Assembly (NCBI GenBank): GCA_016718655.1 | Contig: JADKCV010000018.1 | Span: 19,009 to 83,008, forward strand | DNA length: 64,000 bases | Direction of reading: 5' to 3' | From: Flavobacteriales bacterium | GTDB taxonomy: Bacteria > Bacteroidota > Bacteroidia > Flavobacteriales_F > PHOS-HE28 | Part shown: positions 1 to 64,000 of the stretch, piece after piece | How the letters are laid out: the number at the start of each line of letters is the position of its first letter | Position numbering within the stretch: position 1 is the first letter of the stretch | The notes under the pieces: model-generated | Told to the model about the DNA's origin: nothing | The model's input: only the letters and a program-made list of their open reading frames with translations | The model's database searches: none | Program-made: the position numbers and the translations under genes

Positions 1-264
1 CGCAATGTCCGAGTTGATCCAATCGATCTGGGTCAGCGGGTGTGTTTCGAGCGCGCTGTAATCCACCGTACACTTCCCTTCCATGCAACGCACCCAGGTC
101 AAGAGGAGGTTGAGGCCGGTGCCAAGACCCACTTCCAGGACATCTACATGCGACTTGCCGAGGTGTTCGAGACCGGCCTTGATGAAGACATGTGTGCTCT
201 CTTGCACCGCTCCATGGACACTGTGGTAGGTCGTATCCAGCAGGCCATGATGCAGCGTGAGTGA
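1..264 (+). CDS. 3' end of a hypothetical protein that starts before the window
   Basis: Frame 1 is open from base 1 (RNVRVDPIDLGQRVCFE...) to TGA at 262-264. No recognisable motif. Confidence 0.4.
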   Translation, partial: RNVRVDPIDLGQRVCFERAVIHRTLPFHATHPGQEEVEAGAKTHFQDIYMRLAEVFETGLDEDMCALLHRSMDTVVGRIQQAMMQRE

Positions 265-335
265 ACCGTCTCCGGTGCGCTGAGGGGTGAGCAGGACTCC
301 CTGATCGTCGGCCATGGGCCAAAATTAGAACGGCT

Positions 336-1639
336 TCATCGGGATCCCTCACGGGCACCGAACACCACTTCGTATACATCATCCTCGCCCTGCCCATCGG
401 CCCTCAACGAACTGAAATAGCCTTTTGTGCCATCGGCGGTCAGCACGAAGAACAGGTCATCATCGGGTGAATTGATGGGCCAGCCGAGGTTCTCCGGAGT
501 GGTCCATTGCCCGTTCACCAAACGCGACCGGAAGATGTCATAACCGCCGATCGTGTTGTGGCCCTTGCTGCTGAAATAGATGGTGCCACCATCAGGCCCC
601 ACGTAGATCCCATCCTCATCGAAGCGGGTGTTCACCGTCGGCCCGAGGTTCTCCGCCGGACCCCAACTCGTTGTGGCCTCGATCCAGGGAGCCCGAAAGA
701 TGTCCTGCCCGCCTACGTTGTCCGCAGCCCGATCGCTAACGAAATAGAGCCATCGGCCATCCGCGCTCGGCCACGCGGCAGATTCGTGGCCGGGCGTGTT
801 GACCGTTGGACCCAGCGCACGTGGTTCGGTCCAGTTGCCCGTGCGTTGTCGGGTCTCGAAGAGATCACCCGAACCGTCCACGTCCCGGTACACCATCAGG
901 GTACGGCCATCCGCCGACAAGCCCACGCTGGCGTCGTTCCCAGCGGTGTTCACCGGGTTGGGCAGGAGTTCCACCGCACCCCACCCTGCATCCTTGCGAG
1001 TGGTGCTGTAGATGTCCTCGAAATATTCACCAGTGGCCTTGTTCACCTTGCCGTTCGTAGGGGATGGGCGACGGGAGGTGAAGAGCAGTGTGGATCCATC
1101 GGCGGAGATGAGCGGTCCGTGGTCCGAACTACTGGAGTTGATGCCGGCACCCAGGTCGCGCACCACGACATCGGTCGGTGCGGCCATGATGGACTTGCCG
1201 TTCCGGCATTCACGGATGTGCCTATCGGCTTGCGCATAGAGCGGGTCCGGGTCCTGTGGCGAATGCACTCCACGGTGGTGCTCGAAGCTCGCGATGGCCT
1301 TGTCCCAATCAGCGTTCAATTGGAGGGCATATCCGACGAGGAAGTGTATCCGCGGTTGCTGGGGATCCAGATCGCGTGATCGTGTGAGATAAGGTAACGC
1401 CTTATGCCGCATGGGCCCATTGAGTTGACAGAGACCCATCCGCAGGTTCACCAACGCATCATCGGGCGCTAGGGCGACCGCCTCCTCATAAAGCGTTTCG
1501 GCCTGAACGTGTTGCACACCTCCCATCTGGGACAGCTTGTCGGCTTGCTTCAACAAGTCCTGCACACGCTTGAGCGTCCTGGGCCTGCCCGACGATGGGC
1601 GAAGGTCAAGGACAAGAGCACGAGCAATGATCGCAACAT
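336..1639 (-). CDS. TPR + PD40 (TolB-like beta-propeller) protein, probably exported; one apparent frameshift near the 5' end
   Basis: ORF 336-1565 has N-terminal TPR-like helices and repeated PD40 motifs (GPLISADGSTLLFTS, LSADGRTL, PSADGRWLYFVSDR, GGYDIF, INSPDDDLFF). A signal-peptide-like MLRSLLVLLSLTFA starts at ATG 1639 in a different frame. Confidence 0.75.
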
Positions 1640-1719
1640 GGGATGCAGGAACTTCGGTTATGCCAGCGGTGGTGTTGAAACGTCGACGGGCCTTTCCGAC
1701 CGGAAGCGGGCGCCGCCTC

Positions 1720-1727
1720 TAGCTTTG
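1720..1727 (+). promoter_or_regulatory. Bacteroidota sigma70 -7 box (TAGCTTTG)
   Basis: Exact TAnnTTTG match in the intergenic region 54 nt upstream of the M42 peptidase ATG. Confidence 0.5.
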
Positions 1728-1780
1728 CACCCGATCACGACCGCGTGACAAGATAAGCGGCACACGACCACACCTTGACC

Positions 1781-2880
1781 ATGGCCAAGAAGACCACACC
1801 GAAGTCCATCCTTACCACACGCTCCATGGAATTCCTGGAGCGCTACTTGAACAATCCCTCCCCACCGGTTTCGAGAGCGCAGGGCCAAAGTTGTGGCTGG
1901 ACTACGTTCGTCCTTATGTGGACGACCACATCGTGGACCCGTATGGGACCGTAGTGGGTGTCGTCAACCCTACTGCCAAGTACAAGGTGGTGATCGAGGC
2001 GCATGCCGATGAGATCAGCTGGTTCGTTCACTACATCACCAAGGATGGCTTCATCTATGTGCGCCGGAACGGTGGAAGCGACCACATCATCGCACCGAGC
2101 AAACGGGTGAACATCCACACGGACAAGGGTATCGTGAAGGCCGTGTTCGGATGGCCCGCCATCCACGTGCGGAACGGAAAGACGGAGATCACGCCCACGC
2201 TGGACAACATCTTCCTGGATTGCGGCTGCAACACCAAGGCCGAGGTGGAGAAGCTGGGCGTGCACGTGGGCTGTGTGATCACCTACGAGGACGAGTTCAT
2301 GGTGATGAACGAGCGCAACTTCGTGGGCCGTGCGTTGGACAACCGTATGGGCGGCTTCATGATCGCCGAAGTGGCGCGCCTGTTGAAGGAACAGAAGGTG
2401 AAACTGCCCTTCGGCCTCTACATCACGAACAGTGTGCAGGAGGAGGTGGGTCTGCGCGGCGCGGAGATGATCGTGGAACGTATCAAGCCAGATCTGGCGA
2501 TAGTGACCGACGTGACACACGACACGCAGACGCCGCTGATGAACAAGATCCAGAGCGGAGACATCGCATGCGGCAAGGGCCCCGTATTGAGCTACGCACC
2601 CGCCGTACACAACACCGTGCTGAAGCACATCGTGCGCACCGCGGAGAAGGAGAAGATCGAGTTCCAGCGCGCAGCACAGAGCCGCGCCACGGGCACCGAT
2701 ACCGATGCCTTCGCCTATGGTAGTGCCGGCGTACCGAGCGCCCTGATCAGCCTGCCGCTGCGATACATGCATACGACCGTGGAGACCGTGCACCGCGACG
2801 ATGTGGAGAGCGTCATCAAGCTCATCCTGGCCAGTGTGAAAGGCTTGAAGGCAGGCGCCGACATGCGGTACTTCAAGTGA
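1781..2880 (+). CDS. M42 family metallo-aminopeptidase (FrvX/endoglucanase-like); -1 homopolymer frameshift at ~1860-1863
   Basis: Motifs EAHADEI, GRALDNRMG, VQEEVGLRGA, TGTDTD, SLPLRYMHT. The N-terminus MAKKTTPKSILTTRSMEFLERYLNNPSP from ATG 1781 joins the 1891 ORF frame (TGFESAGQKLW) if the C4 run is C5. Confidence 0.9.
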
Positions 2881-2893
2881 TGCTGTAGCTGCC

Positions 2894-3535
2894 ATGCGCA
2901 TCATCGAGGACCCCAACACCCGTGAAGCGCTGCAATTCATGGCCCTCTCAGTGTCCGTGTTGGTGGTGATCGCACTGGTGATCGGCATGGCCGACAGATG
3001 GGTCCCGGAAGCACCATCCCGCGCGGTCGACCACGTCCTGATGCGTTATCGAGCGGGCTATATCCTCCGAGAACCGGGTATACTGGTCAGCGGAGCCTGG
3101 CCGCGGTTGGTGCGGCTCTGCTTCGCTGGGTGCACCGCGCTGATCATTGGCCTGGGCATCACGCTGCTACTACGCTTGGTGACACCCTTGCGGGACCAGG
3201 CGTGGCGCGTAGGACGTTGGACCCTTGGTGCCGCAGCGATCTGGGGGGTGATCGCGGTGCTCTTCCTTCCACCACGAAGCGCTTCAGCGATACCGAACGG
3301 TCTGCGCATCATCGAGCGTCCTGCTTTGTTCGGGCAATTGAGCCTACCGTTCCCCCAAGAAGTGGTGAACTGGGAACGGGGTACGATCGCGTCCATTCGC
3401 ACCTTGGAAGGGGGGGCGTTCGACACCCTGAGGATCTCCCCGATCAATGGCCCCGACCTTGACCTGTTGGTACCTGAGGATGCTTCCGGTGGCAATGCCT
3501 TCGTGGCCGCCGCGCTATACGACCACCTCCGCTGA
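2894..3535 (+). CDS. Hypothetical membrane protein (about 3 TM segments)
   Basis: 213-aa ORF with hydrophobic stretches, co-directional and tightly spaced with its neighbours. Confidence 0.6.
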   Translation: MRIIEDPNTREALQFMALSVSVLVVIALVIGMADRWVPEAPSRAVDHVLMRYRAGYILREPGILVSGAWPRLVRLCFAGCTALIIGLGITLLLRLVTPLRDQAWRVGRWTLGAAAIWGVIAVLFLPPRSASAIPNGLRIIERPALFGQLSLPFPQEVVNWERGTIASIRTLEGGAFDTLRISPINGPDLDLLVPEDASGGNAFVAAALYDHLR

Positions 3536-3539
3536 ACCG

Positions 3540-3990
3540 ATGCTCATAGCACGCTTGATCCCTTTGGAAGCCACCTACCCGTTGCGCCTCTTGGTGCTAC
3601 GTCCCGGAGGTGCCTTGGCGGACTGTCATTTCGAAAGCGATCTGGTGGATGGCGGGTTCCATGTCGGCACCTTCACTGGCGACGCCTGCATCGCTGTGGG
3701 ATCGTTCAGTCCTGAGGCGCATCCCTGAACTTCCGGCTGAACGCCCATATCGCTTGCGGGGCATGGCCACCCATCCGGACCACCAGGGGACCGGAGCGGG
3801 CAAGTCACTGATGCGAACTGCCATCACTGAGATCGAGGAACGCGGTGGCGATCGGTTGTGGTGCAATGCACGGGCGATCGCGGTGCCGTTCTATCTGCGG
3901 ATGGGGCTGCGGATCCACGGTGCATCGTTCGCGATACCAGGCATCGGCACCCACCATGTGATGCATCGCTCCTTCACCGGGGAAGGATAG
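3540..3990 (+). CDS. GNAT family N-acetyltransferase; +1 frameshift at ~3723-3725
   Basis: MLIARLIPLEATYPLRLLVLRPG... continues after deleting one C into ELPAERPYRLRGMATHPDHQGTGAG (acetyl-CoA motif A) and LWCNAR...FYLRMG. Confidence 0.85.
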
Positions 3991-3995
3991 CTTCG
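3988..3995 (+). promoter_or_regulatory. -7 box variant TAGCTTCG, 12 nt before the next ATG
   Basis: TAnnTTCG overlapping the GNAT stop codon; ATG at 4000. Confidence 0.4.
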
Positions 3996-3999
3996 TGCC

Positions 4000-5403
4000 A
4001 TGCCGCTCACACGCACCGACCGGCTGCTGGTCCTGGGACTGGTGGCCCTCAACCTCGCCCTGAAGCTGGCTTGGACCGGTGCCGCGGAGTTGGCCCATGA
4101 TGAGCCGTTCACGGTGTTCTGGTCCCAGCGCCCGCTCACCGAGCTCTGGGCCATGTTCCGCACGGAGAACAACCCGCCGCTGTACTTCTTCTTGATCAAG
4201 GTTTGGAGTTGGATCGTGCCCTTCGAGGCCGGTTGGCTTCGTGTTCCATCGGCCGTGGCCAGTTCCTTGGTCGTTTGGCCGCTTTTCTTGTTGGCCCATC
4301 GGTCCGGTGATCGCCGTGTGGCTGTTCTCGCCGCCATCCTGTTCACGTGCAGCAACCACCACTATGGCTTCGCACATGAGGTTCGCGCCTATGCCCTGTT
4401 CACCCTGCTCACCACCACCGGCATGTGGCTGCTCACACGCGCCATACAACGCCCGGAACAAGGTGTGAAGCTCATGCTGCACCTGTCCATGCTGAACGTG
4501 GTCCTGGTGTACACCCACTTCTTCGGCTGGCTGGTGGTGGGCCTTCAGGGCGTGATGGTGCTTTTGCTTCCCGAGATGCGCCACCTGCGGCGGGGCTTCG
4601 CTTTCGGTGCCGCGATGACCCTATGCTGGTTCCTGCCCTACGGCATCATATTCATGGAGCGGATGACGCAGAGCGTGGGCCAAGGCACTTGGTTGGAAGC
4701 TCCTGTGCCGGAGGAACTCTACAACATGATCTGGCGATGGAGCAATGCTCCCGTGTTGGCAGTGGGCTTCCTGGTGGTCATCGTCATTGCCTCCTTCCGG
4801 GACCGGTTGCGCAGCTTCGGACTCCGAATGGCCCTTATCTGGGCCTTTGTTCCGCTAGTGGGCATGTTCGCCGTCAGTTTCAGCATCCCCATCTTCCTGG
4901 ACCGGTACCTGGTGTACGCTGCGCCCGGGTTCGCATTGGCGGTGGCCTTCTCCATGCCGATCATCCTTCCCTCGGAACGGATACGGACCGCGGTAATGGC
5001 CTTCGCCGGGCTTGGCATGCTGGCCACCTTCATCCCATGGAACGTCACCGGTCCACATCCCGGTCGTGTGGTCCAAGTGGAGGAAGCCTGGTGTGAAGGG
5101 TCTTGTTCGGTGGAAGTGGTCCCTCGATGGTATTGGCTCACCTACCTGGCCACCAAGGATATCCGGTCCTTGCAGCAACCCACCTCCGAACACATGGCGT
5201 ACGCGAATGCCCTTGAGTGGCGGTCCGATGCAGCGGTAACCTCCGCTCCGACCGATACCCTTCAGGTGGCCGTGCTCATCGACGCTGGATCGGAACTGGT
5301 GGACCCTGAGCGGAACCGATACCGGGAACTCCGCGCCATCTACGGCCGGGTGGATTCCTTGGAGGCCGACCACAAGGTGTGGGTGTACCGTTTCAGGCGG
5401 TAA
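4000..5403 (+). CDS. GT-C fold integral membrane glycosyltransferase (GT39/PMT-like)
   Basis: Multi-TM 467 aa; first loop acidic motif HDEPFT, then ENNPPLY, LRVPSA, EVRAYAL and YTHFFG, typical of PMT_2-type transferases. Confidence 0.75.
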   Translation: MPLTRTDRLLVLGLVALNLALKLAWTGAAELAHDEPFTVFWSQRPLTELWAMFRTENNPPLYFFLIKVWSWIVPFEAGWLRVPSAVASSLVVWPLFLLAHRSGDRRVAVLAAILFTCSNHHYGFAHEVRAYALFTLLTTTGMWLLTRAIQRPEQGVKLMLHLSMLNVVLVYTHFFGWLVVGLQGVMVLLLPEMRHLRRGFAFGAAMTLCWFLPYGIIFMERMTQSVGQGTWLEAPVPEELYNMIWRWSNAPVLAVGFLVVIVIASFRDRLRSFGLRMALIWAFVPLVGMFAVSFSIPIFLDRYLVYAAPGFALAVAFSMPIILPSERIRTAVMAFAGLGMLATFIPWNVTGPHPGRVVQVEEAWCEGSCSVEVVPRWYWLTYLATKDIRSLQQPTSEHMAYANALEWRSDAAVTSAPTDTLQVAVLIDAGSELVDPERNRYRELRAIYGRVDSLEADHKVWVYRFRR

Positions 5404-5513
5404 GCGTCCAACGGTCCATCCCAACCGGCAACCGTCCATGGATCAGTGGACCACCGGATCGATCCAACGTGGACCTTTGCATGGAATTCCCAACCGAACA
5501 AACGTTCCAGCAC

Positions 5514-7466
5514 ATGAACCAACGACCGCTGTACACCACCGCGCTCTTCGCAGGCATCAGTCTGCTCACCGCATGCGGAAGCGGAGAACCGCCCAAGGAG
5601 TCCGAAGCTCCGGCAACTCCCCCTCCCACCTTGGCCATGAAGGACTTCTTCAAGAATCCGGAGAAGGCAGGCTTCCGCATCAGCCCGGATGGCCAGTACG
5701 TGAGCTACCGTGCACCATGGAACAACCGGATGAACATCTTCGTCCAGAAGATCGGCGAGCCCACTGCGACCCAGGTCACCCAGGACACCGTGCGCGACAT
5801 CGGCGGCTACTTCTGGAAGGGCGACCGCATCGTGTACAGCCGCGACATCAACGGGGATGAGAATTTCATCGTCTTCAGTGTGGGCATCAACGGCGCCGAT
5901 GCCAAGCCCCTGACCCCCATCAAAGGGGTGCGAGCCGGCACCTTGGACGACCTGCATAATATCCCGGGCATGGAGAAGCACATCATGGTGCAGATGAACC
6001 AGCGCGACCCCGGCATCTTCGACCCGTACCTGATCAACGTGGAAACAGGTGAGGCCAAGTCGTTGTATGACAACAAGGAGAGCTATGAGAGCTGGATGAC
6101 CGACCACAACGGTGTGATCCGCATCGCAACCCGCACCGAGGGGGTGACCAGCGTGTACTACCACCGCGCCAGTGACAAGGAGCCCTTCACCGAGTTCATG
6201 CGTACCGATTTCAAGGACAACTTCAGCCCGTTGTTCTTCACCTTCGACAACAAGAACCTTTACGCCAGCAGCAACCTCAACGGCCGCGACAAGAGCGCGA
6301 TCGTGGAGTACGACATGACCACCGGCAAGGAGGCGAAGGAATTGTTCGCCAATGCGGACAATGACGTGGACGGCTTGGACTACAGTCGCAAGCGCAAGGT
6401 GCTGACCATGGTCACTTGGACCGGGGCAAAGAGCGAGCGCCACTTCCTCGATGACATGACCAAGGCCATGTATTCGAAGATGGAAGCCAAGTTCCCTGGT
6501 TATGAGACCTGGATCTATGGCGAGGATGACACCGAAAGCAAGTTCATCGTGTGGGTGGGCAACGACCGGATGCCGGGCAAATACTACTCCTACGACGCCA
6601 CGGGGGATAAGGTGGAAGAACTCGCTACCCTCTACCCTTGGTTGAACGAGAACGATATGGCGGAGATGAAGCCCATCTCATACAAGAGCCGTGACGGGCT
6701 GACCATACATGGCTACCTGACCTTGCCGAAAGGCCGTGGTGAGAAAGCGCTTCCCGTGGTCATGATGGTCCATGGCGGACCGTGGGCCCGCGACCAGTGG
6801 GGATACGATCCGGAGGCGCAATTCCTGGCCAACCGGGGCTATGCCGTGTTGCAAGTCAACTTCCGGGGCAGCACGGGCTATGGCCGTGAGTTCTGGATGA
6901 AGAGTTTCAAGCAATGGGGTAAGACCATGCAGGACGACGTGACCGATGGTGTGGAGTGGCTGAAAGCCGAAGGAATTGCCGATCCCAAGCGCGTGGCGAT
7001 CTATGGAGGCAGCTACGGCGGTTACGCCACCTTGGCCGGCCTGGCCTTCACTCCGGACCTGTATGCTTGCGGCATCGATTACGTAGGAGTGAGCAACCTC
7101 TTCACGTTCCAGCGCACCATCCCCCCGTATTGGGGACCCTGGCGCGAGGTGTTGTATGAGCAGGTCGGACATCCTGAGAAGGATAGTCTGCTACTCGCTG
7201 CCGCTTCACCAGCCCTGCATGCGGACAGGATCAAGGCTCCACTGTTCATCGCGCAAGGTGCCAATGACCCGCGCGTAGTGAAGGACGAGAGCGACCAGAT
7301 GGTGGAAGCCCTCAAGAAGCTGGGGGTCACCGTGGATTACATGGTGAAGGACGACGAAGGCCACGGGTTCCGCAATGAGGAGAACCGCTTCGAGTTCTAT
7401 GCGGCCATGGAAAAGTTCCTCGATACCCATATCGGTTCCGGATACAAGGTCGAAGCGGCCAAGTAG
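5514..7466 (+). CDS. S9 family (prolyl oligopeptidase-like) peptidase, lipoprotein
   Basis: Lipobox LLTAC after MNQRP; VHGGP; nucleophile motif GGSYGG; GANDPRV (Asp); EGHGF (His). Confidence 0.92.
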   Translation: MNQRPLYTTALFAGISLLTACGSGEPPKESEAPATPPPTLAMKDFFKNPEKAGFRISPDGQYVSYRAPWNNRMNIFVQKIGEPTATQVTQDTVRDIGGYFWKGDRIVYSRDINGDENFIVFSVGINGADAKPLTPIKGVRAGTLDDLHNIPGMEKHIMVQMNQRDPGIFDPYLINVETGEAKSLYDNKESYESWMTDHNGVIRIATRTEGVTSVYYHRASDKEPFTEFMRTDFKDNFSPLFFTFDNKNLYASSNLNGRDKSAIVEYDMTTGKEAKELFANADNDVDGLDYSRKRKVLTMVTWTGAKSERHFLDDMTKAMYSKMEAKFPGYETWIYGEDDTESKFIVWVGNDRMPGKYYSYDATGDKVEELATLYPWLNENDMAEMKPISYKSRDGLTIHGYLTLPKGRGEKALPVVMMVHGGPWARDQWGYDPEAQFLANRGYAVLQVNFRGSTGYGREFWMKSFKQWGKTMQDDVTDGVEWLKAEGIADPKRVAIYGGSYGGYATLAGLAFTPDLYACGIDYVGVSNLFTFQRTIPPYWGPWREVLYEQVGHPEKDSLLLAAASPALHADRIKAPLFIAQGANDPRVVKDESDQMVEALKKLGVTVDYMVKDDEGHGFRNEENRFEFYAAMEKFLDTHIGSGYKVEAAK

Positions 7467-7492
7467 GTCGAAGTCGAAAATCCACTCCTCTG

Positions 7493-7524
7493 CGAACGGC
7501 GGCCCTTTCAACGGCCGCCGTTCG
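7493..7524 (+). terminator. GC-rich hairpin after the S9 peptidase
   Basis: 12-bp inverted repeat CGAACGGCGGCC / GGCCGCCGTTCG with an 8-nt loop; weak U-tract. Confidence 0.5.
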
Positions 7525-7665
7525 TCGTTCGAACCTCAGGCGCCGGAAAGCGTTCCTTGATCGTCTTGTGAACATAACGTTACGTCAGCCTCCCAAGAGA
7601 AGGCTTGTGAACGTCGATCGCTAGATGAAAGGCCCTGTGATCCAACGCACTATCTTTCCGGACCT

Positions 7666-10446
7666 GTGAACACCATGCGCCCGCTCCGAACCGTCCTCCG
7701 AACGCTCTTGCTTCCTGTTATCGTGGCCGGCCCTGGTCACCTTGGCGCCCAAGTGGTGGTGAACGAGGTGTGCGCCTCGAACCTGAACGATTACGCGGAC
7801 AACTACGGGGAGTTCGAGGACTGGTTCGAACTGTACAATGGTGGTGCCGCAGCAGTGGACATCAGCGGATGGTGGGTGAGCAACCGCGGCGGCAATCCGT
7901 TGAAGTGGCAGGTTCCCGCCGGAACAACCATCCCCGCGAATGGTTACCGCGTGTTCATTTGCAGCAAGCGCGACATCGTGGTAGGTGCCACCATACACAC
8001 GAGCTTCAACCTGAACCAAACGGACGAGGATCATGTGTTACTGAGCAACGCTGCGGGCACCGAAGTCGATGACTTCGAGTTCGTCCTTGGACAGCGCACC
8101 CAATTGGGTCACTCGCGTGGACGCACCACGGATGGCGCCGCTGCATGGAGCTTGTTCACCAACCCCACCCCGGGTGCATCGAACACGGGTGCATCCGCCA
8201 GCTATGCGGCACCACCCAACCTCTCACCCGCAGCGGGCTTCTACGCAGGCAGCCAGTCGATAACCATGACCGCGGTGGCAGGCGCCACCATCCGCTATAC
8301 CTTGGATGGTTCCGAGCCCACTGCCGCTTCGACACTCTACGCGGGGCCTGTGAACGTGAACACTACCACGGTGGTACGAGCTCTTGCTTTCGGGCCGGCC
8401 GGCACCCCTCCTAGCTTCACCACCACCAACTCCTACTTCATCAATAACGACCATACGGTTGCGGTGATCAGTATCGCCGGTAGCCAGTTGGATGATCTAC
8501 TGGGAGGGAATGGTGGTATCCAACCCTTCGGACACATGGAGTACTTCGGACCCGACGGGGTACTGCGCGATGAAGCGGTCGGTGAATTCAACGAACATGG
8601 TCAGGATAGTTGGGCCTATGCGCAGCGGGGCTTCGACTACATCGCGCGCGATCAGACCGGTTACAACGACGCCATTCGCTACCCGGTGTTCCGCACCAAG
8701 GACCGCGAGAAGTACCAGCGCTTGATCATCAAGGCTTCCGCAGGCGATAACTTCAATTTCGGGCCAGGTCAACCGGCGCACATTCGCGATGCCTACGTAC
8801 AGGCACTGAGCCAGACCGGTGGGCTGGCGGTGGACGAGCGGAGCTACGAACCTGCCGTACTGTATGTGAACGGGCAATACTGGGGTGTGTATGATGTGCG
8901 TGAGAAGGTCGATGACCATGACTTCACGAACTACTATTACGATCAGGACAAGTTCAACATCCAGATGCTCAAGACCTGGGGCGGGACCTGGTCCGAATAT
9001 GGCGGCGGGCAAGCCCAAGCGGACTGGGATGCATTGCGCACCTACATCAACAGCAACAACATGGGCGACCCCACCGCGTTCGCCTATGTCGATGAACAAT
9101 ACAACTGGCAGAGCCTGGTCGACTATTTCTGCCTGAACAGTTATACGGTCTGTGCGGACTGGTTGAACTGGAACACCGCATGGTGGCGTGGACGTAACCC
9201 CGATGGCGACAAGAAGAAGTGGCGCTACCTGTTATGGGATATGGATGCCACCTTCGGTCACTATACCAATTTCACCGGCATTCCGGATCAAACACCCACC
9301 GCCGACCCCTGCAATGCGGAGGAACTCGGGGACCCTGGAGGACAAGGACACACGGTCATCCTTCAGAAGCTCATCACCGAGAACGAGATGGTCCATGACT
9401 ATTACGTGAACCGCTACATCGATCTCGGAAACACCTTGTTCAGCTGTGATCATATGTTGCCCTTCCTGGACAGCTTGGTCGCGCTGATCCGGCCGGAAAT
9501 GCCCGGTCAAGTAGCGCGGTGGGGAGGCTCCATGGCTCAGTGGGAAGCGAACGTCCTGGTGCTGCGCAACTTCATCGAAGAGCGGTGTGTGCAAGTTCAG
9601 GACGGGATGGTCGATTGCTACGACCTGGAAGGTCCTTACCCAGTGGTCTTCAATGTGGATCCCCCCATGAGCGGGACCATCCAGATCAACTCCATTGCGC
9701 CGGAGACCTATCCGTTCAGCGGCCTCTACTACGGGGGCATCAATACCACGCTGGCGCCATTACCAGCAGAAGGCTGGATCTTCAGTCATTGGGAGGTGTT
9801 CAGCACCAACGCCGTACTACCCAGCCTGACGGACTCCTTGGTCACGGTCGACTTCCTCAGCGCGGATAGTGTGGTAGCGCATTTCGTTCCACCTACACGC
9901 TATGAGATCCTCTTGGATGTGGAACCCAGGAACAGCGCCAGTATCACCATCGGTGGGAACACCTACACCTCCTTCCCTACACTGATCACCGTTCCCGAAG
10001 GTGTGGACCTGGACTTCACGGTAGGCCCGAACATGTACTACGATTTCCTGCACTGGTTCGTGAAGAACACGGACTATCTACCTGCGGATAGTACCCAGCG
10101 ACAATTGACGGCACAGTGGTGGACCACCGATACCATCATCGCATACCTCAAGCCGCAGGACTACGTGTTCTACACCTCCAACGCCTTCAGCCCCAACGGG
10201 GACGGATACAATGACCTCTGGCACCCTGCTGTGAACGTGGTGGACCTGGCCACTTATGACCTGGCCATCTTCGATCGCTGGGGTGGAGTGATCTGGCAAG
10301 CCCCTGGACCATTCGATACCGGATGGGATGGTACCTCCAACGGTAAGGCCGTTCCCAATGGGGTCTATGGGTTCCGGGCATATATGTTCGACGCCATCAA
10401 GAAGGAGCCTTATGAACTCCATGGCCATGTGACCATCGTTCGCTAA
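7666..10446 (+). CDS. CotH kinase family protein with lamin-tail and FN3-associated domains and a T9SS type-B (gliding-motility-associated) CTD
   Basis: Signal peptide; VVVNEVCASN...DWFELYN (lamin-tail); IRYTLDGSEPT; YWGVYDVREK and WDMDATFG (CotH); C-terminal SNAFSPNGDGYND...IFDRWG...WDG...GHVTIVR. Confidence 0.85.
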   Translation: MNTMRPLRTVLRTLLLPVIVAGPGHLGAQVVVNEVCASNLNDYADNYGEFEDWFELYNGGAAAVDISGWWVSNRGGNPLKWQVPAGTTIPANGYRVFICSKRDIVVGATIHTSFNLNQTDEDHVLLSNAAGTEVDDFEFVLGQRTQLGHSRGRTTDGAAAWSLFTNPTPGASNTGASASYAAPPNLSPAAGFYAGSQSITMTAVAGATIRYTLDGSEPTAASTLYAGPVNVNTTTVVRALAFGPAGTPPSFTTTNSYFINNDHTVAVISIAGSQLDDLLGGNGGIQPFGHMEYFGPDGVLRDEAVGEFNEHGQDSWAYAQRGFDYIARDQTGYNDAIRYPVFRTKDREKYQRLIIKASAGDNFNFGPGQPAHIRDAYVQALSQTGGLAVDERSYEPAVLYVNGQYWGVYDVREKVDDHDFTNYYYDQDKFNIQMLKTWGGTWSEYGGGQAQADWDALRTYINSNNMGDPTAFAYVDEQYNWQSLVDYFCLNSYTVCADWLNWNTAWWRGRNPDGDKKKWRYLLWDMDATFGHYTNFTGIPDQTPTADPCNAEELGDPGGQGHTVILQKLITENEMVHDYYVNRYIDLGNTLFSCDHMLPFLDSLVALIRPEMPGQVARWGGSMAQWEANVLVLRNFIEERCVQVQDGMVDCYDLEGPYPVVFNVDPPMSGTIQINSIAPETYPFSGLYYGGINTTLAPLPAEGWIFSHWEVFSTNAVLPSLTDSLVTVDFLSADSVVAHFVPPTRYEILLDVEPRNSASITIGGNTYTSFPTLITVPEGVDLDFTVGPNMYYDFLHWFVKNTDYLPADSTQRQLTAQWWTTDTIIAYLKPQDYVFYTSNAFSPNGDGYNDLWHPAVNVVDLATYDLAIFDRWGGVIWQAPGPFDTGWDGTSNGKAVPNGVYGFRAYMFDAIKKEPYELHGHVTIVR

Positions 10447-10515
10447 GGCGATTGTCATCGAGGTGTCAGGTTTGTTTAATGTTCTGTCGAAAGGTCTGAA
10501 CAAAGAAGGGAGGCC

Positions 10516-10553
10516 TCTGTTGATAGCGTGTTGTCCAACACAAAATCAACAGA
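10516..10553 (+). promoter_or_regulatory. Stem-loop covering the translation-initiation region of the DUF4397 gene
   Basis: TCTGTTGAT(10516-24)/ATCAACAGA(10545-53) outer stem plus GTGTTG/CAACAC inner stem; ends 3 nt before ATG 10557. Confidence 0.4.
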
Positions 10554-10556
10554 CTC

Positions 10557-13013
10557 ATGACCCACAACCGACTCTCCTTTGCCCTTCTTGCGGCAGGCTC
10601 GTTGGCCAGCGCCACGGCCTGGTCACAAGCCCGCGTACAAGTCATCCACAACTGCGCCGATGCGGCTGCCGCTGTGGTGGACGTTTACATCAATGGTGGT
10701 GCCGAGCCAGCCATTGATGATTTCGCCTTCCGCACCGCAACTCCCTACATCGACCTGCCGGCAGGTGTGGACTTGGAGATCGGTATCGCACCGGGCACCA
10801 GCGCGGGCCCCCAGGACATCATCCCTGGCCTCACCTTCACCTACAACCTGGCTGATGGCGAGACCTACGTGCTGGTGGCCAATGGCATCGTGAGCCCAGT
10901 AGGGTACTCACCTGCCCCTGCTTTCGGCCTTGACGTGTTCGCCCCTGGACGTGAGGCTTCTGCTGTCGCCGGCAACGTGGACATCCTGGTCCTGCACGGC
11001 AGCACCGATGCCCCGACTGTTCAAGTAGCAGAGACCGCCGTGCTCGGTGGCGCCGTGGTGGTGCCTCCCTTCAGCTTCGGTGAGTTCAGCGCGGACTACC
11101 TCGAAGTACCTGCCGTGGACCTGACCTTGGAAGTGCAACTGCCCGATGGCACCCCCGTGGTAGCCTACGACGCACCGCTCGCCACCTTGGGCTTGGCCGA
11201 CGCTGCGATCGTCGCTGTGGCCTCTGGCTTCCTGGCCCCTGCCAACAATAGCAATGGTCCTGGCTTCGGTGTCTGGGTGGCCCTGCCTAGCGGCGGTCCC
11301 CTGGTACAACTTCCCTTGGCCACCGAGCCCAGCGCACGTGTGCAGATCATCCACAACAGTGCCGATGCGGCCGCTGCCGTGGTCGACATCTACATCAATG
11401 GAGGTGACGAGCCCGCTGTGAACGACTTCGCCTTCCGCACCGCAACCCCCTTCATCGACCTGCCCGCAGGTGTTGACCTGGAGATCGGTATCGCCCCTGG
11501 CACCAGCACCGGTCCTGAGGACATCATCGCTGCACTGAACACCACCGTCAACTTGGAAGATGGTGAGACCTACGTGGTCGTGGCCAACGGTATCGTGAGC
11601 CCAAGCGGATACAACCCTGCCCCTGCTTTCGGTCTGGACGTTTTCGCGCCCGGTCGTGAAGGAGCCAGCGTATCCGGCAATACGGACATCCTCGTGCTTC
11701 ACGGCAGCACTGATGCCCCTACCGTGCAAGTGGCAGAGACCGCAGTACTCGGTGGCGCCGCGGTGGTGCCCCCGTTCAGCTTCGGTGAGTTCAGCGCGGA
11801 TTATTTGGAAGTGCCTGCCGTGGACCTGACCCTTGAGGTGCAGTTGCCCGATGGTACCCCGGTGGTCGCTTACGATGCACCCCTCGCCACTTTGGGCCTG
11901 GCTGACGCAGCGCTCGTAGCCGTGGCCTCCGGCTTCTTGGCTCCTGCCAACAATAGCAACGGTCCTGCTTTCGGTATCTGGGTGGCCCTGCCAAGCGGTG
12001 GTCCCTTGGTAGAGCTGCCCTTGGCCACCGAGCCCAGCGCGCGCGTGCAGATCATCCATAACAGTGCCGATGCGGCCGCTGCAGTGGTTGACATCTACAT
12101 CAACGGTGGTGATGAACCTGCCGTGAACGACTTCGCATTCCGCACCTCCACCCCGTTCATCGACCTGCCCGCAGGTGTGGACCTGGAGATCGGTATCGCC
12201 CCTGGCACCAGCACCGGCCCCCTGGACATCATCACCGCGCTCAACACCACGGTGAACCTGGAAGATGGTGAGACCTACATCGTAGTGGCCAACGGTATCG
12301 TTAGCGCAACCGGCTACAACCCCGCTCCTGCGTTCGGCCTGGACATCTTCGCCCCCGGTCGCGAGGCTGCTGCCACAGCAGGCAACGTCGACATCCTTGT
12401 CCTGCATGGCAGCACCGATGCACCCACCGTGCAAGTGGCAGAGACCGCCGTGCTCGGTGGTGCCGTGGTGGTGCCTCCCTTCAGCTTCGGTGAATTCAGC
12501 GCCGACTACTTGGAAGTACCTGCTGTTGACCTGACCTTGGAAGTGCAATTGCCCGATGGTACCCCTGTGGTGGCCTATGATGCACCCCTCGCTGCCTTGG
12601 GCTTGGCGGATGCAGCACTCGTTGCGGTCGCTTCAGGCTTCCTTGCACCCGCGAACAATAGCAATGGTCCCGGTTTCGGTATCTGGGTTGCTTTGCCCAG
12701 CGGTGGCGCCATGTTGCCGCTCGACCTCGCTACGGGGATCGAAGAGTCCAGCTTCATCAGCAGCTTGACCGTCTTCCCGAATCCTGTGAATGACATGCTC
12801 TTCATCGACCTGAACAGCACGGAGAACGCGCAGGCTGAGATCCGGATCATGGATATGACCGGCCGCGAGGTCCGCAACCTGGCCAGCCGCAGCATCGCTG
12901 CCGGTGAGAGCCGTGTGGCAGTGGATGTGAGCGACCTGGACAATGGCAGCTACCTGGTGTCCATCCAGGGCAAGGGTACCAGCCGTTCCATTCCTGTGCA
13001 AGTGGTTCGATAA
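10557..13013 (+). CDS. DUF4397-repeat surface protein with a T9SS type-A CTD
   Basis: Signal peptide; three 235-aa repeats beginning ARVQ(V/I)IHN, each with LVLHGSTDAPTV; CTD VFPNPVND...DMTGREV...GSYLVSI. Confidence 0.8.
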   Translation: MTHNRLSFALLAAGSLASATAWSQARVQVIHNCADAAAAVVDVYINGGAEPAIDDFAFRTATPYIDLPAGVDLEIGIAPGTSAGPQDIIPGLTFTYNLADGETYVLVANGIVSPVGYSPAPAFGLDVFAPGREASAVAGNVDILVLHGSTDAPTVQVAETAVLGGAVVVPPFSFGEFSADYLEVPAVDLTLEVQLPDGTPVVAYDAPLATLGLADAAIVAVASGFLAPANNSNGPGFGVWVALPSGGPLVQLPLATEPSARVQIIHNSADAAAAVVDIYINGGDEPAVNDFAFRTATPFIDLPAGVDLEIGIAPGTSTGPEDIIAALNTTVNLEDGETYVVVANGIVSPSGYNPAPAFGLDVFAPGREGASVSGNTDILVLHGSTDAPTVQVAETAVLGGAAVVPPFSFGEFSADYLEVPAVDLTLEVQLPDGTPVVAYDAPLATLGLADAALVAVASGFLAPANNSNGPAFGIWVALPSGGPLVELPLATEPSARVQIIHNSADAAAAVVDIYINGGDEPAVNDFAFRTSTPFIDLPAGVDLEIGIAPGTSTGPLDIITALNTTVNLEDGETYIVVANGIVSATGYNPAPAFGLDIFAPGREAAATAGNVDILVLHGSTDAPTVQVAETAVLGGAVVVPPFSFGEFSADYLEVPAVDLTLEVQLPDGTPVVAYDAPLAALGLADAALVAVASGFLAPANNSNGPGFGIWVALPSGGAMLPLDLATGIEESSFISSLTVFPNPVNDMLFIDLNSTENAQAEIRIMDMTGREVRNLASRSIAAGESRVAVDVSDLDNGSYLVSIQGKGTSRSIPVQVVR
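10629..12740 (+). repeat. Intragenic tandem triplication with a 705-nt period
   Basis: Repeat units start at 10629, 11334 and 12039. The protein is near-identical between units and many nucleotide differences are synonymous. Confidence 0.95.
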
Positions 13014-13031
13014 GCCCATTCATCATCCTGT

Positions 13032-13066
13032 GAGGGGCCGCTCCTAAGGGGGCGGCCCTTCTTTTT
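13032..13066 (+). terminator. Intrinsic terminator
   Basis: GAGGGGCCGCTCC-TAAG-GGGGCGGCCCTTC stem-loop followed by TTTTT, downstream of the DUF4397 gene. Confidence 0.85.
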
Positions 13067-13149
13067 CTTCTCCTGGTGAACACTCTGTACATCATTGCGT
13101 TACACTGCATCGACCTGCTTCAAAAAGAGGTTTACTTTCGTCCGAGCAC

Positions 13150-14058
13150 ATGGGACCGTTCCTCACGCATTTTCAGATACGCGACCTGGAGGAGTTCTCC
13201 GGCGTGAAGGCCCATACCATACGGATGTGGGAGAAGCGTTACGGGTTATTGGAGCCGGAACGCAGCGACACCAACATCCGCTTCTATGGACTCGAACAGC
13301 TCAAGACGATCCTGAACGTTAGCTTCCTGAACCAGCATGGCCTGAAGATCTCAGTCATCGCAGCCATGAGCCTGGAAGAACGGGAGTTGAAGGTCCAGGA
13401 GCTTGCAGGCCAGCAAGGCACGGGCGGGGATGTGCTGAACACCTTGAAGATGGCCATGCTCGCCTTCGACGAGTTGTTGTTCATGCGCACCTCCAAGGCC
13501 TATGGCGACCGCCATGGGTTCCGAGCGTTGGTCGAAGAAGTGTACGTACCTCTGCTCGAGAACATCGGCGTGCTGTGGCAGACCAATGCCATCTGTCCAG
13601 CACAAGAGCACTTCGTGAGCAACATCATCCGCCACGAACTCATCGTGGCCACGCATGCCTTGGCACCGGCATCGGCCACCAAGCGCACCACCCACGTGCT
13701 GTACTTGCCTGCTGATGAGATCCACGAGTTGGGTCTCTTGTATCTGAACCACGTGATCCGCAACAAGGGTGAGCGGACCATCTACCTCGGCCAGAGTGTT
13801 CCCATGGAGGATCTACGTCAAGTGGCTGCACTGCATGGTGGTCCGCTGGTCTTCATCACCGTACTGATGGCCAATCCGGCCCCGGCGGATGTGCCTGCCT
13901 ACCTCCTGAAGCTGCGCGCCATGATCCCGGATGAACGGGTGAGCTTCTGGGTGACCGGGAGCCAACTGGCCCGTGTGGCGCCCATGGACGTTCCAACAGG
14001 AATGAACCTGTTCAAGAGCATGCGGGATGTCATCGCTGCCTTGGACGGCAGCAACTGA
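13150..14058 (+). CDS. MerR family regulator with a B12-binding domain (CarH/LitR-like)
   Basis: MerR HTH (TIRMWEKRYG); W-x9-EH motif (W 13576, EH 13606-13611); E-x-H-x-x-G cobalamin motif (EIHELG, 13717-13734); YLGQSVP. Confidence 0.88.
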   Translation: MGPFLTHFQIRDLEEFSGVKAHTIRMWEKRYGLLEPERSDTNIRFYGLEQLKTILNVSFLNQHGLKISVIAAMSLEERELKVQELAGQQGTGGDVLNTLKMAMLAFDELLFMRTSKAYGDRHGFRALVEEVYVPLLENIGVLWQTNAICPAQEHFVSNIIRHELIVATHALAPASATKRTTHVLYLPADEIHELGLLYLNHVIRNKGERTIYLGQSVPMEDLRQVAALHGGPLVFITVLMANPAPADVPAYLLKLRAMIPDERVSFWVTGSQLARVAPMDVPTGMNLFKSMRDVIAALDGSN

Positions 14059-14071
14059 CCTTCAAGGGCCT

Positions 14072-15479
14072 TCAGTCGGGAAACACCTTACCCGGGTTCA
14101 TGATCCCCAAAGGGTCCAGCGTGGCCTTGATCGCGCGCATCACAGCGAGCTGGGCCGGGTTGAAGGCGATATCCATGTATTCCCGTTGAACAAGGCCTAT
14201 ACCATGTTCACCGCTGAGCGTGCCCCCCAAGGAGACCGTCAATTGGAAGATCTCCCGGATGGCGTGGGTCAATTCGTGTTCCCAGTAGTGGTCCGAGAGG
14301 TCGCCTTTGATGATGTTGACGTGGAGGTTGCCATCACCCGCGTGCCCATAACACACCGACGAGAATCCATGCCGGGCACCGATCTCCTTCACCCCTTGCA
14401 ACAGTTTGGGTAGTTCGAACCGGGGGACCACGGTATCCTCTTCCTTGTAGACGCTGTGGGCCTTCACGCTCACCGGCACACTCCTGCGCAATCGCCATAG
14501 CGCATCCTTCTCTGAACTCGAAGCTCGCAAAGAGCACCTCACCTGCACCATGAGCCTCCACCACACCGAGGATGGTCTCGCACTCCTGCATGAGCACCTC
14601 CAAATGATCTCCATCCACCTCGATCAGCAGATATGCTGCGGGTCCGGTGGAAAGCTGCGTGGGAAGTCCATCGGTGAAGCGCATGGTCCAACCGATCGCG
14701 TCACGTTCCATGAATTCCATGGCACTTGGGGTGATCCCTGCCCGGAAGACCGCGCTTACCGCCTCACAGGCCTTGACCGCATCCGGGAAGGGCACCAGCA
14801 TCAACTGGGTGTGCTTGGGCAATGGTACGAGTTTGAGCACCGCGCGAGTGATGATGCCCAATGTCCCCTCACTACCCACCATCAGTCTCGTGAGATCATA
14901 GCCCGTGGCATTCTTCAGCGTATTGGCGCCGGTCCAGATCACCTCGCCATTGGGGAGCACGACTTCCAGGTTCAGGACGAAGTCGCGGGTGACCCCGTAC
15001 TTGACCGCGCGTGGCCCTCCTGCGTTCTCGGCAAGGTTCCCGCCAATGGTGCAACTGCCCTTGCTGGACGGATCGGGAGCGTAGTAGAGGCCTTTGGCTG
15101 CGACGGCGTCCTGTAGTACCTGTGTGATCACTCCGGGTTCCACTGTGACCTGCAGGTTCCGCTCATCGATGTCCAGTATCCGATCCATACGGTCCAATGC
15201 AAGCCCCACGCCACCGTGCACGGCAAGGGCACCGCCACTCAACCCCGTACGACCACCGATCGGCGTGATCGGGATGTGATGTGCGGCGCATAAGCGTACC
15301 ACGGCACTCACCTCGGCGGTATTCCGCGGTCTTACCACCACCTCCGGTGGGTGGTTCAGGTCCTCCGTCTCATCGTGGCCATATGCCGATCGCTGTTCCG
15401 TTGATGTCCAAACATCACCCGTGGGCACGGCATCCTTGAGTGCGGCTATGAATGCGCCGTCCACCTGCATTGCGATCAT
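14072..15479 (-). CDS. FAD-binding oxidoreductase (GlcD / D-2-hydroxyacid dehydrogenase-like); +1 frameshift at ~14521
   Basis: GGRTGLSGG, YAPDPSS, TIGGNLAENAGG, GSEGTLGII in the N-terminal ORF; GHAGDGNLH and SGEHGIG in the C-terminal ORF (14072-14614). Deleting one T joins GEVLFAS to SSEKDALW. Confidence 0.9.
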
Positions 15480-15483
15480 GACG

Positions 15484-15491
15484 CAAATGTA
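15484..15491 (-). promoter_or_regulatory. -7 box TACATTTG, 12 nt before ATG 15479
   Basis: Exact TAnnTTTG match on the minus strand. Confidence 0.6.
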
Positions 15492-15623
15492 CTTGTGCGC
15501 CTTGCCCAGGCAGGCGCGGCCACAAGAACCGATTTGGAGTTGACCCCGGCCCGGTGTAACTTCCCCCTATCCCACCCGGATGTCAGGTCTGGTAGAGCAG
15601 GAAGTGGTGGTCCCAAAGCCCCG

Positions 15624-17504
15624 ATGACCATGATACGACCGATCCTTTCCGTAGTGATGATGAGTTCCTTCGCCCTGAGCACAGTGGCGCAGAATGTGGC
15701 GATCAACGCGGATGGGGCCGCCCCTGCCGCATCCGCCTTGTTGGATATCGATGCTGGTGCACTGCCAGCCAATAACAAACGGGGGCTTCTGGTTCCCCGG
15801 CTTGCGCTTACCGCAGCCAACGTGGCCCTGCCGGTGGTAGCACCTGCCACATCATTGCTCATCTACAATACCGCCTCGGCAGGTGCTGGCGTGAATGCCG
15901 TTACACCTGGGTATTACCAATGGGACGGTGCACTATGGGTCCGCTTTGCGATGAGCACCGATGGCTGGAGTACCACCGGGAACGCCGGGACCGTTGCTGG
16001 CACCAACTTCATCGGCACTACCGATGCCCAGGATTGGGTGATCAAGACCGGTGGAAGCACAGCCGCGAACGAGCGTATGCGCGTGCTCTCTGCTGGCAAG
16101 GTGGTCGTGAACAACGTAGGGGTCGGCCCGTTCACCAACGATGTGTTCAGCGTCTATGCCACGGGAACCACCAACGGCACCACCACCAACACCGGTGCAC
16201 TTGGTACCCGCGCCATCAACGGCTACACGAGCACCGGTTACGGTGTTCAAGGAAGCACTTCGGGGACCACGGCAACGACGTTCGGTCTTTACGGTGCCCA
16301 GACGAGTGCAACGGGTGCGGTGAACGCCATACGTGGCGAGGCAACATCGGTGAACGGATTGGCCATCATAGGGATCAGTAACACCAGCGCAGGTGCGGTC
16401 CCCACTGCGACCAATGCGCGAGCGGTCATCGGCCAGGTGAATGGCACATTGGCCGGCACTGCGTTGGGTATCGGTGTACAAGGGCTCTTCGCCGCCACGG
16501 TCACCACAGGCGATGCCCGGGGCGTTCAAGGTGCATCACCATCGGACAATGGGATCGGTGTGGCGGGCTTTGCGACGAATACCTTGACCACGGGCTTTCC
16601 GGTGGGCGTATATGGGCAAGCTGCCAGCGGGACCGCGTTCGGGGTTGAAGGTGTGAACACCGCAGCGCAAGGCACCGGGCTCATAGCCACTGGCAACAAC
16701 ATCGCTGGCACCTACTTGGTGAACGGTAGTGGCGCAGCGTTCCGAGGCACTGGTACCGGCTTGGTGAGTTATGCGGCCACCGTGGCATCCGGGACCGGGG
16801 TCATCGGTGCGGGCAACGGGGCAGGTGCGAACACCTTGCTGGTAGGGTCAGGGGTGGCCGGATCGGGAGTGAATTTCGGGGTCTATGGTATCGCGTCGAG
16901 CAACGCGAACGGAACGGCCGGCGCACCGGTAAGGGCCGGTGGTTATTTCACCAGCGGGGCCGCTGCCCAAGCGTTCACCTACGTGGCCTGTTACGAGGGA
17001 GCGGGTGTACCTCGGAAGGTGATGGGGAACGGAACGGTGAACACCGTGGTGCAGGACGCGGCCGGGGACCACGTGCTCTTGAGCGCCCCTGAGGCTCCGG
17101 AGAACCTGTTCCAGGACTTCGGCTCCGCACGATTGGTGAATGGAAGGGCCCATATCGCCTTGGATCCCATATTGACCCGCAACATCCTGGTGAACGACCA
17201 ACATCCCCTACGGGTGTTCGTGCAGGTGCGCGGTGAATGCAATGGCGTGTACGTGACCCATGAGACATCAGCAGGTTTCGATGTGATCGAACTGGGTGGT
17301 GGCACTTCGAACACAGCGTTCCATTGGTCAGTCACCGCCAACAGGGCCAACGTGGTCCATCCGGATGGCACCACGTGGTCATTCGCAGAAGAGCGCTTCG
17401 CTCCCACCATCGGCCCCCAACCCGCACAGGAGTTGGAGTCGAAGGATCTCCCCAAGGACCATCCACGACGCTCCACAGAAGCTGGACCAGTGCTTGATCG
17501 ATGA
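15624..17504 (+). CDS. Secreted Gly/Ala/Thr-rich, tail-fibre/adhesin-like protein
   Basis: Signal peptide then QNVAINADGAAPAASALLDI...GLLVPRLAL; long region of G(V/L)xG repeats; C-terminal domain APEAPENLFQDFGSARLVNGRAHI...FDVIELGGGTSN. Confidence 0.65.
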   Translation: MTMIRPILSVVMMSSFALSTVAQNVAINADGAAPAASALLDIDAGALPANNKRGLLVPRLALTAANVALPVVAPATSLLIYNTASAGAGVNAVTPGYYQWDGALWVRFAMSTDGWSTTGNAGTVAGTNFIGTTDAQDWVIKTGGSTAANERMRVLSAGKVVVNNVGVGPFTNDVFSVYATGTTNGTTTNTGALGTRAINGYTSTGYGVQGSTSGTTATTFGLYGAQTSATGAVNAIRGEATSVNGLAIIGISNTSAGAVPTATNARAVIGQVNGTLAGTALGIGVQGLFAATVTTGDARGVQGASPSDNGIGVAGFATNTLTTGFPVGVYGQAASGTAFGVEGVNTAAQGTGLIATGNNIAGTYLVNGSGAAFRGTGTGLVSYAATVASGTGVIGAGNGAGANTLLVGSGVAGSGVNFGVYGIASSNANGTAGAPVRAGGYFTSGAAAQAFTYVACYEGAGVPRKVMGNGTVNTVVQDAAGDHVLLSAPEAPENLFQDFGSARLVNGRAHIALDPILTRNILVNDQHPLRVFVQVRGECNGVYVTHETSAGFDVIELGGGTSNTAFHWSVTANRANVVHPDGTTWSFAEERFAPTIGPQPAQELESKDLPKDHPRRSTEAGPVLDR

Positions 17505-17550
17505 TGGTGACGGAACGCACTTCGACATCGGCACTTGATCTCCGCGGAGT

Positions 17551-18378
17551 ATGACCACGGAGGAAGGGCACGGGCACACGCTTCGCTACCGCGTTCATCG
17601 CGTCATCTTCAGTTCTGACACGCCTGCCGGTCGACGCTTCGATGTGGTACTCCTGTGGCTCATCCTACTGAGCGTGGCGTTGGTCCTGTTGGAGAGCGTG
17701 GAGGAAGTGGAGGCCGAATGGGGTGTCTGGCTGCGTGGCGCCGAATGGGTCATCACGTGCTTGTTCAGCGTGGAATACCTCGTCCGGATCTGGTGTTCCC
17801 CACAGCCCATGCGCTATATCGCCGGATTCTATGGCATCATCGATCTACTGGCCATCCTGCCCAGCTTCCTGAACCTGCTGGTGCCCGGTCTGGGATCATT
17901 GGCGGTGGTCCGAGCACTTCGGTTGACCCGCGTGTTCCGAATACTCAACCTGTTCAACTATGTCCGGGAGGCACGCCTGTTGCTCTTGGCGTTGTTGGCC
18001 AGCCGTCATCGGATCATCGTGTTCATGCTGGCGGTCCTTGCACTGGTCACGGTATTCGGTGCCATCATGTTCGTGGTGGAATCCCCCGAGGCCGGGTTCA
18101 CGAGCATCCCACGGAGCATCTATTGGGCCATCGTCACGCTCACCACGGTCGGCTATGGGGATATCGCACCGGTGACCACGCTAGGTCAGGCCATCGCTTC
18201 GGCCATCATGATCCTTGGCTACGCCATCATCGCCATTCCCACGGGTATCGTGAGTGTGGAGGTGGCTCGCAGATCAAGGAAGAGCACCGAGCAGGTATGC
18301 GAACGATGCGGGCAGCCGGACCATTTGGCCGATGCCCGGTTCTGCCACCAATGCGGCAACAAGCTCGACTTGAAGTGA
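17551..18378 (+). CDS. Voltage-gated-type potassium channel (ion transporter) with a C-terminal zinc ribbon
   Basis: Selectivity filter TTVGYGD; S4-like RALRLTRVFR; CERC...CHQC. Confidence 0.92.
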   Translation: MTTEEGHGHTLRYRVHRVIFSSDTPAGRRFDVVLLWLILLSVALVLLESVEEVEAEWGVWLRGAEWVITCLFSVEYLVRIWCSPQPMRYIAGFYGIIDLLAILPSFLNLLVPGLGSLAVVRALRLTRVFRILNLFNYVREARLLLLALLASRHRIIVFMLAVLALVTVFGAIMFVVESPEAGFTSIPRSIYWAIVTLTTVGYGDIAPVTTLGQAIASAIMILGYAIIAIPTGIVSVEVARRSRKSTEQVCERCGQPDHLADARFCHQCGNKLDLK

Positions 18379-18388
18379 TCGGTACCGT

Positions 18389-21300
18389 TCAGTCGATCAG
18401 CGACACGTGACCCACGAAATCGCGGGCATCGCCATCGCGCTCCAGCAACACCTTCCAGACATAGGTGTCGATCACCGGCTCACGCCCGTTCACACGGCCA
18501 TCCCAACCTGCGTCCCGGTCGTTGCTTTGGAACACGACCTTCCCCCAGCGATCGAAAACGAGCAAGGTGAAATTCCAACCGACGAATCCGTTCAGTACGG
18601 GCAGGAAGTCATCGTTGCGCCCATCCGTGTTCGGCGTGAAGGCGTTGGGTGCGAAGATCAGCGGGTCGGCTGCCACACCTACGAAGGTCCGTACGGTATC
18701 CGGGCACCCGAAGGCATTGATCGCGATCAGTGTCACCGCATAGGTCCCACCATCGGCCGGGAACACGTGAATGGGGTCCGCCTCCATGTCCGTGGTACCA
18801 TCATTGAAGTCCCATACATAGCTCACAGCACCGGTGCTGAGGTTGCTGAACCGGACCGCATTCAGAACACTCACTAGCGTATCCGAAGTGAAGGCTGCCA
18901 CAGGCGTGGGGTTCACCACCACACCATCGATCAGTACGAGCGTATCGGAACAGGTGGTCGAAGCATTCGCGATGAGCGACACGGTATAGTCACCCGGCTG
19001 ATCATAGACGTGGAGGGGAGCAGGCACGGTGCTTTGTTCACCATCACCGAAGTTCCATCGGTAGGAATCAGCATTCACCGATAGATTGGCGAACGCGATG
19101 GGATAGCCCACACAGCCCGGTATCGGGTCCGCGGTGAACACGGCCACCGGTGTAGGATGTACCGTGAACGCCTCGAAGTGCTGATCCTCGCACCCATACT
19201 GGTTGGTCGCGGTCAGACCGATGACATACGTACCCACGGCATCGTAGGTGATGGAGGGCTGGTTCAGGATGGAGGTGGTGCCTTCCCCGAAACTCCAGGT
19301 ATACGACACCGCACCCGTGGTTGTGTTGCTGGTCTGAATGGTCACCGGGACGTAACAACTCTCTTCTTGGCTGAGACTGAACGCACTGGTGGGCAGTGGA
19401 TGAGCAACAACGGGTATGGACAGGGTATCCGTGCATCCGTTGAGGTTCTCCGCGACCAGCGTTACCACGTACGTACCTGCATCGGTGTACGTATGGACCG
19501 GTGCGAAGGCCCCGGAGGTGTTCCCATCGCCCAGGTCCCATTGGTGGAACTGCGCATTGGTACTGTTGTTCTGGAACTGCACCTCCAACGCGATGCAACC
19601 GTTATCCGGGTCGGCAGTGAATGCTGCCACCGGCGTTGCGTTCACCACCACTTGCATGCTTTCAGAGGCTGGACAACCGCTCAGCGCATCGGTGGCAGTA
19701 AGTACGACGGTGTATGATCCGCTGGAGCCATAGGCATGTACGGGGGCGCTCAAGGTGGAGGAAGCGCCATCGCCGAAGGCCCATAGCAGTCCGTTGGTAC
19801 CCGATGTTGTATTGGCGAAGGCGATCTCCTCACCGGCACATACCTCAAGCGGCGCTGCGGTGAACGACACTTCCGGATAGGGCAACACCGTGATCTCTGT
19901 CGTGTAGGTGTCGAACCCACATCCGAACGCACTGAGTGTGATGGAATACGTGCCCGCATCCACAAAGGTGTGGCTCAGGTCTTCTGCGATGCTGCCATTC
20001 CCGTCACCCAGATCCCAATAGAGTGCGGTATCGCCTGCGCTGAAGTTGGTCAGATCGACCGTGAGTGGTCCACAGCCCACGACCGGATCGGTATTGAAGA
20101 AGGCTGTGACCTCGTTGGGAACGACCCCGATCACTTGCTGGGCCGTATCGCTTCCACAACTGTTCGTCGCGATGAGTGTAACGGTGAAGAAGGTGGTCAC
20201 CGGTTCGTCCACCGCATAGACATGGATGACCGCTGGATCACTGGAAGTGGAGGTGGTACCATCACCGAAGTCCCATTGGAAGCCATCGGGCAATCCATAA
20301 CTCGCATTTCCGAAGGGAACGTCCGCGTACGCACAATGGAGGTTGACGTTGGGCCCGAACGACGCTGTTGGTGCGGGAAGTACGGTGACAGGCACCACCT
20401 CGGTGTCCGACCCACAGGTGTTGGTCACGGTCAAGCTCACCGGGTAGACGACCGCATCCATGGGGTCCACTGGGAAAATGAATGGAGCAGGGATGGTATC
20501 CAATGAAGCACCCAGCCCACCCATATCCCAGGCATAGGTCAGTCCATCGCCCACCGAGGCTTGTCCGAAGGTCACCTCCAAGGGCCCGCAACCGACCTCC
20601 ACATCGAGCACCGCATCTGCCACGGGAACATCGTGTACGGCGATGGTCGAATAGATGGTATCGGTACAACCCGCACCGGTACCCACCACCAAACGCACGG
20701 TGAACGTTCCGGTGTTCAAGTAACTATGCACGGCATCTGAAGTGTTCAGGGTCGTGCCATCGCCGAGGTCCCATTCCGACGATGAAGCTCCGGAACTCGT
20801 ATTCGTGAAGGACATCGGCACGCCTGAACAGGCCACAGGTCCATGGGTGAACGAGGCAACCGGTACCATATTCACCGAAGCGGTGACACCGGCGCTATTG
20901 GCACATCCGGTGATCGGGTCCGTGTAGGCATAGGAGATGTTGTGCACACCAAGTCCGGCCACGAGGGGATCGAAGCTGTCCGTGACCGCATCCACTCCAA
21001 CACCGCTCCAGATCCCTCCAGCAGGAGTGGCGCTTAGTGGCTGCATCCCGCCATCCAGACATACATCAAGATCACCTCCGGTGGTGATCGAAGGGAGAGC
21101 CTCCACCGCTATGGTCACTTGATCGATGAGCAGGCATGTACCACTTCCTACTGAATAGGTGACCGTGTAGGTACCTGGCAAGGAGGTGTCGAACGTGCCA
21201 TCCAAAGCCACCTGTGCTCCCGTCCACGTCCCTCCGACAGGAGTTCCTGTCAAAGCGACGTCACCGCTATTCACACACACCGAAGTATCGTTCCCAGCGA

Positions 21301-24300
21301 ATGCAGGGACAACCACCGGTACGATGTCCAATTGGATGGAAGCACTGTTCGTACATCCATTCGCATCGGTGTAGGTATACGTGAGCACATCGGACCCCAC
21401 GCCTGCAGGGGTGATGGATGCGTCCGGTGCGATGGGGATCCACGTGCTGGACCAATCGCCTCCGACCGGATCCCCGCCCAACTGGTACGCGATCGGCTGG
21501 TCGCATAGGGTGATGTCCCCCCCGATGTTCAACACAGGTAGTGGGTTCACCGTGGCAGTGAATTGTGCCGTACTTACACAGTTGGCGCCGTTGGTGTAGG
21601 TGTAGGTCAACACATTCCCGCCCAGGCCGGCAACCGCAGGGTCGAACTCCCACGGTGGTCCATTCACCCCGATACCGGTCCACGTCCCACCCACCGGCGT
21701 TGCGGTCAACAGTACGGGCGGAGCATCCACACAACGCTCCAGGTCAAGCGGTACGGTAAGCGCGGTCGACGGGACCACCTGTACGTTCACCTGATCACTG
21801 GTCGCACAGGTACCACTGCCATAATTGTAGGTGAGGGTGAACGTACCTGTGGATGCCGGAGTATAGGAACCGCCTGGACCCGCTCCTACCCAAGTGCCAC
21901 CCGGCGGTGCCTCGAACAAGTCGACAGGTACTGCACCTTGGCACAAGATGGTGTCAGTGCCTGCATCGGCGAACTCCGGTACGGATTGGACCGTTACCGG
22001 AAGCGTGGCCGTGCTCTGACATCCATTGCCATTGACATACGTGTAGGTCAGGACCACCACGCCCAAGTCACCCGGCACAGGAGTGAACACACCGGTGGCC
22101 GTTACGTTTGGACCGCTCCAAGCCCCCCCCGCAGGAGATGCCCCTTGAAGCGCGACGGGTATCGATTGGTCACAGAACGTGGGAGGAACGCCCGGATCGA
22201 GCGGTGTGGGTTGATAGACCGTTACCGTCACCGTGGCCGAACCAGGGCAGCCTCCCACGTTGCCTGATACCGTGTAGGTGGTGGTGACCGCAGGACTCGT
22301 GGTGAAGTTGGGACCCGATCCTACGAGTGTGGCACCGATGAACCATTGGTAATTCCCTGCTCCGTTCGCGGTGAATGTGGTGCTCTGACCATTGCACACC
22401 GCAGCACTGGATGGCGTTACGGTCACCAAGGGAGCGGGCGTTACAACGACGGTGACCGATGCTGGTGCGCTCTCGCATCCGTTGCTCACCGCCACCACCG
22501 TGTATGTCCCGGCGTTCGATGCGGAAGCACCGGGTATGGTGTGCGCAGCGGTATTGGCGATGATGGTGCCTGATGGATCGCGCCAGATGTAATTCACGCC
22601 TGGCGCACCCATGGCGGTGAGTGAGATCGTTTGGCCTTGGCAGACCGGACTGTTGCTCGATACGGTCGGGACGGTCGGAGCTGTGCCGATCGCCAAGTTG
22701 GCGTTGGAGGTGGCGCTGCCGCAGGCATTGGTGGCGGTCAACGAGACCGTAGGTGAACCGGCATTGGCGAAACAAATGGCGCCGGGTACCTGGTTCCCCG
22801 AAGATGCCGGCGCCCCTCCCGGAAAGGTCCATAACAAGGTGACCGGCGCACCACAGTCCTGCACCGAGGCGGTTGGGGACACACATTGGCCTGCACAGAT
22901 GCCAGAGAGCGGGGACACGGACACCTGTGGTGCCGCGTTCACGGTCACCACTTGGCTGATCGGCGGCACATTGCAACTGTTGATGGCGCGCAATTGGACG
23001 GTGTAGGTGCCGGGCTGATCGAACAGGAACGCGGGCTGGGATGCCGTGGACGAACTCGATGACGCGGGCCCGGTGGCACATGCGGCCGCGGAACCGCTCA
23101 TCGTCCACAAGTAGGTGGTGAGGCAGCTGTTGGGGCTTGTCGTACTGTTGATCGAGGTGGCGTTCAGCGGAACACAACCGGTGGTCGCACTTAGCGTGAA
23201 GGCGGGTATGGGTGGCTCTTCGATACAGATGGTGCGCGACAAGGTGTCTCCACCACAGGCATTCCCCGCGACGATGGATATCGTGTAGGTCCCGGCCTGA
23301 GCGAAATTCACACCCAGAACGGAACTGCCCGTGCTCCAAGAGCCGGGATCGTAGTTGCCGATTCCGAACCCATTGTCGTTGCCGAGCGTCCCGCTCACTG
23401 CGGACCAACCTGTGGCCGGTGTGATGCTCCACAGCAGTGCCGGGGTCACATCACAGCTATTGCCCAACACCTCATTGCCGGTGCTCGTACTGCTGAAGGT
23501 GATGGTACTGGCCACACAAGCCGTGTCGTTCGGGGAGATGGTGAAGTCGGCCTGTCCTGCAAGGCTCACCACGATGGGAAGGATGGTGCTTCCGCTGGTA
23601 CCGCAGGGGTTCTCCACCAGCATGTTGGCCGAGAAGCTGTTCTGGTAGGTGTTCACACCGTCGGTGCTGGTTGTGCCGCAACTGCCCACTGAAAAGGTGT
23701 GGGTGATCGACCCGGGTGGTGGGTGTGTGTAGATGACCGGCGCGGTCCCATCATTGAAGTTGATGGTGTAGATGGTTCCCGGCGTGTTGGTGTTCCAGCC
23801 TACGATGGGGAAGGTGAGTGTGATGGGGCCACACCCAGTGGTACTACCCGGGTTCACCAGGGCGCCAGCAGGGTTGGTCCCGACGAAAACGCGATACACC
23901 CGTGTGTCGTTGCAGCCGTTGGTCTGTGTCAGTGTGTAGTTGATCGTATGGATCCCTTGTGGGTAGGTATGGGACTGGCTCGGCCAACCTGGACCGGAGA
24001 ACACATCGACCGGTGTGCCATCACCCCAATTGATGGTATGGGTACTACCCGGTTGGGCCGCCCCCCCGAAGTCGAAAGCGAACAATGCCGTGGCATTGGG
24101 CGTGCACCGATAGAAGGTGGGAGATCCATTGAACACCGTGTATGCCGCGTTCGAACTGGTGATGGTGGCATCGGCATCAGGGAGCATCGTCAGGCTCACC
24201 ACATCCGAGGCCACACACCCATTGGCACCGGTCACGGTAAGGGTATAGGTGATGTCACTGTTCGCGGTGCAGACGGGATCGGCGATGTTCGGGTCGCTCA

Positions 24301-24505
24301 AGCCTGTAGCAGGAGTCCAGACCATATCGTACGGGGCTTGCCCTCCACCAGCAGATCCGCTCAACGTGAACGGACCACCGGCACAGATCGTATAGGTGGC
24401 CGCGCCAGCATTGGCGGTGCATTGGGCACGTGCATCGATGGTCATCCCCATCACCGATACCCCCAGCAAGAAGGTCAGAAGATCCCTATCGGTCCACATG
24501 GGCAC
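18389..24505 (-). CDS. Giant PKD/Ig-like repeat surface protein with a T9SS type-B CTD
   Basis: 2038 aa; many WDFGDG/WDLGDG PKD motifs and C...GC repeat units; CTD FAPNAFTPNTDGRND...FDRWG...GWDG...GHVSLID. The exact start is uncertain. Confidence 0.9.
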   Translation of the reverse strand: MPMWTDRDLLTFLLGVSVMGMTIDARAQCTANAGAATYTICAGGPFTLSGSAGGGQAPYDMVWTPATGLSDPNIADPVCTANSDITYTLTVTGANGCVASDVVSLTMLPDADATITSSNAAYTVFNGSPTFYRCTPNATALFAFDFGGAAQPGSTHTINWGDGTPVDVFSGPGWPSQSHTYPQGIHTINYTLTQTNGCNDTRVYRVFVGTNPAGALVNPGSTTGCGPITLTFPIVGWNTNTPGTIYTINFNDGTAPVIYTHPPPGSITHTFSVGSCGTTSTDGVNTYQNSFSANMLVENPCGTSGSTILPIVVSLAGQADFTISPNDTACVASTITFSSTSTGNEVLGNSCDVTPALLWSITPATGWSAVSGTLGNDNGFGIGNYDPGSWSTGSSVLGVNFAQAGTYTISIVAGNACGGDTLSRTICIEEPPIPAFTLSATTGCVPLNATSINSTTSPNSCLTTYLWTMSGSAAACATGPASSSSSTASQPAFLFDQPGTYTVQLRAINSCNVPPISQVVTVNAAPQVSVSPLSGICAGQCVSPTASVQDCGAPVTLLWTFPGGAPASSGNQVPGAICFANAGSPTVSLTATNACGSATSNANLAIGTAPTVPTVSSNSPVCQGQTISLTAMGAPGVNYIWRDPSGTIIANTAAHTIPGASASNAGTYTVVAVSNGCESAPASVTVVVTPAPLVTVTPSSAAVCNGQSTTFTANGAGNYQWFIGATLVGSGPNFTTSPAVTTTYTVSGNVGGCPGSATVTVTVYQPTPLDPGVPPTFCDQSIPVALQGASPAGGAWSGPNVTATGVFTPVPGDLGVVVLTYTYVNGNGCQSTATLPVTVQSVPEFADAGTDTILCQGAVPVDLFEAPPGGTWVGAGPGGSYTPASTGTFTLTYNYGSGTCATSDQVNVQVVPSTALTVPLDLERCVDAPPVLLTATPVGGTWTGIGVNGPPWEFDPAVAGLGGNVLTYTYTNGANCVSTAQFTATVNPLPVLNIGGDITLCDQPIAYQLGGDPVGGDWSSTWIPIAPDASITPAGVGSDVLTYTYTDANGCTNSASIQLDIVPVVVPAFAGNDTSVCVNSGDVALTGTPVGGTWTGAQVALDGTFDTSLPGTYTVTYSVGSGTCLLIDQVTIAVEALPSITTGGDLDVCLDGGMQPLSATPAGGIWSGVGVDAVTDSFDPLVAGLGVHNISYAYTDPITGCANSAGVTASVNMVPVASFTHGPVACSGVPMSFTNTSSGASSSEWDLGDGTTLNTSDAVHSYLNTGTFTVRLVVGTGAGCTDTIYSTIAVHDVPVADAVLDVEVGCGPLEVTFGQASVGDGLTYAWDMGGLGASLDTIPAPFIFPVDPMDAVVYPVSLTVTNTCGSDTEVVPVTVLPAPTASFGPNVNLHCAYADVPFGNASYGLPDGFQWDFGDGTTSTSSDPAVIHVYAVDEPVTTFFTVTLIATNSCGSDTAQQVIGVVPNEVTAFFNTDPVVGCGPLTVDLTNFSAGDTALYWDLGDGNGSIAEDLSHTFVDAGTYSITLSAFGCGFDTYTTEITVLPYPEVSFTAAPLEVCAGEEIAFANTTSGTNGLLWAFGDGASSTLSAPVHAYGSSGSYTVVLTATDALSGCPASESMQVVVNATPVAAFTADPDNGCIALEVQFQNNSTNAQFHQWDLGDGNTSGAFAPVHTYTDAGTYVVTLVAENLNGCTDTLSIPVVAHPLPTSAFSLSQEESCYVPVTIQTSNTTTGAVSYTWSFGEGTTSILNQPSITYDAVGTYVIGLTATNQYGCEDQHFEAFTVHPTPVAVFTADPIPGCVGYPIAFANLSVNADSYRWNFGDGEQSTVPAPLHVYDQPGDYTVSLIANASTTCSDTLVLIDGVVVNPTPVAAFTSDTLVSVLNAVRFSNLSTGAVSYVWDFNDGTTDMEADPIHVFPADGGTYAVTLIAINAFGCPDTVRTFVGVAADPLIFAPNAFTPNTDGRNDDFLPVLNGFVGWNFTLLVFDRWGKVVFQSNDRDAGWDGRVNGREPVIDTYVWKVLLERDGDARDFVGHVSLID

Positions 24506-24648
24506 ATCGCATCGGGTCGAAAGTAGGCCGTTGATCCAAGCACCGTCGCTCCTCCGCGGCCGGGATATCCACGCCCCCGATGTTCATGAACTCCCTTCAA
24601 GGGACGTGCCGTGCTCGTTGTTCGTTGCTTGCCGGATCCGGGAACGAC

Positions 24649-25311
24649 CTACCCTACCGATCGCGGATGCCCCAGAACTTCCATCACTTTATGGGCTACT
24701 TCCTGGGCTTGGGCATAGACCATGAAATGACCACCCCCTTTCACTGTAACGGCATCCTTGATGGAGGACAGGGGCATCAGGTGGTCCTTATCTCCGTGGA
24801 TGTGCGTCAGGGGCCCCACTGGTGCCTGAGGTCCTTGCCATTCCAAGCATGCCGCGATCTGGATACGGAGTTGCTCCAGCGGATGAAGTTCCATGAAGCG
24901 GTCGAGCAATTCCACTTCCTCGGGCTTTTCCACCCCCATTTGCCAGCGCATTATGGGCATGGAACGCTTCATGAACGTCTTGTTCAACACCCGTTCAGGA
25001 TGGGTGCCGCGCAGAAGCTTCAGGTGCGGTGGCATTTCGTGCGCCCCCTTCCAGCTCGAAATGATGATCACCTGCTGTGGATGAGTGATGCTGGCCAACT
25101 CCTGGGCCACCATGCCGCCCATGCTCACCCCCAGCAACGCGTGTGGACGGGTCGCGTCCACTTGCCCCGCCAAGGCACGCGCGAAGTCGGATAGCGTGCT
25201 TCCTGGCGGCATTTCTGGCCAATCCAACTTCACCATCCGGTGACCTGGCAACTGCAACCGATCGAACAAGCGATGGTCGGCGCCCAAGCCCGGGATCAGG
25301 TACACGTCCAT
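24649..25311 (-). CDS. Alpha/beta hydrolase
   Basis: MDVYLIPGLGAD; nucleophile GVSMGG; IHGDKD; GGGHF. Confidence 0.88.
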   Translation of the reverse strand: MDVYLIPGLGADHRLFDRLQLPGHRMVKLDWPEMPPGSTLSDFARALAGQVDATRPHALLGVSMGGMVAQELASITHPQQVIIISSWKGAHEMPPHLKLLRGTHPERVLNKTFMKRSMPIMRWQMGVEKPEEVELLDRFMELHPLEQLRIQIAACLEWQGPQAPVGPLTHIHGDKDHLMPLSSIKDAVTVKGGGHFMVYAQAQEVAHKVMEVLGHPRSVG

Positions 25312-25355
25312 GGTACAAAGGTCCGAAGCAGGACCACGCCACGGAAGTGGGACCC

Positions 25356-26897
25356 TCACTCCACCTCCACCACCCGCACGAAGTCCAGCGCCGCTTCCAT
25401 GGGTGTGTGCATCAACACATCGCGTTGCACGAAGGGCACCCGCTCGCGGAAGGCCGTGACGAAGGACTCGAGCAGCGCGGAACTGTGCAACGGGCGACGG
25501 AACTCCAAGGCTTGTGCGGCGGTGAAGAGCTCGATGGCGAGGATGCGCTCCACGTCGTGGACCACCTGCCAGGTCTTGATGGCGGCAGCGGCACCCATGC
25601 TCACATGGTCCTCCTGACCATTGCTGCTGTCGATGGTATCCACACTGTTGGGCATGCAGCGCTGCTTGTTGGCGCTCACCAGCGAGGCCGCCGTGTACTG
25701 CGGGATCATGAAGCCGCTGTTGAGGCCGGGTTCGGCCACCAGGAAGGCGGGCAAGCCGCGCTGGCCGCCGATGAGCTTGTAGGTGCGCCGTTCACTGATG
25801 CTGCCCAACTCGGCCACCGCGATGGCCAGGAAGTCCAGGGCCAAAGCCAGCGGCTGTCCATGGAAGTTGCCTGCGCTGATCACCAGGTCCTCGTCATCGA
25901 ACACCGTAGGGTTGTCCGTCACCGATTCCAATTCGCGCTCCACCACCCGCTCCACATAGGCGATGGCATCGCGTGATGCACCATGTACCTGGGGGATGCA
26001 GCGGAACGAATAGGGGTCCTGAACGTGTTCCTTCCTCCGCTTGATCAGCGCGCTGCCCTTGAGCAGTTCGCGGAAATGCCCAGCCACCACGGCCTGCCCC
26101 GGATGTGGGCGCACGGCGTGTACCGAGGGATGGAAGGGTTCGATCCGCCCGTCATAAGCATCGAGCGAAACGGCACCGATGATATCCGCGAGCTTGGCCA
26201 GCCGCGTGGCCTTCAGGGCCAACAGCGCAGCATAGGCGTTCATGAACTGGGTGCCATTGAGCAGCGCCAGTCCTTCCTTGGGACCGAGCTCAAGCGGCTT
26301 CCATCCCAGCTTTTTCAAGGCTTGCGAGCTGGTCATGCGCTTGCCGGCCAGCACCACTTCACCAAGACCAAGTATGGGCAGCGTCAAATGGGCCAAGGGC
26401 GCCAGGTCCCCGGAGGCACCCAGTGAGCCACGCTCGTAGACCACCGGGAGCATGTCCGCATTGTACATGTCCACCATGCGCTGTACCGTGGGTAGGGCCA
26501 CCGCGCTGTGTCCGAAGGCCATGTTCTGCACCTTCAGCACCAGCATGGCCCGCACGATCTCGGCTGTAACAGGGTCACCGCTGCCGCATGCATGGCTCAT
26601 CACCAGGTTGGTCTGAAGCTGGGCGAGGTCCTTCTTCGCGATGGAGGTGTTGTACAGGGATCCGAAGCCGGTGTTCACACCGTAGATGGGTGCATCGCTC
26701 TGCTTCAGGCGATCGGTCAAGTAGGCGTGGCTGCGCTTCACCGCGGTTATCGCTTCCGGTGCAAGGGCGAGGGGTGTGCGGCTGCTGAGGAGGTGGGCCA
26801 ACTCAGCGAGTTCAAGGCCGACGGTTCCGATGGGGTGTGTCGGGGAGGGAAATTTCCCGCCCTTGTTCAAGGCCTTGCTGCGCTTAGTGGATGCCAT
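25356..26897 (-). CDS. hutH: Histidine ammonia-lyase
   Basis: YGVNTGFG, MIO-forming GASGDLAPL, KEGLALLNGT, QDPYSFRC, SAGNFHGQPLA, QEDHVSMG. Confidence 0.95.
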   Translation of the reverse strand: MASTKRSKALNKGGKFPSPTHPIGTVGLELAELAHLLSSRTPLALAPEAITAVKRSHAYLTDRLKQSDAPIYGVNTGFGSLYNTSIAKKDLAQLQTNLVMSHACGSGDPVTAEIVRAMLVLKVQNMAFGHSAVALPTVQRMVDMYNADMLPVVYERGSLGASGDLAPLAHLTLPILGLGEVVLAGKRMTSSQALKKLGWKPLELGPKEGLALLNGTQFMNAYAALLALKATRLAKLADIIGAVSLDAYDGRIEPFHPSVHAVRPHPGQAVVAGHFRELLKGSALIKRRKEHVQDPYSFRCIPQVHGASRDAIAYVERVVERELESVTDNPTVFDDEDLVISAGNFHGQPLALALDFLAIAVAELGSISERRTYKLIGGQRGLPAFLVAEPGLNSGFMIPQYTAASLVSANKQRCMPNSVDTIDSSNGQEDHVSMGAAAAIKTWQVVHDVERILAIELFTAAQALEFRRPLHSSALLESFVTAFRERVPFVQRDVLMHTPMEAALDFVRVVEVE

Positions 26898-28217
26898 GGA
26901 TGAGTTCGTCTTGTTTGATCGCCTTCTGTTCACCTGTCCGCATGTCCTTCACTGTCACGATGCCCTGCTTCAGCTCGTTCTCGCCGATGATCGCCACGTA
27001 GGGGATGCCCTTGTCGTCCGCGTACTTGAACTGTTTGGCCATCTTCACTTGGTCAGGATAGAGCTCGGCAGCGATGCCCGCTTCGCGCACCTGGCGCAGC
27101 AGTTTCAGGCAATGCATGGCCTCCGCTTCCCCGAAATTGGCGAAGAGCAACTTGGTGCTTCCACCGAGCTCCGCTGGGAACTTGTTCGTCTCCAACAGAA
27201 CATCGTAGATGCGGTCCGCTCCGAAGCTGATGCCCACACCACTCATATTCTTCAGACCGAAGATGCCGGTGAGATCATCATACCGGCCACCTCCACAGAT
27301 ACTGCTCTGTAACGTGCCTACGCGTGCTTTCACTTCGAAGATGGCACCGGTGTAGTAGTCGAGACCGCGGGCCAGGTCGGGTCGAATTCACTAGTGCGCA
27401 CTTCAACGCTACCCACCACGTCGAAGGTGAAGGATAGGTCCTTCAGGCCTTGTTGCGCGGTTGAATGAAGACCAACCACTTCTCCAACACCGGGCGTTGG
27501 TCGCTCCAGGTTCCTTTCAGATCGAACAAGGGAGCAATGCCTTTGATCGCATTCTCCGAAACGCCCTTCGTGCGCATCTCCTCCTCCACTTTCTCGCGCC
27601 CGATCTTGTCCAGCTTATCGATCGCCGTTACGATGTCGACCACCTTGTCCGGCTGCCCGCACACTTCGGCTATGCCACTCAGCACCTTACGGTCGTTGAT
27701 CTTCACCACCACCTGAAGTCCGAGCGCGGTGAAGACATCATCAAAGAGCTGAACGAGTTCCACTTCACTGAACAAGCTCGTGCTGCCGATCACATCCGCA
27801 TCGCACTGGTAGAACTCGCGATACCTCCCTTTCTGCGGACGATCCGCGCGCCACACCGGCTGGATCTGATAGCGCTTGAAGGGAAAAGCGATCTCGTTCT
27901 GATGCTGAACGACATAACGCGCGAAGGGAACAGTGAGGTCATAACGAAGGGCTTCACTCCGCAAAACCCTTACTGAGGTCCTCCAAGGCACGGTCGAGTT
28001 CGGCACCGCGCTTCAGCACCTTGAAGATCAACCGATCCCCCTCCTCGCCATACTTGCCGGTCAGCGTGTCCAAGTTCTCCATGGCCGGTGTTTCCAGCGG
28101 CAGGAAGCCGTACTTCTGGAACACCTGTTCGATGGTGCTGAAGATGTACTTGCGGCGCAGCATCTCCACCGGGGAGAAATCGCGGGTGCCTTTGGGGATG
28201 GAGGGCTTCTGTGCCAT
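26884..28217 (-). CDS. hisS: Histidine--tRNA ligase; three apparent frameshifts (~27958, ~27470, ~27374)
   Basis: Segments in different frames: PKGTRDF...[14 protein letters not shown]; [13 protein letters not shown]...[22 protein letters not shown]; [10 protein letters not shown]; GGGRYDDL...GISFGADRI; anticodon domain KQFKYAD...KDMRTGEQ. Confidence 0.93.
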
Positions 28218-28241
28218 GGGCCGCGAAAGTACGGGACGCGT

Positions 28242-29285
28242 TCAGGACGAGGCGCCCAATTGCGCGTGCACCAACGGGCCCACCTGGGTGCCGTACAATT
28301 CGATGCTCCGCATCATCTTCTCATGCGGCAAGGTCCCAGCGCTGTACTTCAGATCGAAGCGGGCCAGACCCAAGGCCTTTGCGGCGCGCACGATCTTGGC
28401 AGCCACGGTCGCGGGTGCACCCACACACAACGCACCACTGGGACCGGCCATCTGCTCGAAGGCTTGTCGGGTCAATGGCGGCCATCCGCGCTCCTTCCCG
28501 ATCCGCCCATGCATGGCCTGGAAATGGGGCCAGAGGTCCTCCTTGGCCTGTTCATCGGTTTCCGCCACGTACCCAGGCGAATGCACGCCAATGGGAAGCA
28601 TCGCTCGACCGGCTGCCCCCAAGGCCCGCTTGTAGAGGTCCACGAAGGGTACGAAAGCCAGGTGATCACCGCCGATGACCGCCAACATCAGGGGAAGACC
28701 GTATTGCGCGGCCCGCACCACACTTTGCGGAGTGCCACCCACGGCCACCCAGGTGCGCAAGTGCCCGCTTTCGGTGGGCGGATAGACCCGTTGGTCTTTC
28801 AAGCCTGCGCGGGTTCCACCGCTCCATGTGGTGGGGCCTTCCTTCAACAATTCAACGAAGAGGTCCAGGCGTTCCTCGAAGAGTTGCTCATACTGTTCCA
28901 GCTTGAAGCCGAAGAGCGGGAATGACTCGGTGAACGAGCCCCGACCGATGATCACCTCCGCACGGCCGTTGGACAGCGCATCCAGTGTGGAGAAACGCTG
29001 GAAGACCCGCACGGGATCATCGGAACTGAGCACGGTGACGGCGCTACCCAAGCGGATCTGCTTCGTCCGCGTGGCGATGGCTGCCAGCACCACTTCCGGC
29101 GCGGAAACGGCGAAGTCGTCGCGGTGGTGTTCGCCCACCCCGAAGAAGCTGAGGCCCACCTGATCCGCGAGTTCGGCTTCGGCCACGAGGTTGCGGAGCA
29201 CTTGGGCGTGGTGGAGCGGCTTGCCGGATGCATCCACCGTGACATCACCGAAAGTGTCGAGGCCGAGTTCGAGGGATGGGGACAT
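28242..29285 (-). CDS. LLM class flavin-dependent oxidoreductase (luciferase-like)
   Basis: GLDTFGD, GVGEHHR, LGSAVTVLSSDDPVRV, GRGSFTESFPLFG, VGGTPQS. Confidence 0.92.
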   Translation of the reverse strand: MSPSLELGLDTFGDVTVDASGKPLHHAQVLRNLVAEAELADQVGLSFFGVGEHHRDDFAVSAPEVVLAAIATRTKQIRLGSAVTVLSSDDPVRVFQRFSTLDALSNGRAEVIIGRGSFTESFPLFGFKLEQYEQLFEERLDLFVELLKEGPTTWSGGTRAGLKDQRVYPPTESGHLRTWVAVGGTPQSVVRAAQYGLPLMLAVIGGDHLAFVPFVDLYKRALGAAGRAMLPIGVHSPGYVAETDEQAKEDLWPHFQAMHGRIGKERGWPPLTRQAFEQMAGPSGALCVGAPATVAAKIVRAAKALGLARFDLKYSAGTLPHEKMMRSIELYGTQVGPLVHAQLGASS

Positions 29286-29570
29286 GAGCAGCAGTTGAAG
29301 GCGCGAAGCTACCCTCTCCTGGACGCCATGCCTTGGATCATACCCCTTGAAAACAGTGGGACCGCCCAGGCTAAGCCCAAGGGCGGTCCACCGTCCAGAA
29401 CGTATCCACCTTGCGGCGGACCTTCGCTCGGCACAAGGATAGGACCTGATGGGGGCTCCAGGCACCGGAACAGTCCCCCTTCCGCGTCCGTTCTATACAG
29501 GTCCGGCGATGTGACCCACTACCTTTCGGAACGCTTTTCGCTTGAACCCGTGCAACTAGACCCGCACCCT

Positions 29571-30320
29571 ATGCCAGCCTTTGTAATGCGTCTCCGATCC
29601 GTGCTGGTGGCAATGACGATCGTGATCATGATCCCGGTCACCGCCCAGTCCCTCACGTATGGCGAATGGCAGGCGCGTTCGGCAAAGGATGCACGCCTTC
29701 TGCCCGGGTTCAAGGGACATCAGTTGACACCGGCACAGAAGGCCAGTAACCTGGAATTGGTGCGAAAGGTGTTGGAGGTGGGGACCGACCGACGGACCTC
29801 ATCGGATCATTTGGTCGGACTTGGACGCCAGCACTTGGTGGAGGGCGATCTGGTAAGTGCCATGTACCGGTTCAACCACGCCTGGTTGGTGGACAGTACG
29901 AACGCGTCGGGTTATCACGGCTTCGGGCTCTTCTTCCTGGCCATGGACAGAAAGACGCAGGCTGTAACGCAATTCGCTTTGGGATTGGAACGCGACAGCA
30001 CCCACGTGCCGCTGCTCCGTGACATGGCGAGCACCCTTCTTGCCGGGCAATATGAGTTGCGTTCCGAAAAGCCCGAAAAAGCGGATACCATGACCGGGAC
30101 GGCGGTCGCCCTCTTGAAGCGGGCACATGCACGAGCACCGGAGGACGCTGCGGTACTGATGAAGTTGACCGTGTGCCACGCCATACTCAGGGAATGCGAG
30201 GGCGCCCGAGCGTGGATGGCACTGTACGTGGCCTCAGGAGACAAGACCGACCTGTTGGCCACCAAGGCCTTGATGGACCGGGAATGTCCCCTGCTTGAGG
30301 CGCCAGGTATGGCTCGATAG
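29571..30320 (+). CDS. Secreted TPR protein (paralogue A)
   Basis: Signal peptide; QSLTYGEWQ...RLLP; SAMYRFNHAWLVDSTN; helical repeats. Confidence 0.75.
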   Translation: MPAFVMRLRSVLVAMTIVIMIPVTAQSLTYGEWQARSAKDARLLPGFKGHQLTPAQKASNLELVRKVLEVGTDRRTSSDHLVGLGRQHLVEGDLVSAMYRFNHAWLVDSTNASGYHGFGLFFLAMDRKTQAVTQFALGLERDSTHVPLLRDMASTLLAGQYELRSEKPEKADTMTGTAVALLKRAHARAPEDAAVLMKLTVCHAILRECEGARAWMALYVASGDKTDLLATKALMDRECPLLEAPGMAR

Positions 30321-30379
30321 ACCATGGTCCATGGTCATCCGGCCCGGAAGTGCGACCTTCGCGGTCCGAAACCGGGACC

Positions 30380-30823
30380 ATGAAGAAGATCATCGACAGT
30401 CGTAGACTGCTGGGGGCCACCGCGAAGAGCGACCTGAACGAGCTCTCCAAGCTGTACAAGACGTTGATGAAGACCCATCACCCCGACCGGTTCACCGACG
30501 AAGCGGAGCGCCTGAACGCAGAGGAGACGAGCAAGCACGTGATCGAAGCCTATCATTTCCTGGTGAGCATCTCCACGGAGACCCATGCCAAGAACGAGGA
30601 GGAGTATGAGCGCACGATCAGCACCTCCCCCATCAAGGACTGGCACTACAAGGCGCAGACCCTGCATGTGACCTTCGGCGATGGTAGCATCCATGAGTAC
30701 TTCAGCGTACCGAGCAACGTGTACAACAAGTTCATCAATACGGACGCGAACCCGCGATTCGCTCGTCGACACATATTCAACAGCTTCACCCGCCGACGCA
30801 TCAGTGGTCCCACTGCCGCTTGA
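30380..30823 (+). CDS. J-domain (HPD) + KTSC domain protein
   Basis: LYKTLMKTHHPDRF (J-domain HPD); C-terminal WHY..QTLHVTFGDGSIHEYFSVPSNVYNKF (KTSC-like). Confidence 0.85.
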   Translation: MKKIIDSRRLLGATAKSDLNELSKLYKTLMKTHHPDRFTDEAERLNAEETSKHVIEAYHFLVSISTETHAKNEEEYERTISTSPIKDWHYKAQTLHVTFGDGSIHEYFSVPSNVYNKFINTDANPRFARRHIFNSFTRRRISGPTAA

Positions 30824-30869
30824 TCTTCCGGCATCATCCTTGCCTGCACCCGCGCAAACACCGCTGACG

Positions 30870-31577
30870 ATGAGAACGCTGCACGTTGCTTTGATCGCCC
30901 TCTTCGCCCTCACCACCCAGGCCCAGACCCTTTCCTTCCCCGAATGGCAACTCCGTTCGGAGCAGGATCCTCTGTTGAAGCCACGTAGTAGTGCGTACCA
31001 GAACACCGAAGCGTTGCGTGACGAGGTGGTAAGCCTGCGCAGAACACTGCAATCCAAGGGACTGACGGTGAAACAGGCCTCCGACAGTGTGGTCGCCATG
31101 GGCTTCGTGGCACTGTTGAAGACCGACCATGTGAAGGCCCTGCGCCTGTTCAACCAGGCCTATGCCATCATGCCCGAGAACAGCGAAGCCTACCGGGGCT
31201 TCGGGGGCGTGTTCGAATCCATGGAGCGTCCGCTCGAAGCACATGAACAGTTCCGCGCCGGTTTGGCCTTGGATACCACCAACGCCAAGCTTTACCGCGA
31301 TGAAGCCTTGCTCCTGATGGAGGACCGGTATGCCTTCCTTCAGGACGAGCGTCCGCGGCAGGCCGACCAGTGCTTGGATGGTGCTTACAAGCATTTCAAC
31401 AAAGCCTATGCGCTCGACCCGACCGACAACACCACGACCTATTTCATGTTCGTGACGAACCTGTTGCGGATGAACTGCGTGAAGGCCTGGGAATACCATG
31501 ATCTGGCCGTGGCTCAGAACGGTCGCTCCATCGAAGAGCAGTACCGGCTTATGCTGAACGAGTCCTGCAAGCGCTGA
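30870..31577 (+). CDS. Secreted TPR protein (paralogue B)
   Basis: Signal peptide; QTLSFPEWQ...LLKP; ALRLFNQAYAIMPEN; aligns over its full length with paralogue A. Confidence 0.75.
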   Translation: MRTLHVALIALFALTTQAQTLSFPEWQLRSEQDPLLKPRSSAYQNTEALRDEVVSLRRTLQSKGLTVKQASDSVVAMGFVALLKTDHVKALRLFNQAYAIMPENSEAYRGFGGVFESMERPLEAHEQFRAGLALDTTNAKLYRDEALLLMEDRYAFLQDERPRQADQCLDGAYKHFNKAYALDPTDNTTTYFMFVTNLLRMNCVKAWEYHDLAVAQNGRSIEEQYRLMLNESCKR

Positions 31578-31617
31578 GCGGATGATATGGTGTAGCTTGG
31601 GCGGACCCAGGAACACC

Positions 31618-33528
31618 ATGCGGAACATCTCCTCACTCCTATCGCTCCTAGCGATCCCGGTTCTGACCGCGCAGACCCCTTGTGTGAACGGCTTCGCCGG
31701 TCCTTACGCGTGCCAGAACGTGGACCTTCTGGCCACCATGAGCCTGGCGCAGCTGGGGACAGCGACCAATGTGGCCGACTTGTGGGGTTGGACGGATCCA
31801 TTGACCGGCACGGAGTACGCCATTGTGGGTGGTCGCACCGGTACTTCGTTCGTGGACCTGAGCGTACCCACGGCACCGGTCCTCATCGGCTTCCTTCCAG
31901 CGCACAACGGTGTGTCGTCACTTTGGCGCGACGTGGACACACATGGCAACTGGTGCTTCGTAGGCAGCGAAGCTGCAGGACACGGTATGCAGGTGTTCGA
32001 CCTTACCAGACTGCGCACCGTGACCACTCCACCAGCCACCTTCACGGAGGATGCCCACTACGCGGGCTTCGGCAACAGCCATACCATCTTCGCGGACAAG
32101 ACGGAACCTTATGTATACGCGGTAGGTGCGAACGTTTTCAGCGGTGGGCTCATCGTGGTGAACGTGAGCAACCCGTTGGCCCCCACCTTGGCAGGCACTT
32201 TCACCAGCGAAGGCTACATCCACGAGAACGCCGTGTTCGATTATCAAGGGCCGGATACCGAGCATGTTGGCAAACGGATCAGCTTCAATTTCCACATCAA
32301 CGCCAATGACCGGGTGACCATCACCGATGTGACCGACAAGACGGACATCACCCTGATCGCCACTACGCCGGTCTATCAGGTAAGAAGCCTTTGCCACCAA
32401 GGCTGGCTCACCGAGGACCACCGTTTCCTGCTCATGAACGATGAGGGCGATGAGCAGAGCGGCAACTACAACACGCGCACGCACATCTTCAATGTGGAGA
32501 ACCTGGATGTACCGGTCTATGTGGGCTTCTTCAGCGGGCCCAACCCCAGCTACGACCATAACCTGTACACGCACCAGGGCTTGGTGTGGGAGGCCAACTA
32601 TACCAGCGGACTACATGTCCTGGACCCCACGGATATTGCAACGGGTAACCTGACGCTGGTGGCCTCCTTCGACAACTACACGGCCAACAACGGACGATCG
32701 TATAACGGAGCGTGGGGCAACTACCCCTATTTCGCCAGTGGCATCGTGATCGTGAGCAGCTTTGGTGAAGGGCTGTTCGTGCTGCGGCCGAAGCTCTCGC
32801 TCCACGTGAAGGCCATGCTCGACGGGCCGTACGTGCCAGGCGAGGACAGGATGCATGACTCGTTGCGTGTGAACGGCCTGATCCCGCTGACCGAACCCTA
32901 CACCGGGCTGGGCTATGCACATGTGCTTGGCGGCGGAGAAAGCACTTCGGCCACGGTGCTGTCCGCCACGGGTCCCAACGCCATTGTGGATTGGGTGGTG
33001 GTGGAACTACGCGATGCCCTGGACCCCACCATCGTTCGGGGCACACGGAGCGCCTTGGTCCAGCGGGATGGGGATATCGTGGGGACGGATGGCACCTCGG
33101 CCGTACAATTCGACCTGGCTGTGAAGGACTACCACATCGCGGTCCGGCACCGGAACCACTTGGGTGTGATGACCGCAGCTGCCGTGCGCGTGAGCGTGGC
33201 ACCAAAGCACTACGACCTGAGCAATGGCAGCATGGCGCTCTTCGGGACGGAGCCATCACGGAGCGTGGGCTCCCGGAACGTGCTTTGGAGCGGCAACACC
33301 TTGGTCGACGACATCCTACGATACAGTGGCAGCACCAACGACCGCGACCCCATACTCGCTCGCGTGGGAGGCGCGGTACCCACGGCCACCAGTGCGGGTT
33401 ATCTTCCGGAGGACGTGAACATGGATGGTAAAGTGCGTTATGTAGGTGCCTCCAATGATCGGGACCCCATCCTCTTCAACATCGGTGGTGTGGTGCCCAC
33501 CCAGACCCGGACGGAGCAATTGCCCTAG
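31618..33528 (+). CDS. Choice-of-anchor B (LVIVD-repeat propeller) protein with a dockerin-like C-terminal region
   Basis: CQNVDLLA, DLWGWTDP..GTEYAI, HQGWLTED...DEGDE, DHNLY, GAWGNYPYF; C-terminal twin motifs ending NDRDPIL. Confidence 0.82.
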   Translation: MRNISSLLSLLAIPVLTAQTPCVNGFAGPYACQNVDLLATMSLAQLGTATNVADLWGWTDPLTGTEYAIVGGRTGTSFVDLSVPTAPVLIGFLPAHNGVSSLWRDVDTHGNWCFVGSEAAGHGMQVFDLTRLRTVTTPPATFTEDAHYAGFGNSHTIFADKTEPYVYAVGANVFSGGLIVVNVSNPLAPTLAGTFTSEGYIHENAVFDYQGPDTEHVGKRISFNFHINANDRVTITDVTDKTDITLIATTPVYQVRSLCHQGWLTEDHRFLLMNDEGDEQSGNYNTRTHIFNVENLDVPVYVGFFSGPNPSYDHNLYTHQGLVWEANYTSGLHVLDPTDIATGNLTLVASFDNYTANNGRSYNGAWGNYPYFASGIVIVSSFGEGLFVLRPKLSLHVKAMLDGPYVPGEDRMHDSLRVNGLIPLTEPYTGLGYAHVLGGGESTSATVLSATGPNAIVDWVVVELRDALDPTIVRGTRSALVQRDGDIVGTDGTSAVQFDLAVKDYHIAVRHRNHLGVMTAAAVRVSVAPKHYDLSNGSMALFGTEPSRSVGSRNVLWSGNTLVDDILRYSGSTNDRDPILARVGGAVPTATSAGYLPEDVNMDGKVRYVGASNDRDPILFNIGGVVPTQTRTEQLP

Positions 33529-33539
33529 GCCACACCAGG

Positions 33540-33575
33540 AACGCAAAAGCCCGGCCGAGGCCGGGCTTTTGCGTT
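33540..33575. terminator. Bidirectional intrinsic terminator
   Basis: Perfect 17-bp inverted repeat AACGCAAAAGCCCGGCC-GA-GGCCGGGCTTTTGCGTT between convergent genes. Confidence 0.9.
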
Positions 33576-33589
33576 GAGGACCTCCCTGA

Positions 33590-33709
33590 TCAGGAGGCCT
33601 TCTCGGTCTTTGTGACCTCTTGCTTCGCAGCTGCAGCAGCTTTGAGGCGGGCGATCTTGCGGGTTGCGTTGCGCTTGCGGTTGGCTTGCGCTTGTGGGTC
33701 CTGTGCCAT
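33590..33709 (-). CDS. Small basic protein, 39 aa (MAQDPQAQANRKRNATRKIARLKAAAAAKQEVTKTEKAS)
   Basis: Own -7 box (TACCTTCG 33737-33730), A-rich leader (CCAAGGAAAC-ATG), and the terminator 15 nt past the stop. Confidence 0.65.
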   Translation of the reverse strand: MAQDPQAQANRKRNATRKIARLKAAAAAKQEVTKTEKAS

Positions 33710-33729
33710 GTTTCCTTGGAATTGAGCGG

Positions 33730-33737
33730 CGAAGGTA
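33730..33737 (-). promoter_or_regulatory. -7 box variant TACCTTCG for the small protein
   Basis: TAnnTTCG ending 21 nt upstream of ATG 33709. Confidence 0.55.
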
Positions 33738-34065
33738 GGGGTTTCCGGTTTGAATCGTTCGTTCTGAGCCGCGCTGCACCGAAAGCATGCACGAACATCC
33801 CCTAGCGGACCACGGACCGAATGAGCGTATGCCCCATCAGCGATGCCTGGGGTTGGTAAGGGCCTTCCGACCACGGACCTACAACCCGACCTGGAAAGGT
33901 GATCGTTCGAGCGTGCTTCCGAAGCCCCCATTACCGGTTCTTTGGATACGGATGGGAAGAGTCGCACTCACCGCCCCCAAGCCACCGGTGGAATGGGCCA
34001 TAGCGCACCTGGAAAAAGGTCATACGGCACGGTGGACCGAGCACTTGGAACAGGCATCATTGATA

Positions 34066-34100
34066 TGAGTTTTTTAAAGTTGTACTTTAGATTCCTCAAA
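34066..34100 (+). repeat. Left 35-bp AT-rich imperfect palindrome (inverted copy of the 35293-35327 site)
   Basis: TGAGTTTTTTAAAGTTGTACTTTAGATTCCTCAAA matches the reverse complement of the right site at 31/35 positions; ends 8 nt before the ATPase ATG. Confidence 0.9.
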
Positions 34101-34108
34101 GTCATACC

Positions 34109-35275
34109 ATGCGCCACATCGACCGCGAACTGGCTCCCGTGCTCGTGAAAGCAGCTCGGGGTTTCCCGGCCATTGTACTCACCGGGCCACGCCGGGCGGG
34201 CAAGACCGTGCTGTTGCGCAAGCTGTTCCCCAAGGCTTCCTATACCCTGCTCGAGGATCCCGATGTGATCGCGCGGCTGCGATCGGACCCACAGGGCTTT
34301 CTGGATGGATTGCCCTTGCCAGCGGTCCTGGATGAAGTGCAGAACGTACCGGAACTGCTGAACTACATCCGATCGCGCATCGATGCGAAGCCGCGGCGCA
34401 CGGGGCAGTGGTTCATCACGGGCTCGCAAGAAGCACCCTTGATGCGCGGCGTGACCGAGAGCATGGCGGGCCGCGCGGCCATCCTGCACCTTTACCCCTT
34501 GTCCACGACGGAATCTTCCAAAGTGGACATCCTGCACGGTGGCTACCCGGAAGCCGTGGCCCGCCCCAAGAGCGCATCGCTCTGGTTCAGTTCCTACGTG
34601 CAGACCTATTTGGAGCGCGATGTGCGAGCGGTGACCAACGTGCGCGACCTGGCAACCTTCCGGCGGTTCATGGCCTTACTGGCCACTCGGCACGGGCAGA
34701 TCCTGAACCGCAGCGAGTTCGCGGGACCATTGGGGGTGAGCGTACCGACCATCAACCAATGGCTCGGCGTGTTGGAGACCACCCAGCAGCTCATCATCGT
34801 ACCTCCGTTCTACGACAACCTGGGCAAGCGCCTCACCAAGTCGCCGAAGATCTACTTCACCGACAGTGGGCTGGCGTGCCATCTGCTGGGAATCAACACT
34901 AAGGCGGAACTGGAACGGTCGCCCTTTCTGGGGGCCTTGTTCGAGGGCTACGTGGCCGCGGAGATCGTGAAACGGCAGGTGAACGCTGGTGAGCGTCGCG
35001 AACTGTACCACTTCCGCGACGAGCAAGGACTGGAGGTGGACTTCCTAGTGCCCGGCCGCAACGGTGCCCTTACGTTGATCGAGTGCAAAGCCACCCGATC
35101 GCCCTTCCCGGCCATGGCAGCGAACCTGGTCAAGCTGAAGAACGACCTCGCCCGGAAACAAAAGACACGCACCCAGGTTGACGCCATCCTGCTTCACCGC
35201 AAGGGAACGAAGTCCACTTCCCGGGCGCTGATACCAGGGGTTCTGGCGATGTCACTGGAACGCTGGCTCGGGTGA
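34109..35275 (+). CDS. AAA_14 ATPase + DUF4143 (PD-(D/E)xK-like) protein, COG1373-type
   Basis: Walker A GPRRAGKT; Walker B LDEVQ; ITGSQ; ESMAGR; GGYPE; YVQTYLERDVR; KSPKIYFTDSGL; GALFEGYV; LYHFRD..EVDF...IECK. Confidence 0.92.
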   Translation: MRHIDRELAPVLVKAARGFPAIVLTGPRRAGKTVLLRKLFPKASYTLLEDPDVIARLRSDPQGFLDGLPLPAVLDEVQNVPELLNYIRSRIDAKPRRTGQWFITGSQEAPLMRGVTESMAGRAAILHLYPLSTTESSKVDILHGGYPEAVARPKSASLWFSSYVQTYLERDVRAVTNVRDLATFRRFMALLATRHGQILNRSEFAGPLGVSVPTINQWLGVLETTQQLIIVPPFYDNLGKRLTKSPKIYFTDSGLACHLLGINTKAELERSPFLGALFEGYVAAEIVKRQVNAGERRELYHFRDEQGLEVDFLVPGRNGALTLIECKATRSPFPAMAANLVKLKNDLARKQKTRTQVDAILLHRKGTKSTSRALIPGVLAMSLERWLG

Positions 35276-35288
35276 TCGGACCGGGCTA

Positions 35289-35333
35289 AATATTTGAGTA
35301 TTTTAAAGTACAACTTTAAAATACTCAAATATT
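35289..35333. repeat. Right AT-rich perfect palindrome (21-bp arms, 3-nt centre)
   Basis: AATATTTGAGTATTTTAAAGT-ACA-ACTTTAAAATACTCAAATATT, starting 13 nt after the ATPase stop. Confidence 0.92.
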
Positions 35334-35347
35334 ATCACCTTACGTTC

Positions 35348-35384
35348 TTGCAGAAAGCCCAGCTGATCACCGGGCTTTCTGCAA
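35348..35384 (-). terminator. Intrinsic terminator, probably of ettA and possibly bidirectional
   Basis: 13-bp inverted repeat TTGCAGAAAGCCC / GGGCTTTCTGCAA. Confidence 0.75.
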
Positions 35385-35401
35385 CTTGACAAGGCGGTGG
35401 A

Positions 35402-37093
35402 TCACCCCCGCACCAGCTTCTTGTACTTCAGCCTATGCGGAATGATATCCCCCACACGCTTCTTGTAGTTCTCCTCGTATTCGCTGAAGCCGCCTTCGAA
35501 CCAGTACACCTTGCTGTCGCCCTCGAAGGCGAGGATGTGGGTGCAGACGCGGTCCATGAACCAACGGTCGTGGCTGATGATTACGGCACAGCCGCTGTAG
35601 TCCTCGATGGCCTCCTCCAGCGCGCGGAGCGTGTTCACGTCCAGGTCGTTGGTGGGTTCGTCAAGCAGTAGCACGTTGCTGCCCTGTTTGAGGGTCATGG
35701 CCAGGTGCAGGCGGTTGCGCTCGCCACCGGAGAGCACACCCACCTTCTTGTTCTGGTCGGTTCCGGTGAAGTTGAAGCGGGCCAGGTAGGCGCGGCTGTT
35801 CACCAAGGTGCCACCGATGGCCATGTTCTCCAAGCCACCGCTCACCACTTCGTACACGGACTTTTCTGCCAGTAGTTCCTTGTGGCTCTGGTCGACGTAC
35901 GCCAACTGCACGGTATCACCCAGGTTGATGGTACCTGAATCCGGCTTCTCCTCGCCCATGACCATGCGGAACAGGGTGGTCTTACCTGCACCGTTGGGGC
36001 CGATGATCCCCACAATGCCTGCGGGCGGCAAGCTGAACGTCAGGTCTTCGAAGAGCACGCGATCACCGAAGGCCTTGGTCACACCCTTGAACTCGATGAC
36101 CTTATCTCCCAAGCGCTGTCCGTTGGGAATGTAGATCTCGAGCTTGGCCTCCTTCTCCTTCACACTCTCGCTCTGCATCTTCTCGTAATTCTCGAGTCGG
36201 GCCTTGCTCTTGGTGCGGCGGGCCTTGGCGTTGCTGCGCACCCACTCCAACTCCTGCTTCAAGATGCGGTTGCGCTTGCTCTCCACTTTCTCCTCCAGCG
36301 ACAATCGGGCGGTCTTCTGCTCGAGCCAGTTGGTATAATTGCCCTTGTAGGGGATGCCCTCGCCGCGGTCCAGTTCCAGGATCCATCCGGCCACATTGTC
36401 CAGGAAGTAACGGTCGTGGGTGATGGCGATGACGGTACCCTTGTAATCCGCGAGGTGGTGCTCCAACCAGGCCACGCTCTCGGCGTCCAAGTGGTTGGTG
36501 GGTTCGTCCAGCAGCAGGATGTCGGGGGCTTGTAGCAGCAGGCGGCAGAGGGCCACACGGCGGCGCTCACCACCGGACAGGACATTGATCTTGGCATCCG
36601 GCTCAGGGCAGCGCAATGCATCCATGGCGATGTCCAACTTCTGGTCGATGTTCCAGGCATCAGCGGCCTCGATCTTGTCCTGCAACACCCCTTGACGCGC
36701 GATGAGCTTGTCCATCTTATCGGGGTCGTTGAGGATATCCTCGTCGGCGAACTTGTTGTTCACGTCCTCGTACTCCTTCAACAGGTCCATGATCGGTTGC
36801 ACGCCTTCGCGCACGATGTCGATCACGGTCTTGGTCTCGTCCAGGTCAGGCTCCTGCTCCAGGTGGCCGATGGAATAGCCGGGGCTCAGGTGCACATCGC
36901 CATCGAAGTTCTTGTCCTTGCCGGCGATGATGCGCATCAGCGTGGACTTACCCGATCCGTTGAGACCGAGTATCCCGATCTTGGCCCCGTAGTAGAACCC
37001 GAGGTAGATATCGTTGAGGATCTTCTTTCCGGAAGGCAGGGTCTTGCCCACCTTCACCATATTGAAGATTATCTGACGTCCTTCTTCTGCCAT
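35402..37093 (-). CDS. ettA: Energy-dependent translational throttle protein EttA (ABC-F)
   Basis: Two ABC cassettes: GLNGSGKSTL / LSGGERRR / LLDEPTNHLD and GPNGAGKTTL / LSGGERNR / LLDEPTNDLD; FYYGAKIG; linker WVRSNAKAR. Confidence 0.95.
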   Translation of the reverse strand: MAEEGRQIIFNMVKVGKTLPSGKKILNDIYLGFYYGAKIGILGLNGSGKSTLMRIIAGKDKNFDGDVHLSPGYSIGHLEQEPDLDETKTVIDIVREGVQPIMDLLKEYEDVNNKFADEDILNDPDKMDKLIARQGVLQDKIEAADAWNIDQKLDIAMDALRCPEPDAKINVLSGGERRRVALCRLLLQAPDILLLDEPTNHLDAESVAWLEHHLADYKGTVIAITHDRYFLDNVAGWILELDRGEGIPYKGNYTNWLEQKTARLSLEEKVESKRNRILKQELEWVRSNAKARRTKSKARLENYEKMQSESVKEKEAKLEIYIPNGQRLGDKVIEFKGVTKAFGDRVLFEDLTFSLPPAGIVGIIGPNGAGKTTLFRMVMGEEKPDSGTINLGDTVQLAYVDQSHKELLAEKSVYEVVSGGLENMAIGGTLVNSRAYLARFNFTGTDQNKKVGVLSGGERNRLHLAMTLKQGSNVLLLDEPTNDLDVNTLRALEEAIEDYSGCAVIISHDRWFMDRVCTHILAFEGDSKVYWFEGGFSEYEENYKKRVGDIIPHRLKYKKLVRG

Positions 37094-37260
37094 GGTCGTT
37101 GCGTTGGCACCGGTCTGTGGAGAGCGGCGGCGATTGAGAATGCTGCCAGGTTGGTCCGGCAGGTGCAGCCACCCTGTTCCGGGCCGCGAAGATCGCGCTT
37201 CGCGGTGGATGTTGCACCACGTTTGAAGGAACGACGGTGGATCCCGTCCCGCAAGGTACC

Positions 37261-37635
37261 TTAGCGGGTCACCACATCCATGGAGATGATGCTGTCCACC
37301 ACGAACTTGCTATGGCCCCGCCACGGTAAAGCGGCCACGTATTCGCGGTAGTGCAGGTTGAACTGGTTACCACTGTTGGCCATGAGCTGCTCGGCCACGT
37401 TGGGGTCGCTCACCGAGAAGAGGAACTCGAAGCTTTGGAAGGTGCCGGCCTGGCTGCGCACACCGGTCTGGATCATCTTGCCCTCATAGGTCTTGAAGAG
37501 CACGCCCTTGTGCACCACGTAGTTCAGCTCACCCGCCTTGGCGCCGGTGCCAAATACCCAGTAGTAGCGGAAGTAGCCAACCCCGCCAAGCACCAGAACA
37601 AGGATGAGGATGATCTTCCAAAGGTGTTGGCGCAT
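37261..37635 (-). CDS. Conserved small Bacteroidota membrane-anchored hypothetical protein
   Basis: N-terminal TM helix, then G.KAGEL...HKGVLFKTYEG and LHYRE...LPWRG.S.FVVDSI. Confidence 0.7.
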   Translation of the reverse strand: MRQHLWKIILILVLVLGGVGYFRYYWVFGTGAKAGELNYVVHKGVLFKTYEGKMIQTGVRSQAGTFQSFEFLFSVSDPNVAEQLMANSGNQFNLHYREYVAALPWRGHSKFVVDSIISMDVVTR

Positions 37636-37727
37636 GGCTGTAGGCTTGATGCGCCGAAGATAGGCCGCCTCGACCTCCTCCCACCTGCCGCCGCTCATCC
37701 CGAAGATCTAACCGTCCATCACTTCAA

Positions 37728-37770
37728 GGTACTTTGTCTTGCATAGTACCAACCCATGCCCGTATGTTTG
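37728..37770 (+). promoter_or_regulatory. padR promoter (-33 TTG 37739-41, -7 TATGTTTG 37763-70) overlapped by palindrome GGTACT-N11-AGTACC
   Basis: 21-nt spacing between the -33 and -7 boxes; the 37728-37750 palindrome covers the -33 box. Confidence 0.65.
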
Positions 37771-37797
37771 CATCGTCAAGTACTAGATACGAACCCC

Positions 37798-38136
37798 ATG
37801 AACGTCGAGAACACCAAAGCGCAGATGCGGAAGGGGGTATTGGAGTACTGCATCCTGAGCATCCTGGCACAGGGAGAGCTGTATCCATCGGACATCATCA
37901 GCAAGCTGAAGGAGGCGAAGCTGATCGTGGTGGAAGGCACGCTGTACCCCCTGCTGACCCGGTTGAAGGATGCAGGCCTCCTCACCTACCGCTGGGAGGA
38001 ATCGCGTAGCGGCCCACCCCGCAAATACTACAAGCTCACCACCGTGGGCGATAAGTTCCTCACCGAGCTCGACCAGACCTGGGACGAGCTGAGCCAAGCC
38101 GTCAAGAAGACCACCCGGAAGAACGTACAACGATGA
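37798..38136 (+). CDS. PadR family transcriptional regulator
   Basis: QMRKGVLEYCIL, EGTLYPLLTRL, WEESRSGPPRKYY. Confidence 0.95.
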   Translation: MNVENTKAQMRKGVLEYCILSILAQGELYPSDIISKLKEAKLIVVEGTLYPLLTRLKDAGLLTYRWEESRSGPPRKYYKLTTVGDKFLTELDQTWDELSQAVKKTTRKNVQR

Positions 38137-39932
38137 AAAAGACCCTCACAGCCAACATCAGCGGAACGGTGTTCCACATCGAGGAGGACGCCTATGATCG
38201 CTTGCACCGCTACCTGAACACCATCCGCTCCCAATTCACGGGCACGGACGGTCGGGAGGAGATCATGGCCGACATCGAATCGCGTATCGCGGAGCTCTTC
38301 ACGGAGCGTTTGGACGGCCGTCGCCAGGTGGTCTCCATCGACGATGTGGAGCACGTCATCGGCATCATGGGCCAACCCGAGGACTACATGATGGGCGAAA
38401 ACGCCGGAGGCGAGCAGCGAAGCACCGGAAGCGAACGGTCGGACAAAGGCCCCAATTGGACCATGGGCGAGGCCGGCCGTCGCAGCGGTAAGCGCTTGTT
38501 CCGCGATCCGGAGGATAAGTGGGTGGGCGGTGTATTGGGCGGTGTGGGAGCCTACTTCAACATCGACCCGTTGATCCTGCGCCTCATCTACCTCGTGTTC
38601 CTGTTCCTGGGCTTCGGTTTCATCCTGTACTTGATCCTCTGGATCGTGGTGCCCAAGGCCGATTCCGCAGCGGACATGCTACAGATGCGCGGAGAGCCGG
38701 TGACGGTCGATAACATCAAGCGAATGTTCGAGGAAGGTGCCGAGCGTTTCCAGCAAGGCTCACGTACCGTGGCCAACGAGGCCGAGGAGATGGGTCGCCG
38801 CTGGAGCCAAAGTGGCCAGAAATGGGGTCAGGGCGCCGGGCGCGATCTGGAGGACGGTATCAAGCGACTGCTCTCGGTGATCGGCAAGGTCATCGGCGTG
38901 GCCTTCCTGGTGGTCGGTTCCATCATCACCGTCGGCATGCTGGGCGCATTGATCGGTGGCGGCACCATCACTTACGACAACCTCACCGGCCTCGGCACCA
39001 CCAGCTTGTTCGATCTCGGTGCCGTGGTGTTCGACCACACGTCGCAAGCCATGTGGTTCATCACTTCCATCCTACTGCTCGTCATCATTCCGACCATTGG
39101 CCTGATCATCGGTGGGTTACGACTGGTCACAGGTGCCAAAGCTCCGCAGTGGACGGGGTGGGTACTATCCATCGGCTGGACCGTGGCGCTCATCGTGGCG
39201 TTGATCATCGGATCCAAAGTGGGTAACGACTTCAGCAGCGACCAGACCACGGTGGACGAGGTGCCACTGATGCAGCCCACGGGCGAGACCCTCTTCCTGG
39301 ACATCCACGACATGCGCGGCAACGGTGGCGACTGGTCGGTGAAGTACGACGATGGCCGCGTGGACTGGGATATGGACGGCCTGAAGCTGACAGCGGACAG
39401 CATCCATGGTGCATGGGCCGACCTGGACGTGGTGCAGAGCCCGGACAGCCTCTACCACCTTATGGTGGAGCGCCGCGCCAATGGCCGCACGGACAAGATG
39501 GCGCTGGCACGTGCCTCGCACACGGCCTTCACCTACCTGCAGGAGGATTCGCTCGTGCGTTTCTCACCCTGGGTGGACATGCCCAAGGCGGACAAGCTGC
39601 GCGCCCAATCCGTGAAGTTCGTGATACAGGTGCCCGTGGGTAAGGCGGTCCATTTCAAGGGCGGCACGGGCCTGCTGTTGGACGATGTGGACAATGTGAG
39701 CAACACCTGGGACCAGGACATGGTGGGCCGCACCTGGACCATGACCCGTTTCGGATTGAACGACAAGGTGCGCCCGGAAGAAGTAGACAACGAGGTGATC
39801 TCACCTGCGGACCAACCCGGTACCGCACCGCAAGTACCATCTGAAGCACCGGAACCACGCCCCACCACGGTGGACATACGTACGACAGCCACGCTGCCCA
39901 ACCTGCTGGACATGCTGGTGCCCCGAAGCTGA
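38133..39932 (+). CDS. PspC domain-containing envelope-stress protein (Bacteroidota type)
   Basis: ATGA overlap with padR; MKKTLTANISG...DIESRIAELF; KRLFRDPEDKWVGGVLGG (PspC); TM hairpins; C-terminal beta-rich domain. Confidence 0.9.
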   Translation: MKKTLTANISGTVFHIEEDAYDRLHRYLNTIRSQFTGTDGREEIMADIESRIAELFTERLDGRRQVVSIDDVEHVIGIMGQPEDYMMGENAGGEQRSTGSERSDKGPNWTMGEAGRRSGKRLFRDPEDKWVGGVLGGVGAYFNIDPLILRLIYLVFLFLGFGFILYLILWIVVPKADSAADMLQMRGEPVTVDNIKRMFEEGAERFQQGSRTVANEAEEMGRRWSQSGQKWGQGAGRDLEDGIKRLLSVIGKVIGVAFLVVGSIITVGMLGALIGGGTITYDNLTGLGTTSLFDLGAVVFDHTSQAMWFITSILLLVIIPTIGLIIGGLRLVTGAKAPQWTGWVLSIGWTVALIVALIIGSKVGNDFSSDQTTVDEVPLMQPTGETLFLDIHDMRGNGGDWSVKYDDGRVDWDMDGLKLTADSIHGAWADLDVVQSPDSLYHLMVERRANGRTDKMALARASHTAFTYLQEDSLVRFSPWVDMPKADKLRAQSVKFVIQVPVGKAVHFKGGTGLLLDDVDNVSNTWDQDMVGRTWTMTRFGLNDKVRPEEVDNEVISPADQPGTAPQVPSEAPEPRPTTVDIRTTATLPNLLDMLVPRS

Positions 39933-40111
39933 ACCTTGCCGCTCCGCACGGCTGGCGCAACGAGGGATGCGACCTGCCGCCAGACGCCCTGCGTCCCCGC
40001 CGAAAGGAGGGTCGCGGGGCGGCAATGTTCGGGGGAGTTGGATCGGTTCCGCGCACGCCACGACCTCTACCTTCGCACTTCACGCTCATTCGACCCTGTA
40101 CCACCACTCCC

Positions 40112-41152
40112 ATGACCAAAGCCGCCAAGATCAAGGCCTTCAACCCCAACGACCCCGCCTCGGCAGACGCCGGTATCTACGGGTTGCCCTTCACCGCTGC
40201 TGAGTGCGATATCGTGCTGGTGCCGGTGCCGTGGGAAGTGACCACCAGCTACGGCGGGGGTACGTCACTGGGGCCTGATGCCATCCTGGAGGCCAGTTTC
40301 CAGGTGGATCTTTTCAATCCCGAATTCCCGGAGCTGTGGAAACGTGGGATACACATGGATGAGCTGCCCGAAGCGCTGCTGGAACAGAGCAAGGCCTTGA
40401 AGAAGGAAGCCAAGCACGTGATCGACCTGCTTGTGAACGGAGGCGATGCGAAGAAGAAGGCCAAGGCCGATAAGGCCCTCGCCCGCATCAACGCCGAATG
40501 TGCGGTGATGAACGATTGGGTGGAGCAGCGTTGCGCCTATTGGCTCGACCAAGGCAAGTTGGTGGGGCTGGTGGGAGGCGACCACAGCACCCCGCTGGGG
40601 TTCTTCCGCGCGCAAGCCGCCCGGCACAAGAAGTTCGGCATTCTGCACATCGACGCCCACCTCGATCTGCGCATCGCCTACGAAGGCTTCACCTACAGCC
40701 ACGCTAGTATCCTCTACAACACGCTGCCGCTGAAGTCGGTGGAGCGCATTGTGAGCGTGGGTATCCGCGACTTCTGCGAGCAGGAGAACGACCTCATCGT
40801 GAAGCATCCGTACCGCTTGAAGGTGGTGCGCAGCGCGGACATCCGTCGGCAGCAATACGGCGGTATCACCTGGAAGGAGCAGTGCGATGCCATCATCGAT
40901 GCATTGCCGGAGAAGGTCCACATCACCTTCGACATCGACGGCCTCGACCCGACGTTGTGTCCGAACACGGGAACACCCGTACCGGGCGGCTTCCAGTTCG
41001 AGGAGGCCACCTACCTGCTCTCGCGCTTGGCCGCCAAGCGCACCGTCATCGGCTTCGACCTGGTGGAGGTGTCGCCCGGCAAGGATGAGTGGGACGCCAA
41101 CGTGGGTGCGCGCCTGCTGTTCCACTTGTGCGGTGTGTTGGCCAAGCGCTGA
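40112..41152 (+). CDS. Agmatinase family ureohydrolase
   Basis: VPWEVTTSYGGGT..GP, GGDHS, HIDAHLD, FTYSHAS, TFDIDGLDP...TGTPVPGG, FDLVEV. Confidence 0.92.
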   Translation: MTKAAKIKAFNPNDPASADAGIYGLPFTAAECDIVLVPVPWEVTTSYGGGTSLGPDAILEASFQVDLFNPEFPELWKRGIHMDELPEALLEQSKALKKEAKHVIDLLVNGGDAKKKAKADKALARINAECAVMNDWVEQRCAYWLDQGKLVGLVGGDHSTPLGFFRAQAARHKKFGILHIDAHLDLRIAYEGFTYSHASILYNTLPLKSVERIVSVGIRDFCEQENDLIVKHPYRLKVVRSADIRRQQYGGITWKEQCDAIIDALPEKVHITFDIDGLDPTLCPNTGTPVPGGFQFEEATYLLSRLAAKRTVIGFDLVEVSPGKDEWDANVGARLLFHLCGVLAKR

Positions 41153-41166
41153 TCCAAGGTCCCTCC

Positions 41167-41951
41167 ATGGTCAAGGCCTTGCTCCGTCGCCTGCTCGATG
41201 AACGGCAGCGGTACCTGCTGGGCCGGCGCTGGGTGGACCTGCGCACGTGGCTTTTCCGATCGGACCTGACGGCACTTGCGCGGTTCTATGGCACCGACAA
41301 ATGGGGGCGGCATTTCTACACGCCGCACTACCAGCAGCACTTCGCACCGTTCCGTAAGCGCCCCATTACCCTGTTGGAGATCGGCGGGGGCGGATGCGAT
41401 CCGCGCAACGGGGACACAGCCTGCGCATGTGGAAACGCTACTTCCCGAAGGGCTCCATCGTTTCGTTGGACATCCAGGAGAAGTCGTGGTTGGAGGAGCC
41501 CCGCATCCGCATCCATCGCGGCAGCCAAGTGGACCTGCCGTTCCTGGACAGCGTCCTCGCCGAGCACGGCGCACCGGACCTGATCATCGACGATGGCAGC
41601 CACATCAACGCGCACATCATCACCACCTTCAAGCACCTGTTCCCCCGCTTGAAGGAGGGGGGCTACTACGTGATCGAGGACACCCAGACCTCCTATTGGC
41701 CCGAATTCGGTGGTGATAGCCAGGACCTGCACAGCGCGCCCACGGCCATGAACCACTTCAAGGCCCTCGTGGACGGCATGAACCATGCGGAATACCGCGT
41801 GCCAGGCTACTCGCCCTCCTACTGTGACCGGCACATCGTGGCCATGCACTTCTACCACAACCTCATCTTCATTCGCGGAAGAAGGAGGAGGGGGTTCGAA
41901 CTGAACAATTGGCCCGGCCAGCTTGAATGCCTCCCAGGCGCAAGCCATTGA
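41167..41951 (+). CDS. Class I SAM-dependent methyltransferase (MycE/TylE sugar O-methyltransferase-like); -1 frameshift at ~41410-41413
   Basis: YGTDKWG.HFY, LLEIG.GG, then (G4 to G5) GHSLRMWKRYFP, DLIIDDGSH, GGYYVIEDTQTSYW. The 3' end may also be affected. Confidence 0.8.
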
Positions 41952-42351
41952 AGCCCCCGAGGCGGACTACCTCTACGTGGATACCTCGCGCATCGCCGGT
42001 GCAGGCCTCGGGCTCTTCACCGCGATCCCTATCCATCGCGGTGAGGTGGTGGCTGTGTATACCGGTGAACGGTTCTCGAGAAAAGAGGCACGTCTTCGTG
42101 CAATACGCGGGGAGGATTCCTACTTCGTGACCTTGATGGGCGGCGACACCCTCGACAGCATGCATAGTGACTGCTTCGCCAAGTATGCCAATGATGTGGA
42201 AGGTCCCGCCACCTCACTCCTGCGGAATAATTCAGTGATCACACTGGATGGATCCGGAAGGCCCTGTGTGATGGCCACGCGCCGGATCCCAGCGGGCGGT
42301 GAAGTGTATGTGGCCTACGGCAAGCCCTATTGGGCCCAGCGCATGGTATAG
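41923..42351 (+). CDS. Bacterial SET-domain protein-lysine methyltransferase-like protein
   Basis: SRIAGAGLGLF (motif I), FAKYAND, ATRRIPAGGEVYVAYG..YW. Confidence 0.88.
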   Translation: MNASQAQAIEAPEADYLYVDTSRIAGAGLGLFTAIPIHRGEVVAVYTGERFSRKEARLRAIRGEDSYFVTLMGGDTLDSMHSDCFAKYANDVEGPATSLLRNNSVITLDGSGRPCVMATRRIPAGGEVYVAYGKPYWAQRMV

Positions 42352-42358
42352 TTCAGGC

Positions 42359-43131
42359 TCAGCGGGCTTCCCATGCTTGGCGCAATGCACCCAGGAAGGC
42401 ATCGCTCTGCTGTGCGCCGCTCACTGCGAACTTGCGATCGAGCGCGAAGAAGGGCACGCCGCGAACGCCCAACTGCCGGGCCTCCGCCTCATCCTTGCGT
42501 ACTGCATCAGTGAACGCAATGGTCGTGAGCATTTCCGCCACAGCAGCCCCATCCAGGCCCACCTCACTAGCCAGACGGATGAGCGTAGGAACATCGGCAA
42601 GTGGGCGCCCTCCGTGAAATAGGCCTTGAACAGCCGCTCTTTCATTGCATTACCCTTCGCCACGGTCTTGGCGTATTGCAACACACGGTGCGCATCGAAG
42701 CTGCTGCCGATCACCGCCTTGTCCATGGCGTACTCCAAGCCGACCGTGCGAGCACGGTCCACCACACCCTGCACGCGCGCTTGGGCATCGGCGCGCGTAC
42801 CACCGTACTTGGCCACGAGCATGCCGTACATGTCGTGTTCACTGCGGGGCGGTGCTTCGGGGTCCAGTTCGAAGCTGCGCCATACCACTTCCACGCTGTC
42901 GCGATGCTCGAACTCCGCCAAGGCCCGCTCGAACTCGCGCTTACCGATGTAGCAGAACGGGCATACCACATCACTCCAGATCTCGACCTTCAGCGTGTTC
43001 TTCGTGTTCAAAGGATCCGTTGGCATGGCGTTAGATGGTGCTTGGGCAGGTGCAGGTGAACGCGCGCAACCCAGTACCAGAACTGCGGCCAACATAGCGA
43101 AATGCCATGGACTTCGCGGAGGGGAAGGCAT
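42359..43131 (-). CDS. DsbA family oxidoreductase (FrnE-like), probably a lipoprotein; -1 frameshift at ~42598
   Basis: LVLGC lipobox; EIWSDVVCPFCYIGKR; WRSFELDP; SFDAHR; after the shift GVRGVPFF...VSGAQ. Confidence 0.88.
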
Positions 43132-43135
43132 GCGA

Positions 43136-43143
43136 CAAATGTA
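43136..43143 (-). promoter_or_regulatory. -7 box TACATTTG, 12 nt before ATG 43131
   Basis: Exact TAnnTTTG match. Confidence 0.6.
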
Positions 43144-43246
43144 ACTCGGTGCGTTGCCTACGTGCTGGTCCAACAGTCCCCTTTTGATGAAAAGCAGGGT
43201 GATACCGTATGGTGTTCGGATGGTCTTCCTTGCTTTACGTCCGAAC

Positions 43247-44671
43247 ATGTCAGCCATTCGACACCTGCTCTGGTACACGTTCCTGTTCGGGGCTGCGTTA
43301 CACGCTACCGGACAGTCGACCTGGCGGGCAGATGGCTTGCTGCGGACCTGGCCAGTGCAACAGGCCATGGAACGAACAATTAACCGGCCGCAGGGTGGCG
43401 TCATATCCGCCCTGGACACCCGCGACCTGGCCCGGACGTTGCGCGCTGGACATCCGGACCTGCCGGTATTCGCGGATAGCGCTGTGACCCGACTTGTGGA
43501 AGGCTATGGACAGGAACACCGCGAACACCTGCGGGTGATGCTCGGTGTGTTCGCTACGTATGAGCCGTTCCTGGAAGCCCAAGTGCGTGCTGCCGGACTA
43601 CCGGAAGAAGTGAAATACCTGCCATTGGCCCTGTCCGGCATGAACCCGCTGGCCGCATCTCCAAGTGGTGGCGCCGGGCCCTGGCGCTTGACCCGTTCAG
43701 TGGCAGTGCGGTACGGCTTGGTAGTGAACAACGGTATCGACGAGCGCTATGACATCCGATCAAGCACGTTCGCAGCCATGAACCATGCCCGCGACTTGCA
43801 GCAACAATATCCGACGCTGGAATTGGCCCTCATCGCGTTCGCCTGTGGACCGGCCAACCTCACACGTGCACGGCAACGCAGCGGTGGCGCTACCGGTATG
43901 CAAGCCCTTCACCCGCATATGGACCTGCCGGAGCAGGACATTCTGCCCACCTGGATGGCAATGATGTATCTGGCGGAAGAGGCATCCACGCTCGGCATCA
44001 GGCCATTCATTCCGGGATCGGCCGAGCCGGTGGATACCGTACGGACCACTCGTGCTTGGCGCTTGGCCGGGATCGAGGAGGCATTGGGAATACCGGCTGC
44101 ACAATTGCGTTGGTTGAACCCTGTGATCTGTGGGACCCATGTGCCTGCTTACCATGCCCTCTTGTTACCGGAAGGCGGTCGCGCGCGGTTCGAAGCCATG
44201 ACAGACAGCTTGATCAGCCACGAAGCAGCGGAACGCGAGCAAGTGGCCACGCTGACCACTGGAAGTGATGAGGTACAGCGGTTACCGGATGGGCGCGAAG
44301 CGACCTACCATCGGGTGAGGCCAGGCGACCAGCTCGGTAGGATCGCTTCACGCTACGGTGTGGGCTTATCAGAGTTGAAGGCGTGGAACCAATTGAAGAA
44401 CGATCATATCGAAGTGGGTGAACTCCTCACCGTCTACGTGACCACCGGTGTGCGCGAGCGAACCGAGGGAACCGCTGGGGAAGATGATCGCGATGTGGCG
44501 ACAAAACAAGGGACGAAGGACCCGACATTCGCATGGTATACCGTGAAGCGCGGGGATTCCCTCTATTCCATCGCCAAACGGCACAGCGGTGTGAATGCCG
44601 ATGACCTGATGCGCCTGAACAACATCGGCCCGAACATCAAGGCTGGGCAGCGCATCAAGATCCCCAAGTGA
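43247..44671 (+). CDS. MltD-like lytic transglycosylase/LysM protein with a degenerate active site
   Basis: Signal peptide; SLT-like segment GLPEEVKYLPLALS...DERYDIRSSTFAA; two LysM domains (YHRVRPGDQLGRIA, WYTVKRGDSLYSIA). Confidence 0.85.
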   Translation: MSAIRHLLWYTFLFGAALHATGQSTWRADGLLRTWPVQQAMERTINRPQGGVISALDTRDLARTLRAGHPDLPVFADSAVTRLVEGYGQEHREHLRVMLGVFATYEPFLEAQVRAAGLPEEVKYLPLALSGMNPLAASPSGGAGPWRLTRSVAVRYGLVVNNGIDERYDIRSSTFAAMNHARDLQQQYPTLELALIAFACGPANLTRARQRSGGATGMQALHPHMDLPEQDILPTWMAMMYLAEEASTLGIRPFIPGSAEPVDTVRTTRAWRLAGIEEALGIPAAQLRWLNPVICGTHVPAYHALLLPEGGRARFEAMTDSLISHEAAEREQVATLTTGSDEVQRLPDGREATYHRVRPGDQLGRIASRYGVGLSELKAWNQLKNDHIEVGELLTVYVTTGVRERTEGTAGEDDRDVATKQGTKDPTFAWYTVKRGDSLYSIAKRHSGVNADDLMRLNNIGPNIKAGQRIKIPK

Positions 44672-46149
44672 GCATGCGGCCGGCACACACGTTACTCTTT
44701 CTGCTCCTGGTCCTTGGCACGTTGAGTGTGTTGGGGTTGCTCTGGCCGGTCGCCGGTGTGGAGGTCGCTGGAACGGTCATCCGCATGCCTTCTCCACGCA
44801 CCTTGTTCGTTCAAGATGCAGCAACCGTTGTGGACATCAGCGCGATCGAAGCCCTGAAGACCGATAGCCTACCGGGTATGGACAGCACATCCGTAGCGCT
44901 GGACACCGTTCCGACCGGACGTCCCTTCGTACTCGATACGAGTGCACTCCCCCCGCTCCAGGAACGCATCGCATTGCACTATCCCAACGGGGATCGCTCG
45001 GTCTTGTACGGCCTGTTCGATGCCTTGCGCAACGCGGGTTCCGGCGCGGCCCGGGTACGTGTGCTGCACTACGGTGATTCCCAGATCGAAGGGGACCGGA
45101 TCACCTCGTACATCCGGCACAAGTTGCAATCGCAGTTCGGTGGTCAGGGACCGGGGTTGGTATCGGTGGCGGACATCACGCCGTTCTTCAGTGTGGAGCG
45201 TATCCTTTCGGATAATTGGCAGCGCTACAGTGTGATGGGCCGCAAGCCCCGCGGCCTTCACCACGACCGTTTTGGTGCACTGGGGTCGTTCAGCCGCTTC
45301 ACCCCCATCCTGCCCGATAGCGTAGGTCCGGACACGATCATCCACAACGCGTCGTTGCTGCTTCGTCCGGAGCCACGGGCTTATGGCAAGGCACGTACAT
45401 ACGACAGGTGTCGGCTCTTCCTGGGTTGGCATCGGGGTCCGCTCACGATCGAGGTCCTGCATGAAGGCACAACGGTCTCGACCGAGGAGGTACCTCCCCA
45501 GGCGAACCTCATCATGAAGGAATGGCCTGTGCCTGCGGGCTCCGGCACGTTGGAGATCCGCTTCACCGGTGCCGACAGCCCGGATGTTTTCGGTGTATCG
45601 CTGGAAGGCCGACAAGGCGTGACCGTGGACAACCTCGCAATGCGCGGAGGTGCTGGCTACGAGTTCGGTCGAATGGACCAGGACCTGCTGCGCGGCATGT
45701 ATGGGGCACTTTCGCCGGACCTGTTGATCCTACAATTCGGCGGCAACGTACTGCCCAACATCACCAGCGCCGATCAGGCCGAACGTTATGGAAGCTTCTT
45801 CGGCGGGCAGATCGCGCGATTCAAACGGATGATACCCGGCGTCGCGGTCATCGTCATCGGTCCCAGTGATATGAGCGTGAAAGAGGGTGAGTACTTCGTG
45901 ACCCGCCCGTTCCTGGAGGAGGTGAACGCCGCCATGAAGCGCAACACCTTGGCCCAGGGCGCGGTGTTCTGGGACATGTACGCCGCGATGGGTGGACGCA
46001 ACAGCATGGTCAGCTGGGTGGAGGCCGATCCTCCCTTGGCCGCTACGGACTACACGCACTTCAGCCCACAGGGTGCGCGCAAGGTGGGCGAACTGTTCTG
46101 GACGGCGTTCATCAACGACCTGGCGGCCTATCACAAGCAGCACCCATGA
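44668..46149 (+). CDS. SGNH/GDSL family protein (PatB/Ape-like O-acetyltransferase or esterase)
   Basis: N-terminal anchor; VLHYGDSQIEGD; ILQFGGN; DYTHF (DxxH); GTGA overlap with the upstream stop. Confidence 0.85.
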   Translation: MSMRPAHTLLFLLLVLGTLSVLGLLWPVAGVEVAGTVIRMPSPRTLFVQDAATVVDISAIEALKTDSLPGMDSTSVALDTVPTGRPFVLDTSALPPLQERIALHYPNGDRSVLYGLFDALRNAGSGAARVRVLHYGDSQIEGDRITSYIRHKLQSQFGGQGPGLVSVADITPFFSVERILSDNWQRYSVMGRKPRGLHHDRFGALGSFSRFTPILPDSVGPDTIIHNASLLLRPEPRAYGKARTYDRCRLFLGWHRGPLTIEVLHEGTTVSTEEVPPQANLIMKEWPVPAGSGTLEIRFTGADSPDVFGVSLEGRQGVTVDNLAMRGGAGYEFGRMDQDLLRGMYGALSPDLLILQFGGNVLPNITSADQAERYGSFFGGQIARFKRMIPGVAVIVIGPSDMSVKEGEYFVTRPFLEEVNAAMKRNTLAQGAVFWDMYAAMGGRNSMVSWVEADPPLAATDYTHFSPQGARKVGELFWTAFINDLAAYHKQHP

Positions 46150-47417
46150 AACGCAGCCGTTCCCACTTCTTTCGGCGCACACCTGCCATGCCTGCCGCCC
46201 TGCTCCTTGTGTGCATACAGGGCGCATGCGCACAGGAGGACATGGCCCGCTTGAAGGACCTGCCATTCATCGGCCATGGGTCCAACCGCATCGAATTACG
46301 CGGCGACAGTGCGGATTGGAAAGGCCTTCACGCGAAGCTGGATCGCCTGCAATTCCAAGGCGAAGGACGTATCGACATCCTACATATCGGCGGTTCTCAC
46401 GTTCAGGCGGACATGTGGAGCATGCAGATGCGGCATCGGGCGCAGACCATGGCCCCTGGGCTGAGGGGTGCGCGGGGCTTCATCTTTCCATACGCCATGG
46501 CCAAGAGCAACAATCCCTATTGGTACGAACCGATATTCACGGGGGCTTGGACCGCAGTGCGCAACGTCAACCGTGCGGACAGCAGTAGCCTGGGTCTTGC
46601 CGGAATATCGGTCACCACACGGGACAGTGTGGCCGACCTACGCGTGAGCTTCCGTGGTGAGGTCTACCCAGGGTACACCTTCAACCGGGCCACCGTCCTG
46701 CATCGGATGGACAGCAGCATGACCGTGGCCGCTTGGACACGCGATAGCACCGTACGCATCACCACCACGACCGACACTGCTGCCTGGACGACCACCTTCC
46801 ACTTCGATCGGTACTTGGATACGCTGAACCTGCGCTTCACCCGGACCGACAGTGCTCACGCCCTCTTCACCCTGCATGGCCTTGTGCTCGACAGCGACGA
46901 CCCTGGGATGGTCCTGCATGCGAGCGGGGTCAATGGGGCCAGCACCACCAGTTGGCTGCGATGCCAGCGCTTCACGCAGGACATGCGCCTCATCACGCCC
47001 GACCTCGCGATCCTTTCCATTGGCATCAACGATGCACATGATCCGGACTTCGATGCCGATCGGTTCAAGCGCAACTACCGGGAGCTGATCACCCGCATCA
47101 AAGAAGCCTCACCGGACGCAGCGATCCTGCTCACCACCAATACGGATAGTTACATGAAGCGCAAGGTGCCCAACCGCAATGCCGAGGTCGTGCGTCGGGT
47201 CATGCAGGAGCTATCGACCGAGACCGGTGCGGGGGTGTGGGACGCTCTGGGGGTGATGGGTGGTGTGGGCGCCATCAAGCAATGGGAAGCCGTGGGCCTT
47301 GCCAAGCGCGATCGCATCCATATGACGCGGGAAGGCTATGCCTTGCTCGGCGACCTGCTCATGGACGCGTGGATGGACCTCTACGATGCGCACCTCAAGC
47401 GCCTTGCTCATCGGTGA
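46146..47417 (+). CDS. Second SGNH/GDSL family protein
   Basis: ILHIGGSHVQAD; GVNGA; SIGINDA; DRIHM (DxxH); ATGA overlap. Confidence 0.85.
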   Translation: MKRSRSHFFRRTPAMPAALLLVCIQGACAQEDMARLKDLPFIGHGSNRIELRGDSADWKGLHAKLDRLQFQGEGRIDILHIGGSHVQADMWSMQMRHRAQTMAPGLRGARGFIFPYAMAKSNNPYWYEPIFTGAWTAVRNVNRADSSSLGLAGISVTTRDSVADLRVSFRGEVYPGYTFNRATVLHRMDSSMTVAAWTRDSTVRITTTTDTAAWTTTFHFDRYLDTLNLRFTRTDSAHALFTLHGLVLDSDDPGMVLHASGVNGASTTSWLRCQRFTQDMRLITPDLAILSIGINDAHDPDFDADRFKRNYRELITRIKEASPDAAILLTTNTDSYMKRKVPNRNAEVVRRVMQELSTETGAGVWDALGVMGGVGAIKQWEAVGLAKRDRIHMTREGYALLGDLLMDAWMDLYDAHLKRLAHR

Positions 47418-47429
47418 TCACAAGCGAAC

Positions 47430-49100
47430 ATGGACCTGTTCACCTCACTGGACCTTGGAAGCATCATCGGTTACGATCCGCGTGATCCGATCATCTTCAC
47501 CCGCGGCTTCTTCTGGGCTTTCTTCGCTGTTGTCCTTGCGGTGTTCGCGATGGTCTACCGGAGTCACGGACCACGGAGCTTGTGGCTCTTTGCTGTGAGC
47601 CTCTTCTTCTATTGGAAGACAAGTGGACTGTTCGTAGGTCTGCTCCTCTTTTCGATCGTTCTCGACCATCGTCTCGCGCTGTGGAGCGGAGCCACGGTGG
47701 ATCGTCGGCGCAAGCAACTGCTTCTGGCCTTGAGCGTAACGGTCAACCTTTCCATCCTACTCTACTTCAAGTATGCCACGTTCGTGGTGGAGAACCTGAA
47801 CGCCCTACTAGGCACCACCTTCGAGCCGGTGAACCTCCTTGCCCGTTGGGCCAATGCAGCATGGGATGCGCACTTCGTGGAGAACAAGATCCTGCTGCCG
47901 GTGGGCATCAGCTTCTACACCTTCCAATGCATGAGCTACGCCATCGATGTGTATCGAGGCGATCTTCGACCGGTGCGGAGGCTGGTGGATTTCGGCTTCT
48001 ACGTGAGCTTCTTCCCACAGCTTGTGGCTGGACCGATCGTGCGCGCTTCGGAATTCATCCCTCAGATCGAACGGCCTTACGCCTTGACCCGTGTGCAGTT
48101 CGGTCTGGCCGTGTTCTGGATCCTGAATGGAATGTTGAAGAAGATGGTCATCGGTGACCACATCGCGGTGAACTTCATCGACCGGGTGTTCGCCGACCCC
48201 CTGCGCTACACGGGCTTCGAGACCATGATGGCCCTGTTCGGCTATTCACTGCAGGTCTATGCCGACTTCAGTGGATACACGGATGTGGCGATCGGGGTGG
48301 CCCTCTTGATGGGGTTCACACTCACCAAGAACTTCAACAGCCCCTACAAGGCGACCAACGTGGGCGAGTTCTGGAAGCGCTGGCACATGAGCTTGAGCAC
48401 GTGGTTGCGTGACTACCTCTACATCCCCATGGGCGGCAACCGCAGTGGTTCGCTATTCTCCTGGATCATGCTGGGCATCATCGGAGCTGCGGTCATCCTG
48501 CTCACAGGCTGGTGGTGGTTGCCGGTGGTCTACTTGTCCGTGGTGGCCATGGTCACCGTACTGGCCAAGGTTGCGCCCGGCACACACGGCTTCATCACCA
48601 CCAACACCAACCTGATGATCACCATGCTCATCGGAGGCCTGTGGCATGGAGCCAGTTGGCTGTTCGTCATCTGGGGTGGCCTCAATGGTTTGGGCCTGGT
48701 GGTGTACAAACTTTGGAAACGCATCAGCCCTTGGGAGCATACACACCATTGGCTGGCCCATGCTTGGAAGGTCCTGATCACCTTCACGTTCATCACCTTC
48801 ACGCGGATCTGGTTCCGCAGTGATTCGCTTACCACCGCGGAACACATCCTTCATCAATTGGGAGGACCGTTCGGATGGGATGTCATCGGCGATGTGATCG
48901 TGGGCTTCAGGACCGTATTCACGTTGATGTGTCTTGGTATGATCATCCATTGGTTGCCCGAACGCTGGAAGGAGCGTTACCGCAACTGGTTCGCGGGTCT
49001 GCCGTTGTGGGCCATGGGCCTGTTCTGTGTGCTGGCCGTGGTCCTCATCCACCAAACAGTGACTGCGGACATGGTGCCCTTCATCTACTTCCAGTTCTGA
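47430..49100 (+). CDS. MBOAT family O-acyltransferase (AlgI/PatA-like)
   Basis: LPVGISFYTFQ, SFFPQLVAGPI, YADFSGYTD, NFNSPY, FWKRWHMSLSTWLRDYLYIP, GLWHG, FIYFQF. Confidence 0.95.
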   Translation: MDLFTSLDLGSIIGYDPRDPIIFTRGFFWAFFAVVLAVFAMVYRSHGPRSLWLFAVSLFFYWKTSGLFVGLLLFSIVLDHRLALWSGATVDRRRKQLLLALSVTVNLSILLYFKYATFVVENLNALLGTTFEPVNLLARWANAAWDAHFVENKILLPVGISFYTFQCMSYAIDVYRGDLRPVRRLVDFGFYVSFFPQLVAGPIVRASEFIPQIERPYALTRVQFGLAVFWILNGMLKKMVIGDHIAVNFIDRVFADPLRYTGFETMMALFGYSLQVYADFSGYTDVAIGVALLMGFTLTKNFNSPYKATNVGEFWKRWHMSLSTWLRDYLYIPMGGNRSGSLFSWIMLGIIGAAVILLTGWWWLPVVYLSVVAMVTVLAKVAPGTHGFITTNTNLMITMLIGGLWHGASWLFVIWGGLNGLGLVVYKLWKRISPWEHTHHWLAHAWKVLITFTFITFTRIWFRSDSLTTAEHILHQLGGPFGWDVIGDVIVGFRTVFTLMCLGMIIHWLPERWKERYRNWFAGLPLWAMGLFCVLAVVLIHQTVTADMVPFIYFQF

Positions 49101-49114
49101 GGACCTCTTCGTGA

Positions 49115-51094
49115 TCACTTACGCACCGGCGGGAAGAAGAACACCCACGGGTGCCGTTTGAAGTGTTGCCAAGCTGCACCTGCGATGGGCATCACCTCAC
49201 CAAAGGCAACACCCCGTGAGCGGAGTGCAAGGACCATGGAAAGACCGAAGCTGACCAGGAAATTGAACAGCCCGATGAGCCCGATACCCAATACCGGAAC
49301 GATGACCATGGCCGGGGTTACGTGCCAGTCCATCCCCACCAATCCCAACCCAAGGTTGCCTGCAGCGAAAGTGATATGCCTGATGTCCAGTGGTAGTCCG
49401 AAAAAAGCCCCGACCATGCCCACGGAGCCCATGAACACCGCGAACCAGAAATTGCTGATGATGCCCCCTGCATTGGCTTCATAGTATGCTGCCAGCGCTT
49501 GACGCCGCTTTGCGGGTAGAAGCAATTTGAGCACCGGATGAGCGGCGATGCGTTGGGGCACCCGGGCATGCTTGGACCGATTGGAGACGCTGCCTGCGAT
49601 GATACCGGAGAGGAACAGGAATACCCCGGCCAAGGCAGCATGCGGGATCGCCAGTGACCGGAAGGGGTCCAGTTCATGGATCATTTTCCCGGCTTTATGC
49701 GCGAAAAGCTCGGGGCCGAAAAGCGTATTCCATCCATACGCAAGACCAACCGCGACCGGAAAAGCCATCACCACGTTCCCCACAAAGGCGATGAATTGGG
49801 ATCGCCACACCCGGGCCAATAGGTCGACAAGGGCCGCATAACGTTCCGCAGAAGGTGCCTGCCGACCTTCGTCGAGCGTGGCAGCGATGGTGGCCGCGGT
49901 CATGGCCGGTTGTTTGGTGGCCAATGTGAGATGCAACAGGTAGATCCCGATGAAGGCCCATGCGTAGTTCAAGCTGTACAGCATGGCATGGCCAAAGGGA
50001 CTGGCCTCCAGTGTACCTGCCCACGCTTTGAGAACACATGCCAAGGCCACCAACGCCCCCCCACCCAAGGCCGTCCGCAACATGTGTCCGTATTCACCGG
50101 AGGTGGAGGTGATGTAGTGCTCTCCCGCACGACCGGCATGGCCAGTGATCTCGCGGGCCACGACCTGTGTGGACCGGTCGATGAACCCGAGCACATGCGT
50201 ACTACCTGCACTGAGCCTGACCAACTCACGGAGGAGCTGGACCTGTTTGCTGCGCTGAGCGCGGTCGGGATCGATCACCAGCAAGCCCAATACCTGCTCC
50301 ATTCGGTCCAGTAGCCGCTCCAGGATGATCAGTTGTTGGTTCGCCGAGAAGCCCATGCCGAGTTGCTCGGTATTGGCATAGGCCCGTTCGATGAACGTTC
50401 TGCATTGGCCCAGTAGGAGCAACACATGGCGATAGCCTTCGTCCTGATGATCACGAGAGCGTTCGCCCAACCGCACACGCGCGATGTGATCATCCATCTC
50501 ATCGGCCAAGGCAACGAACGGATTGTCGAGGTTCTCATAGGTGGGTACCATCCGCATGACCTCATCCTCGAATGCCTTACCCGCTGCACGCAGACCCAGT
50601 ACTTGCAAGGCAAAGACGAGCTCCTCCACGTGCCAGCGAATGGAACCTTCATCGTTCAACAGCTCCAAAAGGTCCAGCAGCCGCACCAGGTCCTGTTCAT
50701 CCAAGCAATCCACCCATTCCGCATCCCGCTCACGGAAGAACACGTTCACCAGGAGGTGATCGCTGGTACCTTCCTCGGGCTGCGGCGGTAGTACCTTGTA
50801 AACCAAGCGCCGCTTCAACTCCCGCCAGAAAGCACCGCCAGGAATACCCGCATCGGTGAAGGTGCGGTGGAACCGCATTCCGGAGGTGAGCCTTCGCAGG
50901 TAGTCGGCTAGCCCGGCCCGAAGGCCTTGATCCTGCTCCAAAAGAGCGATCAAGTGCTTCACGCGTGCGGATGCATCTTGCGGTCGACGGGAGGAGGGCC
51001 GTATGGCCTCGACCAATTCTGCAAGCAGATCGATATCGTGGCCTTGGTGCCGGGCGATGGCAAGCAGCACATCGAGCAAGTGTGAATGGGCCAT
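49115..51094 (-). CDS. Gcr/'site-specific recombinase' family integral membrane protein
   Basis: LVYKVLP, GEHYIT, SLNYA, LATKQPAMTAA, RSQFIAFVGNV, GLPLDIRHITF; multi-TM C-terminal half. Confidence 0.85.
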   Translation of the reverse strand: MAHSHLLDVLLAIARHQGHDIDLLAELVEAIRPSSRRPQDASARVKHLIALLEQDQGLRAGLADYLRRLTSGMRFHRTFTDAGIPGGAFWRELKRRLVYKVLPPQPEEGTSDHLLVNVFFRERDAEWVDCLDEQDLVRLLDLLELLNDEGSIRWHVEELVFALQVLGLRAAGKAFEDEVMRMVPTYENLDNPFVALADEMDDHIARVRLGERSRDHQDEGYRHVLLLLGQCRTFIERAYANTEQLGMGFSANQQLIILERLLDRMEQVLGLLVIDPDRAQRSKQVQLLRELVRLSAGSTHVLGFIDRSTQVVAREITGHAGRAGEHYITSTSGEYGHMLRTALGGGALVALACVLKAWAGTLEASPFGHAMLYSLNYAWAFIGIYLLHLTLATKQPAMTAATIAATLDEGRQAPSAERYAALVDLLARVWRSQFIAFVGNVVMAFPVAVGLAYGWNTLFGPELFAHKAGKMIHELDPFRSLAIPHAALAGVFLFLSGIIAGSVSNRSKHARVPQRIAAHPVLKLLLPAKRRQALAAYYEANAGGIISNFWFAVFMGSVGMVGAFFGLPLDIRHITFAAGNLGLGLVGMDWHVTPAMVIVPVLGIGLIGLFNFLVSFGLSMVLALRSRGVAFGEVMPIAGAAWQHFKRHPWVFFFPPVRK

Positions 51095-51192
51095 GGGGGG
51101 AAGTTAGGTCCGCTTACTTCACCGAACTGCGTTGATCAACTTCCATCGGTCGCGTTCACACGTCGGAGCAGAGCGCGAACTTCGCCACCGCA

Positions 51193-52263
51193 ATGGCAAC
51201 TCACCTCGTAACCGGCGGCTGCGGATTCGTTGGCCGCAACATGGTCCAGCGACTCTTCAACACCACCGCTGACCGGATCCTGGTCATCGACGACCTCAGC
51301 GTAGGCACCCACCCCGATACCTGGGCGCCTTGGAAGTGCAATGGCGTGGACCGGGGCCTCACTGTGTACGGCGATGGGCGTGTGCTCTTCCTACAGGCGG
51401 ATCTGCGCGACGTGCTTCGCGAACTGAACAAGGATGCTGGCTACTTCAACAAGCAGTACGGTCTGGACGTCACGAACTTCCGCGACATCTTCCACTTCGC
51501 GGCCATCGTTGGCGGTCGCAGCAAGATCGACGGCGATCCCATGCTGGTGGCGCAGGACCTCAGCATCGATGCGGAGCTCTTCCTCTACGTGTGCCGCCAC
51601 AAGCCACACCGCTTCCTCTACCCCAGCAGCAGCGCCGCCTACCCCATCGACCTGCAGACCGAGAGCAACACCCTCAAGTTGAAGGAGAGCGACATCGACT
51701 TCAAGAAGATGGGCGAGCCCGACATGACCTACGGCTGGAGCAAGCTCACGGGCGAGTTCCTGGCCAAGATCGCGGCCAGCCACTACGGCGTGCATGTCAC
51801 CTGCATCCGCCCCTTCAGCGGGTATGGCGAGGACCAGGACCTCTCCTACCCCGTGCCCGCCATCGCCGCGCGTGCCGCCAAGAAGGAGAACCCCTTCGAG
51901 GTCTGGGGCACCGGCAAACAGGGCCGCGACTTCGTCCACATCGACGACGTGCTCGACCTCACGCTCCTTGCCATGGACAAGATCAGCGACGGCAGGGCCA
52001 TCAATATCGGCATGGGCAGGCTCACCAGCTTCCTGGAACTGATCGAGGTATTCACCGGCTTCGCGGGATACAAACCCACCATCAAACCCTTGCTCGACAA
52101 ACCTGTTGGTGTACACAGCCGCTACTGCGACATGACCTGGGTGGAGGAGAACCTCGGGTGGAAGGCGAAGATCAGTATCGAGGAAGGGATGCGCCGGGTG
52201 TATGAGGCGGCGTTGAAGAAGAGGAGGCCGGGTGCCGGCCCGGGCAGACGGACCTGGACATGA
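51193..52263 (+). CDS. NAD-dependent epimerase/dehydratase (extended SDR, nucleotide-sugar)
   Basis: VTGGCGFVG, FHFAA, PSSSAAY, YGWSK (YxxxK), WGTGKQGRDF. Confidence 0.92.
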   Translation: MATHLVTGGCGFVGRNMVQRLFNTTADRILVIDDLSVGTHPDTWAPWKCNGVDRGLTVYGDGRVLFLQADLRDVLRELNKDAGYFNKQYGLDVTNFRDIFHFAAIVGGRSKIDGDPMLVAQDLSIDAELFLYVCRHKPHRFLYPSSSAAYPIDLQTESNTLKLKESDIDFKKMGEPDMTYGWSKLTGEFLAKIAASHYGVHVTCIRPFSGYGEDQDLSYPVPAIAARAAKKENPFEVWGTGKQGRDFVHIDDVLDLTLLAMDKISDGRAINIGMGRLTSFLELIEVFTGFAGYKPTIKPLLDKPVGVHSRYCDMTWVEENLGWKAKISIEEGMRRVYEAALKKRRPGAGPGRRTWT

Positions 52264-52369
52264 CGCTTCGTGTCGTTCGAGAACAGGCCTCCTGAAGCGC
52301 TGATCGAACAGCTTGTGGACGATGGTTTTCAACCGCATTTCATGAAATCGCCGTGCTCTGTAGAAGAAG

Positions 52370-53656
52370 ATGAGTAACCCCCACATCATCTGCTTCGGCC
52401 CAGGCCCCAAATTCAAGGGCGGCATAGCGCAGTACAACACCGCGTTGGCGCGTGCGCTGAAGGATGAAGGGGCACAGGTCACCATCGTCAGCTGGACGCA
52501 ACAGTACCCGGCGATCATCCCACGCGAATTCGTGGACAAGGCCAGCCGCAGCGACTTCCTGGAGGGCTATGACATCCCGGTGAAGTACCTCACCAACTGG
52601 AACGACCCGCGCACCTGGGGCGCCACCGCGAAGGCCATTGCCGCGCTGAAGCCGGACAAGGTCATCATCCAGTGGTACAACCCCACGCAGGGCATTCCGC
52701 TGAACAGCATCGCCAACTACCTGCGCAAACACACGAAAGCAGAGATCCTCTTCGACCTGCACTTCGTGGCCGCCAAAGAGCAGAGCAGCCTGGACGCACG
52801 GCTCACCCGCTTGGCGCTTCGGCACGGGCACAGCTTCATCGTTCACGCTTACAAGACAGCGGAGGAACTGAAAGCACTATTCGCTGGGGAGGAATTCAAC
52901 TTGACGTTGGATGGCGCGCGGGGAATACGGGCGCGAGATCTCGCGCCCCAACGCGCCATTCTGAAACTCTACCACCCCATCTACACCCTCTTCAAACCCG
53001 ACCCCTCCTTCGACAAAGAGGCTTGGAAAGCACAGCACCACTTGCGAAAACACGTCTTCCTCTTCTTCGGCTTCATCCGCAAATACAAGGGGTTGCATTA
53101 CTGCATCGAAGCTTTTGCGGAACTCGCCAAGCAGCGCGACGATGTGAGCCTGATGATCGTGGGTGAACGCTTCTGGCAAACGGTGGACCAGAGCAAGCTG
53201 AGCACCAAGTTGAAGAACGCGGTCTTCGGCACGGTGAAGAAGCTCTTCCTGAAAAAGGCCGACGACGAGCGCGACTACGATCCGTTGGCGATGATCGCCC
53301 AATTGGGTCTACAAAACAGAACACTCGTGGTGGATCGCTTCATCCCGAACGAGGAGGTGCCGCCCTACTTCCAAGCGGCGGACACCATCGTCCTCTTCTA
53401 CGAGACCGCTACGCCCAGCGGGGTCGAGAGCCTCAGCTACAACTTCAAGTTGCCCGCCGTTGCCACACGGGTGGGGCACTTCCCTGAGACCATCACCGAT
53501 GGCTTCAACGGCTACCTCGCCGAACCGAAGAACATCGCCGACATGGTGCGCGTGATGAACGCGAGCATTGATCGGCCGATCCCGCGAGAGAACGTGGTGG
53601 AAGCCACCAAGAACATGAGCTGGGCGAATTATGCGAAGGCAGTGTTGATGGGTTGA
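52370..53656 (+). CDS. Glycosyltransferase family 4 (GT-B)
   Basis: GGIAQY, LFFGFIRKYKG, FIPNEEV..YFQAAD, PSGV, VATRVG, GFNGYL. Confidence 0.9.
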   Translation: MSNPHIICFGPGPKFKGGIAQYNTALARALKDEGAQVTIVSWTQQYPAIIPREFVDKASRSDFLEGYDIPVKYLTNWNDPRTWGATAKAIAALKPDKVIIQWYNPTQGIPLNSIANYLRKHTKAEILFDLHFVAAKEQSSLDARLTRLALRHGHSFIVHAYKTAEELKALFAGEEFNLTLDGARGIRARDLAPQRAILKLYHPIYTLFKPDPSFDKEAWKAQHHLRKHVFLFFGFIRKYKGLHYCIEAFAELAKQRDDVSLMIVGERFWQTVDQSKLSTKLKNAVFGTVKKLFLKKADDERDYDPLAMIAQLGLQNRTLVVDRFIPNEEVPPYFQAADTIVLFYETATPSGVESLSYNFKLPAVATRVGHFPETITDGFNGYLAEPKNIADMVRVMNASIDRPIPRENVVEATKNMSWANYAKAVLMG

Positions 53657-53738
53657 ACCAGTGCGGCGCAACGACGCCACATGGATGAAGCGGAAGTATG
53701 GAGGCCTTGTGTTGAGATCATCTTGCGTAGCTTTCGGT

Positions 53739-54272
53739 ATGAACACCATGCTACGCCCCGTCGCACTTTCAGTTCTCGGCATGCAGGGATTATTGATCTC
53801 TGCGCAGGAGATCGAGTTCGATCAAGGCAACTGGCGATCACAGGGAGCTGAATATCAAAGGCGCTTGATCACTGTTTTGCAGAACGAAGAACGGGTCGAC
53901 ACGATGTACACGGAGGATCTGAGCACTGGTGAACTGGAAATGGTCGTCGAACGACATCCCTTGGCCCGGTATGAATACTTCACGGTCAATGATCCTGTTC
54001 CTGCCCTGCGTCGAAGGATCGATATTCGTCAGCAGGAGATCTCTGATACCACTTACGTAGAAAGGATCGAGGGTGGCGAAATGGTCATGGTTGTTCAAAG
54101 GATCATCAAGGACATCCCCAACGGCACGTATCAGGAGTTCTACCCCAATGGTATGATCCGCATCACAGGCGCGTTGGATGGTTACAAGCCCGACGGCACG
54201 CTGAAAAAGACGGGCACGTGGATGGAATGGGATGCCGCTGGGAACGTCATCCGCGAGGAACACTACCCGTAG
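53739..54272 (+). CDS. Secreted hypothetical protein with MORN-variant-like C-terminal repeats
   Basis: Signal-like N-terminus; PNGTYQEFYPNG...G...KKTGTWMEWDAAGNVIREEHY. Confidence 0.65.
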   Translation: MNTMLRPVALSVLGMQGLLISAQEIEFDQGNWRSQGAEYQRRLITVLQNEERVDTMYTEDLSTGELEMVVERHPLARYEYFTVNDPVPALRRRIDIRQQEISDTTYVERIEGGEMVMVVQRIIKDIPNGTYQEFYPNGMIRITGALDGYKPDGTLKKTGTWMEWDAAGNVIREEHYP

Positions 54273-54275
54273 ACC

Positions 54276-54956
54276 CTACTCGATCGTCACCGTACCGCGC
54301 GCCTCCACCTCCCAAATGCGCCGTCCACCAGCGGAACCGTCGGACTGCTGGATGCTCATGGTCTTTGTGCGTGTGAGGTAGAGATCTGCCGTGCCCGTGG
54401 TGAGGTTGGTGAAGAGCGAGACGGGCAGTTGAATGCTCTGGGTGCCCATGACGGAGACGTTCACTTGGGAGCTGCTGGTGCTGCCCTGTTTCAGTTCGGC
54501 GCTCACGGTCTCCCCGCTTTCCAAGGGCCTGCCGGACCAGAACACCTGCCCTCCGTTCAATTGGGAAAGGACCACGCCGTTGGGTACGTTGATGTCGTTG
54601 GTATCCGCCCGCGAGATGGTGTTCAGGAAGGTGCCGCCCCCTTCCTTGGTGTAGCGGAACACGCCGTCCACCCTGCCTTCCGTGCTCCAGCGGTAGAAGT
54701 AATTATCCAGCTCGGTATACGTGGTGTGGGCCGCGTTGTTGAAGGTGATGGAGGAGCCGCCGGTCAGTTGAAGGTGCATTCCCAGGCTGCTGCTCTTGCG
54801 GAAGGTGGCATAGGCCCTCGTCCGGTTGTCGGGCTTGTCGTAAAGCACCTTCAGGTCCTGGTACACCGGCGTGGAGACAGGCAGGTCGTCACTCTCCTCC
54901 TTGGCACAGGCGGTAAGCAGCAGTAGTGGGGCCAACACGGCAATGCGGGTACGCAT
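54276..54956 (-). CDS. Hypothetical lipoprotein
   Basis: MRTRIAVLAPLLLLTAC lipobox; beta-rich body. Confidence 0.7.
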   Translation of the reverse strand: MRTRIAVLAPLLLLTACAKEESDDLPVSTPVYQDLKVLYDKPDNRTRAYATFRKSSSLGMHLQLTGGSSITFNNAAHTTYTELDNYFYRWSTEGRVDGVFRYTKEGGGTFLNTISRADTNDINVPNGVVLSQLNGGQVFWSGRPLESGETVSAELKQGSTSSSQVNVSVMGTQSIQLPVSLFTNLTTGTADLYLTRTKTMSIQQSDGSAGGRRIWEVEARGTVTIE

Positions 54957-55167
54957 GGTGAACGGGTCTTGGTGTGAACCGCAGGCAACAAGTGTACCGA
55001 TCCGCACTCCATCCCCGGCACAGGGCTACTCGGCGGGAAACCAAGGGCTTCCATCGACGTAGAACACCATCGCATGAGAATGATCGTTAGCTTCACGACC
55101 CCGCTGACGTCCTGCGAACTGGAACCTCGCATAAAGGGACGGTAGTGGAATAACCTGCTACGGAACA

Positions 55168-55821
55168 ATGGTGAACCCACCAATGCTCTTGGTCTTCCTT
55201 TTGTCCTGGCTCTTCGCTGGGGATCCCGGTGTCGCGCCCATGCCGGCACCTCTTCCCGGGTTGGCCGAGGATGCCACGCGTTCGGAAGCCATGGAGCTTT
55301 ACCACGATGTGGGACTGGCCGGAGAGGTGGCCTCTGAAGTGTTCGTGAAAGCCTACGCCCGTATCAGTGGCATGGCTCCGGCCCGCATGCTGGCCATCGC
55401 GGACATGACCCAACCCAGCACGTCCAAGCGACTGTACATCATCGACCTGGACCGGAAGACCTTGGTGCTTCGTACTTGGGTGGCTCACGGACAGGGCACC
55501 GGTGAACTGATGGCCCGGCATTTCAGCAATTCCCATGGCTCGCACCAGACCAGCCTCGGCCTGTACCGTGTTGGGGCCGAGATCGTGAGCCCCAAGCATG
55601 GCCCGGCATTATTGCTTCATGGATTGGACAAAGGCACCAACGACCAGGCATTGGCCCGCGAGGTGATCATGCACGGTGCGGACTACGTTAGTACGACGTT
55701 CATCGCCCAACATGGCCGCTTGGGCCGCAGTTGGGGTTGCCCTGCCGTGAGCCGCGACCAGATGGCCCGCATGATCGAATTGCTCGCCGATGGCGGCCTG
55801 CTCTACGTGCACGGGAACTGA
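55168..55821 (+). CDS. Murein L,D-transpeptidase catalytic-domain family protein (YkuD_2-like)
   Basis: IADMTQPSTSKRLY, WVAHG.GTG, FSNSHGSHQTSLG, MHGADYV, GRSWGCPAV. Confidence 0.9.
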   Translation: MVNPPMLLVFLLSWLFAGDPGVAPMPAPLPGLAEDATRSEAMELYHDVGLAGEVASEVFVKAYARISGMAPARMLAIADMTQPSTSKRLYIIDLDRKTLVLRTWVAHGQGTGELMARHFSNSHGSHQTSLGLYRVGAEIVSPKHGPALLLHGLDKGTNDQALAREVIMHGADYVSTTFIAQHGRLGRSWGCPAVSRDQMARMIELLADGGLLYVHGN

Positions 55822-55851
55822 TCCGCACGAAGACCGCACCTTTGTGGTCCC

Positions 55852-57510
55852 ATGTTCCGTCCCCTTCCTCTCCTCGTGGTCCTGTTGATCGGCGCCACCG
55901 CTTGTACAACTGTGGACGTGCCTGCGGATACCAAGGACCTGGAGGAAAAGACCAAGGACATCAGCGCGGTATTCGAATCGAAGGAGGCCTACAGCGTCCT
56001 CCGGCTGGACAGTTCGGATATAGAAGCCTTCCTGGACAACTTCCCGAGCTATCGCACGGACACGGTCGGTATTCGTAATTTCTACCATCGTCGTAAATAC
56101 CAATACGCATGGTTCGTCAACGACTCCTTGTCCCAATCGGCACTGGCCTTCTTCGATCTCGTGAATAGTGCCGATACGGCCTTCGCGGCAGTGCGTGCCC
56201 TGCGGGACCGGATGCGTGAACTGTTGCAGACCACCAAGGCGGATGGCCGGAACATCGCACTCTGCGACAGTTGCCAACTGCACCTCGAACTCGCGCTCAC
56301 GGCCCAATTCTTCGGGTTCGCAGACAAGAAGTATGGCGGGGTGGTAGGCAAGGACCTTCGCGAGCTCGACTGGTTCATCCCGCGTCGAAAGAAGGATGTT
56401 TCCCGACTGATCGATTCCCTCGCTGCGGGTCACATGGACCTTTCGCCGTGGGAGCCCGTGCATCCCCAGTACCGCTCGCTCAAATCCCAGCTTCGCCACT
56501 ATCACCTGTTGGACAGTCTTTCCGACTGGACACCGATCAGCCTTGGAGAATTGCGGAAGCTGGAACCGGGCCAGCGCAATGTCATCGTACCCGACCTACG
56601 GCAACGTCTACTGTTGTTGGGCGACCTCACCACCACCGGCGACACCCTTTACCTGAACAGTAAGGACTACGACAGCACCCTGGTCCTTGCCGTGCAGCGC
56701 TTCCAAGAGCGGCACGGCCTTCACCCGGATGGCGTGGTGGGCAAGGGTGTGGTGGCAGCCATGAACGTGCCCCCGAGCGAGCGATTGCGCACCCTGTTGG
56801 TGAACATGGAACGACTTCGATGGGTACAGGAGGAGTATGCCCCGGATCAGGTCCTGGTGAACATCCCGGAGTTCCGGATGCACGTCTTCGAAGAAGGCCA
56901 CGAAGTATTGAGCATGGACGTGGTCGTGGGTACAGTGGCCACGCGTACCGTGATCTTCAGCGATTCCCTATCACAGATCGTTTTCAGCCCCATATGGACC
57001 ATTCCCCAGAGCATCGTCCAAGGCGAGATCCTGCCATCCATGGCGCGCGACCCCAACTACCTGCGGAAGAAGAACATGGAGAAGATCGGTGGAAGCACGA
57101 CGAACCCGATCATCCGCCAACGACCGGGTGCTGGCAATGCCTTGGGTCGGGTGAAGTTCCTTTTCCCCAATAGCTACAGCATCTACTTCCACGATACCCC
57201 GAGCAAGGGAGGGTTCGCTCGCGAACAGCGCGCATTCAGTCACGGCTGCATCCGATTGAGCCAGCCGGCTGCACTCGCCGAATACCTGCTGCGCAACGAC
57301 ACCACATGGACACCGACGAAGATCAAGGAGGCCATGTTCAGTGAGCAGGAGAAATATGTGCGACTGCCGAAGAAGAGGCCCGTCACCATCGGTTACTTCA
57401 CGAGCTGGGTGGACGAAAAGGGTGCTTTGCATTTCAGGGAGGATGTCTACGGTCACGATGCCCGCCTGGCCAACGAGCTCTTCGACGAGCCGAGCCCCCT
57501 ACCCTTGTGA
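55852..57510 (+). CDS. L,D-transpeptidase, YcbB/LdtD-like lipoprotein with a peptidoglycan-binding domain
   Basis: GATAC lipobox; AVQRFQERHGL.PDG; NMERLRW; VNIPEF; NALGRVKFLFPN; FHDTP...AFSHGCIRL. Confidence 0.92.
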   Translation: MFRPLPLLVVLLIGATACTTVDVPADTKDLEEKTKDISAVFESKEAYSVLRLDSSDIEAFLDNFPSYRTDTVGIRNFYHRRKYQYAWFVNDSLSQSALAFFDLVNSADTAFAAVRALRDRMRELLQTTKADGRNIALCDSCQLHLELALTAQFFGFADKKYGGVVGKDLRELDWFIPRRKKDVSRLIDSLAAGHMDLSPWEPVHPQYRSLKSQLRHYHLLDSLSDWTPISLGELRKLEPGQRNVIVPDLRQRLLLLGDLTTTGDTLYLNSKDYDSTLVLAVQRFQERHGLHPDGVVGKGVVAAMNVPPSERLRTLLVNMERLRWVQEEYAPDQVLVNIPEFRMHVFEEGHEVLSMDVVVGTVATRTVIFSDSLSQIVFSPIWTIPQSIVQGEILPSMARDPNYLRKKNMEKIGGSTTNPIIRQRPGAGNALGRVKFLFPNSYSIYFHDTPSKGGFAREQRAFSHGCIRLSQPAALAEYLLRNDTTWTPTKIKEAMFSEQEKYVRLPKKRPVTIGYFTSWVDEKGALHFREDVYGHDARLANELFDEPSPLPL

Positions 57511-57543
57511 TCGTCCGACCCGATCTTGAGCGGCAACACCGAC

Positions 57544-58962
57544 ATGCGATCACTACACCGCCCCATCGCATTGCTTGCCGATATCCGCTTCTGGGTGCTG
57601 GTTTTGGTACTGGTGCGCCTGATCGGTATCACCAACCCTCCCCTGGAGACGGCCCATCATTGGCGTCAGACCACCGTGGCGATGGTGGCTCGCAATTACC
57701 ACGAGCACGGGATCGATCTGATGTATCCACGGGTGGACATGGCCGGCGAACGTAGCGGGATCACGGGCATGGAAGTGCCTCTGTTATCAGCGGCCATCGC
57801 GGTCATCAGTGGGCCGTTCGGCTATGCACACTGGTACGGCCGGATCATCGCATTACTCCTTTGTAGTGCGGGTCTGTTGGCCTATCACAGCCTGGTCCGG
57901 AAGTATTTCTCGGACGAGACCGCGTTTTACTCCACCCTCGTCTTGGGCGTATCGTTATGGTTCAGCTACGGGCGCAAGATCATGCCGGATGTACCGAGCA
58001 CTTCGCTCGTCCTGATCGGTCTGGCGTTCGCGGCGAAGGCCTTGCAGGGAGGACGGATCCGTTTGCTTGGACCAGCTGCTGCGTTTTGCATGGCATTGGG
58101 TACGGCGATGAAGCTACCTTCCGGCTACCTGATGGTACTGCTTCCCGCGATGGTCCTTTTTTCCCCTGCCACCAAGCGTGACCGCTGGATCCTGATGGGG
58201 TTGGTGTGCCTGTTCCAGTTGCCGGTGCTCTGGTGGTATTTCAGCTGGGCACCTCACTTGGATGAACTCGGTGGCTATACCCATTTCTTCATGGGGAACG
58301 GTATCGGCAAGGGGCTTCAGGAACTACTGCACGCTCCGATACGGGTGCTCGACAACTTCTACTTCGATGCATTGCGTTTCTCCGGTGCCGCCCTTGCAGT
58401 GGCAGGACTGGTGATGGCCTTTGCGCGCCGTGAACGTGTCCTCCTGATGATCGTGATGCTGGTCTCGCTCTCCTTCTTCTTCGTCATGCTCAAGGCAGGT
58501 GCCGCCTTTTGGAAGCATGCGTACTATGTGGTACCATTCATACCCCTATTGGCCCTTTTGGCGGGCAGCGCCCTTGTACGCGTTTCGAATTGGCGCTGGC
58601 GAGTTGCCCTCCTGGTCCTGGTAGCCACCGAAGGCCTTGCGAACCAATGGCAGGACCTGAGGATCTCCCCCACCCAAGCACCGCTTTTGAACTTGGAAGC
58701 CGCGTTGGACCAGCTGGGCGACCGGGGAGACCTGATCATCGTGAACAGTGGCTCCATTCCGACACCGCTCTATTTCGCACACCGAAAGGGATGGACATGC
58801 TACCGTGATGATCTGGCCCGAGTGGGCTACATCGATTCGCTCACCTCATTGGGGGCTGTGTGGTTGGTCCAGGTCCGTAAGGGATATGAAACGAACGTAC
58901 CGATCATGGCTCCGGCAGCAGTGATCACCGAGGATTATGCGATATTCCGTGTTCGGCCTTGA
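57544..58962 (+). CDS. GT-C fold (ArnT/GT39-like) membrane glycosyltransferase
   Basis: HHWRQTTVAMVARNY, MEVPL, YGRKIMPDV; multi-TM. Confidence 0.8.
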   Translation: MRSLHRPIALLADIRFWVLVLVLVRLIGITNPPLETAHHWRQTTVAMVARNYHEHGIDLMYPRVDMAGERSGITGMEVPLLSAAIAVISGPFGYAHWYGRIIALLLCSAGLLAYHSLVRKYFSDETAFYSTLVLGVSLWFSYGRKIMPDVPSTSLVLIGLAFAAKALQGGRIRLLGPAAAFCMALGTAMKLPSGYLMVLLPAMVLFSPATKRDRWILMGLVCLFQLPVLWWYFSWAPHLDELGGYTHFFMGNGIGKGLQELLHAPIRVLDNFYFDALRFSGAALAVAGLVMAFARRERVLLMIVMLVSLSFFFVMLKAGAAFWKHAYYVVPFIPLLALLAGSALVRVSNWRWRVALLVLVATEGLANQWQDLRISPTQAPLLNLEAALDQLGDRGDLIIVNSGSIPTPLYFAHRKGWTCYRDDLARVGYIDSLTSLGAVWLVQVRKGYETNVPIMAPAAVITEDYAIFRVRP

Positions 58963-60363
58963 TCACTGCGTCGCGGGCAATATGGACACCCGGATCTCGT
59001 CCGCCTTCAGGTAGCGCACCAGTGATCGGTTCGTCCAATGTTCAGGGTCGGTGTTCAATTCGAGGACCTTCAATGCCACCGCGGTACCGGGTTGTCTATC
59101 GAACCGTATGTCCGTAACGCGCTGAACGTGGGCATCCTCAATGGCGCGGTAGCGCATCGTCCATGCGCGGTCATTGGCTGCAGCGGCGCCCATCAGGAGA
59201 TCGGATGCCACGCGTCCGTCATTGCCTCCAACGAGCAAGGCCAGTACAAGACCGATCACTGGCGCGATGATCGCACGTCGCGAAGTTGGAAGCCGGTACC
59301 TCCCTGGCCGCAAGACCTGTTGTTCGATCGCCATGACCAGAATGACCCAGAGTGGCAGGAACACGGACCACCCGACGTTGACCGTTCGATGTTGACCGAG
59401 CATACCCGTGGCCCAATACGGAAGTACCATGCACATGGCCACAGCCAGGAAAATGACAAACGCAACGGTATACCAACGCCATGGAACCATGGGCGCACGC
59501 TCCGACCTTCGCAACAAGGCCAATACCACGATAGTTGCCAAAGTGATAGCAGGCGACAACACCCACGAAAGCAGGAACCGTCCGGTCTGAAGTACGGTCA
59601 TCCATAGGGTGAACAACACATCGCCGCCAGCCGTGAACTGCGCAGCCCGCGCTGCATTACCCGGCGCCAGGAAAGTGATCATCGCGGCGCTTATGTACAA
59701 CAACATCAGGATGGACAACGGTACGGGTATGTCACGGCATTTTCTCTTATGGTCAATGACGAACGCCACTGTTCCCATGAGCACCAAGGCGAGATGCACC
59801 TCGTTGCTCCACATGATCCAAACACCCAGCAGGGCTGCAAGCAAATACCATCGTGCTTGTCCCTGAGCATGTGTATCATAACGCAGGCGAATGGACACAG
59901 CCGCCAGGTGGACCAGCAGGATCTGTGGTAGGGTATACGTGACCGTGCCCGTGTACCAGTACAAGCCTTCCGTAAGGTCGGGCAAGGTGTTCAACCATAG
60001 CGTGGTGAAGCCCAGCGCAGCGGGTAGGCCCCATTGCCGCTGCACTCCCAAAGGCTGAAGCGCTCGGAACAGTGCCACCCATGCCGTGACCATGCCAACG
60101 ATCCAAACCGCAGGCAAGCAACGGTAGAGCACCAACCCGTCGTCGAGACCCAACACCAGCGGCCCACGCAGGACCAATAAGTTGCTCGCTACACGACCGT
60201 TCCAGCCAACGTATTCCTGAAACAAACGTTCGAGCAAGGGCAGGTCGAAGGCCGTGTACGCATAGGACCAGTCATCCGCATAGGGATGCATGTACACGCC
60301 GAGTACGACAAAGCGGGCAAAGCCCAGGATCATAAGGAGGTCGATCAGCGGCCGGGCGCGCAT
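58963..60363 (-). CDS. Multi-TM membrane protein, DUF6056/GT-C-like
   Basis: HPYADDWSY, WNGR, YWYTGTVTY, WSNE, APGNAAR. Confidence 0.7.
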   Translation of the reverse strand: MRARPLIDLLMILGFARFVVLGVYMHPYADDWSYAYTAFDLPLLERLFQEYVGWNGRVASNLLVLRGPLVLGLDDGLVLYRCLPAVWIVGMVTAWVALFRALQPLGVQRQWGLPAALGFTTLWLNTLPDLTEGLYWYTGTVTYTLPQILLVHLAAVSIRLRYDTHAQGQARWYLLAALLGVWIMWSNEVHLALVLMGTVAFVIDHKRKCRDIPVPLSILMLLYISAAMITFLAPGNAARAAQFTAGGDVLFTLWMTVLQTGRFLLSWVLSPAITLATIVVLALLRRSERAPMVPWRWYTVAFVIFLAVAMCMVLPYWATGMLGQHRTVNVGWSVFLPLWVILVMAIEQQVLRPGRYRLPTSRRAIIAPVIGLVLALLVGGNDGRVASDLLMGAAAANDRAWTMRYRAIEDAHVQRVTDIRFDRQPGTAVALKVLELNTDPEHWTNRSLVRYLKADEIRVSILPATQ

Positions 60364-60379
60364 CCGGTCCCGTTCCTGG

Positions 60380-61336
60380 TCACCAGCCAAGGCGCTGCTT
60401 GACGCGATAACTGTTCCGATCCGAACTGTTGCGGCTCACCAGTTCAGCCACGAAGCCCACCGTGAACAACTGCACCCCGATGACCATGGCGACCAAAGCC
60501 ACATAGAACAAGGCCTGATCGGATACCAAGGGAGCCGGTTCATGCCAAAGGAACAGGTGAAGCAACTTACTGACCAGCAGCCAGGCCACCGCACCCATAC
60601 CGAACACGAACATCATGGTACCCAGGCCACCGAAGAAATGCATGGGCTTCTTCCCGAAACGGAAGATGAACGTGATGGTAAGCAGGTCCAGGAACCCGTT
60701 GATGAAGCGGTCGAAACCGAACTTGGTCCTACCGTACTTCCGGGCGTGGTGCTTCACCACCTTCTCGCCGATGTTCCGGAACCCCTCCTTCTTGGCGATG
60801 AAAGGGATATACCGGTGCATTTCGCCGAACACCTCGATACTCTTCACCACCTCACTGCGATAGGCCTTCAGGCCGCAATTGAAGTCGTGCAAGTGTACAC
60901 CGCTCACCCGCCGGGTGGTCCAGTTGAAGAGCTTGGTGGGCAAGGTCTTGGTGATGGGGTCGTAGCGTTTCTTCTTCCAACCGCTCACCAGATCGAACCC
61001 TCCCTGGTCGATCATGCGATAAAGCTCGGGAAGTTCATCCGGATCATCCTGAAGGTCGGCATCCATGGTGATGACCACCCTACCTTTTGCAGCACGGAAG
61101 CCTTCGTTCAAAGCTGGGCTCTTGCCGTAATTGCGCCCGAAGCGGATCCCTTTGACACGATCATCGGCCTTGGCCAGTCGCTCGATCGCCTGCCATGAAC
61201 CATCGGTGCTGCCATCGTCGATGAAGATCACCTCATAGTGCACCGCCATAACGCCAAGTACGCCATGGAGACGGTCCGCCAGGATCGGCAACGACTCATG
61301 CTCGTTCAATAAGGGAACGACGATGCTCACGTCCAT
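60380..61336 (-). CDS. GT2 polyprenol-phosphate glycosyltransferase (ArnC/DPM1-like)
   Basis: SIVVPLLNE, IDDGSTDGS, RNYGKSPAL, TMDADLQDDP, HDFNCGLKAYR, GEMHRYIP; C-terminal TM pair. Confidence 0.93.
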   Translation of the reverse strand: MDVSIVVPLLNEHESLPILADRLHGVLGVMAVHYEVIFIDDGSTDGSWQAIERLAKADDRVKGIRFGRNYGKSPALNEGFRAAKGRVVITMDADLQDDPDELPELYRMIDQGGFDLVSGWKKKRYDPITKTLPTKLFNWTTRRVSGVHLHDFNCGLKAYRSEVVKSIEVFGEMHRYIPFIAKKEGFRNIGEKVVKHHARKYGRTKFGFDRFINGFLDLLTITFIFRFGKKPMHFFGGLGTMMFVFGMGAVAWLLVSKLLHLFLWHEPAPLVSDQALFYVALVAMVIGVQLFTVGFVAELVSRNSSDRNSYRVKQRLGW

Positions 61337-61381
61337 GCTGCAAGGATAAGCAGGGATGATCGAAGGATCGAGCGATCGTCC

Positions 61382-61389
61382 TACCTTTG
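61382..61389 (+). promoter_or_regulatory. -7 box TACCTTTG of the SRP RNA
   Basis: Exact TAnnTTTG match ending 3 nt before the RNA's closing helix. Confidence 0.75.
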
Positions 61390-61392
61390 TGC

Positions 61393-61490
61393 GGGGCAAG
61401 TCCTGTACGACCAGCTCCCGCTGAATCCCCCAGGTCCGGAAGGAAGCAAGGGTAGGCGGTTGTAGCGGTGCGATGCGGGTCGCTTGCCCC
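61393..61490 (+). ncRNA. ffs: Signal recognition particle 4.5S RNA
   Basis: Domain IV core CAGGTCCGGAAGGAAGCAAG with a GGAA tetraloop; ends pair (GGGGCAAG / CTTGCCCC); followed by a T7 tract at 61493-61499. Confidence 0.9.
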
Positions 61491-61702
61491 ACTTTTTTTG
61501 CCCGTATTGAACGAATCGCGGTCATGTTCCAAGCCCCATTGATCCGGTCCCGTACCCGAATTCCAAGGCGCTAAGCTGCCGCCGATCATCGAGGGGGATC
61601 AAGGTTGTTCTTCCTGAGGTCGCACCCATCCTGCCATGGATCATAGCCCGTTCGTTCATCAGGGCCCTGATCCAAACCACGATCAGCCTTTCCGGTTCGC
61701 AC

Positions 61703-61710
61703 TAGCTTTG
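61703..61710 (+). promoter_or_regulatory. -7 box TAGCTTTG, 12 nt before the alkB ATG
   Basis: Exact TAnnTTTG match; ATG at 61715. Confidence 0.6.
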
Positions 61711-61714
61711 GGCA

Positions 61715-62833
61715 ATGTCCACCGTTGCGATCCGCTCCTTACCAGCGCTCCGTCGGCACATCCGCTTCCGGGCCCTGCGTTATTCGATCACCCTGACCGC
61801 CCCCGCGCTAGCGATCGCGGGACTGCTGCTTCCTGGCTGGTGGACGTGGGCCACGGTATTCTATGCCTTCGGGGTGATCCCGCTGTTGGAACTACTGATC
61901 CCTGCGGACAAGTACAATTTGAGCAAGGAAGAAGGAACGGCCGCTTTGGAAGACCCCCTGTTCGATAGGCTGCTTCATGCCATCGTTCCCATCCAATGGG
62001 GTATTCTCATCCTATTCCTGTTCCAAGTGGATCGGACCGGTCTTGCCCTTTGGGAAGTGGCCGGGAGGATCCTGAGCATGGGCATCCTATGCGGGATCCA
62101 TGGGATCAACGTGGCGCATGAATTGGGCCACCGCGTCAGGCGCTGGGAGCGGGATCTTGCGCGTGCCTTGTTGCTCACGAGCCTTTACATGCACTTCATA
62201 ATCGAACACAACCGGGGCCACCACCGCCGCGTGGCCACACCCGACGATCCTGCCTCGGCACGGTTTGGCGAATGGCTGCCCCTGTTCTGGTTGCGCAGCG
62301 GTATCCTCAGCTTCATCAGTGCATGGCACATCGAGGCTGACCGTATGCGTAAGGAAGGTCACAAACCTTATGGATGGCGCAACGAAATGCTCCAGGCCTT
62401 GTTCTGGCAAGGCGCGCTCGTGCTTGTGATCGGTGTGGTGTTCAATGTCAAGGTCATGACCGCATTCCTACTGGCAGCGTTCGCGGGTATGATCCTGCTG
62501 GAAACGGTGAACTATATCGAGCATTATGGCCTACAGCGCGCGCGTTCGAACCAAGGGGGATATGTCCGGGTGCAGCATGTCCATTCATGGAACAGCGACC
62601 ACGTCATGGGGCGTCTTATGCTCTTCGAACTCTCCCGGCATAGTGACCACCACTGGAAGGCCAGTCGCAAATACCAGGTCCTGGATAGCCATGCGGATGC
62701 ACCACAATTGCCCACCGGTTACCCGGGCATGATGTTATTGAGCGCGATCCCACCCTTGTTCTTCGCCGTGATGCATCCCCGATTGAAGCGGATGTACGAA
62801 CAGTACGACACGCTCGTCGGTCCGGTCCGATAA
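61715..62833 (+). CDS. alkB: Alkane 1-monooxygenase (membrane non-haem di-iron)
   Basis: His boxes HELGH, EHNRGHH, NYIEHYG (HYG motif), LSRHSDHH; VATPDDPASAR; PQLPTGYPGM. Confidence 0.9.
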   Translation: MSTVAIRSLPALRRHIRFRALRYSITLTAPALAIAGLLLPGWWTWATVFYAFGVIPLLELLIPADKYNLSKEEGTAALEDPLFDRLLHAIVPIQWGILILFLFQVDRTGLALWEVAGRILSMGILCGIHGINVAHELGHRVRRWERDLARALLLTSLYMHFIIEHNRGHHRRVATPDDPASARFGEWLPLFWLRSGILSFISAWHIEADRMRKEGHKPYGWRNEMLQALFWQGALVLVIGVVFNVKVMTAFLLAAFAGMILLETVNYIEHYGLQRARSNQGGYVRVQHVHSWNSDHVMGRLMLFELSRHSDHHWKASRKYQVLDSHADAPQLPTGYPGMMLLSAIPPLFFAVMHPRLKRMYEQYDTLVGPVR

Positions 62834-62916
62834 CTTTGGTGCACGCTCCGGCACCCGGTTTGCTTCGTCGATAACCAGAAACGGCTCATCAACGTAGAAC
62901 CGGCGTCCATCGAATC

Positions 62917-64000
62917 ATGAATAGTACGGAGGAGACCGTTCAGGACCGTGCCGTTCCATCGGCCGTGAAGAGACTGATCACCGAACTGGTGCATCGTTTC
63001 GGGCGTAAGCGTATCGACCTGTTGACAGCCCGTTCATCGAGCAGGGCTGAACTTTCCAGCGGTGCGGTGGACTTCCGCGCAGAGACCGCTCATGTGCGTC
63101 GATCCGACTGGACCATTGACCCGTTACCCGATGCCCTGATGGAGCGCCGGGTGGAGCTCATTGGCGGCGCGCACCGATCCGAGCTCATCAATGGGTTGAA
63201 CGCAGGGGCCAAGACGTACATCGCCGACCTCTGGAACTTCACACCGAACGACACCTGGAACATCCTGCGGGCCCATCGGAGCTTGGAGCGTGCCGCAAAA
63301 TTGGAACTGGCCTACTTGGACACCGAAGAGGGCCGCGTGCGGGTGAACCCGAACACCGCTACCCGACTGATGGTGGTACCTCGGCCCCTTTTCGCGTTGG
63401 AAAGTGTCCTCATGTTGGACGATGAACCGGTGCCCGCCGCATTCTTCGACCTGGCCATGCTGGTGCATAACTGCGCGGCCAGTTGGGCCGCCAAGCAAGG
63501 TGGGATCTACCTCTACTTGCGCGACGTGCACGGTCATCTGGAAGCCCGGTTATGGGAGCAGGTGTTCGACCTGCTGGAAGAACTGTCCGATCTGCCAAGG
63601 GGAACCATCCGCGCCACTGTGATGATCGACAGTATCACAGGAGCACTCGAGGCCGATGAGATCCTGTTCGAACTGATGCACCACGCTGCCGGCCTGAGCG
63701 TGCACCCGCAAGGTTATGCGGCGGACCATGTCGCACTGTTCCATGGAACGGACCGCCCGGTACTACCCGACCGGGAGACCATCTTCCTGAACGCCCCTAT
63801 GTTGCGTGCGTTGAGCCTTCGCATCATCGGCGTTTGCCACCGGCGCGGGTGCCACGCCATCGGAGCACCCAGTTTCGTGCTTCCACCCTTGGTAAGGGAA
63901 AGGATGAAAGCCAGTTACTTGGAGATGCTCGGAGACAAGGAACGCGAAGCTGTGGATGGTTTCGACGGTACCATCGTGGTTGATGGTGATACGGTCAATC
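62917..64000 (+). CDS. Malate synthase A (AceB) homologue with a degenerate active site; runs off the window end
   Basis: Uninterrupted frame from ATG 62917 (not in the ORF track). It follows AceB landmarks: ELVHRF..KR..LL.AR, DF..ET..VR..DW, RRVE, LPRGTIRAT, LPDR, CHRRG, DKEREA..GFDGT. Confidence 0.85.
   Translation, partial: MNSTEETVQDRAVPSAVKRLITELVHRFGRKRIDLLTARSSSRAELSSGAVDFRAETAHVRRSDWTIDPLPDALMERRVELIGGAHRSELINGLNAGAKTYIADLWNFTPNDTWNILRAHRSLERAAKLELAYLDTEEGRVRVNPNTATRLMVVPRPLFALESVLMLDDEPVPAAFFDLAMLVHNCAASWAAKQGGIYLYLRDVHGHLEARLWEQVFDLLEELSDLPRGTIRATVMIDSITGALEADEILFELMHHAAGLSVHPQGYAADHVALFHGTDRPVLPDRETIFLNAPMLRALSLRIIGVCHRRGCHAIGAPSFVLPPLVRERMKASYLEMLGDKEREAVDGFDGTIVVDGDTVN

Follow-up and report, generated by a model that had tools for sequence, protein, structure and literature searches.

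The promoter-like boxes of the 64,000-nt window (the whole stretch of DNA that was analysed) are likely to be sigma-A promoters abutting the ATG, and the genes behind them are predicted to give mRNAs that are leaderless or carry a leader of 0-3 nt. The geometry between box and start codon is fixed and restricted to ATG, it is conserved in orthologues, the start codons are correctly placed and positions that were not selected in the search are promoter-like. The promoters would be of the ordinary Bacteroidota housekeeping type (sigma-A, 'ABfr'), with the -7 element TAnnTTTG, relaxed to roughly TAnnTT(T/C)G or nAnCTTYG, lying at -12 to -5 from the A of the ATG. With C at -1 and A at +1, this A would be the start site of RNA polymerase. 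The mRNA 5' end would then be the AUG itself or lie within 0-3 nt of it, and a ribosome with initiator tRNA would bind directly to this AUG at the 5' terminus, in place of an A-rich leader; the position of the transcription start and the translation of a 5'-terminal AUG are predictions from the sequence. Shine-Dalgarno pairing is not used by Bacteroidota ribosomes. The arrangement is a minority mode across the phylum; it appears to be enriched in an uncultured high-GC 'Flavobacteriales' clade, where it would account for about 13-16% of genes.

The sites are summarized in Table 1. The seven boxes with an ATG at exactly 12 nt that were reported in the preliminary description agree with the sequence in all coordinates and strands, as do the positions of the pair at 11 nt (53728/53739) and of hisS at 14 nt. 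Four of these seven boxes deviate from the strict consensus, as had been stated (3988, 25323 and 61348 by one mismatch, 51106 by two). The site at 327 was absent from that description, and its labels were corrected in that the FAD oxidase is the gene at 15479 and the gene at 4000 is the PMT_2-type glycosyltransferase. The region 52370-53656 encodes a GT1 glycosyltransferase rather than hisS.

Table 1. Boxes and start codons in the window. Coordinates refer to the 64,000-nt window; d is the distance from the first nucleotide of the box to the A of the ATG.
Box	Sequence	Match	Spacer	ATG	Extent	Strand	d	Feature	Remarks
327-320	TAATTTTG	strict	gccc	315	313..327	(-)	12	gene 1-315, N-terminus MADDQGVLLTPQRTGDGS	truncated by window start
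3988-3995	TAGCTTCG	one mismatch	tgcc	4000	3988..5403	(+)	12	PMT_2-type membrane glycosyltransferase, 4000-5403	
13133-13140	TACTTTCG		9 nt	13150	13133..14058	(+)	17	MerR/B12-binding regulator	predicted leader ~5 nt
15491-15484	TACATTTG	strict	cgtc	15479	14075..15491	(-)	12	GlcD-like FAD-linked oxidase	frameshift near 14521-14526
25323-25316	GACCTTTG	box-like, one mismatch	tacc	25311	24649..25323	(-)	12	alpha/beta hydrolase	Pfam match from residue 4
28231-28224	TACTTTCG	one mismatch	cggccc	28217	26884..28231	(-)	14	hisS, 26884-28241	two frameshifts split gene; predicted leader ~2 nt
43143-43136	TACATTTG	strict	tcgc	43131	42421..43143	(-)	12	DsbA-like lipoprotein (MPSPPRSPWHFAMLAAVLVLGC...)	divergent to SLT/LysM gene
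51106-51099	TAACTTCC	two mismatches	cccc	51094	49115..51106	(-)	12	PF10136 'site-specific recombinase' family membrane protein	divergent to epimerase gene
51177-51184	GAACTTCG	box-like	8 nt	51193	51177..52263	(+)	16	NAD-dependent epimerase	predicted leader ~4 nt
53728-53735	TAGCTTTC	one mismatch	ggt	53739	53728..54272	(+)	11	secreted MORN-repeat protein	
55837-55844	CACCTTTG	box-like	7 nt	55852	55837..57510	(+)	15	YkuD L,D-transpeptidase lipoprotein	predicted leader ~3 nt
61348-61341	TATCCTTG	one mismatch	cagc	61336	60380..61348	(-)	12	GT2 glycosyltransferase	heads GT2-DUF6056 pair; divergent to SRP RNA
61382-61389	TACCTTTG	strict			61382..61493	(+)		SRP RNA	
61703-61710	TAGCTTTG	strict	ggca	61715	61703..62833	(+)	12	AlkB/fatty-acid-desaturase family membrane protein	next possible start 53 codons downstream

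The distribution of distances between box and start codon was analysed. The strict motif TAnnTTTG occurs 9 times on both strands of the window against 8.6 in dinucleotide shuffles, which is the chance level, and therefore the promoter model rests on the position of the boxes and not on their abundance. An ATG at +12 follows four of the nine strict boxes (P(ATG) = 0.012; P(>=4 of 9) = 2.5e-6), and one further strict box precedes the SRP RNA. A genome-wide histogram had been proposed in the preliminary description, where the lack of a peak at 11-13 nt was to count against leaderless transcripts; run on the window and about 0.46 Mb of related high-GC 'Flavobacteriales' metagenome genomes, it gave a sharp peak at 12 in both. 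The window histogram, built for offsets 8 to 60 from boxes with at most one mismatch and from in-frame ATGs lying within the first third of a coding ORF, revealed 8 matches at d = 12 and 0-3 at each other offset, with no GTG or TTG peak; the d = 12 match at 23101, within a giant PKD gene, is probably chance. Out-of-frame ATGs gave 0 matches at d = 12. The counts for the high-GC relatives at d = 11-15, which leave out the window and the query genes, were 3, 15, 8, 5 and 5; with a background of 1.8 per offset, this is an excess of 27 or 12.6% of 214 genes. The low-GC loci likewise peaked at d = 12, with 19 over a background of 3.4. The start codons at d = 12 were ATG 28, GTG 1 and TTG 2 in the high-GC set, where GTG candidates were twice as numerous, and ATG 28, GTG 2 and TTG 0 in the low-GC set. 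This distribution indicates a strong preference for AUG at the predicted 5' end, with GUG tolerated.

The spacing was calibrated on the small SRP RNA, which was matched by Rfam RF04183 at 61387-61493 with 104.5 bits. The box at 61382 given in the preliminary description holds, but the closing helix, placed there at 61393, starts from 61394 (box + 12), and 61393 (box + 11) offers only a possible additional G-C pair; the helix thus begins 3-4 nt past the box. In the published promoters of F. johnsoniae (PMC6847099) the element reads T-12 A-11 T-8 T-7 T-6 G-5 and the start site follows after 4-5 nt; since this box occupies -12 to -5, the start is predicted on the A of the ATG.

The sequence signature of 29 aligned d = 12 sites was examined at -1, -9 and -10, positions on which no selection had been made. 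The residue at -1 was C in 79% of the sites (P = 6e-8), which together with A at +1 forms a pyrimidine(-1)/purine(+1) start-site dinucleotide. G was found at -9 in none of the 29 (P = 4e-5) and at -10 in 14%, compared to 30% in the background. The low G at -9 and -10 agrees with the TAHHTTTG refinement (PMC6847099), to which the TAG boxes are a partial exception; several window boxes have G at -10 (TAG...), which is nearly absent in F. johnsoniae and speaks against the promoter reading. The C at -1 and the missing G at -9 are in keeping with genuine sigma-A -7 boxes from which transcription starts on the A of the ATG. The strict octamer is present at 327, 15491, 43143 and 61703 and in the SRP box at 61382. 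In the 29 aligned sites the -33 element TTTG was not enriched at any position from -45 to -25; its absence is a weak criterion, because the element is barely evident in F. johnsoniae and not evident in the F. johnsoniae and B. thetaiotaomicron global data. The box-adjacent class has an A content of 0.14 from -15 to -1, and its GC-rich 4-nt spacer ends in C. The other genes of the clade show mild upstream A enrichment (0.24 vs 0.195), with 10557 (caacacaaaatcaacagactcATG) and the YkuD_2 orthologues as examples.

The conservation of the arrangement in orthologues was analysed. The spacing from box to ATG is kept while the flanks have diverged for the GT2, PMT2-like, PF10136 recombinase, MORN and FAD-oxidase genes. 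The GT2 box lies at d = 12 in L001-L004, L162 and L163 and at d = 14 in L005 and L006, that is at 12 or 14 in 8 clade genomes, and at d = 32 in L168; the low-GC GT2 homologues have no box. For PF10136, TAWCTTnn stands exactly 12 nt ahead of the start in all seven loci, the start codon being ATG in five and GTG in L163 and L166. Three of four PMT2 orthologues have the box at d = 12 (L091, TAGCTTCG cccc ATG; L102, TAGTTTCG ccca ATG; L099, TAGCTTCG tgcc GTG..ATG). The MORN orthologue in L168 carries the identical TAGCTTTC followed by ggc and ATG (d = 11). The FAD oxidase showed a box with at most one mismatch at d = 11-14, mostly 12, in 23 of 70 distinct orthologous loci of 33-66% GC from across the Bacteroidota, and 8 more high-GC loci have CATCTTCG-type boxes at d = 12-13. 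The DsbA-like orthologue in L166 has GATCTTTG tgcc ATG (d = 12), and that in L163 has, by eye, GATCTTTG caccgc ATG (d = 14), where the pipeline calls a downstream in-frame ATG. The epimerase orthologues bear CATCTTTG or GATCTTTG at d = 13-16 (L003, L161, L162, L163, L165, L168), those of YkuD bear TTCCTTTG at d = 15 (L162, L163) or d = 13 (L004), and those of MerR/B12 bear TAnnTT(T/C)G-type boxes with at most one mismatch at d = 12-15 (L090, L103, L093, L094, L085). The hydrolase orthologues L091 and L100 have no box, the gene there abutting the hutH stop codon, and the single orthologue found for gene 315 (L094) has no box at 12. The leaders of about 0-3 nt proposed in the preliminary description are partly supported: as a prediction they agree with every available computational test, but the hydrolase site 25311 is not conserved.

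It is extremely improbable that chance combined with relaxed matching (one or two mismatches) produced the sites. The four off-consensus boxes among the seven, the d = 12 match inside a gene at 23101 and the lack of conservation of 25311 would be expected from such coincidences, but the strict boxes alone reach the P value given above, the spike occupies a single offset with empty out-of-frame controls and is replicated in relatives, and the mismatched boxes of GT2, PMT2 and PF10136 are conserved in orthologues. Chance is rejected for the site class as a whole; it may still account for 25311, which is the weakest site. The start codons could be misplaced, the real starts lying downstream and the +12 ATG inside a 5' UTR, and alternative in-frame starts do occur a few codons downstream (e.g. 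15470, 53748). This is very unlikely, since N-terminal homology extends to residues 1-4 for GT2 (80 homologues align from about residue 1, the Pfam domain from residue 4), the hydrolase (Pfam domain from residue 4) and PF10136 (homologue N-termini align at the same M), and the ATG is conserved together with the box in distant FAD-oxidase orthologues. The signal or lipoprotein peptides of the DsbA, MORN and YkuD proteins begin at, and need, these ATGs, as does the HisRS N-terminus, whose usual start corresponds to ATG 28217; the next start of 61715 would come only 53 codons later. PMT2 has an N-terminal membrane helix, and no earlier start codon exists in the ORF in four of the seven d = 12 cases of the preliminary description (4000, 15479, 51094, 61715); at 3988 and 61703 the box itself provides the in-frame stop through its TAG. 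Judged by these N-termini, the ATGs of GT2, hydrolase, PF10136, FAD oxidase, hisS, DsbA, MORN, YkuD and PMT2 are the true translation starts.

Another explanation is that the boxes are real promoters or promoter-like, but secondary or unused, and that the genes are read mainly from longer upstream transcripts with leadered mRNAs. Half of the window's ten sites (315, 4000, 25311, 28217 and 53739) lie 9-82 nt behind a co-directional gene (20 nt for 315), so that read-through from upstream promoters is possible; no box separates the hydrolase orthologues from hutH, to which they are coupled, and the GT2 orthologue of L168 works from the same box at a distance of 32 nt. This explanation is nevertheless unlikely, because 15479, 43131, 51094, 61336 and 61715 are divergent or isolated unit heads with no upstream co-directional gene, even the box at 3988, whose TAG serves the upstream GNAT ORF as stop codon, has been kept in three or four lineages, and the exact 12-nt register, the restriction to ATG and the C at -1 would not have persisted had the distance been irrelevant. 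The motif could also be read as a ribosome-binding element of leadered mRNA that is peculiar to the lineage and placed at -12 to -5, as its fixed distance to the start is that expected of a ribosome-binding site and Bacteroidota start-codon logos are AT-enriched near -12/-13 and -8 (PMC3155529). Such a role is highly improbable. The identical octamer stands ahead of the SRP RNA, which is non-coding, and is equally far from the 5' helix there, it equals the experimentally defined sigma-A -7 element, and the other genes show mild A enrichment instead. In the syntenic block the box is found at GT2, SpecRec, epimerase, YkuD, MORN and SRP RNA, that is at first genes and divergent pairs; the operon-internal GDSL1, GDSL2 and MBOAT and most DUF6056 orthologues are without it, although ribosome-binding motifs would be expected there too by GeneMarkS-2 logic. 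The box, preceding a non-coding RNA and missing from these operon-internal genes, looks like a promoter rather than a ribosome-binding signal, although five window sites stand close behind co-directional genes.

The frequency of the promoter-like geometry was compared between groups. It was found in roughly 13-16% of genes in 0.41-0.53 Mb of the high-GC clade vs about 4% in low-GC relatives, the loci, partly syntenic, having been chosen through three box-bearing query genes and their syntenic neighbours rather than from whole genomes and the motif stringency differing between the two sets. At least half of the members had it in 19% of 174 high-GC gene families (controls 4.6-7.5%) and in 4.8% of 564 low-GC families (controls 0.9-2.5%). 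Among independently called genes at six syntenic loci, again from the sample chosen through box-bearing queries, it was present in 21 of 85. The box-abutting ATG would concern about one gene in six and looks about three to four times commoner here than in other Bacteroidota, where leaderless mRNAs are known but rare. By dRNA-seq, published studies have reported 3.7% of 5' UTRs below 10 nt in B. thetaiotaomicron (PMC7366714), 5.5% leaderless mRNAs in F. psychrophilum (PMC9723704), and 35-36 leaderless transcripts in Segatella copri (bioRxiv 2024.04.05.588293); in F. johnsoniae, 13% of predicted leaders are of 10 nt or less (PMC6847099). The leaderless mode, described as notable in the preliminary description, is thus already known in Bacteroidota, and only its higher frequency here may be notable. 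It can be suggested tentatively that the clade has moved a quarter or more of its transcription units to leaderless initiation from a relaxed -7 box (nAnCTTYG), as a GC-linked convergence with Actinobacteria and Deinococcus. If true, gene finders and leaderless surveys limited to the Pribnow box would systematically miss the leaderless mode of this clade, and the convergence would sit inside a phylum thought to depend on A-rich leaders.

The low-GC Bacteroidota (B. thetaiotaomicron, F. psychrophilum, F. johnsoniae, Segatella copri) have the same phylum-specific sigma-A -7 box, occupying -12 to -5, and their mapped transcription start coincides with the start codon or lies beside it, which in the present clade is predicted, and the FAD-oxidase geometry is common to both groups; the box of the clade is more degenerate (TTCG; C or G for T at -12; TAG tolerated). 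The Actinobacteria and Deinococcus-Thermus (GeneMarkS-2 'group C') likewise combine high GC with a promoter at a fixed short distance from first-gene starts and a 5'-terminal AUG, sometimes GUG, as is predicted in the clade; such starts are put in the wrong place by standard gene finders, which happened here in L161 and L165. In 'group C' the promoter is a Pribnow box of sigma-70 (TANNNT) that lies about 6-8 nt from the ATG, and 25-50% of operons are leaderless (PMC6028130), whereas the clade has the Bacteroidota octamer followed by a spacer of 4 nt. Leaderless surveys in which only the Pribnow box was modelled could not detect this octamer, a limitation stated in PMC3160421. The remaining genes of the clade, with their mild A enrichment, resemble the canonical Bacteroidota initiation (A-rich, Shine-Dalgarno-independent, GeneMarkS-2 'group B'), whereas the box-adjacent class has no room for an A-rich leader.

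The spacing between the -7 promoter box (TAnnTTTG) and the start codon was analysed, with d as the distance from the first base of the box to the A of the start codon; d=12 is the box, four bases and ATG. The preliminary description had listed box/ATG pairs at this distance and asked whether leaderless mRNAs are frequent; its coordinates were all found correct, and one more strict site absent from its list was located (gene 315, genes being named by the position of their ATG). Strict boxes were not over-represented in the window (9 on both strands against 8.6 in dinucleotide shuffles) and box abundance is therefore unusable as evidence. Exactly four bases and then ATG followed four of the nine; given P(ATG) = 0.012, the probability of at least four is 2.5e-6, and a fifth box drives the SRP RNA. 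The distance histogram it had proposed was computed in the window by pairing all boxes that had one mismatch or none with all in-frame ATGs of the leading third of coding ORFs. This histogram revealed a single spike of 8 at d=12, other offsets from 8 to 60 holding 0-3 each, and no spike for GTG or TTG. One d=12 match, at 23101, is probably due to chance; it falls inside the gene of a surface protein of 2036 aa that has a CHU_C type IX secretion signal and nine or more PKD repeats. The box/ATG observation is confirmed and is not a chance effect. Two more strict boxes, upstream of the genes for malate synthase and an M42 peptidase, probably belong to ordinary promoters of leadered mRNAs; in the peptidase ORF no ATG or GTG precedes the TTG at 1891.

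Coordinates and box signatures of the features in the window and in homologous loci (L-numbers) of other Bacteroidota genomes and metagenomes
Feature	Position	Strand	Signature and spacing	Loci
Gene 315	box 327, ATG 315	-	strict box	
PMT2-like	ATG 4000		TAGCTTCG or TAGTTTCG + 4 nt + ATG	L091, L102
GT2	ATG 61336		TATCCTTG, CATCTTTG, TAACCTTG or TAATCTTG + 4 nt + ATG	L001-L004, L162, L163
GT2 orthologues			TACTTTCG or TACATTCG + 6 nt	L005, L006
GT2 orthologue	~461-495 of L168		TATCCTTG + cagc kept, ATG 20 nt further on (d=32)	L168
PF10136	ATG 51094		TAWCTTnn exactly 12 nt ahead of start	7/7 loci
PF10136 orthologues, GTG start	10001 of L163; 1885 of L166		GTG at box + 12	L163, L166
MORN	ATG 53739		identical TAGCTTTC + 3 nt + ATG	L168
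Epimerase	ATG 51193		d=13-16	
YkuD	ATG 55852		d=13-15	
MerR	ATG 13150		d=12-17	
FAD-linked oxidase	14075-15479	-	frameshift near 14521-14526	
FAD-oxidase upstream regions			CATCTTCG, CAACTTCG or GAACTTCG in many high-GC orthologues, d=12-13	L085-L098
Separate conserved motif	~20-25 nt before FAD-oxidase ATG		CCGA(T/C)TTTTACG	L134, L142, L145, L147, L149, L153-L156
hisS	26884-28241	-	three reading frames	
GNAT acetyltransferase ORF	3610-3990	+		
PKD surface protein	18389-24499	-	TACTTTCG 26 nt upstream of ATG 24499	
Strict box, M42 peptidase	1720-1727	+	171 nt upstream of first possible start	
Strict box, malate synthase	62831-62838	+	86 nt upstream of first possible start	
Public calls with misplaced starts beside boxes	3965-4963; 8894-9898; 1659-2759			L161; L165; L165

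Wherever it was testable, the ATG beside the box is the real start, judging from homologues and N-terminal features. In 80 loci the alignment of GT2 homologues began at about residue 1, the Pfam domain begins at residue 4 in GT2 and in the hydrolase (25311), and PF10136 homologues share the N-terminus M(x)5-7 L..I..Y.G. The DsbA-like (43131), MORN and YkuD proteins carry signal or lipoprotein peptides at the N-terminus, the PMT2-like protein has a membrane helix there, and the 14 N-terminal residues of hisS read from its ATG (28217) were counted in favour of this start. For 61715 (AlkB/desaturase family) the next possible start lies 53 codons downstream; the search for orthologue context gave none and the exact-protein look-up of its product found no identical record. 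Public gene calls placed epimerase orthologues at a downstream GTG despite an upstream CATCTTTG + 5-7 nt + ATG, and one GT2 at an upstream TTG, overlapping a MarR gene.

The 241 RNA-seq-supported promoters of F. johnsoniae carry T-12, A-11, T-8, T-7, T-6 and G-5, with 4-5 nt from the element to the start site and G nearly absent at -10 or -9 (PMC6847099), and the F. psychrophilum element likewise lies at -12 to -5 (PMC9723704). A four-base spacer after an element at -12 to -5 therefore places the predicted +1 on the A of the ATG. Alignment of 29 d=12 sites showed C at -1 in 79% (P = 6e-8), which together with the A of the ATG fits the usual pyrimidine/purine start dinucleotide, and G at -9 in 0/29 (P = 4e-5) and at -10 in 14%, none of these positions being imposed by selection; no -33 element was visible in these sites. 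The use of the SRP RNA to calibrate the spacing also held, its helix beginning at box + 11 or + 12, in accordance with the predicted +1.

A ribosome-binding signal at the same place was weighed against a promoter. The box is present at first genes and divergent pairs and absent from the operon-internal GDSL1, GDSL2 and MBOAT genes of a conserved block and from most DUF6056 orthologues, a distribution which argues for a promoter. Structure at the 5' end was discarded as evidence of leaderless mRNAs: the first 40 nt were less folded than internal windows (-7.5 vs -9.1 kcal/mol, P = 0.001) and the first 5 nt were unpaired with a probability no different from internal windows (P = 0.5), but weak folding is common to gene starts in general and does not discriminate. 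At five window sites, which closely follow a co-directional gene, transcription reading through from upstream might also supply the mRNA. One site, 25311, is doubtful; its box was conserved in neither informative orthologue (L091 and L100), where the gene abuts the hutH stop codon without a box. On the sequence evidence, the best reading, and a rather likely one, is that ordinary sigma-A promoters with the -7 box give mRNAs with no leader or almost none.

The architecture was also followed at single genes (see the table). In L168 the GT2 orthologue has the same promoter in a leadered form; the remaining upstream sequence of GT2 orthologues was unalignable, and in low-GC Bacteroidota GT2 simply comes after an upstream stop and a spacer rich in A. 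The PF10136 box, the weakest of those that the preliminary description listed, proved conserved; the start is ATG in 5 loci and GTG in 2, and the latter would be leaderless GUG starts if the transcripts are leaderless. The PMT2-like orthologue of L099 has GTG at +12. Where the GNAT 3' end could be aligned (window, L091 and L099), the TAG that opens the PMT2-like box also ends the GNAT gene upstream. This GNAT ORF matches only the C-terminal half of Pfam models and may be truncated or frameshifted. The sole orthologue found for gene 315 (L094) had no box at 12. The short-leader neighbours epimerase, YkuD and MerR are alike in spacing. For the FAD oxidase, the box lies at d=11-14 in 23/70 distinct loci spanning 33 to 66% GC, including 12 strict boxes among 45 low-GC loci, and CATCTTCG, CAACTTCG, GAACTTCG or CACCTTCG stands at d=12-13 in a further eight high-GC loci. 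In this gene the box-on-start architecture is phylum-wide. The first three of these boxes have C at -6 and no T at -12, pointing to a relaxed -7 consensus (nAnCTTYG) for parts of the clade. The CCGA(T/C)TTTTACG motif, found mostly in low-GC loci (L134 has 57% GC), may be bound by a regulator or act as a variant promoter.

The window (64 kb, 59.7% GC) encodes type IX secretion C-terminal domains (CHU_C, Por_Secre_tail) and a small SRP RNA of Bacteroidales type, which place it in Bacteroidota. Its nearest genomes are uncultured metagenome-assembled 'Flavobacteriales bacterium' of 50-63% GC with GT2 orthologues of 73-83% identity, and L081 and L082 are metagenome contigs of the same organism. The samples behind L081, L082, L001 and L003 were activated sludge and lake material. 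The frameshift in the FAD oxidase, which moves the second half of PF02913 into another frame, may be genuine because the same 381-aa ORF occurs in these two other assemblies; the protein has 467-469 aa in relatives. The two frameshifts of hisS, despite its being an essential gene, are due either to indels in the assembly or to decay of this copy.

For replication, 28 non-redundant high-GC loci (0.41 Mb) and 98 low-GC Bacteroidota loci (1.41 Mb), reached via GT2 and FAD-oxidase proteins, were pooled. With at most one mismatch, the high-GC set including the window gave 28 ATG, 1 GTG and 2 TTG starts at d=12, and out-of-frame ATGs of the same regions gave 0. High-GC relatives, with window and query genes excluded, showed [3, 15, 8, 5, 5] at d=11-15 against 1.8 per offset, an excess of 12.6% of 214 genes; strict boxes of the low-GC set showed [13, 19, 6, 6, 12] against 3.4, an excess of 3.5% of 1105 genes (4.5% with one mismatch). 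Orthologues were also collapsed into families from 34 re-pooled high-GC loci (0.53 Mb, window included) and the same 98 low-GC loci. The geometry was found in at least half of the members in 19% of 174 high-GC families (controls 4.6-7.5%) and 4.8% of 564 low-GC families (controls 0.9-2.5%); among multi-member families the counts were 12/48 (1-2 in controls) and 6/173. Across six syntenic loci, 21/85 genes called by public pipelines had a box at d=11-16, counted from the start assigned to them. The about three- to four-fold enrichment of box-abutting starts over low-GC relatives is a lead and not a measurement: the frequencies are biased upward, since three genes that themselves bear boxes led to the loci and part of the sample is syntenic with the window, and stringency differs between the sets. 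The leaderless-to-leadered share (0.44-0.5 vs 0.17-0.25) was set aside, since the 18-45 nt leadered window was about at the chance level estimated from control windows with at most one mismatch.

If confirmed, these results would mean that the balance of A-rich-leader and leaderless mRNAs differs several-fold among Bacteroidota, perhaps in step with genome GC, and that a promoter on the start codon can be kept phylum-wide for single genes such as the GlcD-like FAD oxidase. Start calling in high-GC Bacteroidota metagenome assemblies would then need a model with the -7 box at -12. Public calls for orthologues of the epimerase and of GT2 can be seen to sit at the wrong start.

No report of frequent leaderless mRNAs in high-GC Bacteroidota was found in the literature searched. 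Computational surveys sought Pribnow boxes only, and a possible underestimate for Bacteroidetes was stated (PMC3160421); GeneMarkS-2 classed 90% of the Bacteroidetes group as having non-Shine-Dalgarno ribosome-binding sites (PMC6028130). Leaders exceed 10 nt for 87% in F. johnsoniae (PMC6847099), 5' UTRs below 10 nt make up 3.7% in B. thetaiotaomicron (PMC7366714), leaderless mRNAs are 5.5% in F. psychrophilum (PMC9723704) and S. copri has 35-36 leaderless transcripts (bioRxiv 2024.04.05.588293). Leaderless mRNAs in Bacteroidota are documented but rare, and their kind is already known. The possible novelty lies in their frequency in a high-GC clade and in how deeply the architecture is conserved at single genes; as the mechanism is already known, the advance would be quantitative and practical rather than conceptual.

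What the first reader, a model, noticed from the sequence alone, without database searches (positions are those of the whole stretch)
34061..35338. AAA+/DUF4143 nuclease-ATPase gene bracketed by inverted 35-bp palindromic sites
Seen directly: two very AT-rich sites in a ~60% GC genome hug the gene (8 nt before the ATG, 13 nt after the stop). They are 31/35 identical as inverted copies, and the similarity extends to a further TGATA across a 5-nt gap. Each has dyad arms around a short asymmetric core (GAGTATTTTAAAG-TACAA-CTTTAAAATACTC; the core reads TTGTA in the left copy), the layout of tyrosine-recombinase or dimeric-protein sites. The protein keeps Walker A/B and a D...ExK nuclease-like motif. 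Inferred options: an invertible or mobilisable single-gene cassette, self-binding operators for an autoregulated defence or selfish nuclease, or the leftover operator of a lost second copy. No recombinase with catalytic motifs and no target-site duplication is visible in the window.
Basis: partly seen in the sequence, partly recalled or inferred. Interest (0 to 1): 0.75.

Follow-up and report, generated by a model that had tools for sequence, protein, structure and literature searches.

The report
Palindromic promoter-operator bracketing an ATPase-nuclease gene
The two AT-rich palindromes are real and are copies of a conserved control site that travels with this widespread, uncharacterised ATPase-nuclease "defence candidate" gene across more than ten bacterial phyla; it most likely acts as the gene's own portable promoter and self-repression site, not as a site for flipping the gene.

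Summary
An imperfect palindrome at 34063-34100 and a perfect one at 35289-33 (21-nt arms, 3-nt core) bracket a 388-aa AAA_14/DUF4143 gene (PADLOC PDC-S01), with no other copy in the 64 kb. The left site is not local. All 80 homologous loci from more than ten phyla carry the same ~35-bp palindrome, consensus TTGAGAAATCTAAAGT-NNN-ACTTTAGAATTCTCAA, usually ending 2 nt before the ATG. It reads as a sigma70 promoter (TTGAGA, 17-nt spacer, TAGAAT) that would give a leaderless mRNA. Four invariant blocks about 10 bp apart, with non-complementary spacers, fit a protein operator better than a hairpin. The protein has a winged helix between the ATPase and the PD-(D/E)xK nuclease. Ten of 20 more distant homologues carry their own, different palindrome near the start codon. 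The right site occurs only in Flavobacteriales loci (20/20 there, gained twice). It is conserved, co-varies with the left site, and lies mostly in direct, not inverted, orientation. Gene orientation never varies, so inversion is not supported. The gene-plus-site unit (~1.25 kb) is 88-98% nucleotide-identical between different phyla, so it moves horizontally by an unknown mechanism. Best reading: an autoregulated, portable promoter-operator, working like the C-boxes of restriction-modification systems. What the second copy does is unresolved.

The parts
34063..34100 (+). Left palindrome, the family-wide promoter-operator. Conserved blocks: TGAG 34066-34069, TAAAGT 34075-34080, core TGT 34081-34083, ACTTTA 34084-34089, CTCA 34095-34098. 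The -35-like hexamer is ATGAGT at 34065-34070 (degenerate here) and the -10-like hexamer is TAGATT at 34088-34093.
   Evidence: the same site sits at the same place in 80/80 homologous loci; promoter criteria are met in 39/60 non-Bacteroidota loci
34109..35275 (+). 388-aa AAA_14 / DUF4143 gene (PADLOC PDC-S01). Walker A lies at nt 34184-34207, Walker B D75-E76 at 34331-34336, the predicted winged helix-turn-helix (residues ~195-250) at 34691-34858, and the PD-(D/E)xK motif D304...E325-x-K327 at 35018-35089.
35289..35333 (+). Right palindrome, a perfect second copy of the operator with 21-nt arms. Blocks: TGAG 35295-35298, TAAAGT 35304-35309, core ACA 35310-35312, ACTTTA 35313-35318, CTCA 35324-35327. 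It scores as a sigma70-like promoter on both strands.
   Evidence: present in 20/20 Flavobacteriales-type loci and 0/60 from other phyla
35348..35384 (.). G+C-rich hairpin (13-bp perfect stem) between the convergent genes. It is the likely bidirectional terminator and is not part of the repeated site.
   Evidence: (I6); similar hairpins in L001, L002, L003 and L006
35402..37093 (-). Convergent ABC-F ATPase gene. It is the conserved neighbour that anchors the cassette in 12 related loci.
33740..35401 (.). Segment present in the window but absent from 'empty' alleles of close relatives (L090, L083, L094, L096), where the sequence homologous to window 33739 and leftwards follows the ABC-F stop directly. 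The indel is larger than palindrome-gene-palindrome.

Best explanation
The two sites are copies of the cis-regulatory palindrome that belongs to this subfamily of AAA+/winged-helix/PD-(D/E)xK proteins (PDC-S01, COG1373). The upstream copy is the gene's own portable promoter-operator. It carries a -35-like TTGAGA and a -10-like TAGAAT with a 17-nt spacer. Transcription would start within a couple of bases of the ATG, giving a leaderless mRNA with no Shine-Dalgarno sequence. Superimposed on this are four symmetric recognition blocks (TGAG / TAAAGT / ACTTTA / CTCA), each about one helical turn from the next. Inferred: the encoded protein binds these blocks through its winged helix as a dimer or higher oligomer and represses, or times, its own synthesis. 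That would keep a potentially toxic ATPase-nuclease low and make the gene expressible in any host it enters. The downstream copy is a second operator that exists only in Flavobacteriales versions. It is kept by selection and evolves in concert with the first. Inferred, with less confidence: it serves as an auxiliary operator or roadblock, through looping or insulation from neighbouring transcription, or doubles as a 3' RNA stem-loop. Shown here: conservation, position, block structure, promoter-like reading, domain architecture, and horizontal spread of the unit. Not shown: binding, the transcription start site, repression, and any defence activity.
For: 1. All 80 homologous loci from Flavobacteriales, Beta-, Gamma-, Alpha- and Deltaproteobacteria, Nitrospirota, Verrucomicrobiota, Acidobacteriota, Planctomycetota and Actinomycetota MAGs have the site immediately before the start codon.
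2. Positions 2-5, 11-16, 20-25 and 31-34 are nearly invariant. Positions 6-10 and 26-30 vary and form a Watson-Crick pair in only about 58% of cases, with many A-A and T-T. That argues against a selected hairpin and for spaced protein contacts.
3. Sigma70-like criteria are met on the gene-facing strand in 39/60 non-Bacteroidota sites against 16/60 on the other strand. Exactly 8 nt separate the -10 hexamer from the ATG in 47/60. M1 is invariant in the protein alignment.
4. The AlphaFold model (pLDDT 78) shows AAA+, then helices 201-208 and 212-224 plus a beta wing, then an alpha/beta nuclease domain. The best fold matches are an archaeal Walker ATPase with a winged helix (2qen), Orc1/Cdc6 on origin DNA, RuvB, and the Card1 nuclease.
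5. The putative recognition helix is almost invariant within the subfamily that shares this palindrome, and differs in distant homologues that carry different palindromes.
6. Ten of 20 distant homologues or paralogues have their own significant palindrome, and nine of those end 15 nt or less from the start codon.
7. The right and left sites share lineage-specific variants, such as TGGGAA...TTCCCA in L013, L015, L016, L018 and L101. The right-site blocks are conserved while the flanks cannot be aligned.
8. The sites are not dispersed repeats: there is no extra copy in the 64-kb window, and only 3 extra copies in 80 loci of about 7 kb.
9. A close working precedent exists in C-protein operators of R-M systems, which are palindromic, sit at a fixed short distance from the start, precede leaderless mRNAs and regulate themselves (PMC2632904).
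Against: 1. No binding, transcription-start or expression data exist for any member.
2. In the window itself and in most Flavobacteriales loci the sigma70-like reading is weak (7/20), and Bacteroidota use a different promoter consensus. The promoter part of the model may therefore not hold in this host.
3. The G5:C31 to T:A change occurred on both arms in three unrelated loci without any change in the helix. That would also fit selection for base pairing, or arm-to-arm correction.
4. Right sites are more hairpin-perfect than left sites and show a G-U over A-C excess of 21:4 on the sense strand, which hints at an RNA role.
5. Why only Flavobacteriales need a second copy is unexplained.
6. Ten of 20 distant homologues lack a significant palindrome, and some have direct repeats instead.
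Confidence: 0.5

Rival explanations
1. The palindromes are the ends or recombination sites of a single-gene mobile cassette. The unit excises and integrates through them, either by a tyrosine recombinase supplied in trans or by the encoded ATPase-nuclease itself. The second copy in Flavobacteriales would be the product of integration.
For: 1. Pairs of loci from different classes or phyla are 88-98% nucleotide-identical over about 1.25 kb. Homology starts 40-87 nt before the ATG and ends 0-22 nt after the stop, for example L038/L039 at 97.4% and L060 Acidocella vs L063 Betaproteobacteria at 92.8%.
2. In Flavobacteriales L007-L012 and L017, homology runs from -44 to +30..56. Those are the outer edges of the two palindromes, in at least 4 different gene contexts.
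3. About 25 close relatives (ABC-F 85-94% identical) lack the gene.
4. A solo palindrome is present in L098/L108.
5. The right site was gained twice, both times in Flavobacteriales.
6. A tyrosine recombinase gene lies 97 nt past the right site in L009/L011, with remnants in L007/L012.
Against: 1. 60/60 loci outside Flavobacteriales have only one site and still show the horizontal transfer.
2. There are no target-site duplications.
3. No recombinase is present in the window or in most loci.
4. The unpaired core is 3 nt.
5. Orientation is constant in 12 syntenic loci.
6. The solo-site allele keeps an L014-type right site (34/35) plus about 50 nt of gene-side spacer, so it is a plain deletion.
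7. The indel relative to empty alleles (33740-35401) is larger than the palindrome-bounded unit.
8. Homology ending at conserved elements is also expected from selection alone.
Confidence: 0.17
2. The sites act as RNA (or single-strand DNA) hairpins. These would be a 5' stem-loop controlling translation or stability, and in Flavobacteriales a 3' stem-loop that stabilises or terminates the mRNA.
For: 1. The right site folds at -22.1 kcal/mol (z = -10) and the left at -10.4 (z = -2.8).
2. Right sites pair in 91% of cells, with G-U:A-C = 21:4 on the sense strand.
3. Double-sided changes occur at 4:32 and 5:31.
4. In five Flavobacteriales loci a Bacteroidota-type TAnnTTTG box overlaps the left edge of the palindrome, which would put the palindrome in the 5' UTR (read directly).
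Against: 1. The stems are nearly invariant in sequence across phyla instead of co-varying.
2. Positions 6-10 / 26-30 pair at about chance level, and 15:21 is G-G or C-C in 23/80.
3. With the sigma70-like promoter inside the palindrome, most of it would not be transcribed in non-Bacteroidota.
4. The right site has an A/T-only stem, no U-tract, and was not called a terminator. A proper G+C-rich hairpin follows 15 nt later.
Confidence: 0.13
3. The right site is a functionless relic. It would be the promoter of a lost tandem second gene copy, or a local duplication kept similar to the left site only by gene conversion.
For: 1. L036 has a second perfect palindrome followed by the same 'AGGTATG' 106 nt upstream of the real one. 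This looks like the stump of a deleted tandem copy.
2. Extra orphan sites occur in L066 and L075.
3. The left and right sites are ancestrally direct repeats.
Against: 1. The site is kept in 20/20 loci of a clade whose proteins have diverged to about 70% identity, with blocks intact while the flanks are unalignable.
2. It is a better palindrome than the left site.
3. It arose independently in L057.
Confidence: 0.1
4. The palindrome is bound by a host factor, not by the encoded protein. Candidates are a nucleoid protein that silences AT-rich foreign DNA, or a conserved host regulator.
For: The sites are strongly AT-rich islands in about 60% GC DNA. No direct evidence links the protein to the site.
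Against: The same 35-bp sequence is conserved in more than ten phyla, which share no such specific regulator. Distant homologues carry different palindromes that track the gene, not the host. The only factor always present is the one encoded next to the site.
Confidence: 0.07

Closest known systems
C (controller) proteins and their C-box operators in type II restriction-modification systems (C.PvuII, C.AhdI, C.Esp1396I)
   Same: Both have a roughly 35-bp symmetric operator built of four boxes. It lies over a promoter at a fixed short distance from the start codon of the gene encoding the presumed binder. The mRNA is leaderless or predicted to be. Both are tied to a horizontally mobile nuclease whose expression must be controlled on entering a new host (PMC2632904; PMC2175313 listed).
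   Different: Here no separate small Xre-type C gene exists; the presumed DNA-binding module is a winged helix inside the ATPase-nuclease itself. A good -10 hexamer is present here, whereas C-regulated promoters lack one. There is no methyltransferase partner. The second site lies downstream of the gene, not adjacent to the first. Binding is untested.
PADLOC PDC-S01 / COG1373 (AAA_14 + DUF4143) phage-defence candidates
   Same: The protein is a clear member: HMM E 4.8e-99, both Pfam domains, and intact Walker A/B and PD-(D/E)xK residues.
   Different: Published descriptions treat only the protein. No cis element, autoregulation or leaderless start was found in the searched literature. Defence is unproven: one PDC-S01 tested in E. 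coli B against T4, T5 and T7 was not among the four of eight candidates reported as protective.
RAYT genes flanked by REP palindromes; XerC/D pdif modules of Acinetobacter plasmids; IS200/IS605 subterminal hairpins (recalled from general knowledge, not tested against a database)
   Same: In each case a single gene or small module is bracketed by short palindromic sites that belong to it.
   Different: REP sequences are dispersed in many copies, while these sites occur only next to the gene. pdif sites have 11-bp arms around a 6-bp spacer and need XerC/D. The protein here is not a Y1 or tyrosine recombinase. Most family members have one site only.
Orc1/Cdc6 initiators and their origin recognition boxes next to the orc1/cdc6 gene in archaea
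   Same: Both are AAA+ plus winged-helix proteins (fold match 2qby_B, E 4.4e-4) associated with AT-rich inverted repeats immediately upstream of their own gene.
   Different: There is no sequence homology beyond the AAA+ fold, and a nuclease domain is added here. Nothing indicates replication from the site.

Membership tests
PDC-S01 / AAA_14-DUF4143 (COG1373) | N-terminal AAA_14 P-loop domain and C-terminal DUF4143 (PD-(D/E)xK) domain above the curated cut-offs | tested here: met
   Pfam DUF4143 159.6 bits (cut-off 28.1) and AAA_14 80.3 bits (cut-off 27); PADLOC PDC-S01 E 4.8e-99
PDC-S01 / AAA_14-DUF4143 (COG1373) | Intact catalytic residues (Walker A, Walker B, D...ExK) | tested here: met
   G26-T33, D75-E76, D311 and E325-C-K327 are invariant in 38 sequences and kept in distant homologues
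PDC-S01 / AAA_14-DUF4143 (COG1373) | Anti-phage activity | not testable with these tools
   The family is only a candidate (PMC12988326). One representative was not among the protective candidates in E. coli.
Autoregulatory promoter-operator of the C-box type (works like; not a member) | Symmetric multi-box operator overlapping the -35/-10 of the regulator's own gene | tested here: met
   Four invariant symmetric blocks lie within TTGAGA-N17-TAGAAT
Autoregulatory promoter-operator of the C-box type (works like; not a member) | Fixed short distance to the start codon and no Shine-Dalgarno sequence (leaderless mRNA) | tested here: inconclusive
   8 nt from the -10 to the ATG in 47/60, with no SD in the gap. 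No transcription-start data.
Autoregulatory promoter-operator of the C-box type (works like; not a member) | Small Xre-type helix-turn-helix C protein that binds the boxes | tested here: not met
   No such gene is present. The only candidate binder is the winged helix inside the 388-aa protein. Binding is untested.
Tyrosine-recombinase site pair (invertible segment, dif/pdif module, integron attC) | Two recombinase-binding arms around a 6-8 bp crossover region | tested here: not met
   The palindrome arms meet around a 3-nt core. The conserved blocks are 10 bp apart and extend over 33 bp.
Tyrosine-recombinase site pair (invertible segment, dif/pdif module, integron attC) | Cognate recombinase nearby | tested here: not met
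   None was found among 9 neighbouring ORFs or by tblastn of the whole window with the L011 recombinase. It is present only in L009/L011, with remnants in L007/L012.
Tyrosine-recombinase site pair (invertible segment, dif/pdif module, integron attC) | Both orientations of the segment, or precise single-site empty alleles, in relatives | tested here: not met
   The gene is convergent with ABC-F in 12/12 syntenic loci. The solo-site allele is an imprecise deletion.
Insertion sequence / transposon with terminal inverted repeats | Inverted repeats at both ends, target-site duplication, transposase | tested here: not met
   60/60 non-Flavobacteriales loci have one site only. No direct repeats flank the unit. 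The sites are ancestrally direct, not inverted.
REP/RAYT system | The palindrome is dispersed in many intergenic copies; the flanked gene is a Y1 (HUH) transposase | tested here: not met
   No other copy in 64 kb, and 3 extra in about 540 kb of related loci. The protein is AAA+/PD-(D/E)xK.
Intrinsic terminator (for the right site) | G+C-rich stem followed by a U-tract | tested here: not met
   The stem is A/T-only, there is no T-run, and the scan did not call it. The neighbouring hairpin at 35348-35384 is G+C-rich.

The most novel reading that the evidence does not exclude
Palindrome plus gene (plus a second palindrome in Flavobacteriales) may be an autonomous single-gene selfish element of a new kind. 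In this reading the AAA+/winged-helix/PD-(D/E)xK protein recognises its own palindrome and uses its nuclease and ATPase to move or copy the 1.25-kb unit between genomes. That would explain near-identical units in different phyla with homology ending at the palindrome. PDC-S01, one of the commonest 'defence candidates', would then be at least partly a mobile element and not, or not only, an immune gene.
Probability: 0.12. Interest if true: 0.85.

Novelty: new variant of a known kind. Interest (0 to 1): 0.6.

Why it matters
PDC-S01 (AAA_14-DUF4143) is reported as the fourth most common defence-type gene in prokaryotes, with tens of thousands of copies. Its function is unvalidated, and nothing is published on how it is controlled. 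A conserved operator-promoter at a fixed position gives a concrete experimental handle. It supplies a defined DNA ligand for binding and structural work and predicts autoregulation and leaderless expression. It also offers an explanation for how one gene can be expressed after transfer between phyla as different as Nitrospirota, Proteobacteria and Bacteroidota. The compact, sharply bounded transferred unit raises a further question: is this family a defence gene, a selfish element, or both? The Flavobacteriales-only second site is a clean natural experiment on what the site does.

Tried and rejected
1. An exact 31-mer of the right site was searched in the genome collection: no hit. The sites are too variable for exact search, so I switched to protein-anchored loci.
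2. Rfam and tRNA scans of the window found nothing at the sites; there is only an SRP RNA at 61387.
3. A PDB sequence search gave no relative. NCBIfam gave no model.
4. I looked for residues in the winged helix that track the operator variants. The GAT/ATC variant arose in three non-sister loci with no shared residue, and the GGG/CCC group is monophyletic, so its 20 private residues are uninformative.
5. I searched for a displaced copy of the ABC-F 3' end on the far side of the cassette, which would mark integration into that gene. None was found in 9 cassette-bearing loci. The duplicate occurs only in L098/L108.
6. I asked whether the right site always faces a convergent gene, which would support an insulator role. 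It does not: 10 neighbours are co-directional and 9 convergent.
7. I asked whether orphan sites in L066 and L075 precede other genes, which would indicate a regulon. There is no convincing ORF.
8. Viral contigs yielded only two near-identical loci, so the gene is rare in viruses.
9. Literature searches for DUF4143, COG1373 and AAA_14 with 'palindrome' found nothing relevant.
10. The claim that a start-codon palindrome is universal in the family was rejected: only 10 of 20 distant homologues have a significant one.
Full report
**1. The observation**

An imperfect palindrome at 34063-34100 ends 8 nt before the ATG of ORF 34109-35275. A perfect palindrome at 35289-35333 (21-nt arms, 3-nt core ACA) begins 13 nt after its stop. 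The repeat finder reports the two as 87% complementary over 38 nt, and as 79% identical in direct orientation, because each is itself a palindrome. Searches with up to three mismatches find no other whole site or half-site in the 64 kb, where 0.00-0.16 would be expected by chance. GC drops to 0.47-0.52 at both sites. The ORF encodes a 388-aa protein with AAA_14 and DUF4143 domains. It matches the PADLOC model PDC-S01 at E 4.8e-99. Fifteen bases after the right site lies a G+C-rich hairpin (35348-35384), followed by a convergent ABC-F ATPase gene.

**2. The left site is a property of the gene family, not of this locus**

A protein-anchored scan of one genome per species returned 80 loci, 63-95% identical in protein. 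They come from Flavobacteriales, several proteobacterial classes, Nitrospirota, Verrucomicrobiota, Acidobacteriota, Planctomycetota, Actinomycetota and others.

- Every locus has the same ~35-bp palindrome directly before the start codon. It ends 2 nt before the ATG in 47 of the 60 non-Bacteroidota loci.
- The consensus is TTGAGAAATCTAAAGT-NNN-ACTTTAGAATTCTCAA.
- Positions 2-5 (TGAG), 11-16 (TAAAGT), 20-25 (ACTTTA) and 31-34 (CTCA) are almost invariant.
- Positions 6-10 and 26-30 vary and are complementary only about 58% of the time, with frequent A-A and T-T. Pair 15:21 is G-G or C-C in 23 of 80.

Four invariant blocks about one helical turn apart, separated by unconstrained spacers, is the signature of a protein bound along one face of duplex DNA. 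It is not the signature of a selected hairpin.

**3. The site reads as a promoter**

Positions 1-6 (TTGAGA) and 24-29 (TAGAAT) are 17 nt apart. The usual sigma70 criteria are met on the gene-facing strand in 39 of 60 non-Bacteroidota sites, against 16 of 60 on the opposite strand. Exactly 8 nt separate the -10 hexamer from the ATG in 47 of 60. No Shine-Dalgarno sequence fits in that gap, and M1 is invariant in the protein alignment. The inference is a leaderless or near-leaderless mRNA from a self-contained promoter. In the window the -35-like hexamer is degenerate, and only the right site passes the promoter scan, on both strands. Bacteroidota use a different promoter consensus, so in this host the conserved function is more likely the operator than the sigma70-type promoter.

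**4. The protein**

- Walker A, Walker B and the D...ExK residues are invariant.
- The AlphaFold model (pLDDT 78) has an AAA+ core, a helical lid, a helix-turn-helix with a beta wing (residues ~195-250, 'LGVSVPTINQWLGVLE'), and an alpha/beta nuclease domain.
- The best structural matches are an archaeal Walker ATPase with a winged helix (2qen), Orc1/Cdc6 bound to origin DNA, RuvB, and the nuclease of Card1.
- The putative recognition helix is nearly invariant within the subfamily that shares this palindrome. It differs in distant homologues.

**5. Distant homologues**

I examined eight plasmid-borne homologues (35-45% identity), four paralogues found in the fetched loci, and eight further plasmid homologues (25-33% identity).

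- Ten of the 20 have a palindrome in the 60-70 nt before the start codon that is reached by at most 4 of 300 dinucleotide shuffles. Nine of these end 15 nt or less from the start codon.
- Each has a different sequence. Examples are Moraxella bovis (21-nt perfect arms), Runella rosea (20-nt perfect arms running into the ATG), Azotobacter (the palindrome includes the ATG) and Granulicella.
- Three others have direct repeats instead, and the rest show nothing.
- None has a matching downstream copy.

A start-proximal dyad operator is therefore common in this family but not universal.

**6. The right site**

A second copy 11-18 nt after the stop (94 nt in L014) is present in all 20 Flavobacteriales-type loci and in none of the 60 from other phyla.

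- Its four blocks are intact in all, while the surrounding intergenic DNA cannot be aligned even between loci with 93-95% identical proteins.
- It shares lineage-specific variants with the left site of the same locus, such as TGGGAA...TTCCCA in L013, L015, L016, L018 and L101.
- In a neighbour-joining tree, 19 of these loci form one clade. L057, also from a Flavobacteriales MAG, is nested among proteins of other phyla and still has a right site. The second copy was therefore gained at least twice in this host group.
- In 15 of 20 loci the right site matches the left better in direct than in inverted orientation. The 3-nt core is flipped only in the window, L004 and L014.
- Right sites are slightly better hairpins than left sites (91% against 85% paired), with a G-U over A-C excess of 21:4 on the sense strand. 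An RNA role cannot be excluded.
- The downstream neighbour is co-directional in 10 loci and convergent in 9, so a simple anti-convergent-transcription role is not indicated.

**7. Mobility**

Many pairs of loci from different classes or phyla are 88-98% identical at the nucleotide level over about 1.25 kb. Homology starts 40-87 nt before the ATG and ends 0-22 nt after the stop. Examples are L038/L039 at 97.4%, Acidocella L060 vs betaproteobacterial L063 at 92.8%, and L063 vs Nitrospira L068/L075 at 88.8%. An alignment of 19 such flanks shows gradual decay, not a sharp common end, and no terminal repeats or target duplications. In Flavobacteriales L007-L012 and L017, homology spans -44 to +30..56. 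Those are the outer edges of the two palindromes, in at least four gene contexts. The gene with its site(s) is thus a compact horizontally transferred unit.

**8. The local history**

- The cassette lies next to the ABC-F gene, always convergent, in 12 loci with ABC-F 85-100% identical.
- About 25 equally close relatives lack it.
- In the empty alleles L090, L083, L094 and L096, the sequence homologous to window 33739 and leftwards (a small Lys-rich ORF, then the LVIVD-repeat gene) follows the ABC-F stop directly. The indel is therefore 33740-35401, which is larger than palindrome-gene-palindrome.
- L098/L108 keep one palindrome and no gene, with the gene that flanks the left site in L013, L016, L018 and L101 on the other side.
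- That solo site is 34/35 identical to the right site of L014 and retains about 50 nt of the gene-side spacer. It is an ordinary deletion, not a recombination between the two palindromes.
- No displaced ABC-F 3' end was found in cassette-bearing loci.
- A tyrosine recombinase gene starts 97 nt beyond the right site in L009/L011, with remnants in L007/L012. None is present in the window or the other loci.

**9. Interpretation**

The best-supported reading is that the palindrome is the family's own promoter-operator. It is probably bound by the protein's winged helix for autoregulation. The window carries the Flavobacteriales arrangement, with a second, selected copy downstream.

By operation, the nearest known system is the C-protein/C-box circuit of restriction-modification systems. 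Those circuits have symmetric multi-box operators at a fixed short distance from the start of a leaderless, self-regulated gene that controls a mobile nuclease (PMC2632904). This locus is not a member of that family, because it has no C protein.

Inversion is not supported. A role of the sites in mobility is not excluded, but it lacks the expected signatures. The family itself is an unvalidated defence candidate: it is the fourth most common in prokaryotes (PMC12988326), and the one PDC-S01 tested was not among the protective candidates in E. coli. I found no paper describing any cis element for it.

**10. Limits**

All functional statements about binding, transcription start and repression are inferences from sequence. 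Most loci come from metagenome-assembled genomes whose taxonomic labels may be wrong in single cases, although many lie on contigs of 100 kb to 1.9 Mb. Only 64 kb of the source genome was available, so genome-wide copy number of the site is untested.

Noticed in passing
window 33740-35401; about 33560-33712 (- strand): The region downstream of the ABC-F gene is a variable spot. Close relatives (L090, L083, L094, L096) have a small conserved Lys-rich ORF of about 50 aa (MAQDPQAQAIRKRKAT...) directly after ABC-F. In the window this ORF is pushed about 1.66 kb away by the cassette plus about 320 nt of unmatched sequence (33740-34062, including a 93-aa ORF at 33787-34068 with no Pfam hit).
   Followed up: partly
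L098 5658-5905 (identical in L108): The solo palindrome at 5766-5810 lies between the real 3' end of ABC-F and a roughly 35-bp degenerate duplicate of that 3' end at 5864-5905. This suggests an old recombination or integration event within the end of ABC-F. It is not seen in cassette-bearing loci.
   Followed up: partly
L009 3775-4669, L011 3901-4971; remnants at L007 4232-4723 and L012 4221-4544: A tyrosine recombinase gene (GAKGNKDRTT..., ...LLGHSS motifs) starts 97 nt after the right palindrome in one Flavobacteriales sub-clade and is decayed in its relatives. It is absent from the window and from all other loci.
   Followed up: partly
L036 2860-2894 and 2962-2996: Two palindromes lie in tandem 106 nt apart upstream of one gene. 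The first is perfect and is followed by the same 'AGGTATG' as the real start, like the stump of a deleted tandem copy.
   Followed up: no
L029, L035, L040 (and L054, one arm only), upstream sites: The change TGAG...CTCA to TGAT...ATCA occurred on both arms in three non-sister loci with no change in the winged helix. Possible causes are arm-to-arm correction in palindromes or selection for pairing.
   Followed up: partly
L173, L174, L175 (Novosphingobium, Agrobacterium, Shinella plasmids), 70 nt upstream of the gene: More distant DUF4143 genes have direct repeats instead of a palindrome: TTCCAATT three to four times, and TTTAAAT(C/T)(A/G)GACGG twice.
   Followed up: no
L013, L014, L015, L016, L018, left edge of the left palindrome: A Bacteroidota-type -7 promoter box (TAnnTTTG, e.g. 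TAACTTTG, TATCTTTG, TACCTTTG) overlaps the first bases of the palindrome. This would place the whole palindrome in the 5' UTR in these hosts. It is absent in the window.
   Followed up: no
L169, L170 (IMG/VR contigs), 1461-1503: The only two viral-contig homologues (60% identity) have the site with a perfect -35 TTGACA, which breaks the dyad on that side. No downstream copy is present.
   Followed up: no
L025 4378-5532, L064 1585-2571, L075 4495-5408, L076 5626-6669: Several loci carry a second, distant DUF4143 paralogue (28-33% identity) within 1-2 kb of the first. In three of the four (L025, L075, L076) the paralogue has its own different palindrome.
   Followed up: partly
window 61387-61493 (+): A Bacteroidales-type small SRP RNA (104.5 bits), consistent with a Bacteroidota origin of the window.
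   Followed up: no

Follow-up and report, generated by a model that had tools for sequence, protein, structure and literature searches.

The window analysed here, a 64,000-nucleotide stretch of contig JADKCV010000018.1 from a bacterium of an uncultured Flavobacteriales lineage, carries four co-directional genes on the forward strand, G1 to G4, in which Pfam recognises, respectively, an SLT and two LysM domains, an SGNH domain, a second SGNH domain, and an MBOAT domain. G1 (43247..44671) codes for an MltD-like protein of 474 residues, G2 (44668..46149) and G3 (46146..47417) for SGNH proteins of 493 and 423 residues, and G4 (47430..49100) for an MBOAT protein of 556 residues. These genes form one operon. 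The GTGA overlap between G1 and G2 given in the first-pass annotation requires that G2 starts at GTG 44668, but two things favour ATG 44674 as the probable start, namely, that Met3 is invariant and that P0121, the database protein, has 491 aa, and with this start a 2-nt gap follows the TGA of G1 and there is no GTGA overlap. Thus, the overlap is doubtful whereas the tight coupling of the two genes holds with either start. G2 and G3 overlap by ATGA at 46146-46149, as had been claimed, and the MBOAT gene follows after a gap of 12 nt. G1 too has an alternative start, ATG 43187, which is used in the database protein P0001 (494 aa) and may be the true one. The scan for terminators and sigma-70 promoters, which omits the Bacteroidota promoter type, was uninformative. 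A glycosyltransferase gene and a sugar epimerase gene lie 2-3 kb downstream.

The secreted G1 protein consists of a signal peptide, an N-terminal helical region, an SLT-like domain with a remodelled ex-active site (43562..43996, residues 106-250; Pfam SLT, 8.5e-11), an alpha/beta linker domain, and two LysM domains (Pfam LysM, 5e-30), both of which had been noticed at first pass. LysM domain 1 (44300..44440, approximately residues 352-398) aligns with LysM domains from LytE and AtlA, and LysM domain 2 (44537..44665, residues 431-473) spans positions 1-43 of the 43 positions in the Pfam model and matches the LysM domain of E. coli MltD (1e0g). The best Foldseek matches of the AlphaFold (AF2) model of G1 (pLDDT 90.8) are the structures 8rhf, 8rhe, and 8rhi of Pseudomonas aeruginosa MltD (PaMltD), with an E-value of 3e-17 and TMt of 0.56-0.64. 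Pfam, the model, and Foldseek therefore all find in G1 the SLT fold followed by C-terminal LysM repeats that is a feature of family 1D (MltD). No canonical second MltD was found within the 64-kb window.

The active site of G1 was compared by sequence alignment with that of PaMltD (PDB 8rhe), in which E144 is the catalytic residue and Q162, Y214, N215, and Y249 are its partners (PMC11327851). All five residues are replaced in G1. L129 (43631-43633) is aligned under the E of IES in PaMltD, R147 (43685-43687) takes the place of Q162 with GPWR aligned under GLWQ, F198 and A199 (43838-43843) take the places of Y214 and N215 with AFACG aligned under AYNAG, and I232 (43940-43942) replaces Y249, the tyrosine that hydrogen-bonds the glutamate. 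Thus, of the family 1D motifs, motif I (ES, whose E is the catalytic residue) is absent, motif II, the GLWQ clamping loop, keeps only its G and W, and neither the Tyr-Asn of AYNxG nor Y249 is found. The codon of L129 is CTG, which is two substitutions away from GAG. The first-pass annotation had called this an apparently inactive lytic transglycosylase, reading PLALS with CTG at 43631 two substitutions from a Glu codon, GPWR for GxWQ, and AFACG, and the alignment with PaMltD agrees with these readings except that the coordinates given for the last motif, 43838-43849, cover FACG alone because A197 starts at 43835. In the related MltE and Slt, mutants with the E-to-Q change are titled inactive in their PDB entries. 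At the level of sequence, G1 is confirmed as a disarmed MltD-like protein. It retains S145, G159, W161, and the D-x-R motif of PaMltD. Several residues of PaMltD that contact sugar in the groove are also altered in the window clade, T167 to V152 and probably Y195, and hence glycan binding by the SLT-like domain of G1 is not assured; in place of plain glycan, the ligand of the groove may be a modified sugar or a partner protein. This flags a group of database proteins that are almost certainly not transglycosylases, many of which the JGI pipeline has annotated as 'membrane-bound lytic murein transglycosylase D'.

The loss of the Glu in the G1 lineage is old. It is missing in all 48 close orthologues, 44 of which have Leu and 4 have Met at this position, and so the orthologue alignment proposed at first pass finds the loss conserved, and in the same operon context, while ES is present in 10/10 canonical outgroups. 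At the position of Q162, 36 of the 48 clade sequences have Met, and the clade carries F, A, and V/I where canonical MltDs carry Y, N, and Y. Distant subfamilies with 27-30% identity to G1 also lack the Glu. Recent pseudogenisation or a sequencing error in G1 is rejected because the loss is common to the 48 orthologues and the distant subfamilies. The motif windows of the ex-active site are the best conserved parts of G1 (column identity 0.89-0.90 vs a domain mean of 0.67), and the SLT-like domain as a whole is conserved to the same degree as the LysM domains. Among group-2 relatives Q162, Y214, and Y249 are retained. On whether the Glu was lost only once, the trees disagree: all 66 Glu-less representatives fell in one clade in a neighbour-joining tree (BLOSUM62, five sites masked) but not in a Kimura-distance tree, and the bootstrap support was 14/100.

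Ape1 is the O-acetyl-peptidoglycan (OAP) esterase family in which a split SGNH domain has an inserted beta-sandwich. G2 has this architecture in its predicted form, preceded by an N-terminal transmembrane helix and a linker of about 90 residues. It matches Ape1 of Neisseria meningitidis (4k3u) by phmmer at 3e-14, including the GDS block, and the five best Foldseek matches of its AF2 model (pLDDT 85.7) are Ape1 of N. meningitidis and Campylobacter jejuni (TMt 0.74-0.78), the next match being 11 orders of magnitude weaker. G2 is therefore Ape1-type by sequence and by predicted fold. The G3 protein, which has a cleavable signal peptide and is secreted, is Ape1-type as judged from its phmmer matches to 4k3u (1.8e-15, N-terminal GDS block included) and to C. 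jejuni Ape1 (8gkd/8gld, 1e-10). G4 is a PatA/AlgI/DltB-type MBOAT (Pfam MBOAT, 9e-22; DltB 6bug, 1e-23). The catalytic residues are S138, N360, D461, and H464 in G2, which are invariant in orthologues, S84 (in GGSH), N295, D389, and H392 in G3, which are conserved in six orthologous loci, and His406 (in GGLWHGASW) in G4, which is aligned with the DltB His and is invariant in seven sequences. The earlier reading that the SGNH Ser/DxxH and the MBOAT His are intact is thus correct, and these are conserved in six orthologous loci. Two features of an OAP cluster are present, namely, a PatA-type MBOAT with its catalytic His and adjacent SGNH proteins of the Ape1 family, in which the split SGNH domain has a Ser/Asp/His triad and carries an inserted carbohydrate-binding module. 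G2 and G3 resemble the esterase Ape1 and are not recognisably PatB-like; no PatB- or OatA-named chains were found among the PDB sequence matches of G2 and G3 or among the top 50 fold matches of G2. Presumably, one of the two Ape1-like paralogues does the O-acetyl transfer.

SGNH-SGNH-MBOAT genes lie downstream of the MltD-like gene in 14 Glu-less loci with sufficient downstream DNA and in one partial locus, and in none of the 73 Glu-bearing MltD loci (72 from the genome scan and the control L091) in the flanks examined (Fisher p ~ 4e-16). The tight coupling to an MBOAT and two SGNH genes that was described from the window alone is therefore a property of related loci as well. In the window-clade loci L001, L002, L003, L005, L081, and L083, all four genes are present and their order is unchanged, and this layout recurs in the loci L084-L090 of distant Glu-less subfamilies, in which L, C, or A replaces the Glu. 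G4 shares 73-75% identity with its counterparts in close loci; for distant loci the figure is 47-56%. Outside the four-gene block, which alone is conserved, the neighbouring genes vary from locus to locus. The control L091, a canonical MltD, has a parAB-DUF5683 context. That every Glu-less MltD-like protein is linked to OAP genes is rejected by L058, a separate and more degenerate variant followed by genes for an MFS transporter and a prolyl oligopeptidase.

The first-pass annotation did not know of such a module in Bacteroidota, but for G2-G4 one has been described: Weadge, Pfeffer & Clarke (2005) defined an ape1b-ape1c-patA cluster in Bacteroides and Porphyromonas and 27-69% O-acetylated peptidoglycan has been reported in two Bacteroides species (PMC1199599). 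Like G2-G4, this cluster from the same phylum has an AlgI/PatA-like MBOAT gene preceded by two SGNH genes of the Ape1 family; it lacks Ape2, and no Ape2/PatB-type gene is recognisable among G2-G4. The identity of G2-G4 with it rests on the published description. The two differ in that Ape1c is defined as being without the inserted segment, whereas both G2 and G3 have the insert, and in that a cation-efflux gene and no transglycosylase-like gene lies upstream in Bacteroides and Porphyromonas (PMC1199599), whereas G1 heads the cluster here. A pseudoenzyme is therefore not universally required. The new element appears to be the dedicated dead transglycosylase, the SGNH-SGNH-MBOAT part being largely known. 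No report of a dead transglycosylase in an OAP cluster was found in the literature searched, which is not proof of absence.

In the PatA-PatB-Ape1 system of Neisseria and Campylobacter an MBOAT and periplasmic SGNH proteins likewise act on MurNAc O-acetyl groups (PMC12148441), but here a second Ape1-type protein would stand in for PatB. In Neisseria, LtgA binds Ape1 in a complex and thereby raises its activity on a substrate that is of no use to LtgA itself (PMC7083599). That a protein with a lytic transglycosylase fold enhances bound Ape1 independently of its own catalysis is the concept shared with the role proposed for G1, although LtgA belongs to family 1A, is active, and has its gene at another place in the genome, while G1 is a dead family 1D (MltD-type) paralogue encoded in the operon. 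PaMltD (8rhe/8rhf/8rhi; PMC11327851) has the same succession of catalytic-type domain, alpha/beta linker, and LysM repeats as G1, but G1, unlike MltD, has no lipobox and lies in an OAP operon and not in the parAB-DUF5683 context of the one canonical control. The dead LytM factors EnvC, NlpD, and DipM (PMC10336132) are also degenerate hydrolase folds, often with LysM, and they regulate autolysins. Their fold is that of the LytM metallopeptidases and not the goose-lysozyme-like SLT fold of G1, their clients are amidases and transglycosylases whereas those of G1 would be a putative O-acetyl transferase and an esterase, and their regulatory role is proven while that of G1 is inferred.

This dead copy of MltD lies ahead of peptidoglycan O-acetylation genes in all related Bacteroidota loci sampled and it is therefore probably a non-enzymatic helper of wall acetylation. 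By analogy with the LtgA-Ape1 complex of Neisseria, it is best read as a partner of the Ape1-like enzymes that is bound to peptidoglycan and has no catalysis of its own. We propose, with somewhat more belief than doubt, that G1-G4 are a Bacteroidota-type OAP cluster to which a dedicated pseudoenzyme has been added that partners or positions the enzymes of acetylation and de-acetylation. In this proposal the task of G4 would be to bring acetyl groups through the inner membrane. G2 would be the likelier acceptor and transferase onto the MurNAc C6-OH, which is the role of PatB, because it is membrane-anchored beside G4; this is a guess based on the anchor, since both SGNH proteins are esterase-like and no PatB-type protein is recognisable. 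G3, soluble in the periplasm, would be the likelier de-O-acetylase in the role of Ape1. G1 would be a duplicate of the housekeeping MltD that no longer cuts glycan and is held on the sacculus through its LysM domains, and the conserved, now largely hydrophobic groove of its former active site could bind either an Ape1-like protein or a strand of glycan that may be O-acetylated. In this way the enzymes of acetylation and de-acetylation would be positioned, stabilised, or activated by G1. That peptidoglycan is the substrate, that G2 and G3 divide the labour in this manner, and that G1 contacts them physically is what we infer. The earlier suggestion of a disarmed scaffold that delivers the acetylation machinery to the sacculus is compatible with the data.

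An alternative that we consider unlikely is that G1, though co-expressed with the acetylation genes, acts independently of the enzymes as a reader or protector of the wall, binding one acetylation state of MurNAc in the hydrophobic former -1/+1 subsites and shielding these sites from active transglycosylases or external lysozymes. In PaMltD the scissile bond and the MurNAc C6-OH are surrounded by E144, Q162, N215, and Y249 (PMC11327851), and the clade has Leu, Met, Ala, and Val for these polar residues, which would suit the methyl group of an acetyl; the intact LysM domains also fit. This is, however, purely structural speculation, it explains why G1 is translationally coupled to the first SGNH gene no better than a complex does, and Q162, Y214, and Y249 are kept in the group-2 relatives, so the hydrophobic pocket is not family-wide. 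It is less probable that SGNH-SGNH-MBOAT acetylates another polymer, such as an exopolysaccharide, a capsule, or a lipoglycan, with G1 tethering the polymer or the machinery through LysM. MBOAT-SGNH pairs do modify alginate, cellulose, and teichoic acids (PMC12148441), and the glycosyltransferase and sugar epimerase genes in the window could be read in this way, but flanking genes differ between loci outside the four-gene block, the Ape1 matches have E-values of 1e-19 to 1e-22 vs 5e-8 for the best other carbohydrate esterase, and the homologous Bacteroides cluster occurs in species whose peptidoglycan is O-acetylated.

Slightly less credible again is that G1 is still an enzyme, with another acid or a changed mechanism and perhaps specific for O-acetylated strands. 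The groove is strongly conserved, and a scan of 141 SLT-domain columns for acids gained in the Glu-less family gave one candidate, D231, which adjoins the Tyr249 equivalent and whose position is D/E in 82% of Glu-less representatives vs 10% of canonical Bacteroidota MltDs. Judged on the alignment, a relocated catalytic acid is rejected because D231 is neither invariant, His, Ala, and others being found there, nor new, since PaMltD itself has an Asp at this position. Moreover, five catalytic or orienting residues were lost together, mostly to hydrophobic ones, while family 1 transglycosylases are inactive, by their PDB titles, with E-to-Q alone. That G1 is a decaying, functionless relic of an MltD duplicate carried in the operon is effectively refuted, for although it evolves faster than the other three genes (identity in close loci 42-49% vs 53-63% for G2/G3 and 73-75% for G4), full-length intact reading frames persist in subfamilies down to 27% identity, 38 columns are invariant among the 48 orthologues, and the former active-site motifs are its best conserved part.

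Through peptidoglycan O-acetylation a cell controls its autolysins as well as its resistance to lysozyme. To our knowledge, the only clue to how acetylating and de-acetylating enzymes are targeted to sites in the wall is the LtgA-Ape1 complex in Neisseria. The conserved, operon-encoded dead transglycosylase, as the non-catalytic partner proposed here, would be a natural separation-of-function form of this partnership, and since results would not be confounded by any lysis due to the partner itself, the question of targeting would become testable. In that role it would also bring the SLT fold into the short list of wall-hydrolase folds that have been reused as regulators. More tentatively, and with doubt outweighing belief, we suggest that a phylum-wide family of dead MltD paralogues constitutes the first pseudo-lytic-transglycosylase regulators, obligatory peptidoglycan-bound subunits that bind Ape1-like enzymes or read O-acetyl-MurNAc in their remodelled groove. 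If this is the case, then such subunits would control where the wall is acetylated or de-acetylated and would do for the modification of glycan strands what the LytM factors do for the amidases under their control.

Four reading frames, all in the same direction, lie at 43247-49100: G1 (43247-44671, + strand, 474 aa; Pfam SLT and two LysM domains), G2 (44668-46149, +, 493 aa) and G3 (46146-47417, +, 423 aa), which are both Pfam GDSL/SGNH, and G4 (47430-49100, +, 556 aa; Pfam MBOAT). The nearest NCBIfam families are murein transglycosylase D for G1, at 110 bits far below the family cut-off of 508, and DltB for G4. The first-pass annotation had read overlaps at the first two junctions. The ATGA overlap of G2 and G3 is there in the sequence, and G3 and G4 are 12 nt apart. 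The 4-nt GTGA overlap of G1 and G2 holds if G2 starts at GTG 44668 but becomes a 2-nt gap with ATG 44674, and we favour the latter start on the evidence of an invariant Met3 and a 491-aa database protein. The block is bordered by a divergent DsbA-like gene on one side and by a convergent PF10136 gene on the other. This PF10136 ('site-specific recombinase') gene (49115-51094, -; E 4e-180) codes for a multi-pass membrane protein of 659 aa, and a related complete genome likewise has one close to the operon (L081:14727-15485); an arginase-family gene upstream in both the window (40025-41152) and that genome adds to this partial synteny around the block. Also upstream, the gene of a small SET-domain protein of 142 aa (41923-42351, +) overlaps the end of a methyltransferase-like ORF (41394-41951). 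At 37756-39932 (+), a small ORF (37756-38136) overlaps by 4 nt the next gene downstream, which codes for a PspC-domain membrane protein (599 aa) that has a toast-rack domain at its C-terminus, and this pair, a few kb upstream of the wall-modification operon, looks like an envelope-stress module.

The proposal that G1 is a disarmed MltD-type protein agrees with its phmmer alignment to P. aeruginosa MltD (PaMltD, 8rhe), in which LPLALS stands under LPVIES, GPWR under GLWQ, and AFACG under AYNAG. In PaMltD, catalysis depends on E144 of the ES motif; the clamping loop carries motif II (G159LWQ162), subsites -1 and +1 are contacted by Y214 and N215, and Y249 orients E144 (PMC11327851). All five sites, E144, Q162, Y214, N215, and Y249, are replaced in G1, by L129, R147, F198, A199, and I232, respectively. 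The fold is intact in the AlphaFold2 model made from 48 orthologues (mean pLDDT 90.8), the best PDB matches of which are three PaMltD entries (E down to 3e-17, TM 0.56-0.64 on the target).

When 5.8 billion proteins were searched, these orthologues came out as a group of their own, made up of 48 clusters from metagenome-assembled genomes named 'Flavobacteriales bacterium', 39-52% identical to G1 and separated by a score gap from canonical MltD-type proteins. The Glu loss is conserved among them: the E144 site is Leu in 44 and Met in 4, whereas it is Glu in all 10 canonical outgroups. The outgroups likewise all have Gln, Tyr, Asn, and Tyr at the other four sites, where the orthologues have Met in 36, Gln in one, and other residues in 11 (Q162), Phe in 39 (Y214), Ala in 33 besides Thr, Ser, Leu, and Cys (N215), and Val, Ile, Ala, and others (Y249). 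Both sets retain S145, G159, and W161. Mean column identity is similar in the SLT-like domain (0.67) and the LysM domains (0.66 and 0.79), and the three ex-active-site motifs of the G1 family, at 0.89-0.90, rank with the best-conserved six-residue windows in the protein, which argues that the site is maintained for a new purpose and is not decaying. Judging from these alignments, the Glu loss is old and under selection.

The coupling of the MltD-like gene to one MBOAT and two SGNH genes, also noted at first pass, is borne out well outside the window. In a scan of the genome collection, the order G1-G2-G3-G4 was found at the loci with downstream DNA of the window clade, that is, G1 and its 48 close orthologues (L001, L002, L003, and L005; partial at L004), and no G2, G3, or G4 homologue was found within up to 10 kb at the remaining scanned loci, 72 of which have the ES motif. 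The block, its 4-nt overlap included, recurs in two more clade genomes, one of them a complete 3.9-Mb chromosome. Seven members of distant subfamilies, 27-30% identical to G1, carry L, C, or A in place of the Glu, and each is directly 5' of an SGNH gene (~500 aa), a second SGNH gene (~410-440 aa), and an MBOAT gene; these three correspond one-to-one, as orthologues, to G2 (37-42% identity), G3 (41-51%), and G4 (47-56%). Altogether, linkage holds at 15 of the 16 Glu-less loci and at none of the 73 Glu-bearing ones (Fisher p = 4e-16), the sole unlinked Glu-less locus being L058. Since the flanking genes vary between loci, the four-gene block is the conserved unit. The original observation is real and extends more widely than was seen, to these distant subfamilies. 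In the latter, a third small SGNH gene (241-289 aa), which is missing from the window clade, is just 5' of the pseudo-transglycosylase gene (L084:7100-7906, L085:7138-7863, L086:7028-7897, and L089:2151-2927; nearby at L090:6272-7009); it resembles PAF-acetylhydrolase-type and generic GDSL esterases and not the O-acetyl-peptidoglycan (OAP) esterase Ape1. At L087, where Cys stands in for the Glu of the pseudo-transglycosylase, a HAD-family hydrolase gene (L087:12256-12903) is inserted between the second SGNH and the MBOAT genes. The canonical control, a Glu-bearing Bacteroidota MltD-type gene, is in the order parA-parB-DUF5683-mltD (L091:5657-9554), possibly the housekeeping locus that gave rise, by duplication, to the dead paralogue.

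When the clade profile was searched against 1.84 billion representatives, the best 150 matches comprised 96 with Glu, 39 alignable without Glu, and 15 with LysM only. Many of the Glu-less matches form a second group with the pattern L-S...W-Q...[YF]-[TAS], in which Glu and Asn are absent and Gln and both Tyr are often retained. When the five sites were masked, neighbour joining united all 66 non-redundant Glu-less sequences in one clade nested among canonical Bacteroidota MltDs; this grouping had a bootstrap of 14/100 and was without support under a second distance measure. A single origin of these sequences is plausible but not established. The unlinked locus L058, in a Bacteroidota genome bin, codes for a separate, more degenerate Glu-less SLT and LysM protein (L058:9623-11113; PAILTG / GIWAMS / AYWKSPAY), with genes for an MFS transporter and a prolyl oligopeptidase downstream, and therefore dead MltD-like proteins may have arisen more than once. 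Many Glu-less members carry the JGI pipeline name 'membrane-bound lytic murein transglycosylase D', which is very probably wrong for P0015, P0021-P0023, P0030, P0031, P0034, P0035, P0038, P0039, P0500, and P0501.

N. meningitidis Ape1 (4k3u) is matched by G2 (3e-14) and G3 (2e-15), and the matches take in the N-terminal GDS block, between which and the remainder of the SGNH domain lie ~140-160 residues; for G3, C. jejuni Ape1 is a further match. The top five structural matches of the G2 model (pLDDT 85.7) are Ape1 of both species (TM 0.74-0.78, E 1e-19 to 1e-22), the following match being at 5e-8. In G2 and G3 the catalytic Ser, Asp, and His, and in G4 the MBOAT His, all described as intact at first pass, are invariant among the orthologues examined, as is the catalytic Asn of both SGNH proteins. 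The suggestion that the module is undescribed in Bacteroidota does not hold for its MBOAT and two SGNH genes. Clusters in the order ape1b, ape1c, pat are present in B. thetaiotaomicron, B. fragilis, and P. gingivalis, and Bacteroides peptidoglycan O-acetylation was measured at 27-69% (Weadge et al. 2005, PMC1199599). This part is therefore of a known kind in the phylum, but the Bacteroides clusters are described with a cation-efflux gene upstream (PMC1199599) where the window has a transglycosylase-like gene.

MBOAT-SGNH pairs take an acyl group out of the cytoplasm and pass it to a polymer outside (PMC12148441). The N-terminal transmembrane helix of G2 shows no evident cleavage site and leads into a linker modelled at low confidence, and G3 has a cleavable signal peptide; on this basis G2 would be a PatB-like transferase beside G4, and G3 a soluble Ape1-like esterase. 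The best-supported reading is that G1 is a non-catalytic, LysM-anchored accessory of the G2-G4 enzymes. N. meningitidis LtgA, an active transglycosylase, complexes with Ape1, which it stimulates and stabilises on a substrate not usable by LtgA itself (PMC7083599). If a duplicated MltD had lost catalysis and kept a partner function like that of LtgA with Ape1, this would explain why the operon linkage is strict, why G1 is translationally coupled to G2, and why the ex-active site is under selection. In a variant, the G1 groove, in which polar residues have turned to Leu, Met, Phe, Ala, and Val in the window clade, reads the acetylation state of MurNAc. Residual enzymatic activity of G1 is unlikely, although D231, an acidic residue, is enriched in the Glu-less family. 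The structural matches of the G1 model include MltE E64Q and Slt E503Q, each deposited as an inactive mutant, so even a conservative change at the catalytic Glu abolishes family 1 activity.

The literature searched included dead LytM factors, which regulate autolysins, and the LtgA-Ape1 partnership, and yielded neither a dead lytic transglycosylase nor a transglycosylase-like gene described within an OAP cluster. For this reason, we class the putative accessory G1 as a previously unremarked, conserved pseudoenzyme subunit, with a putative mechanism, of a known OAP cluster.
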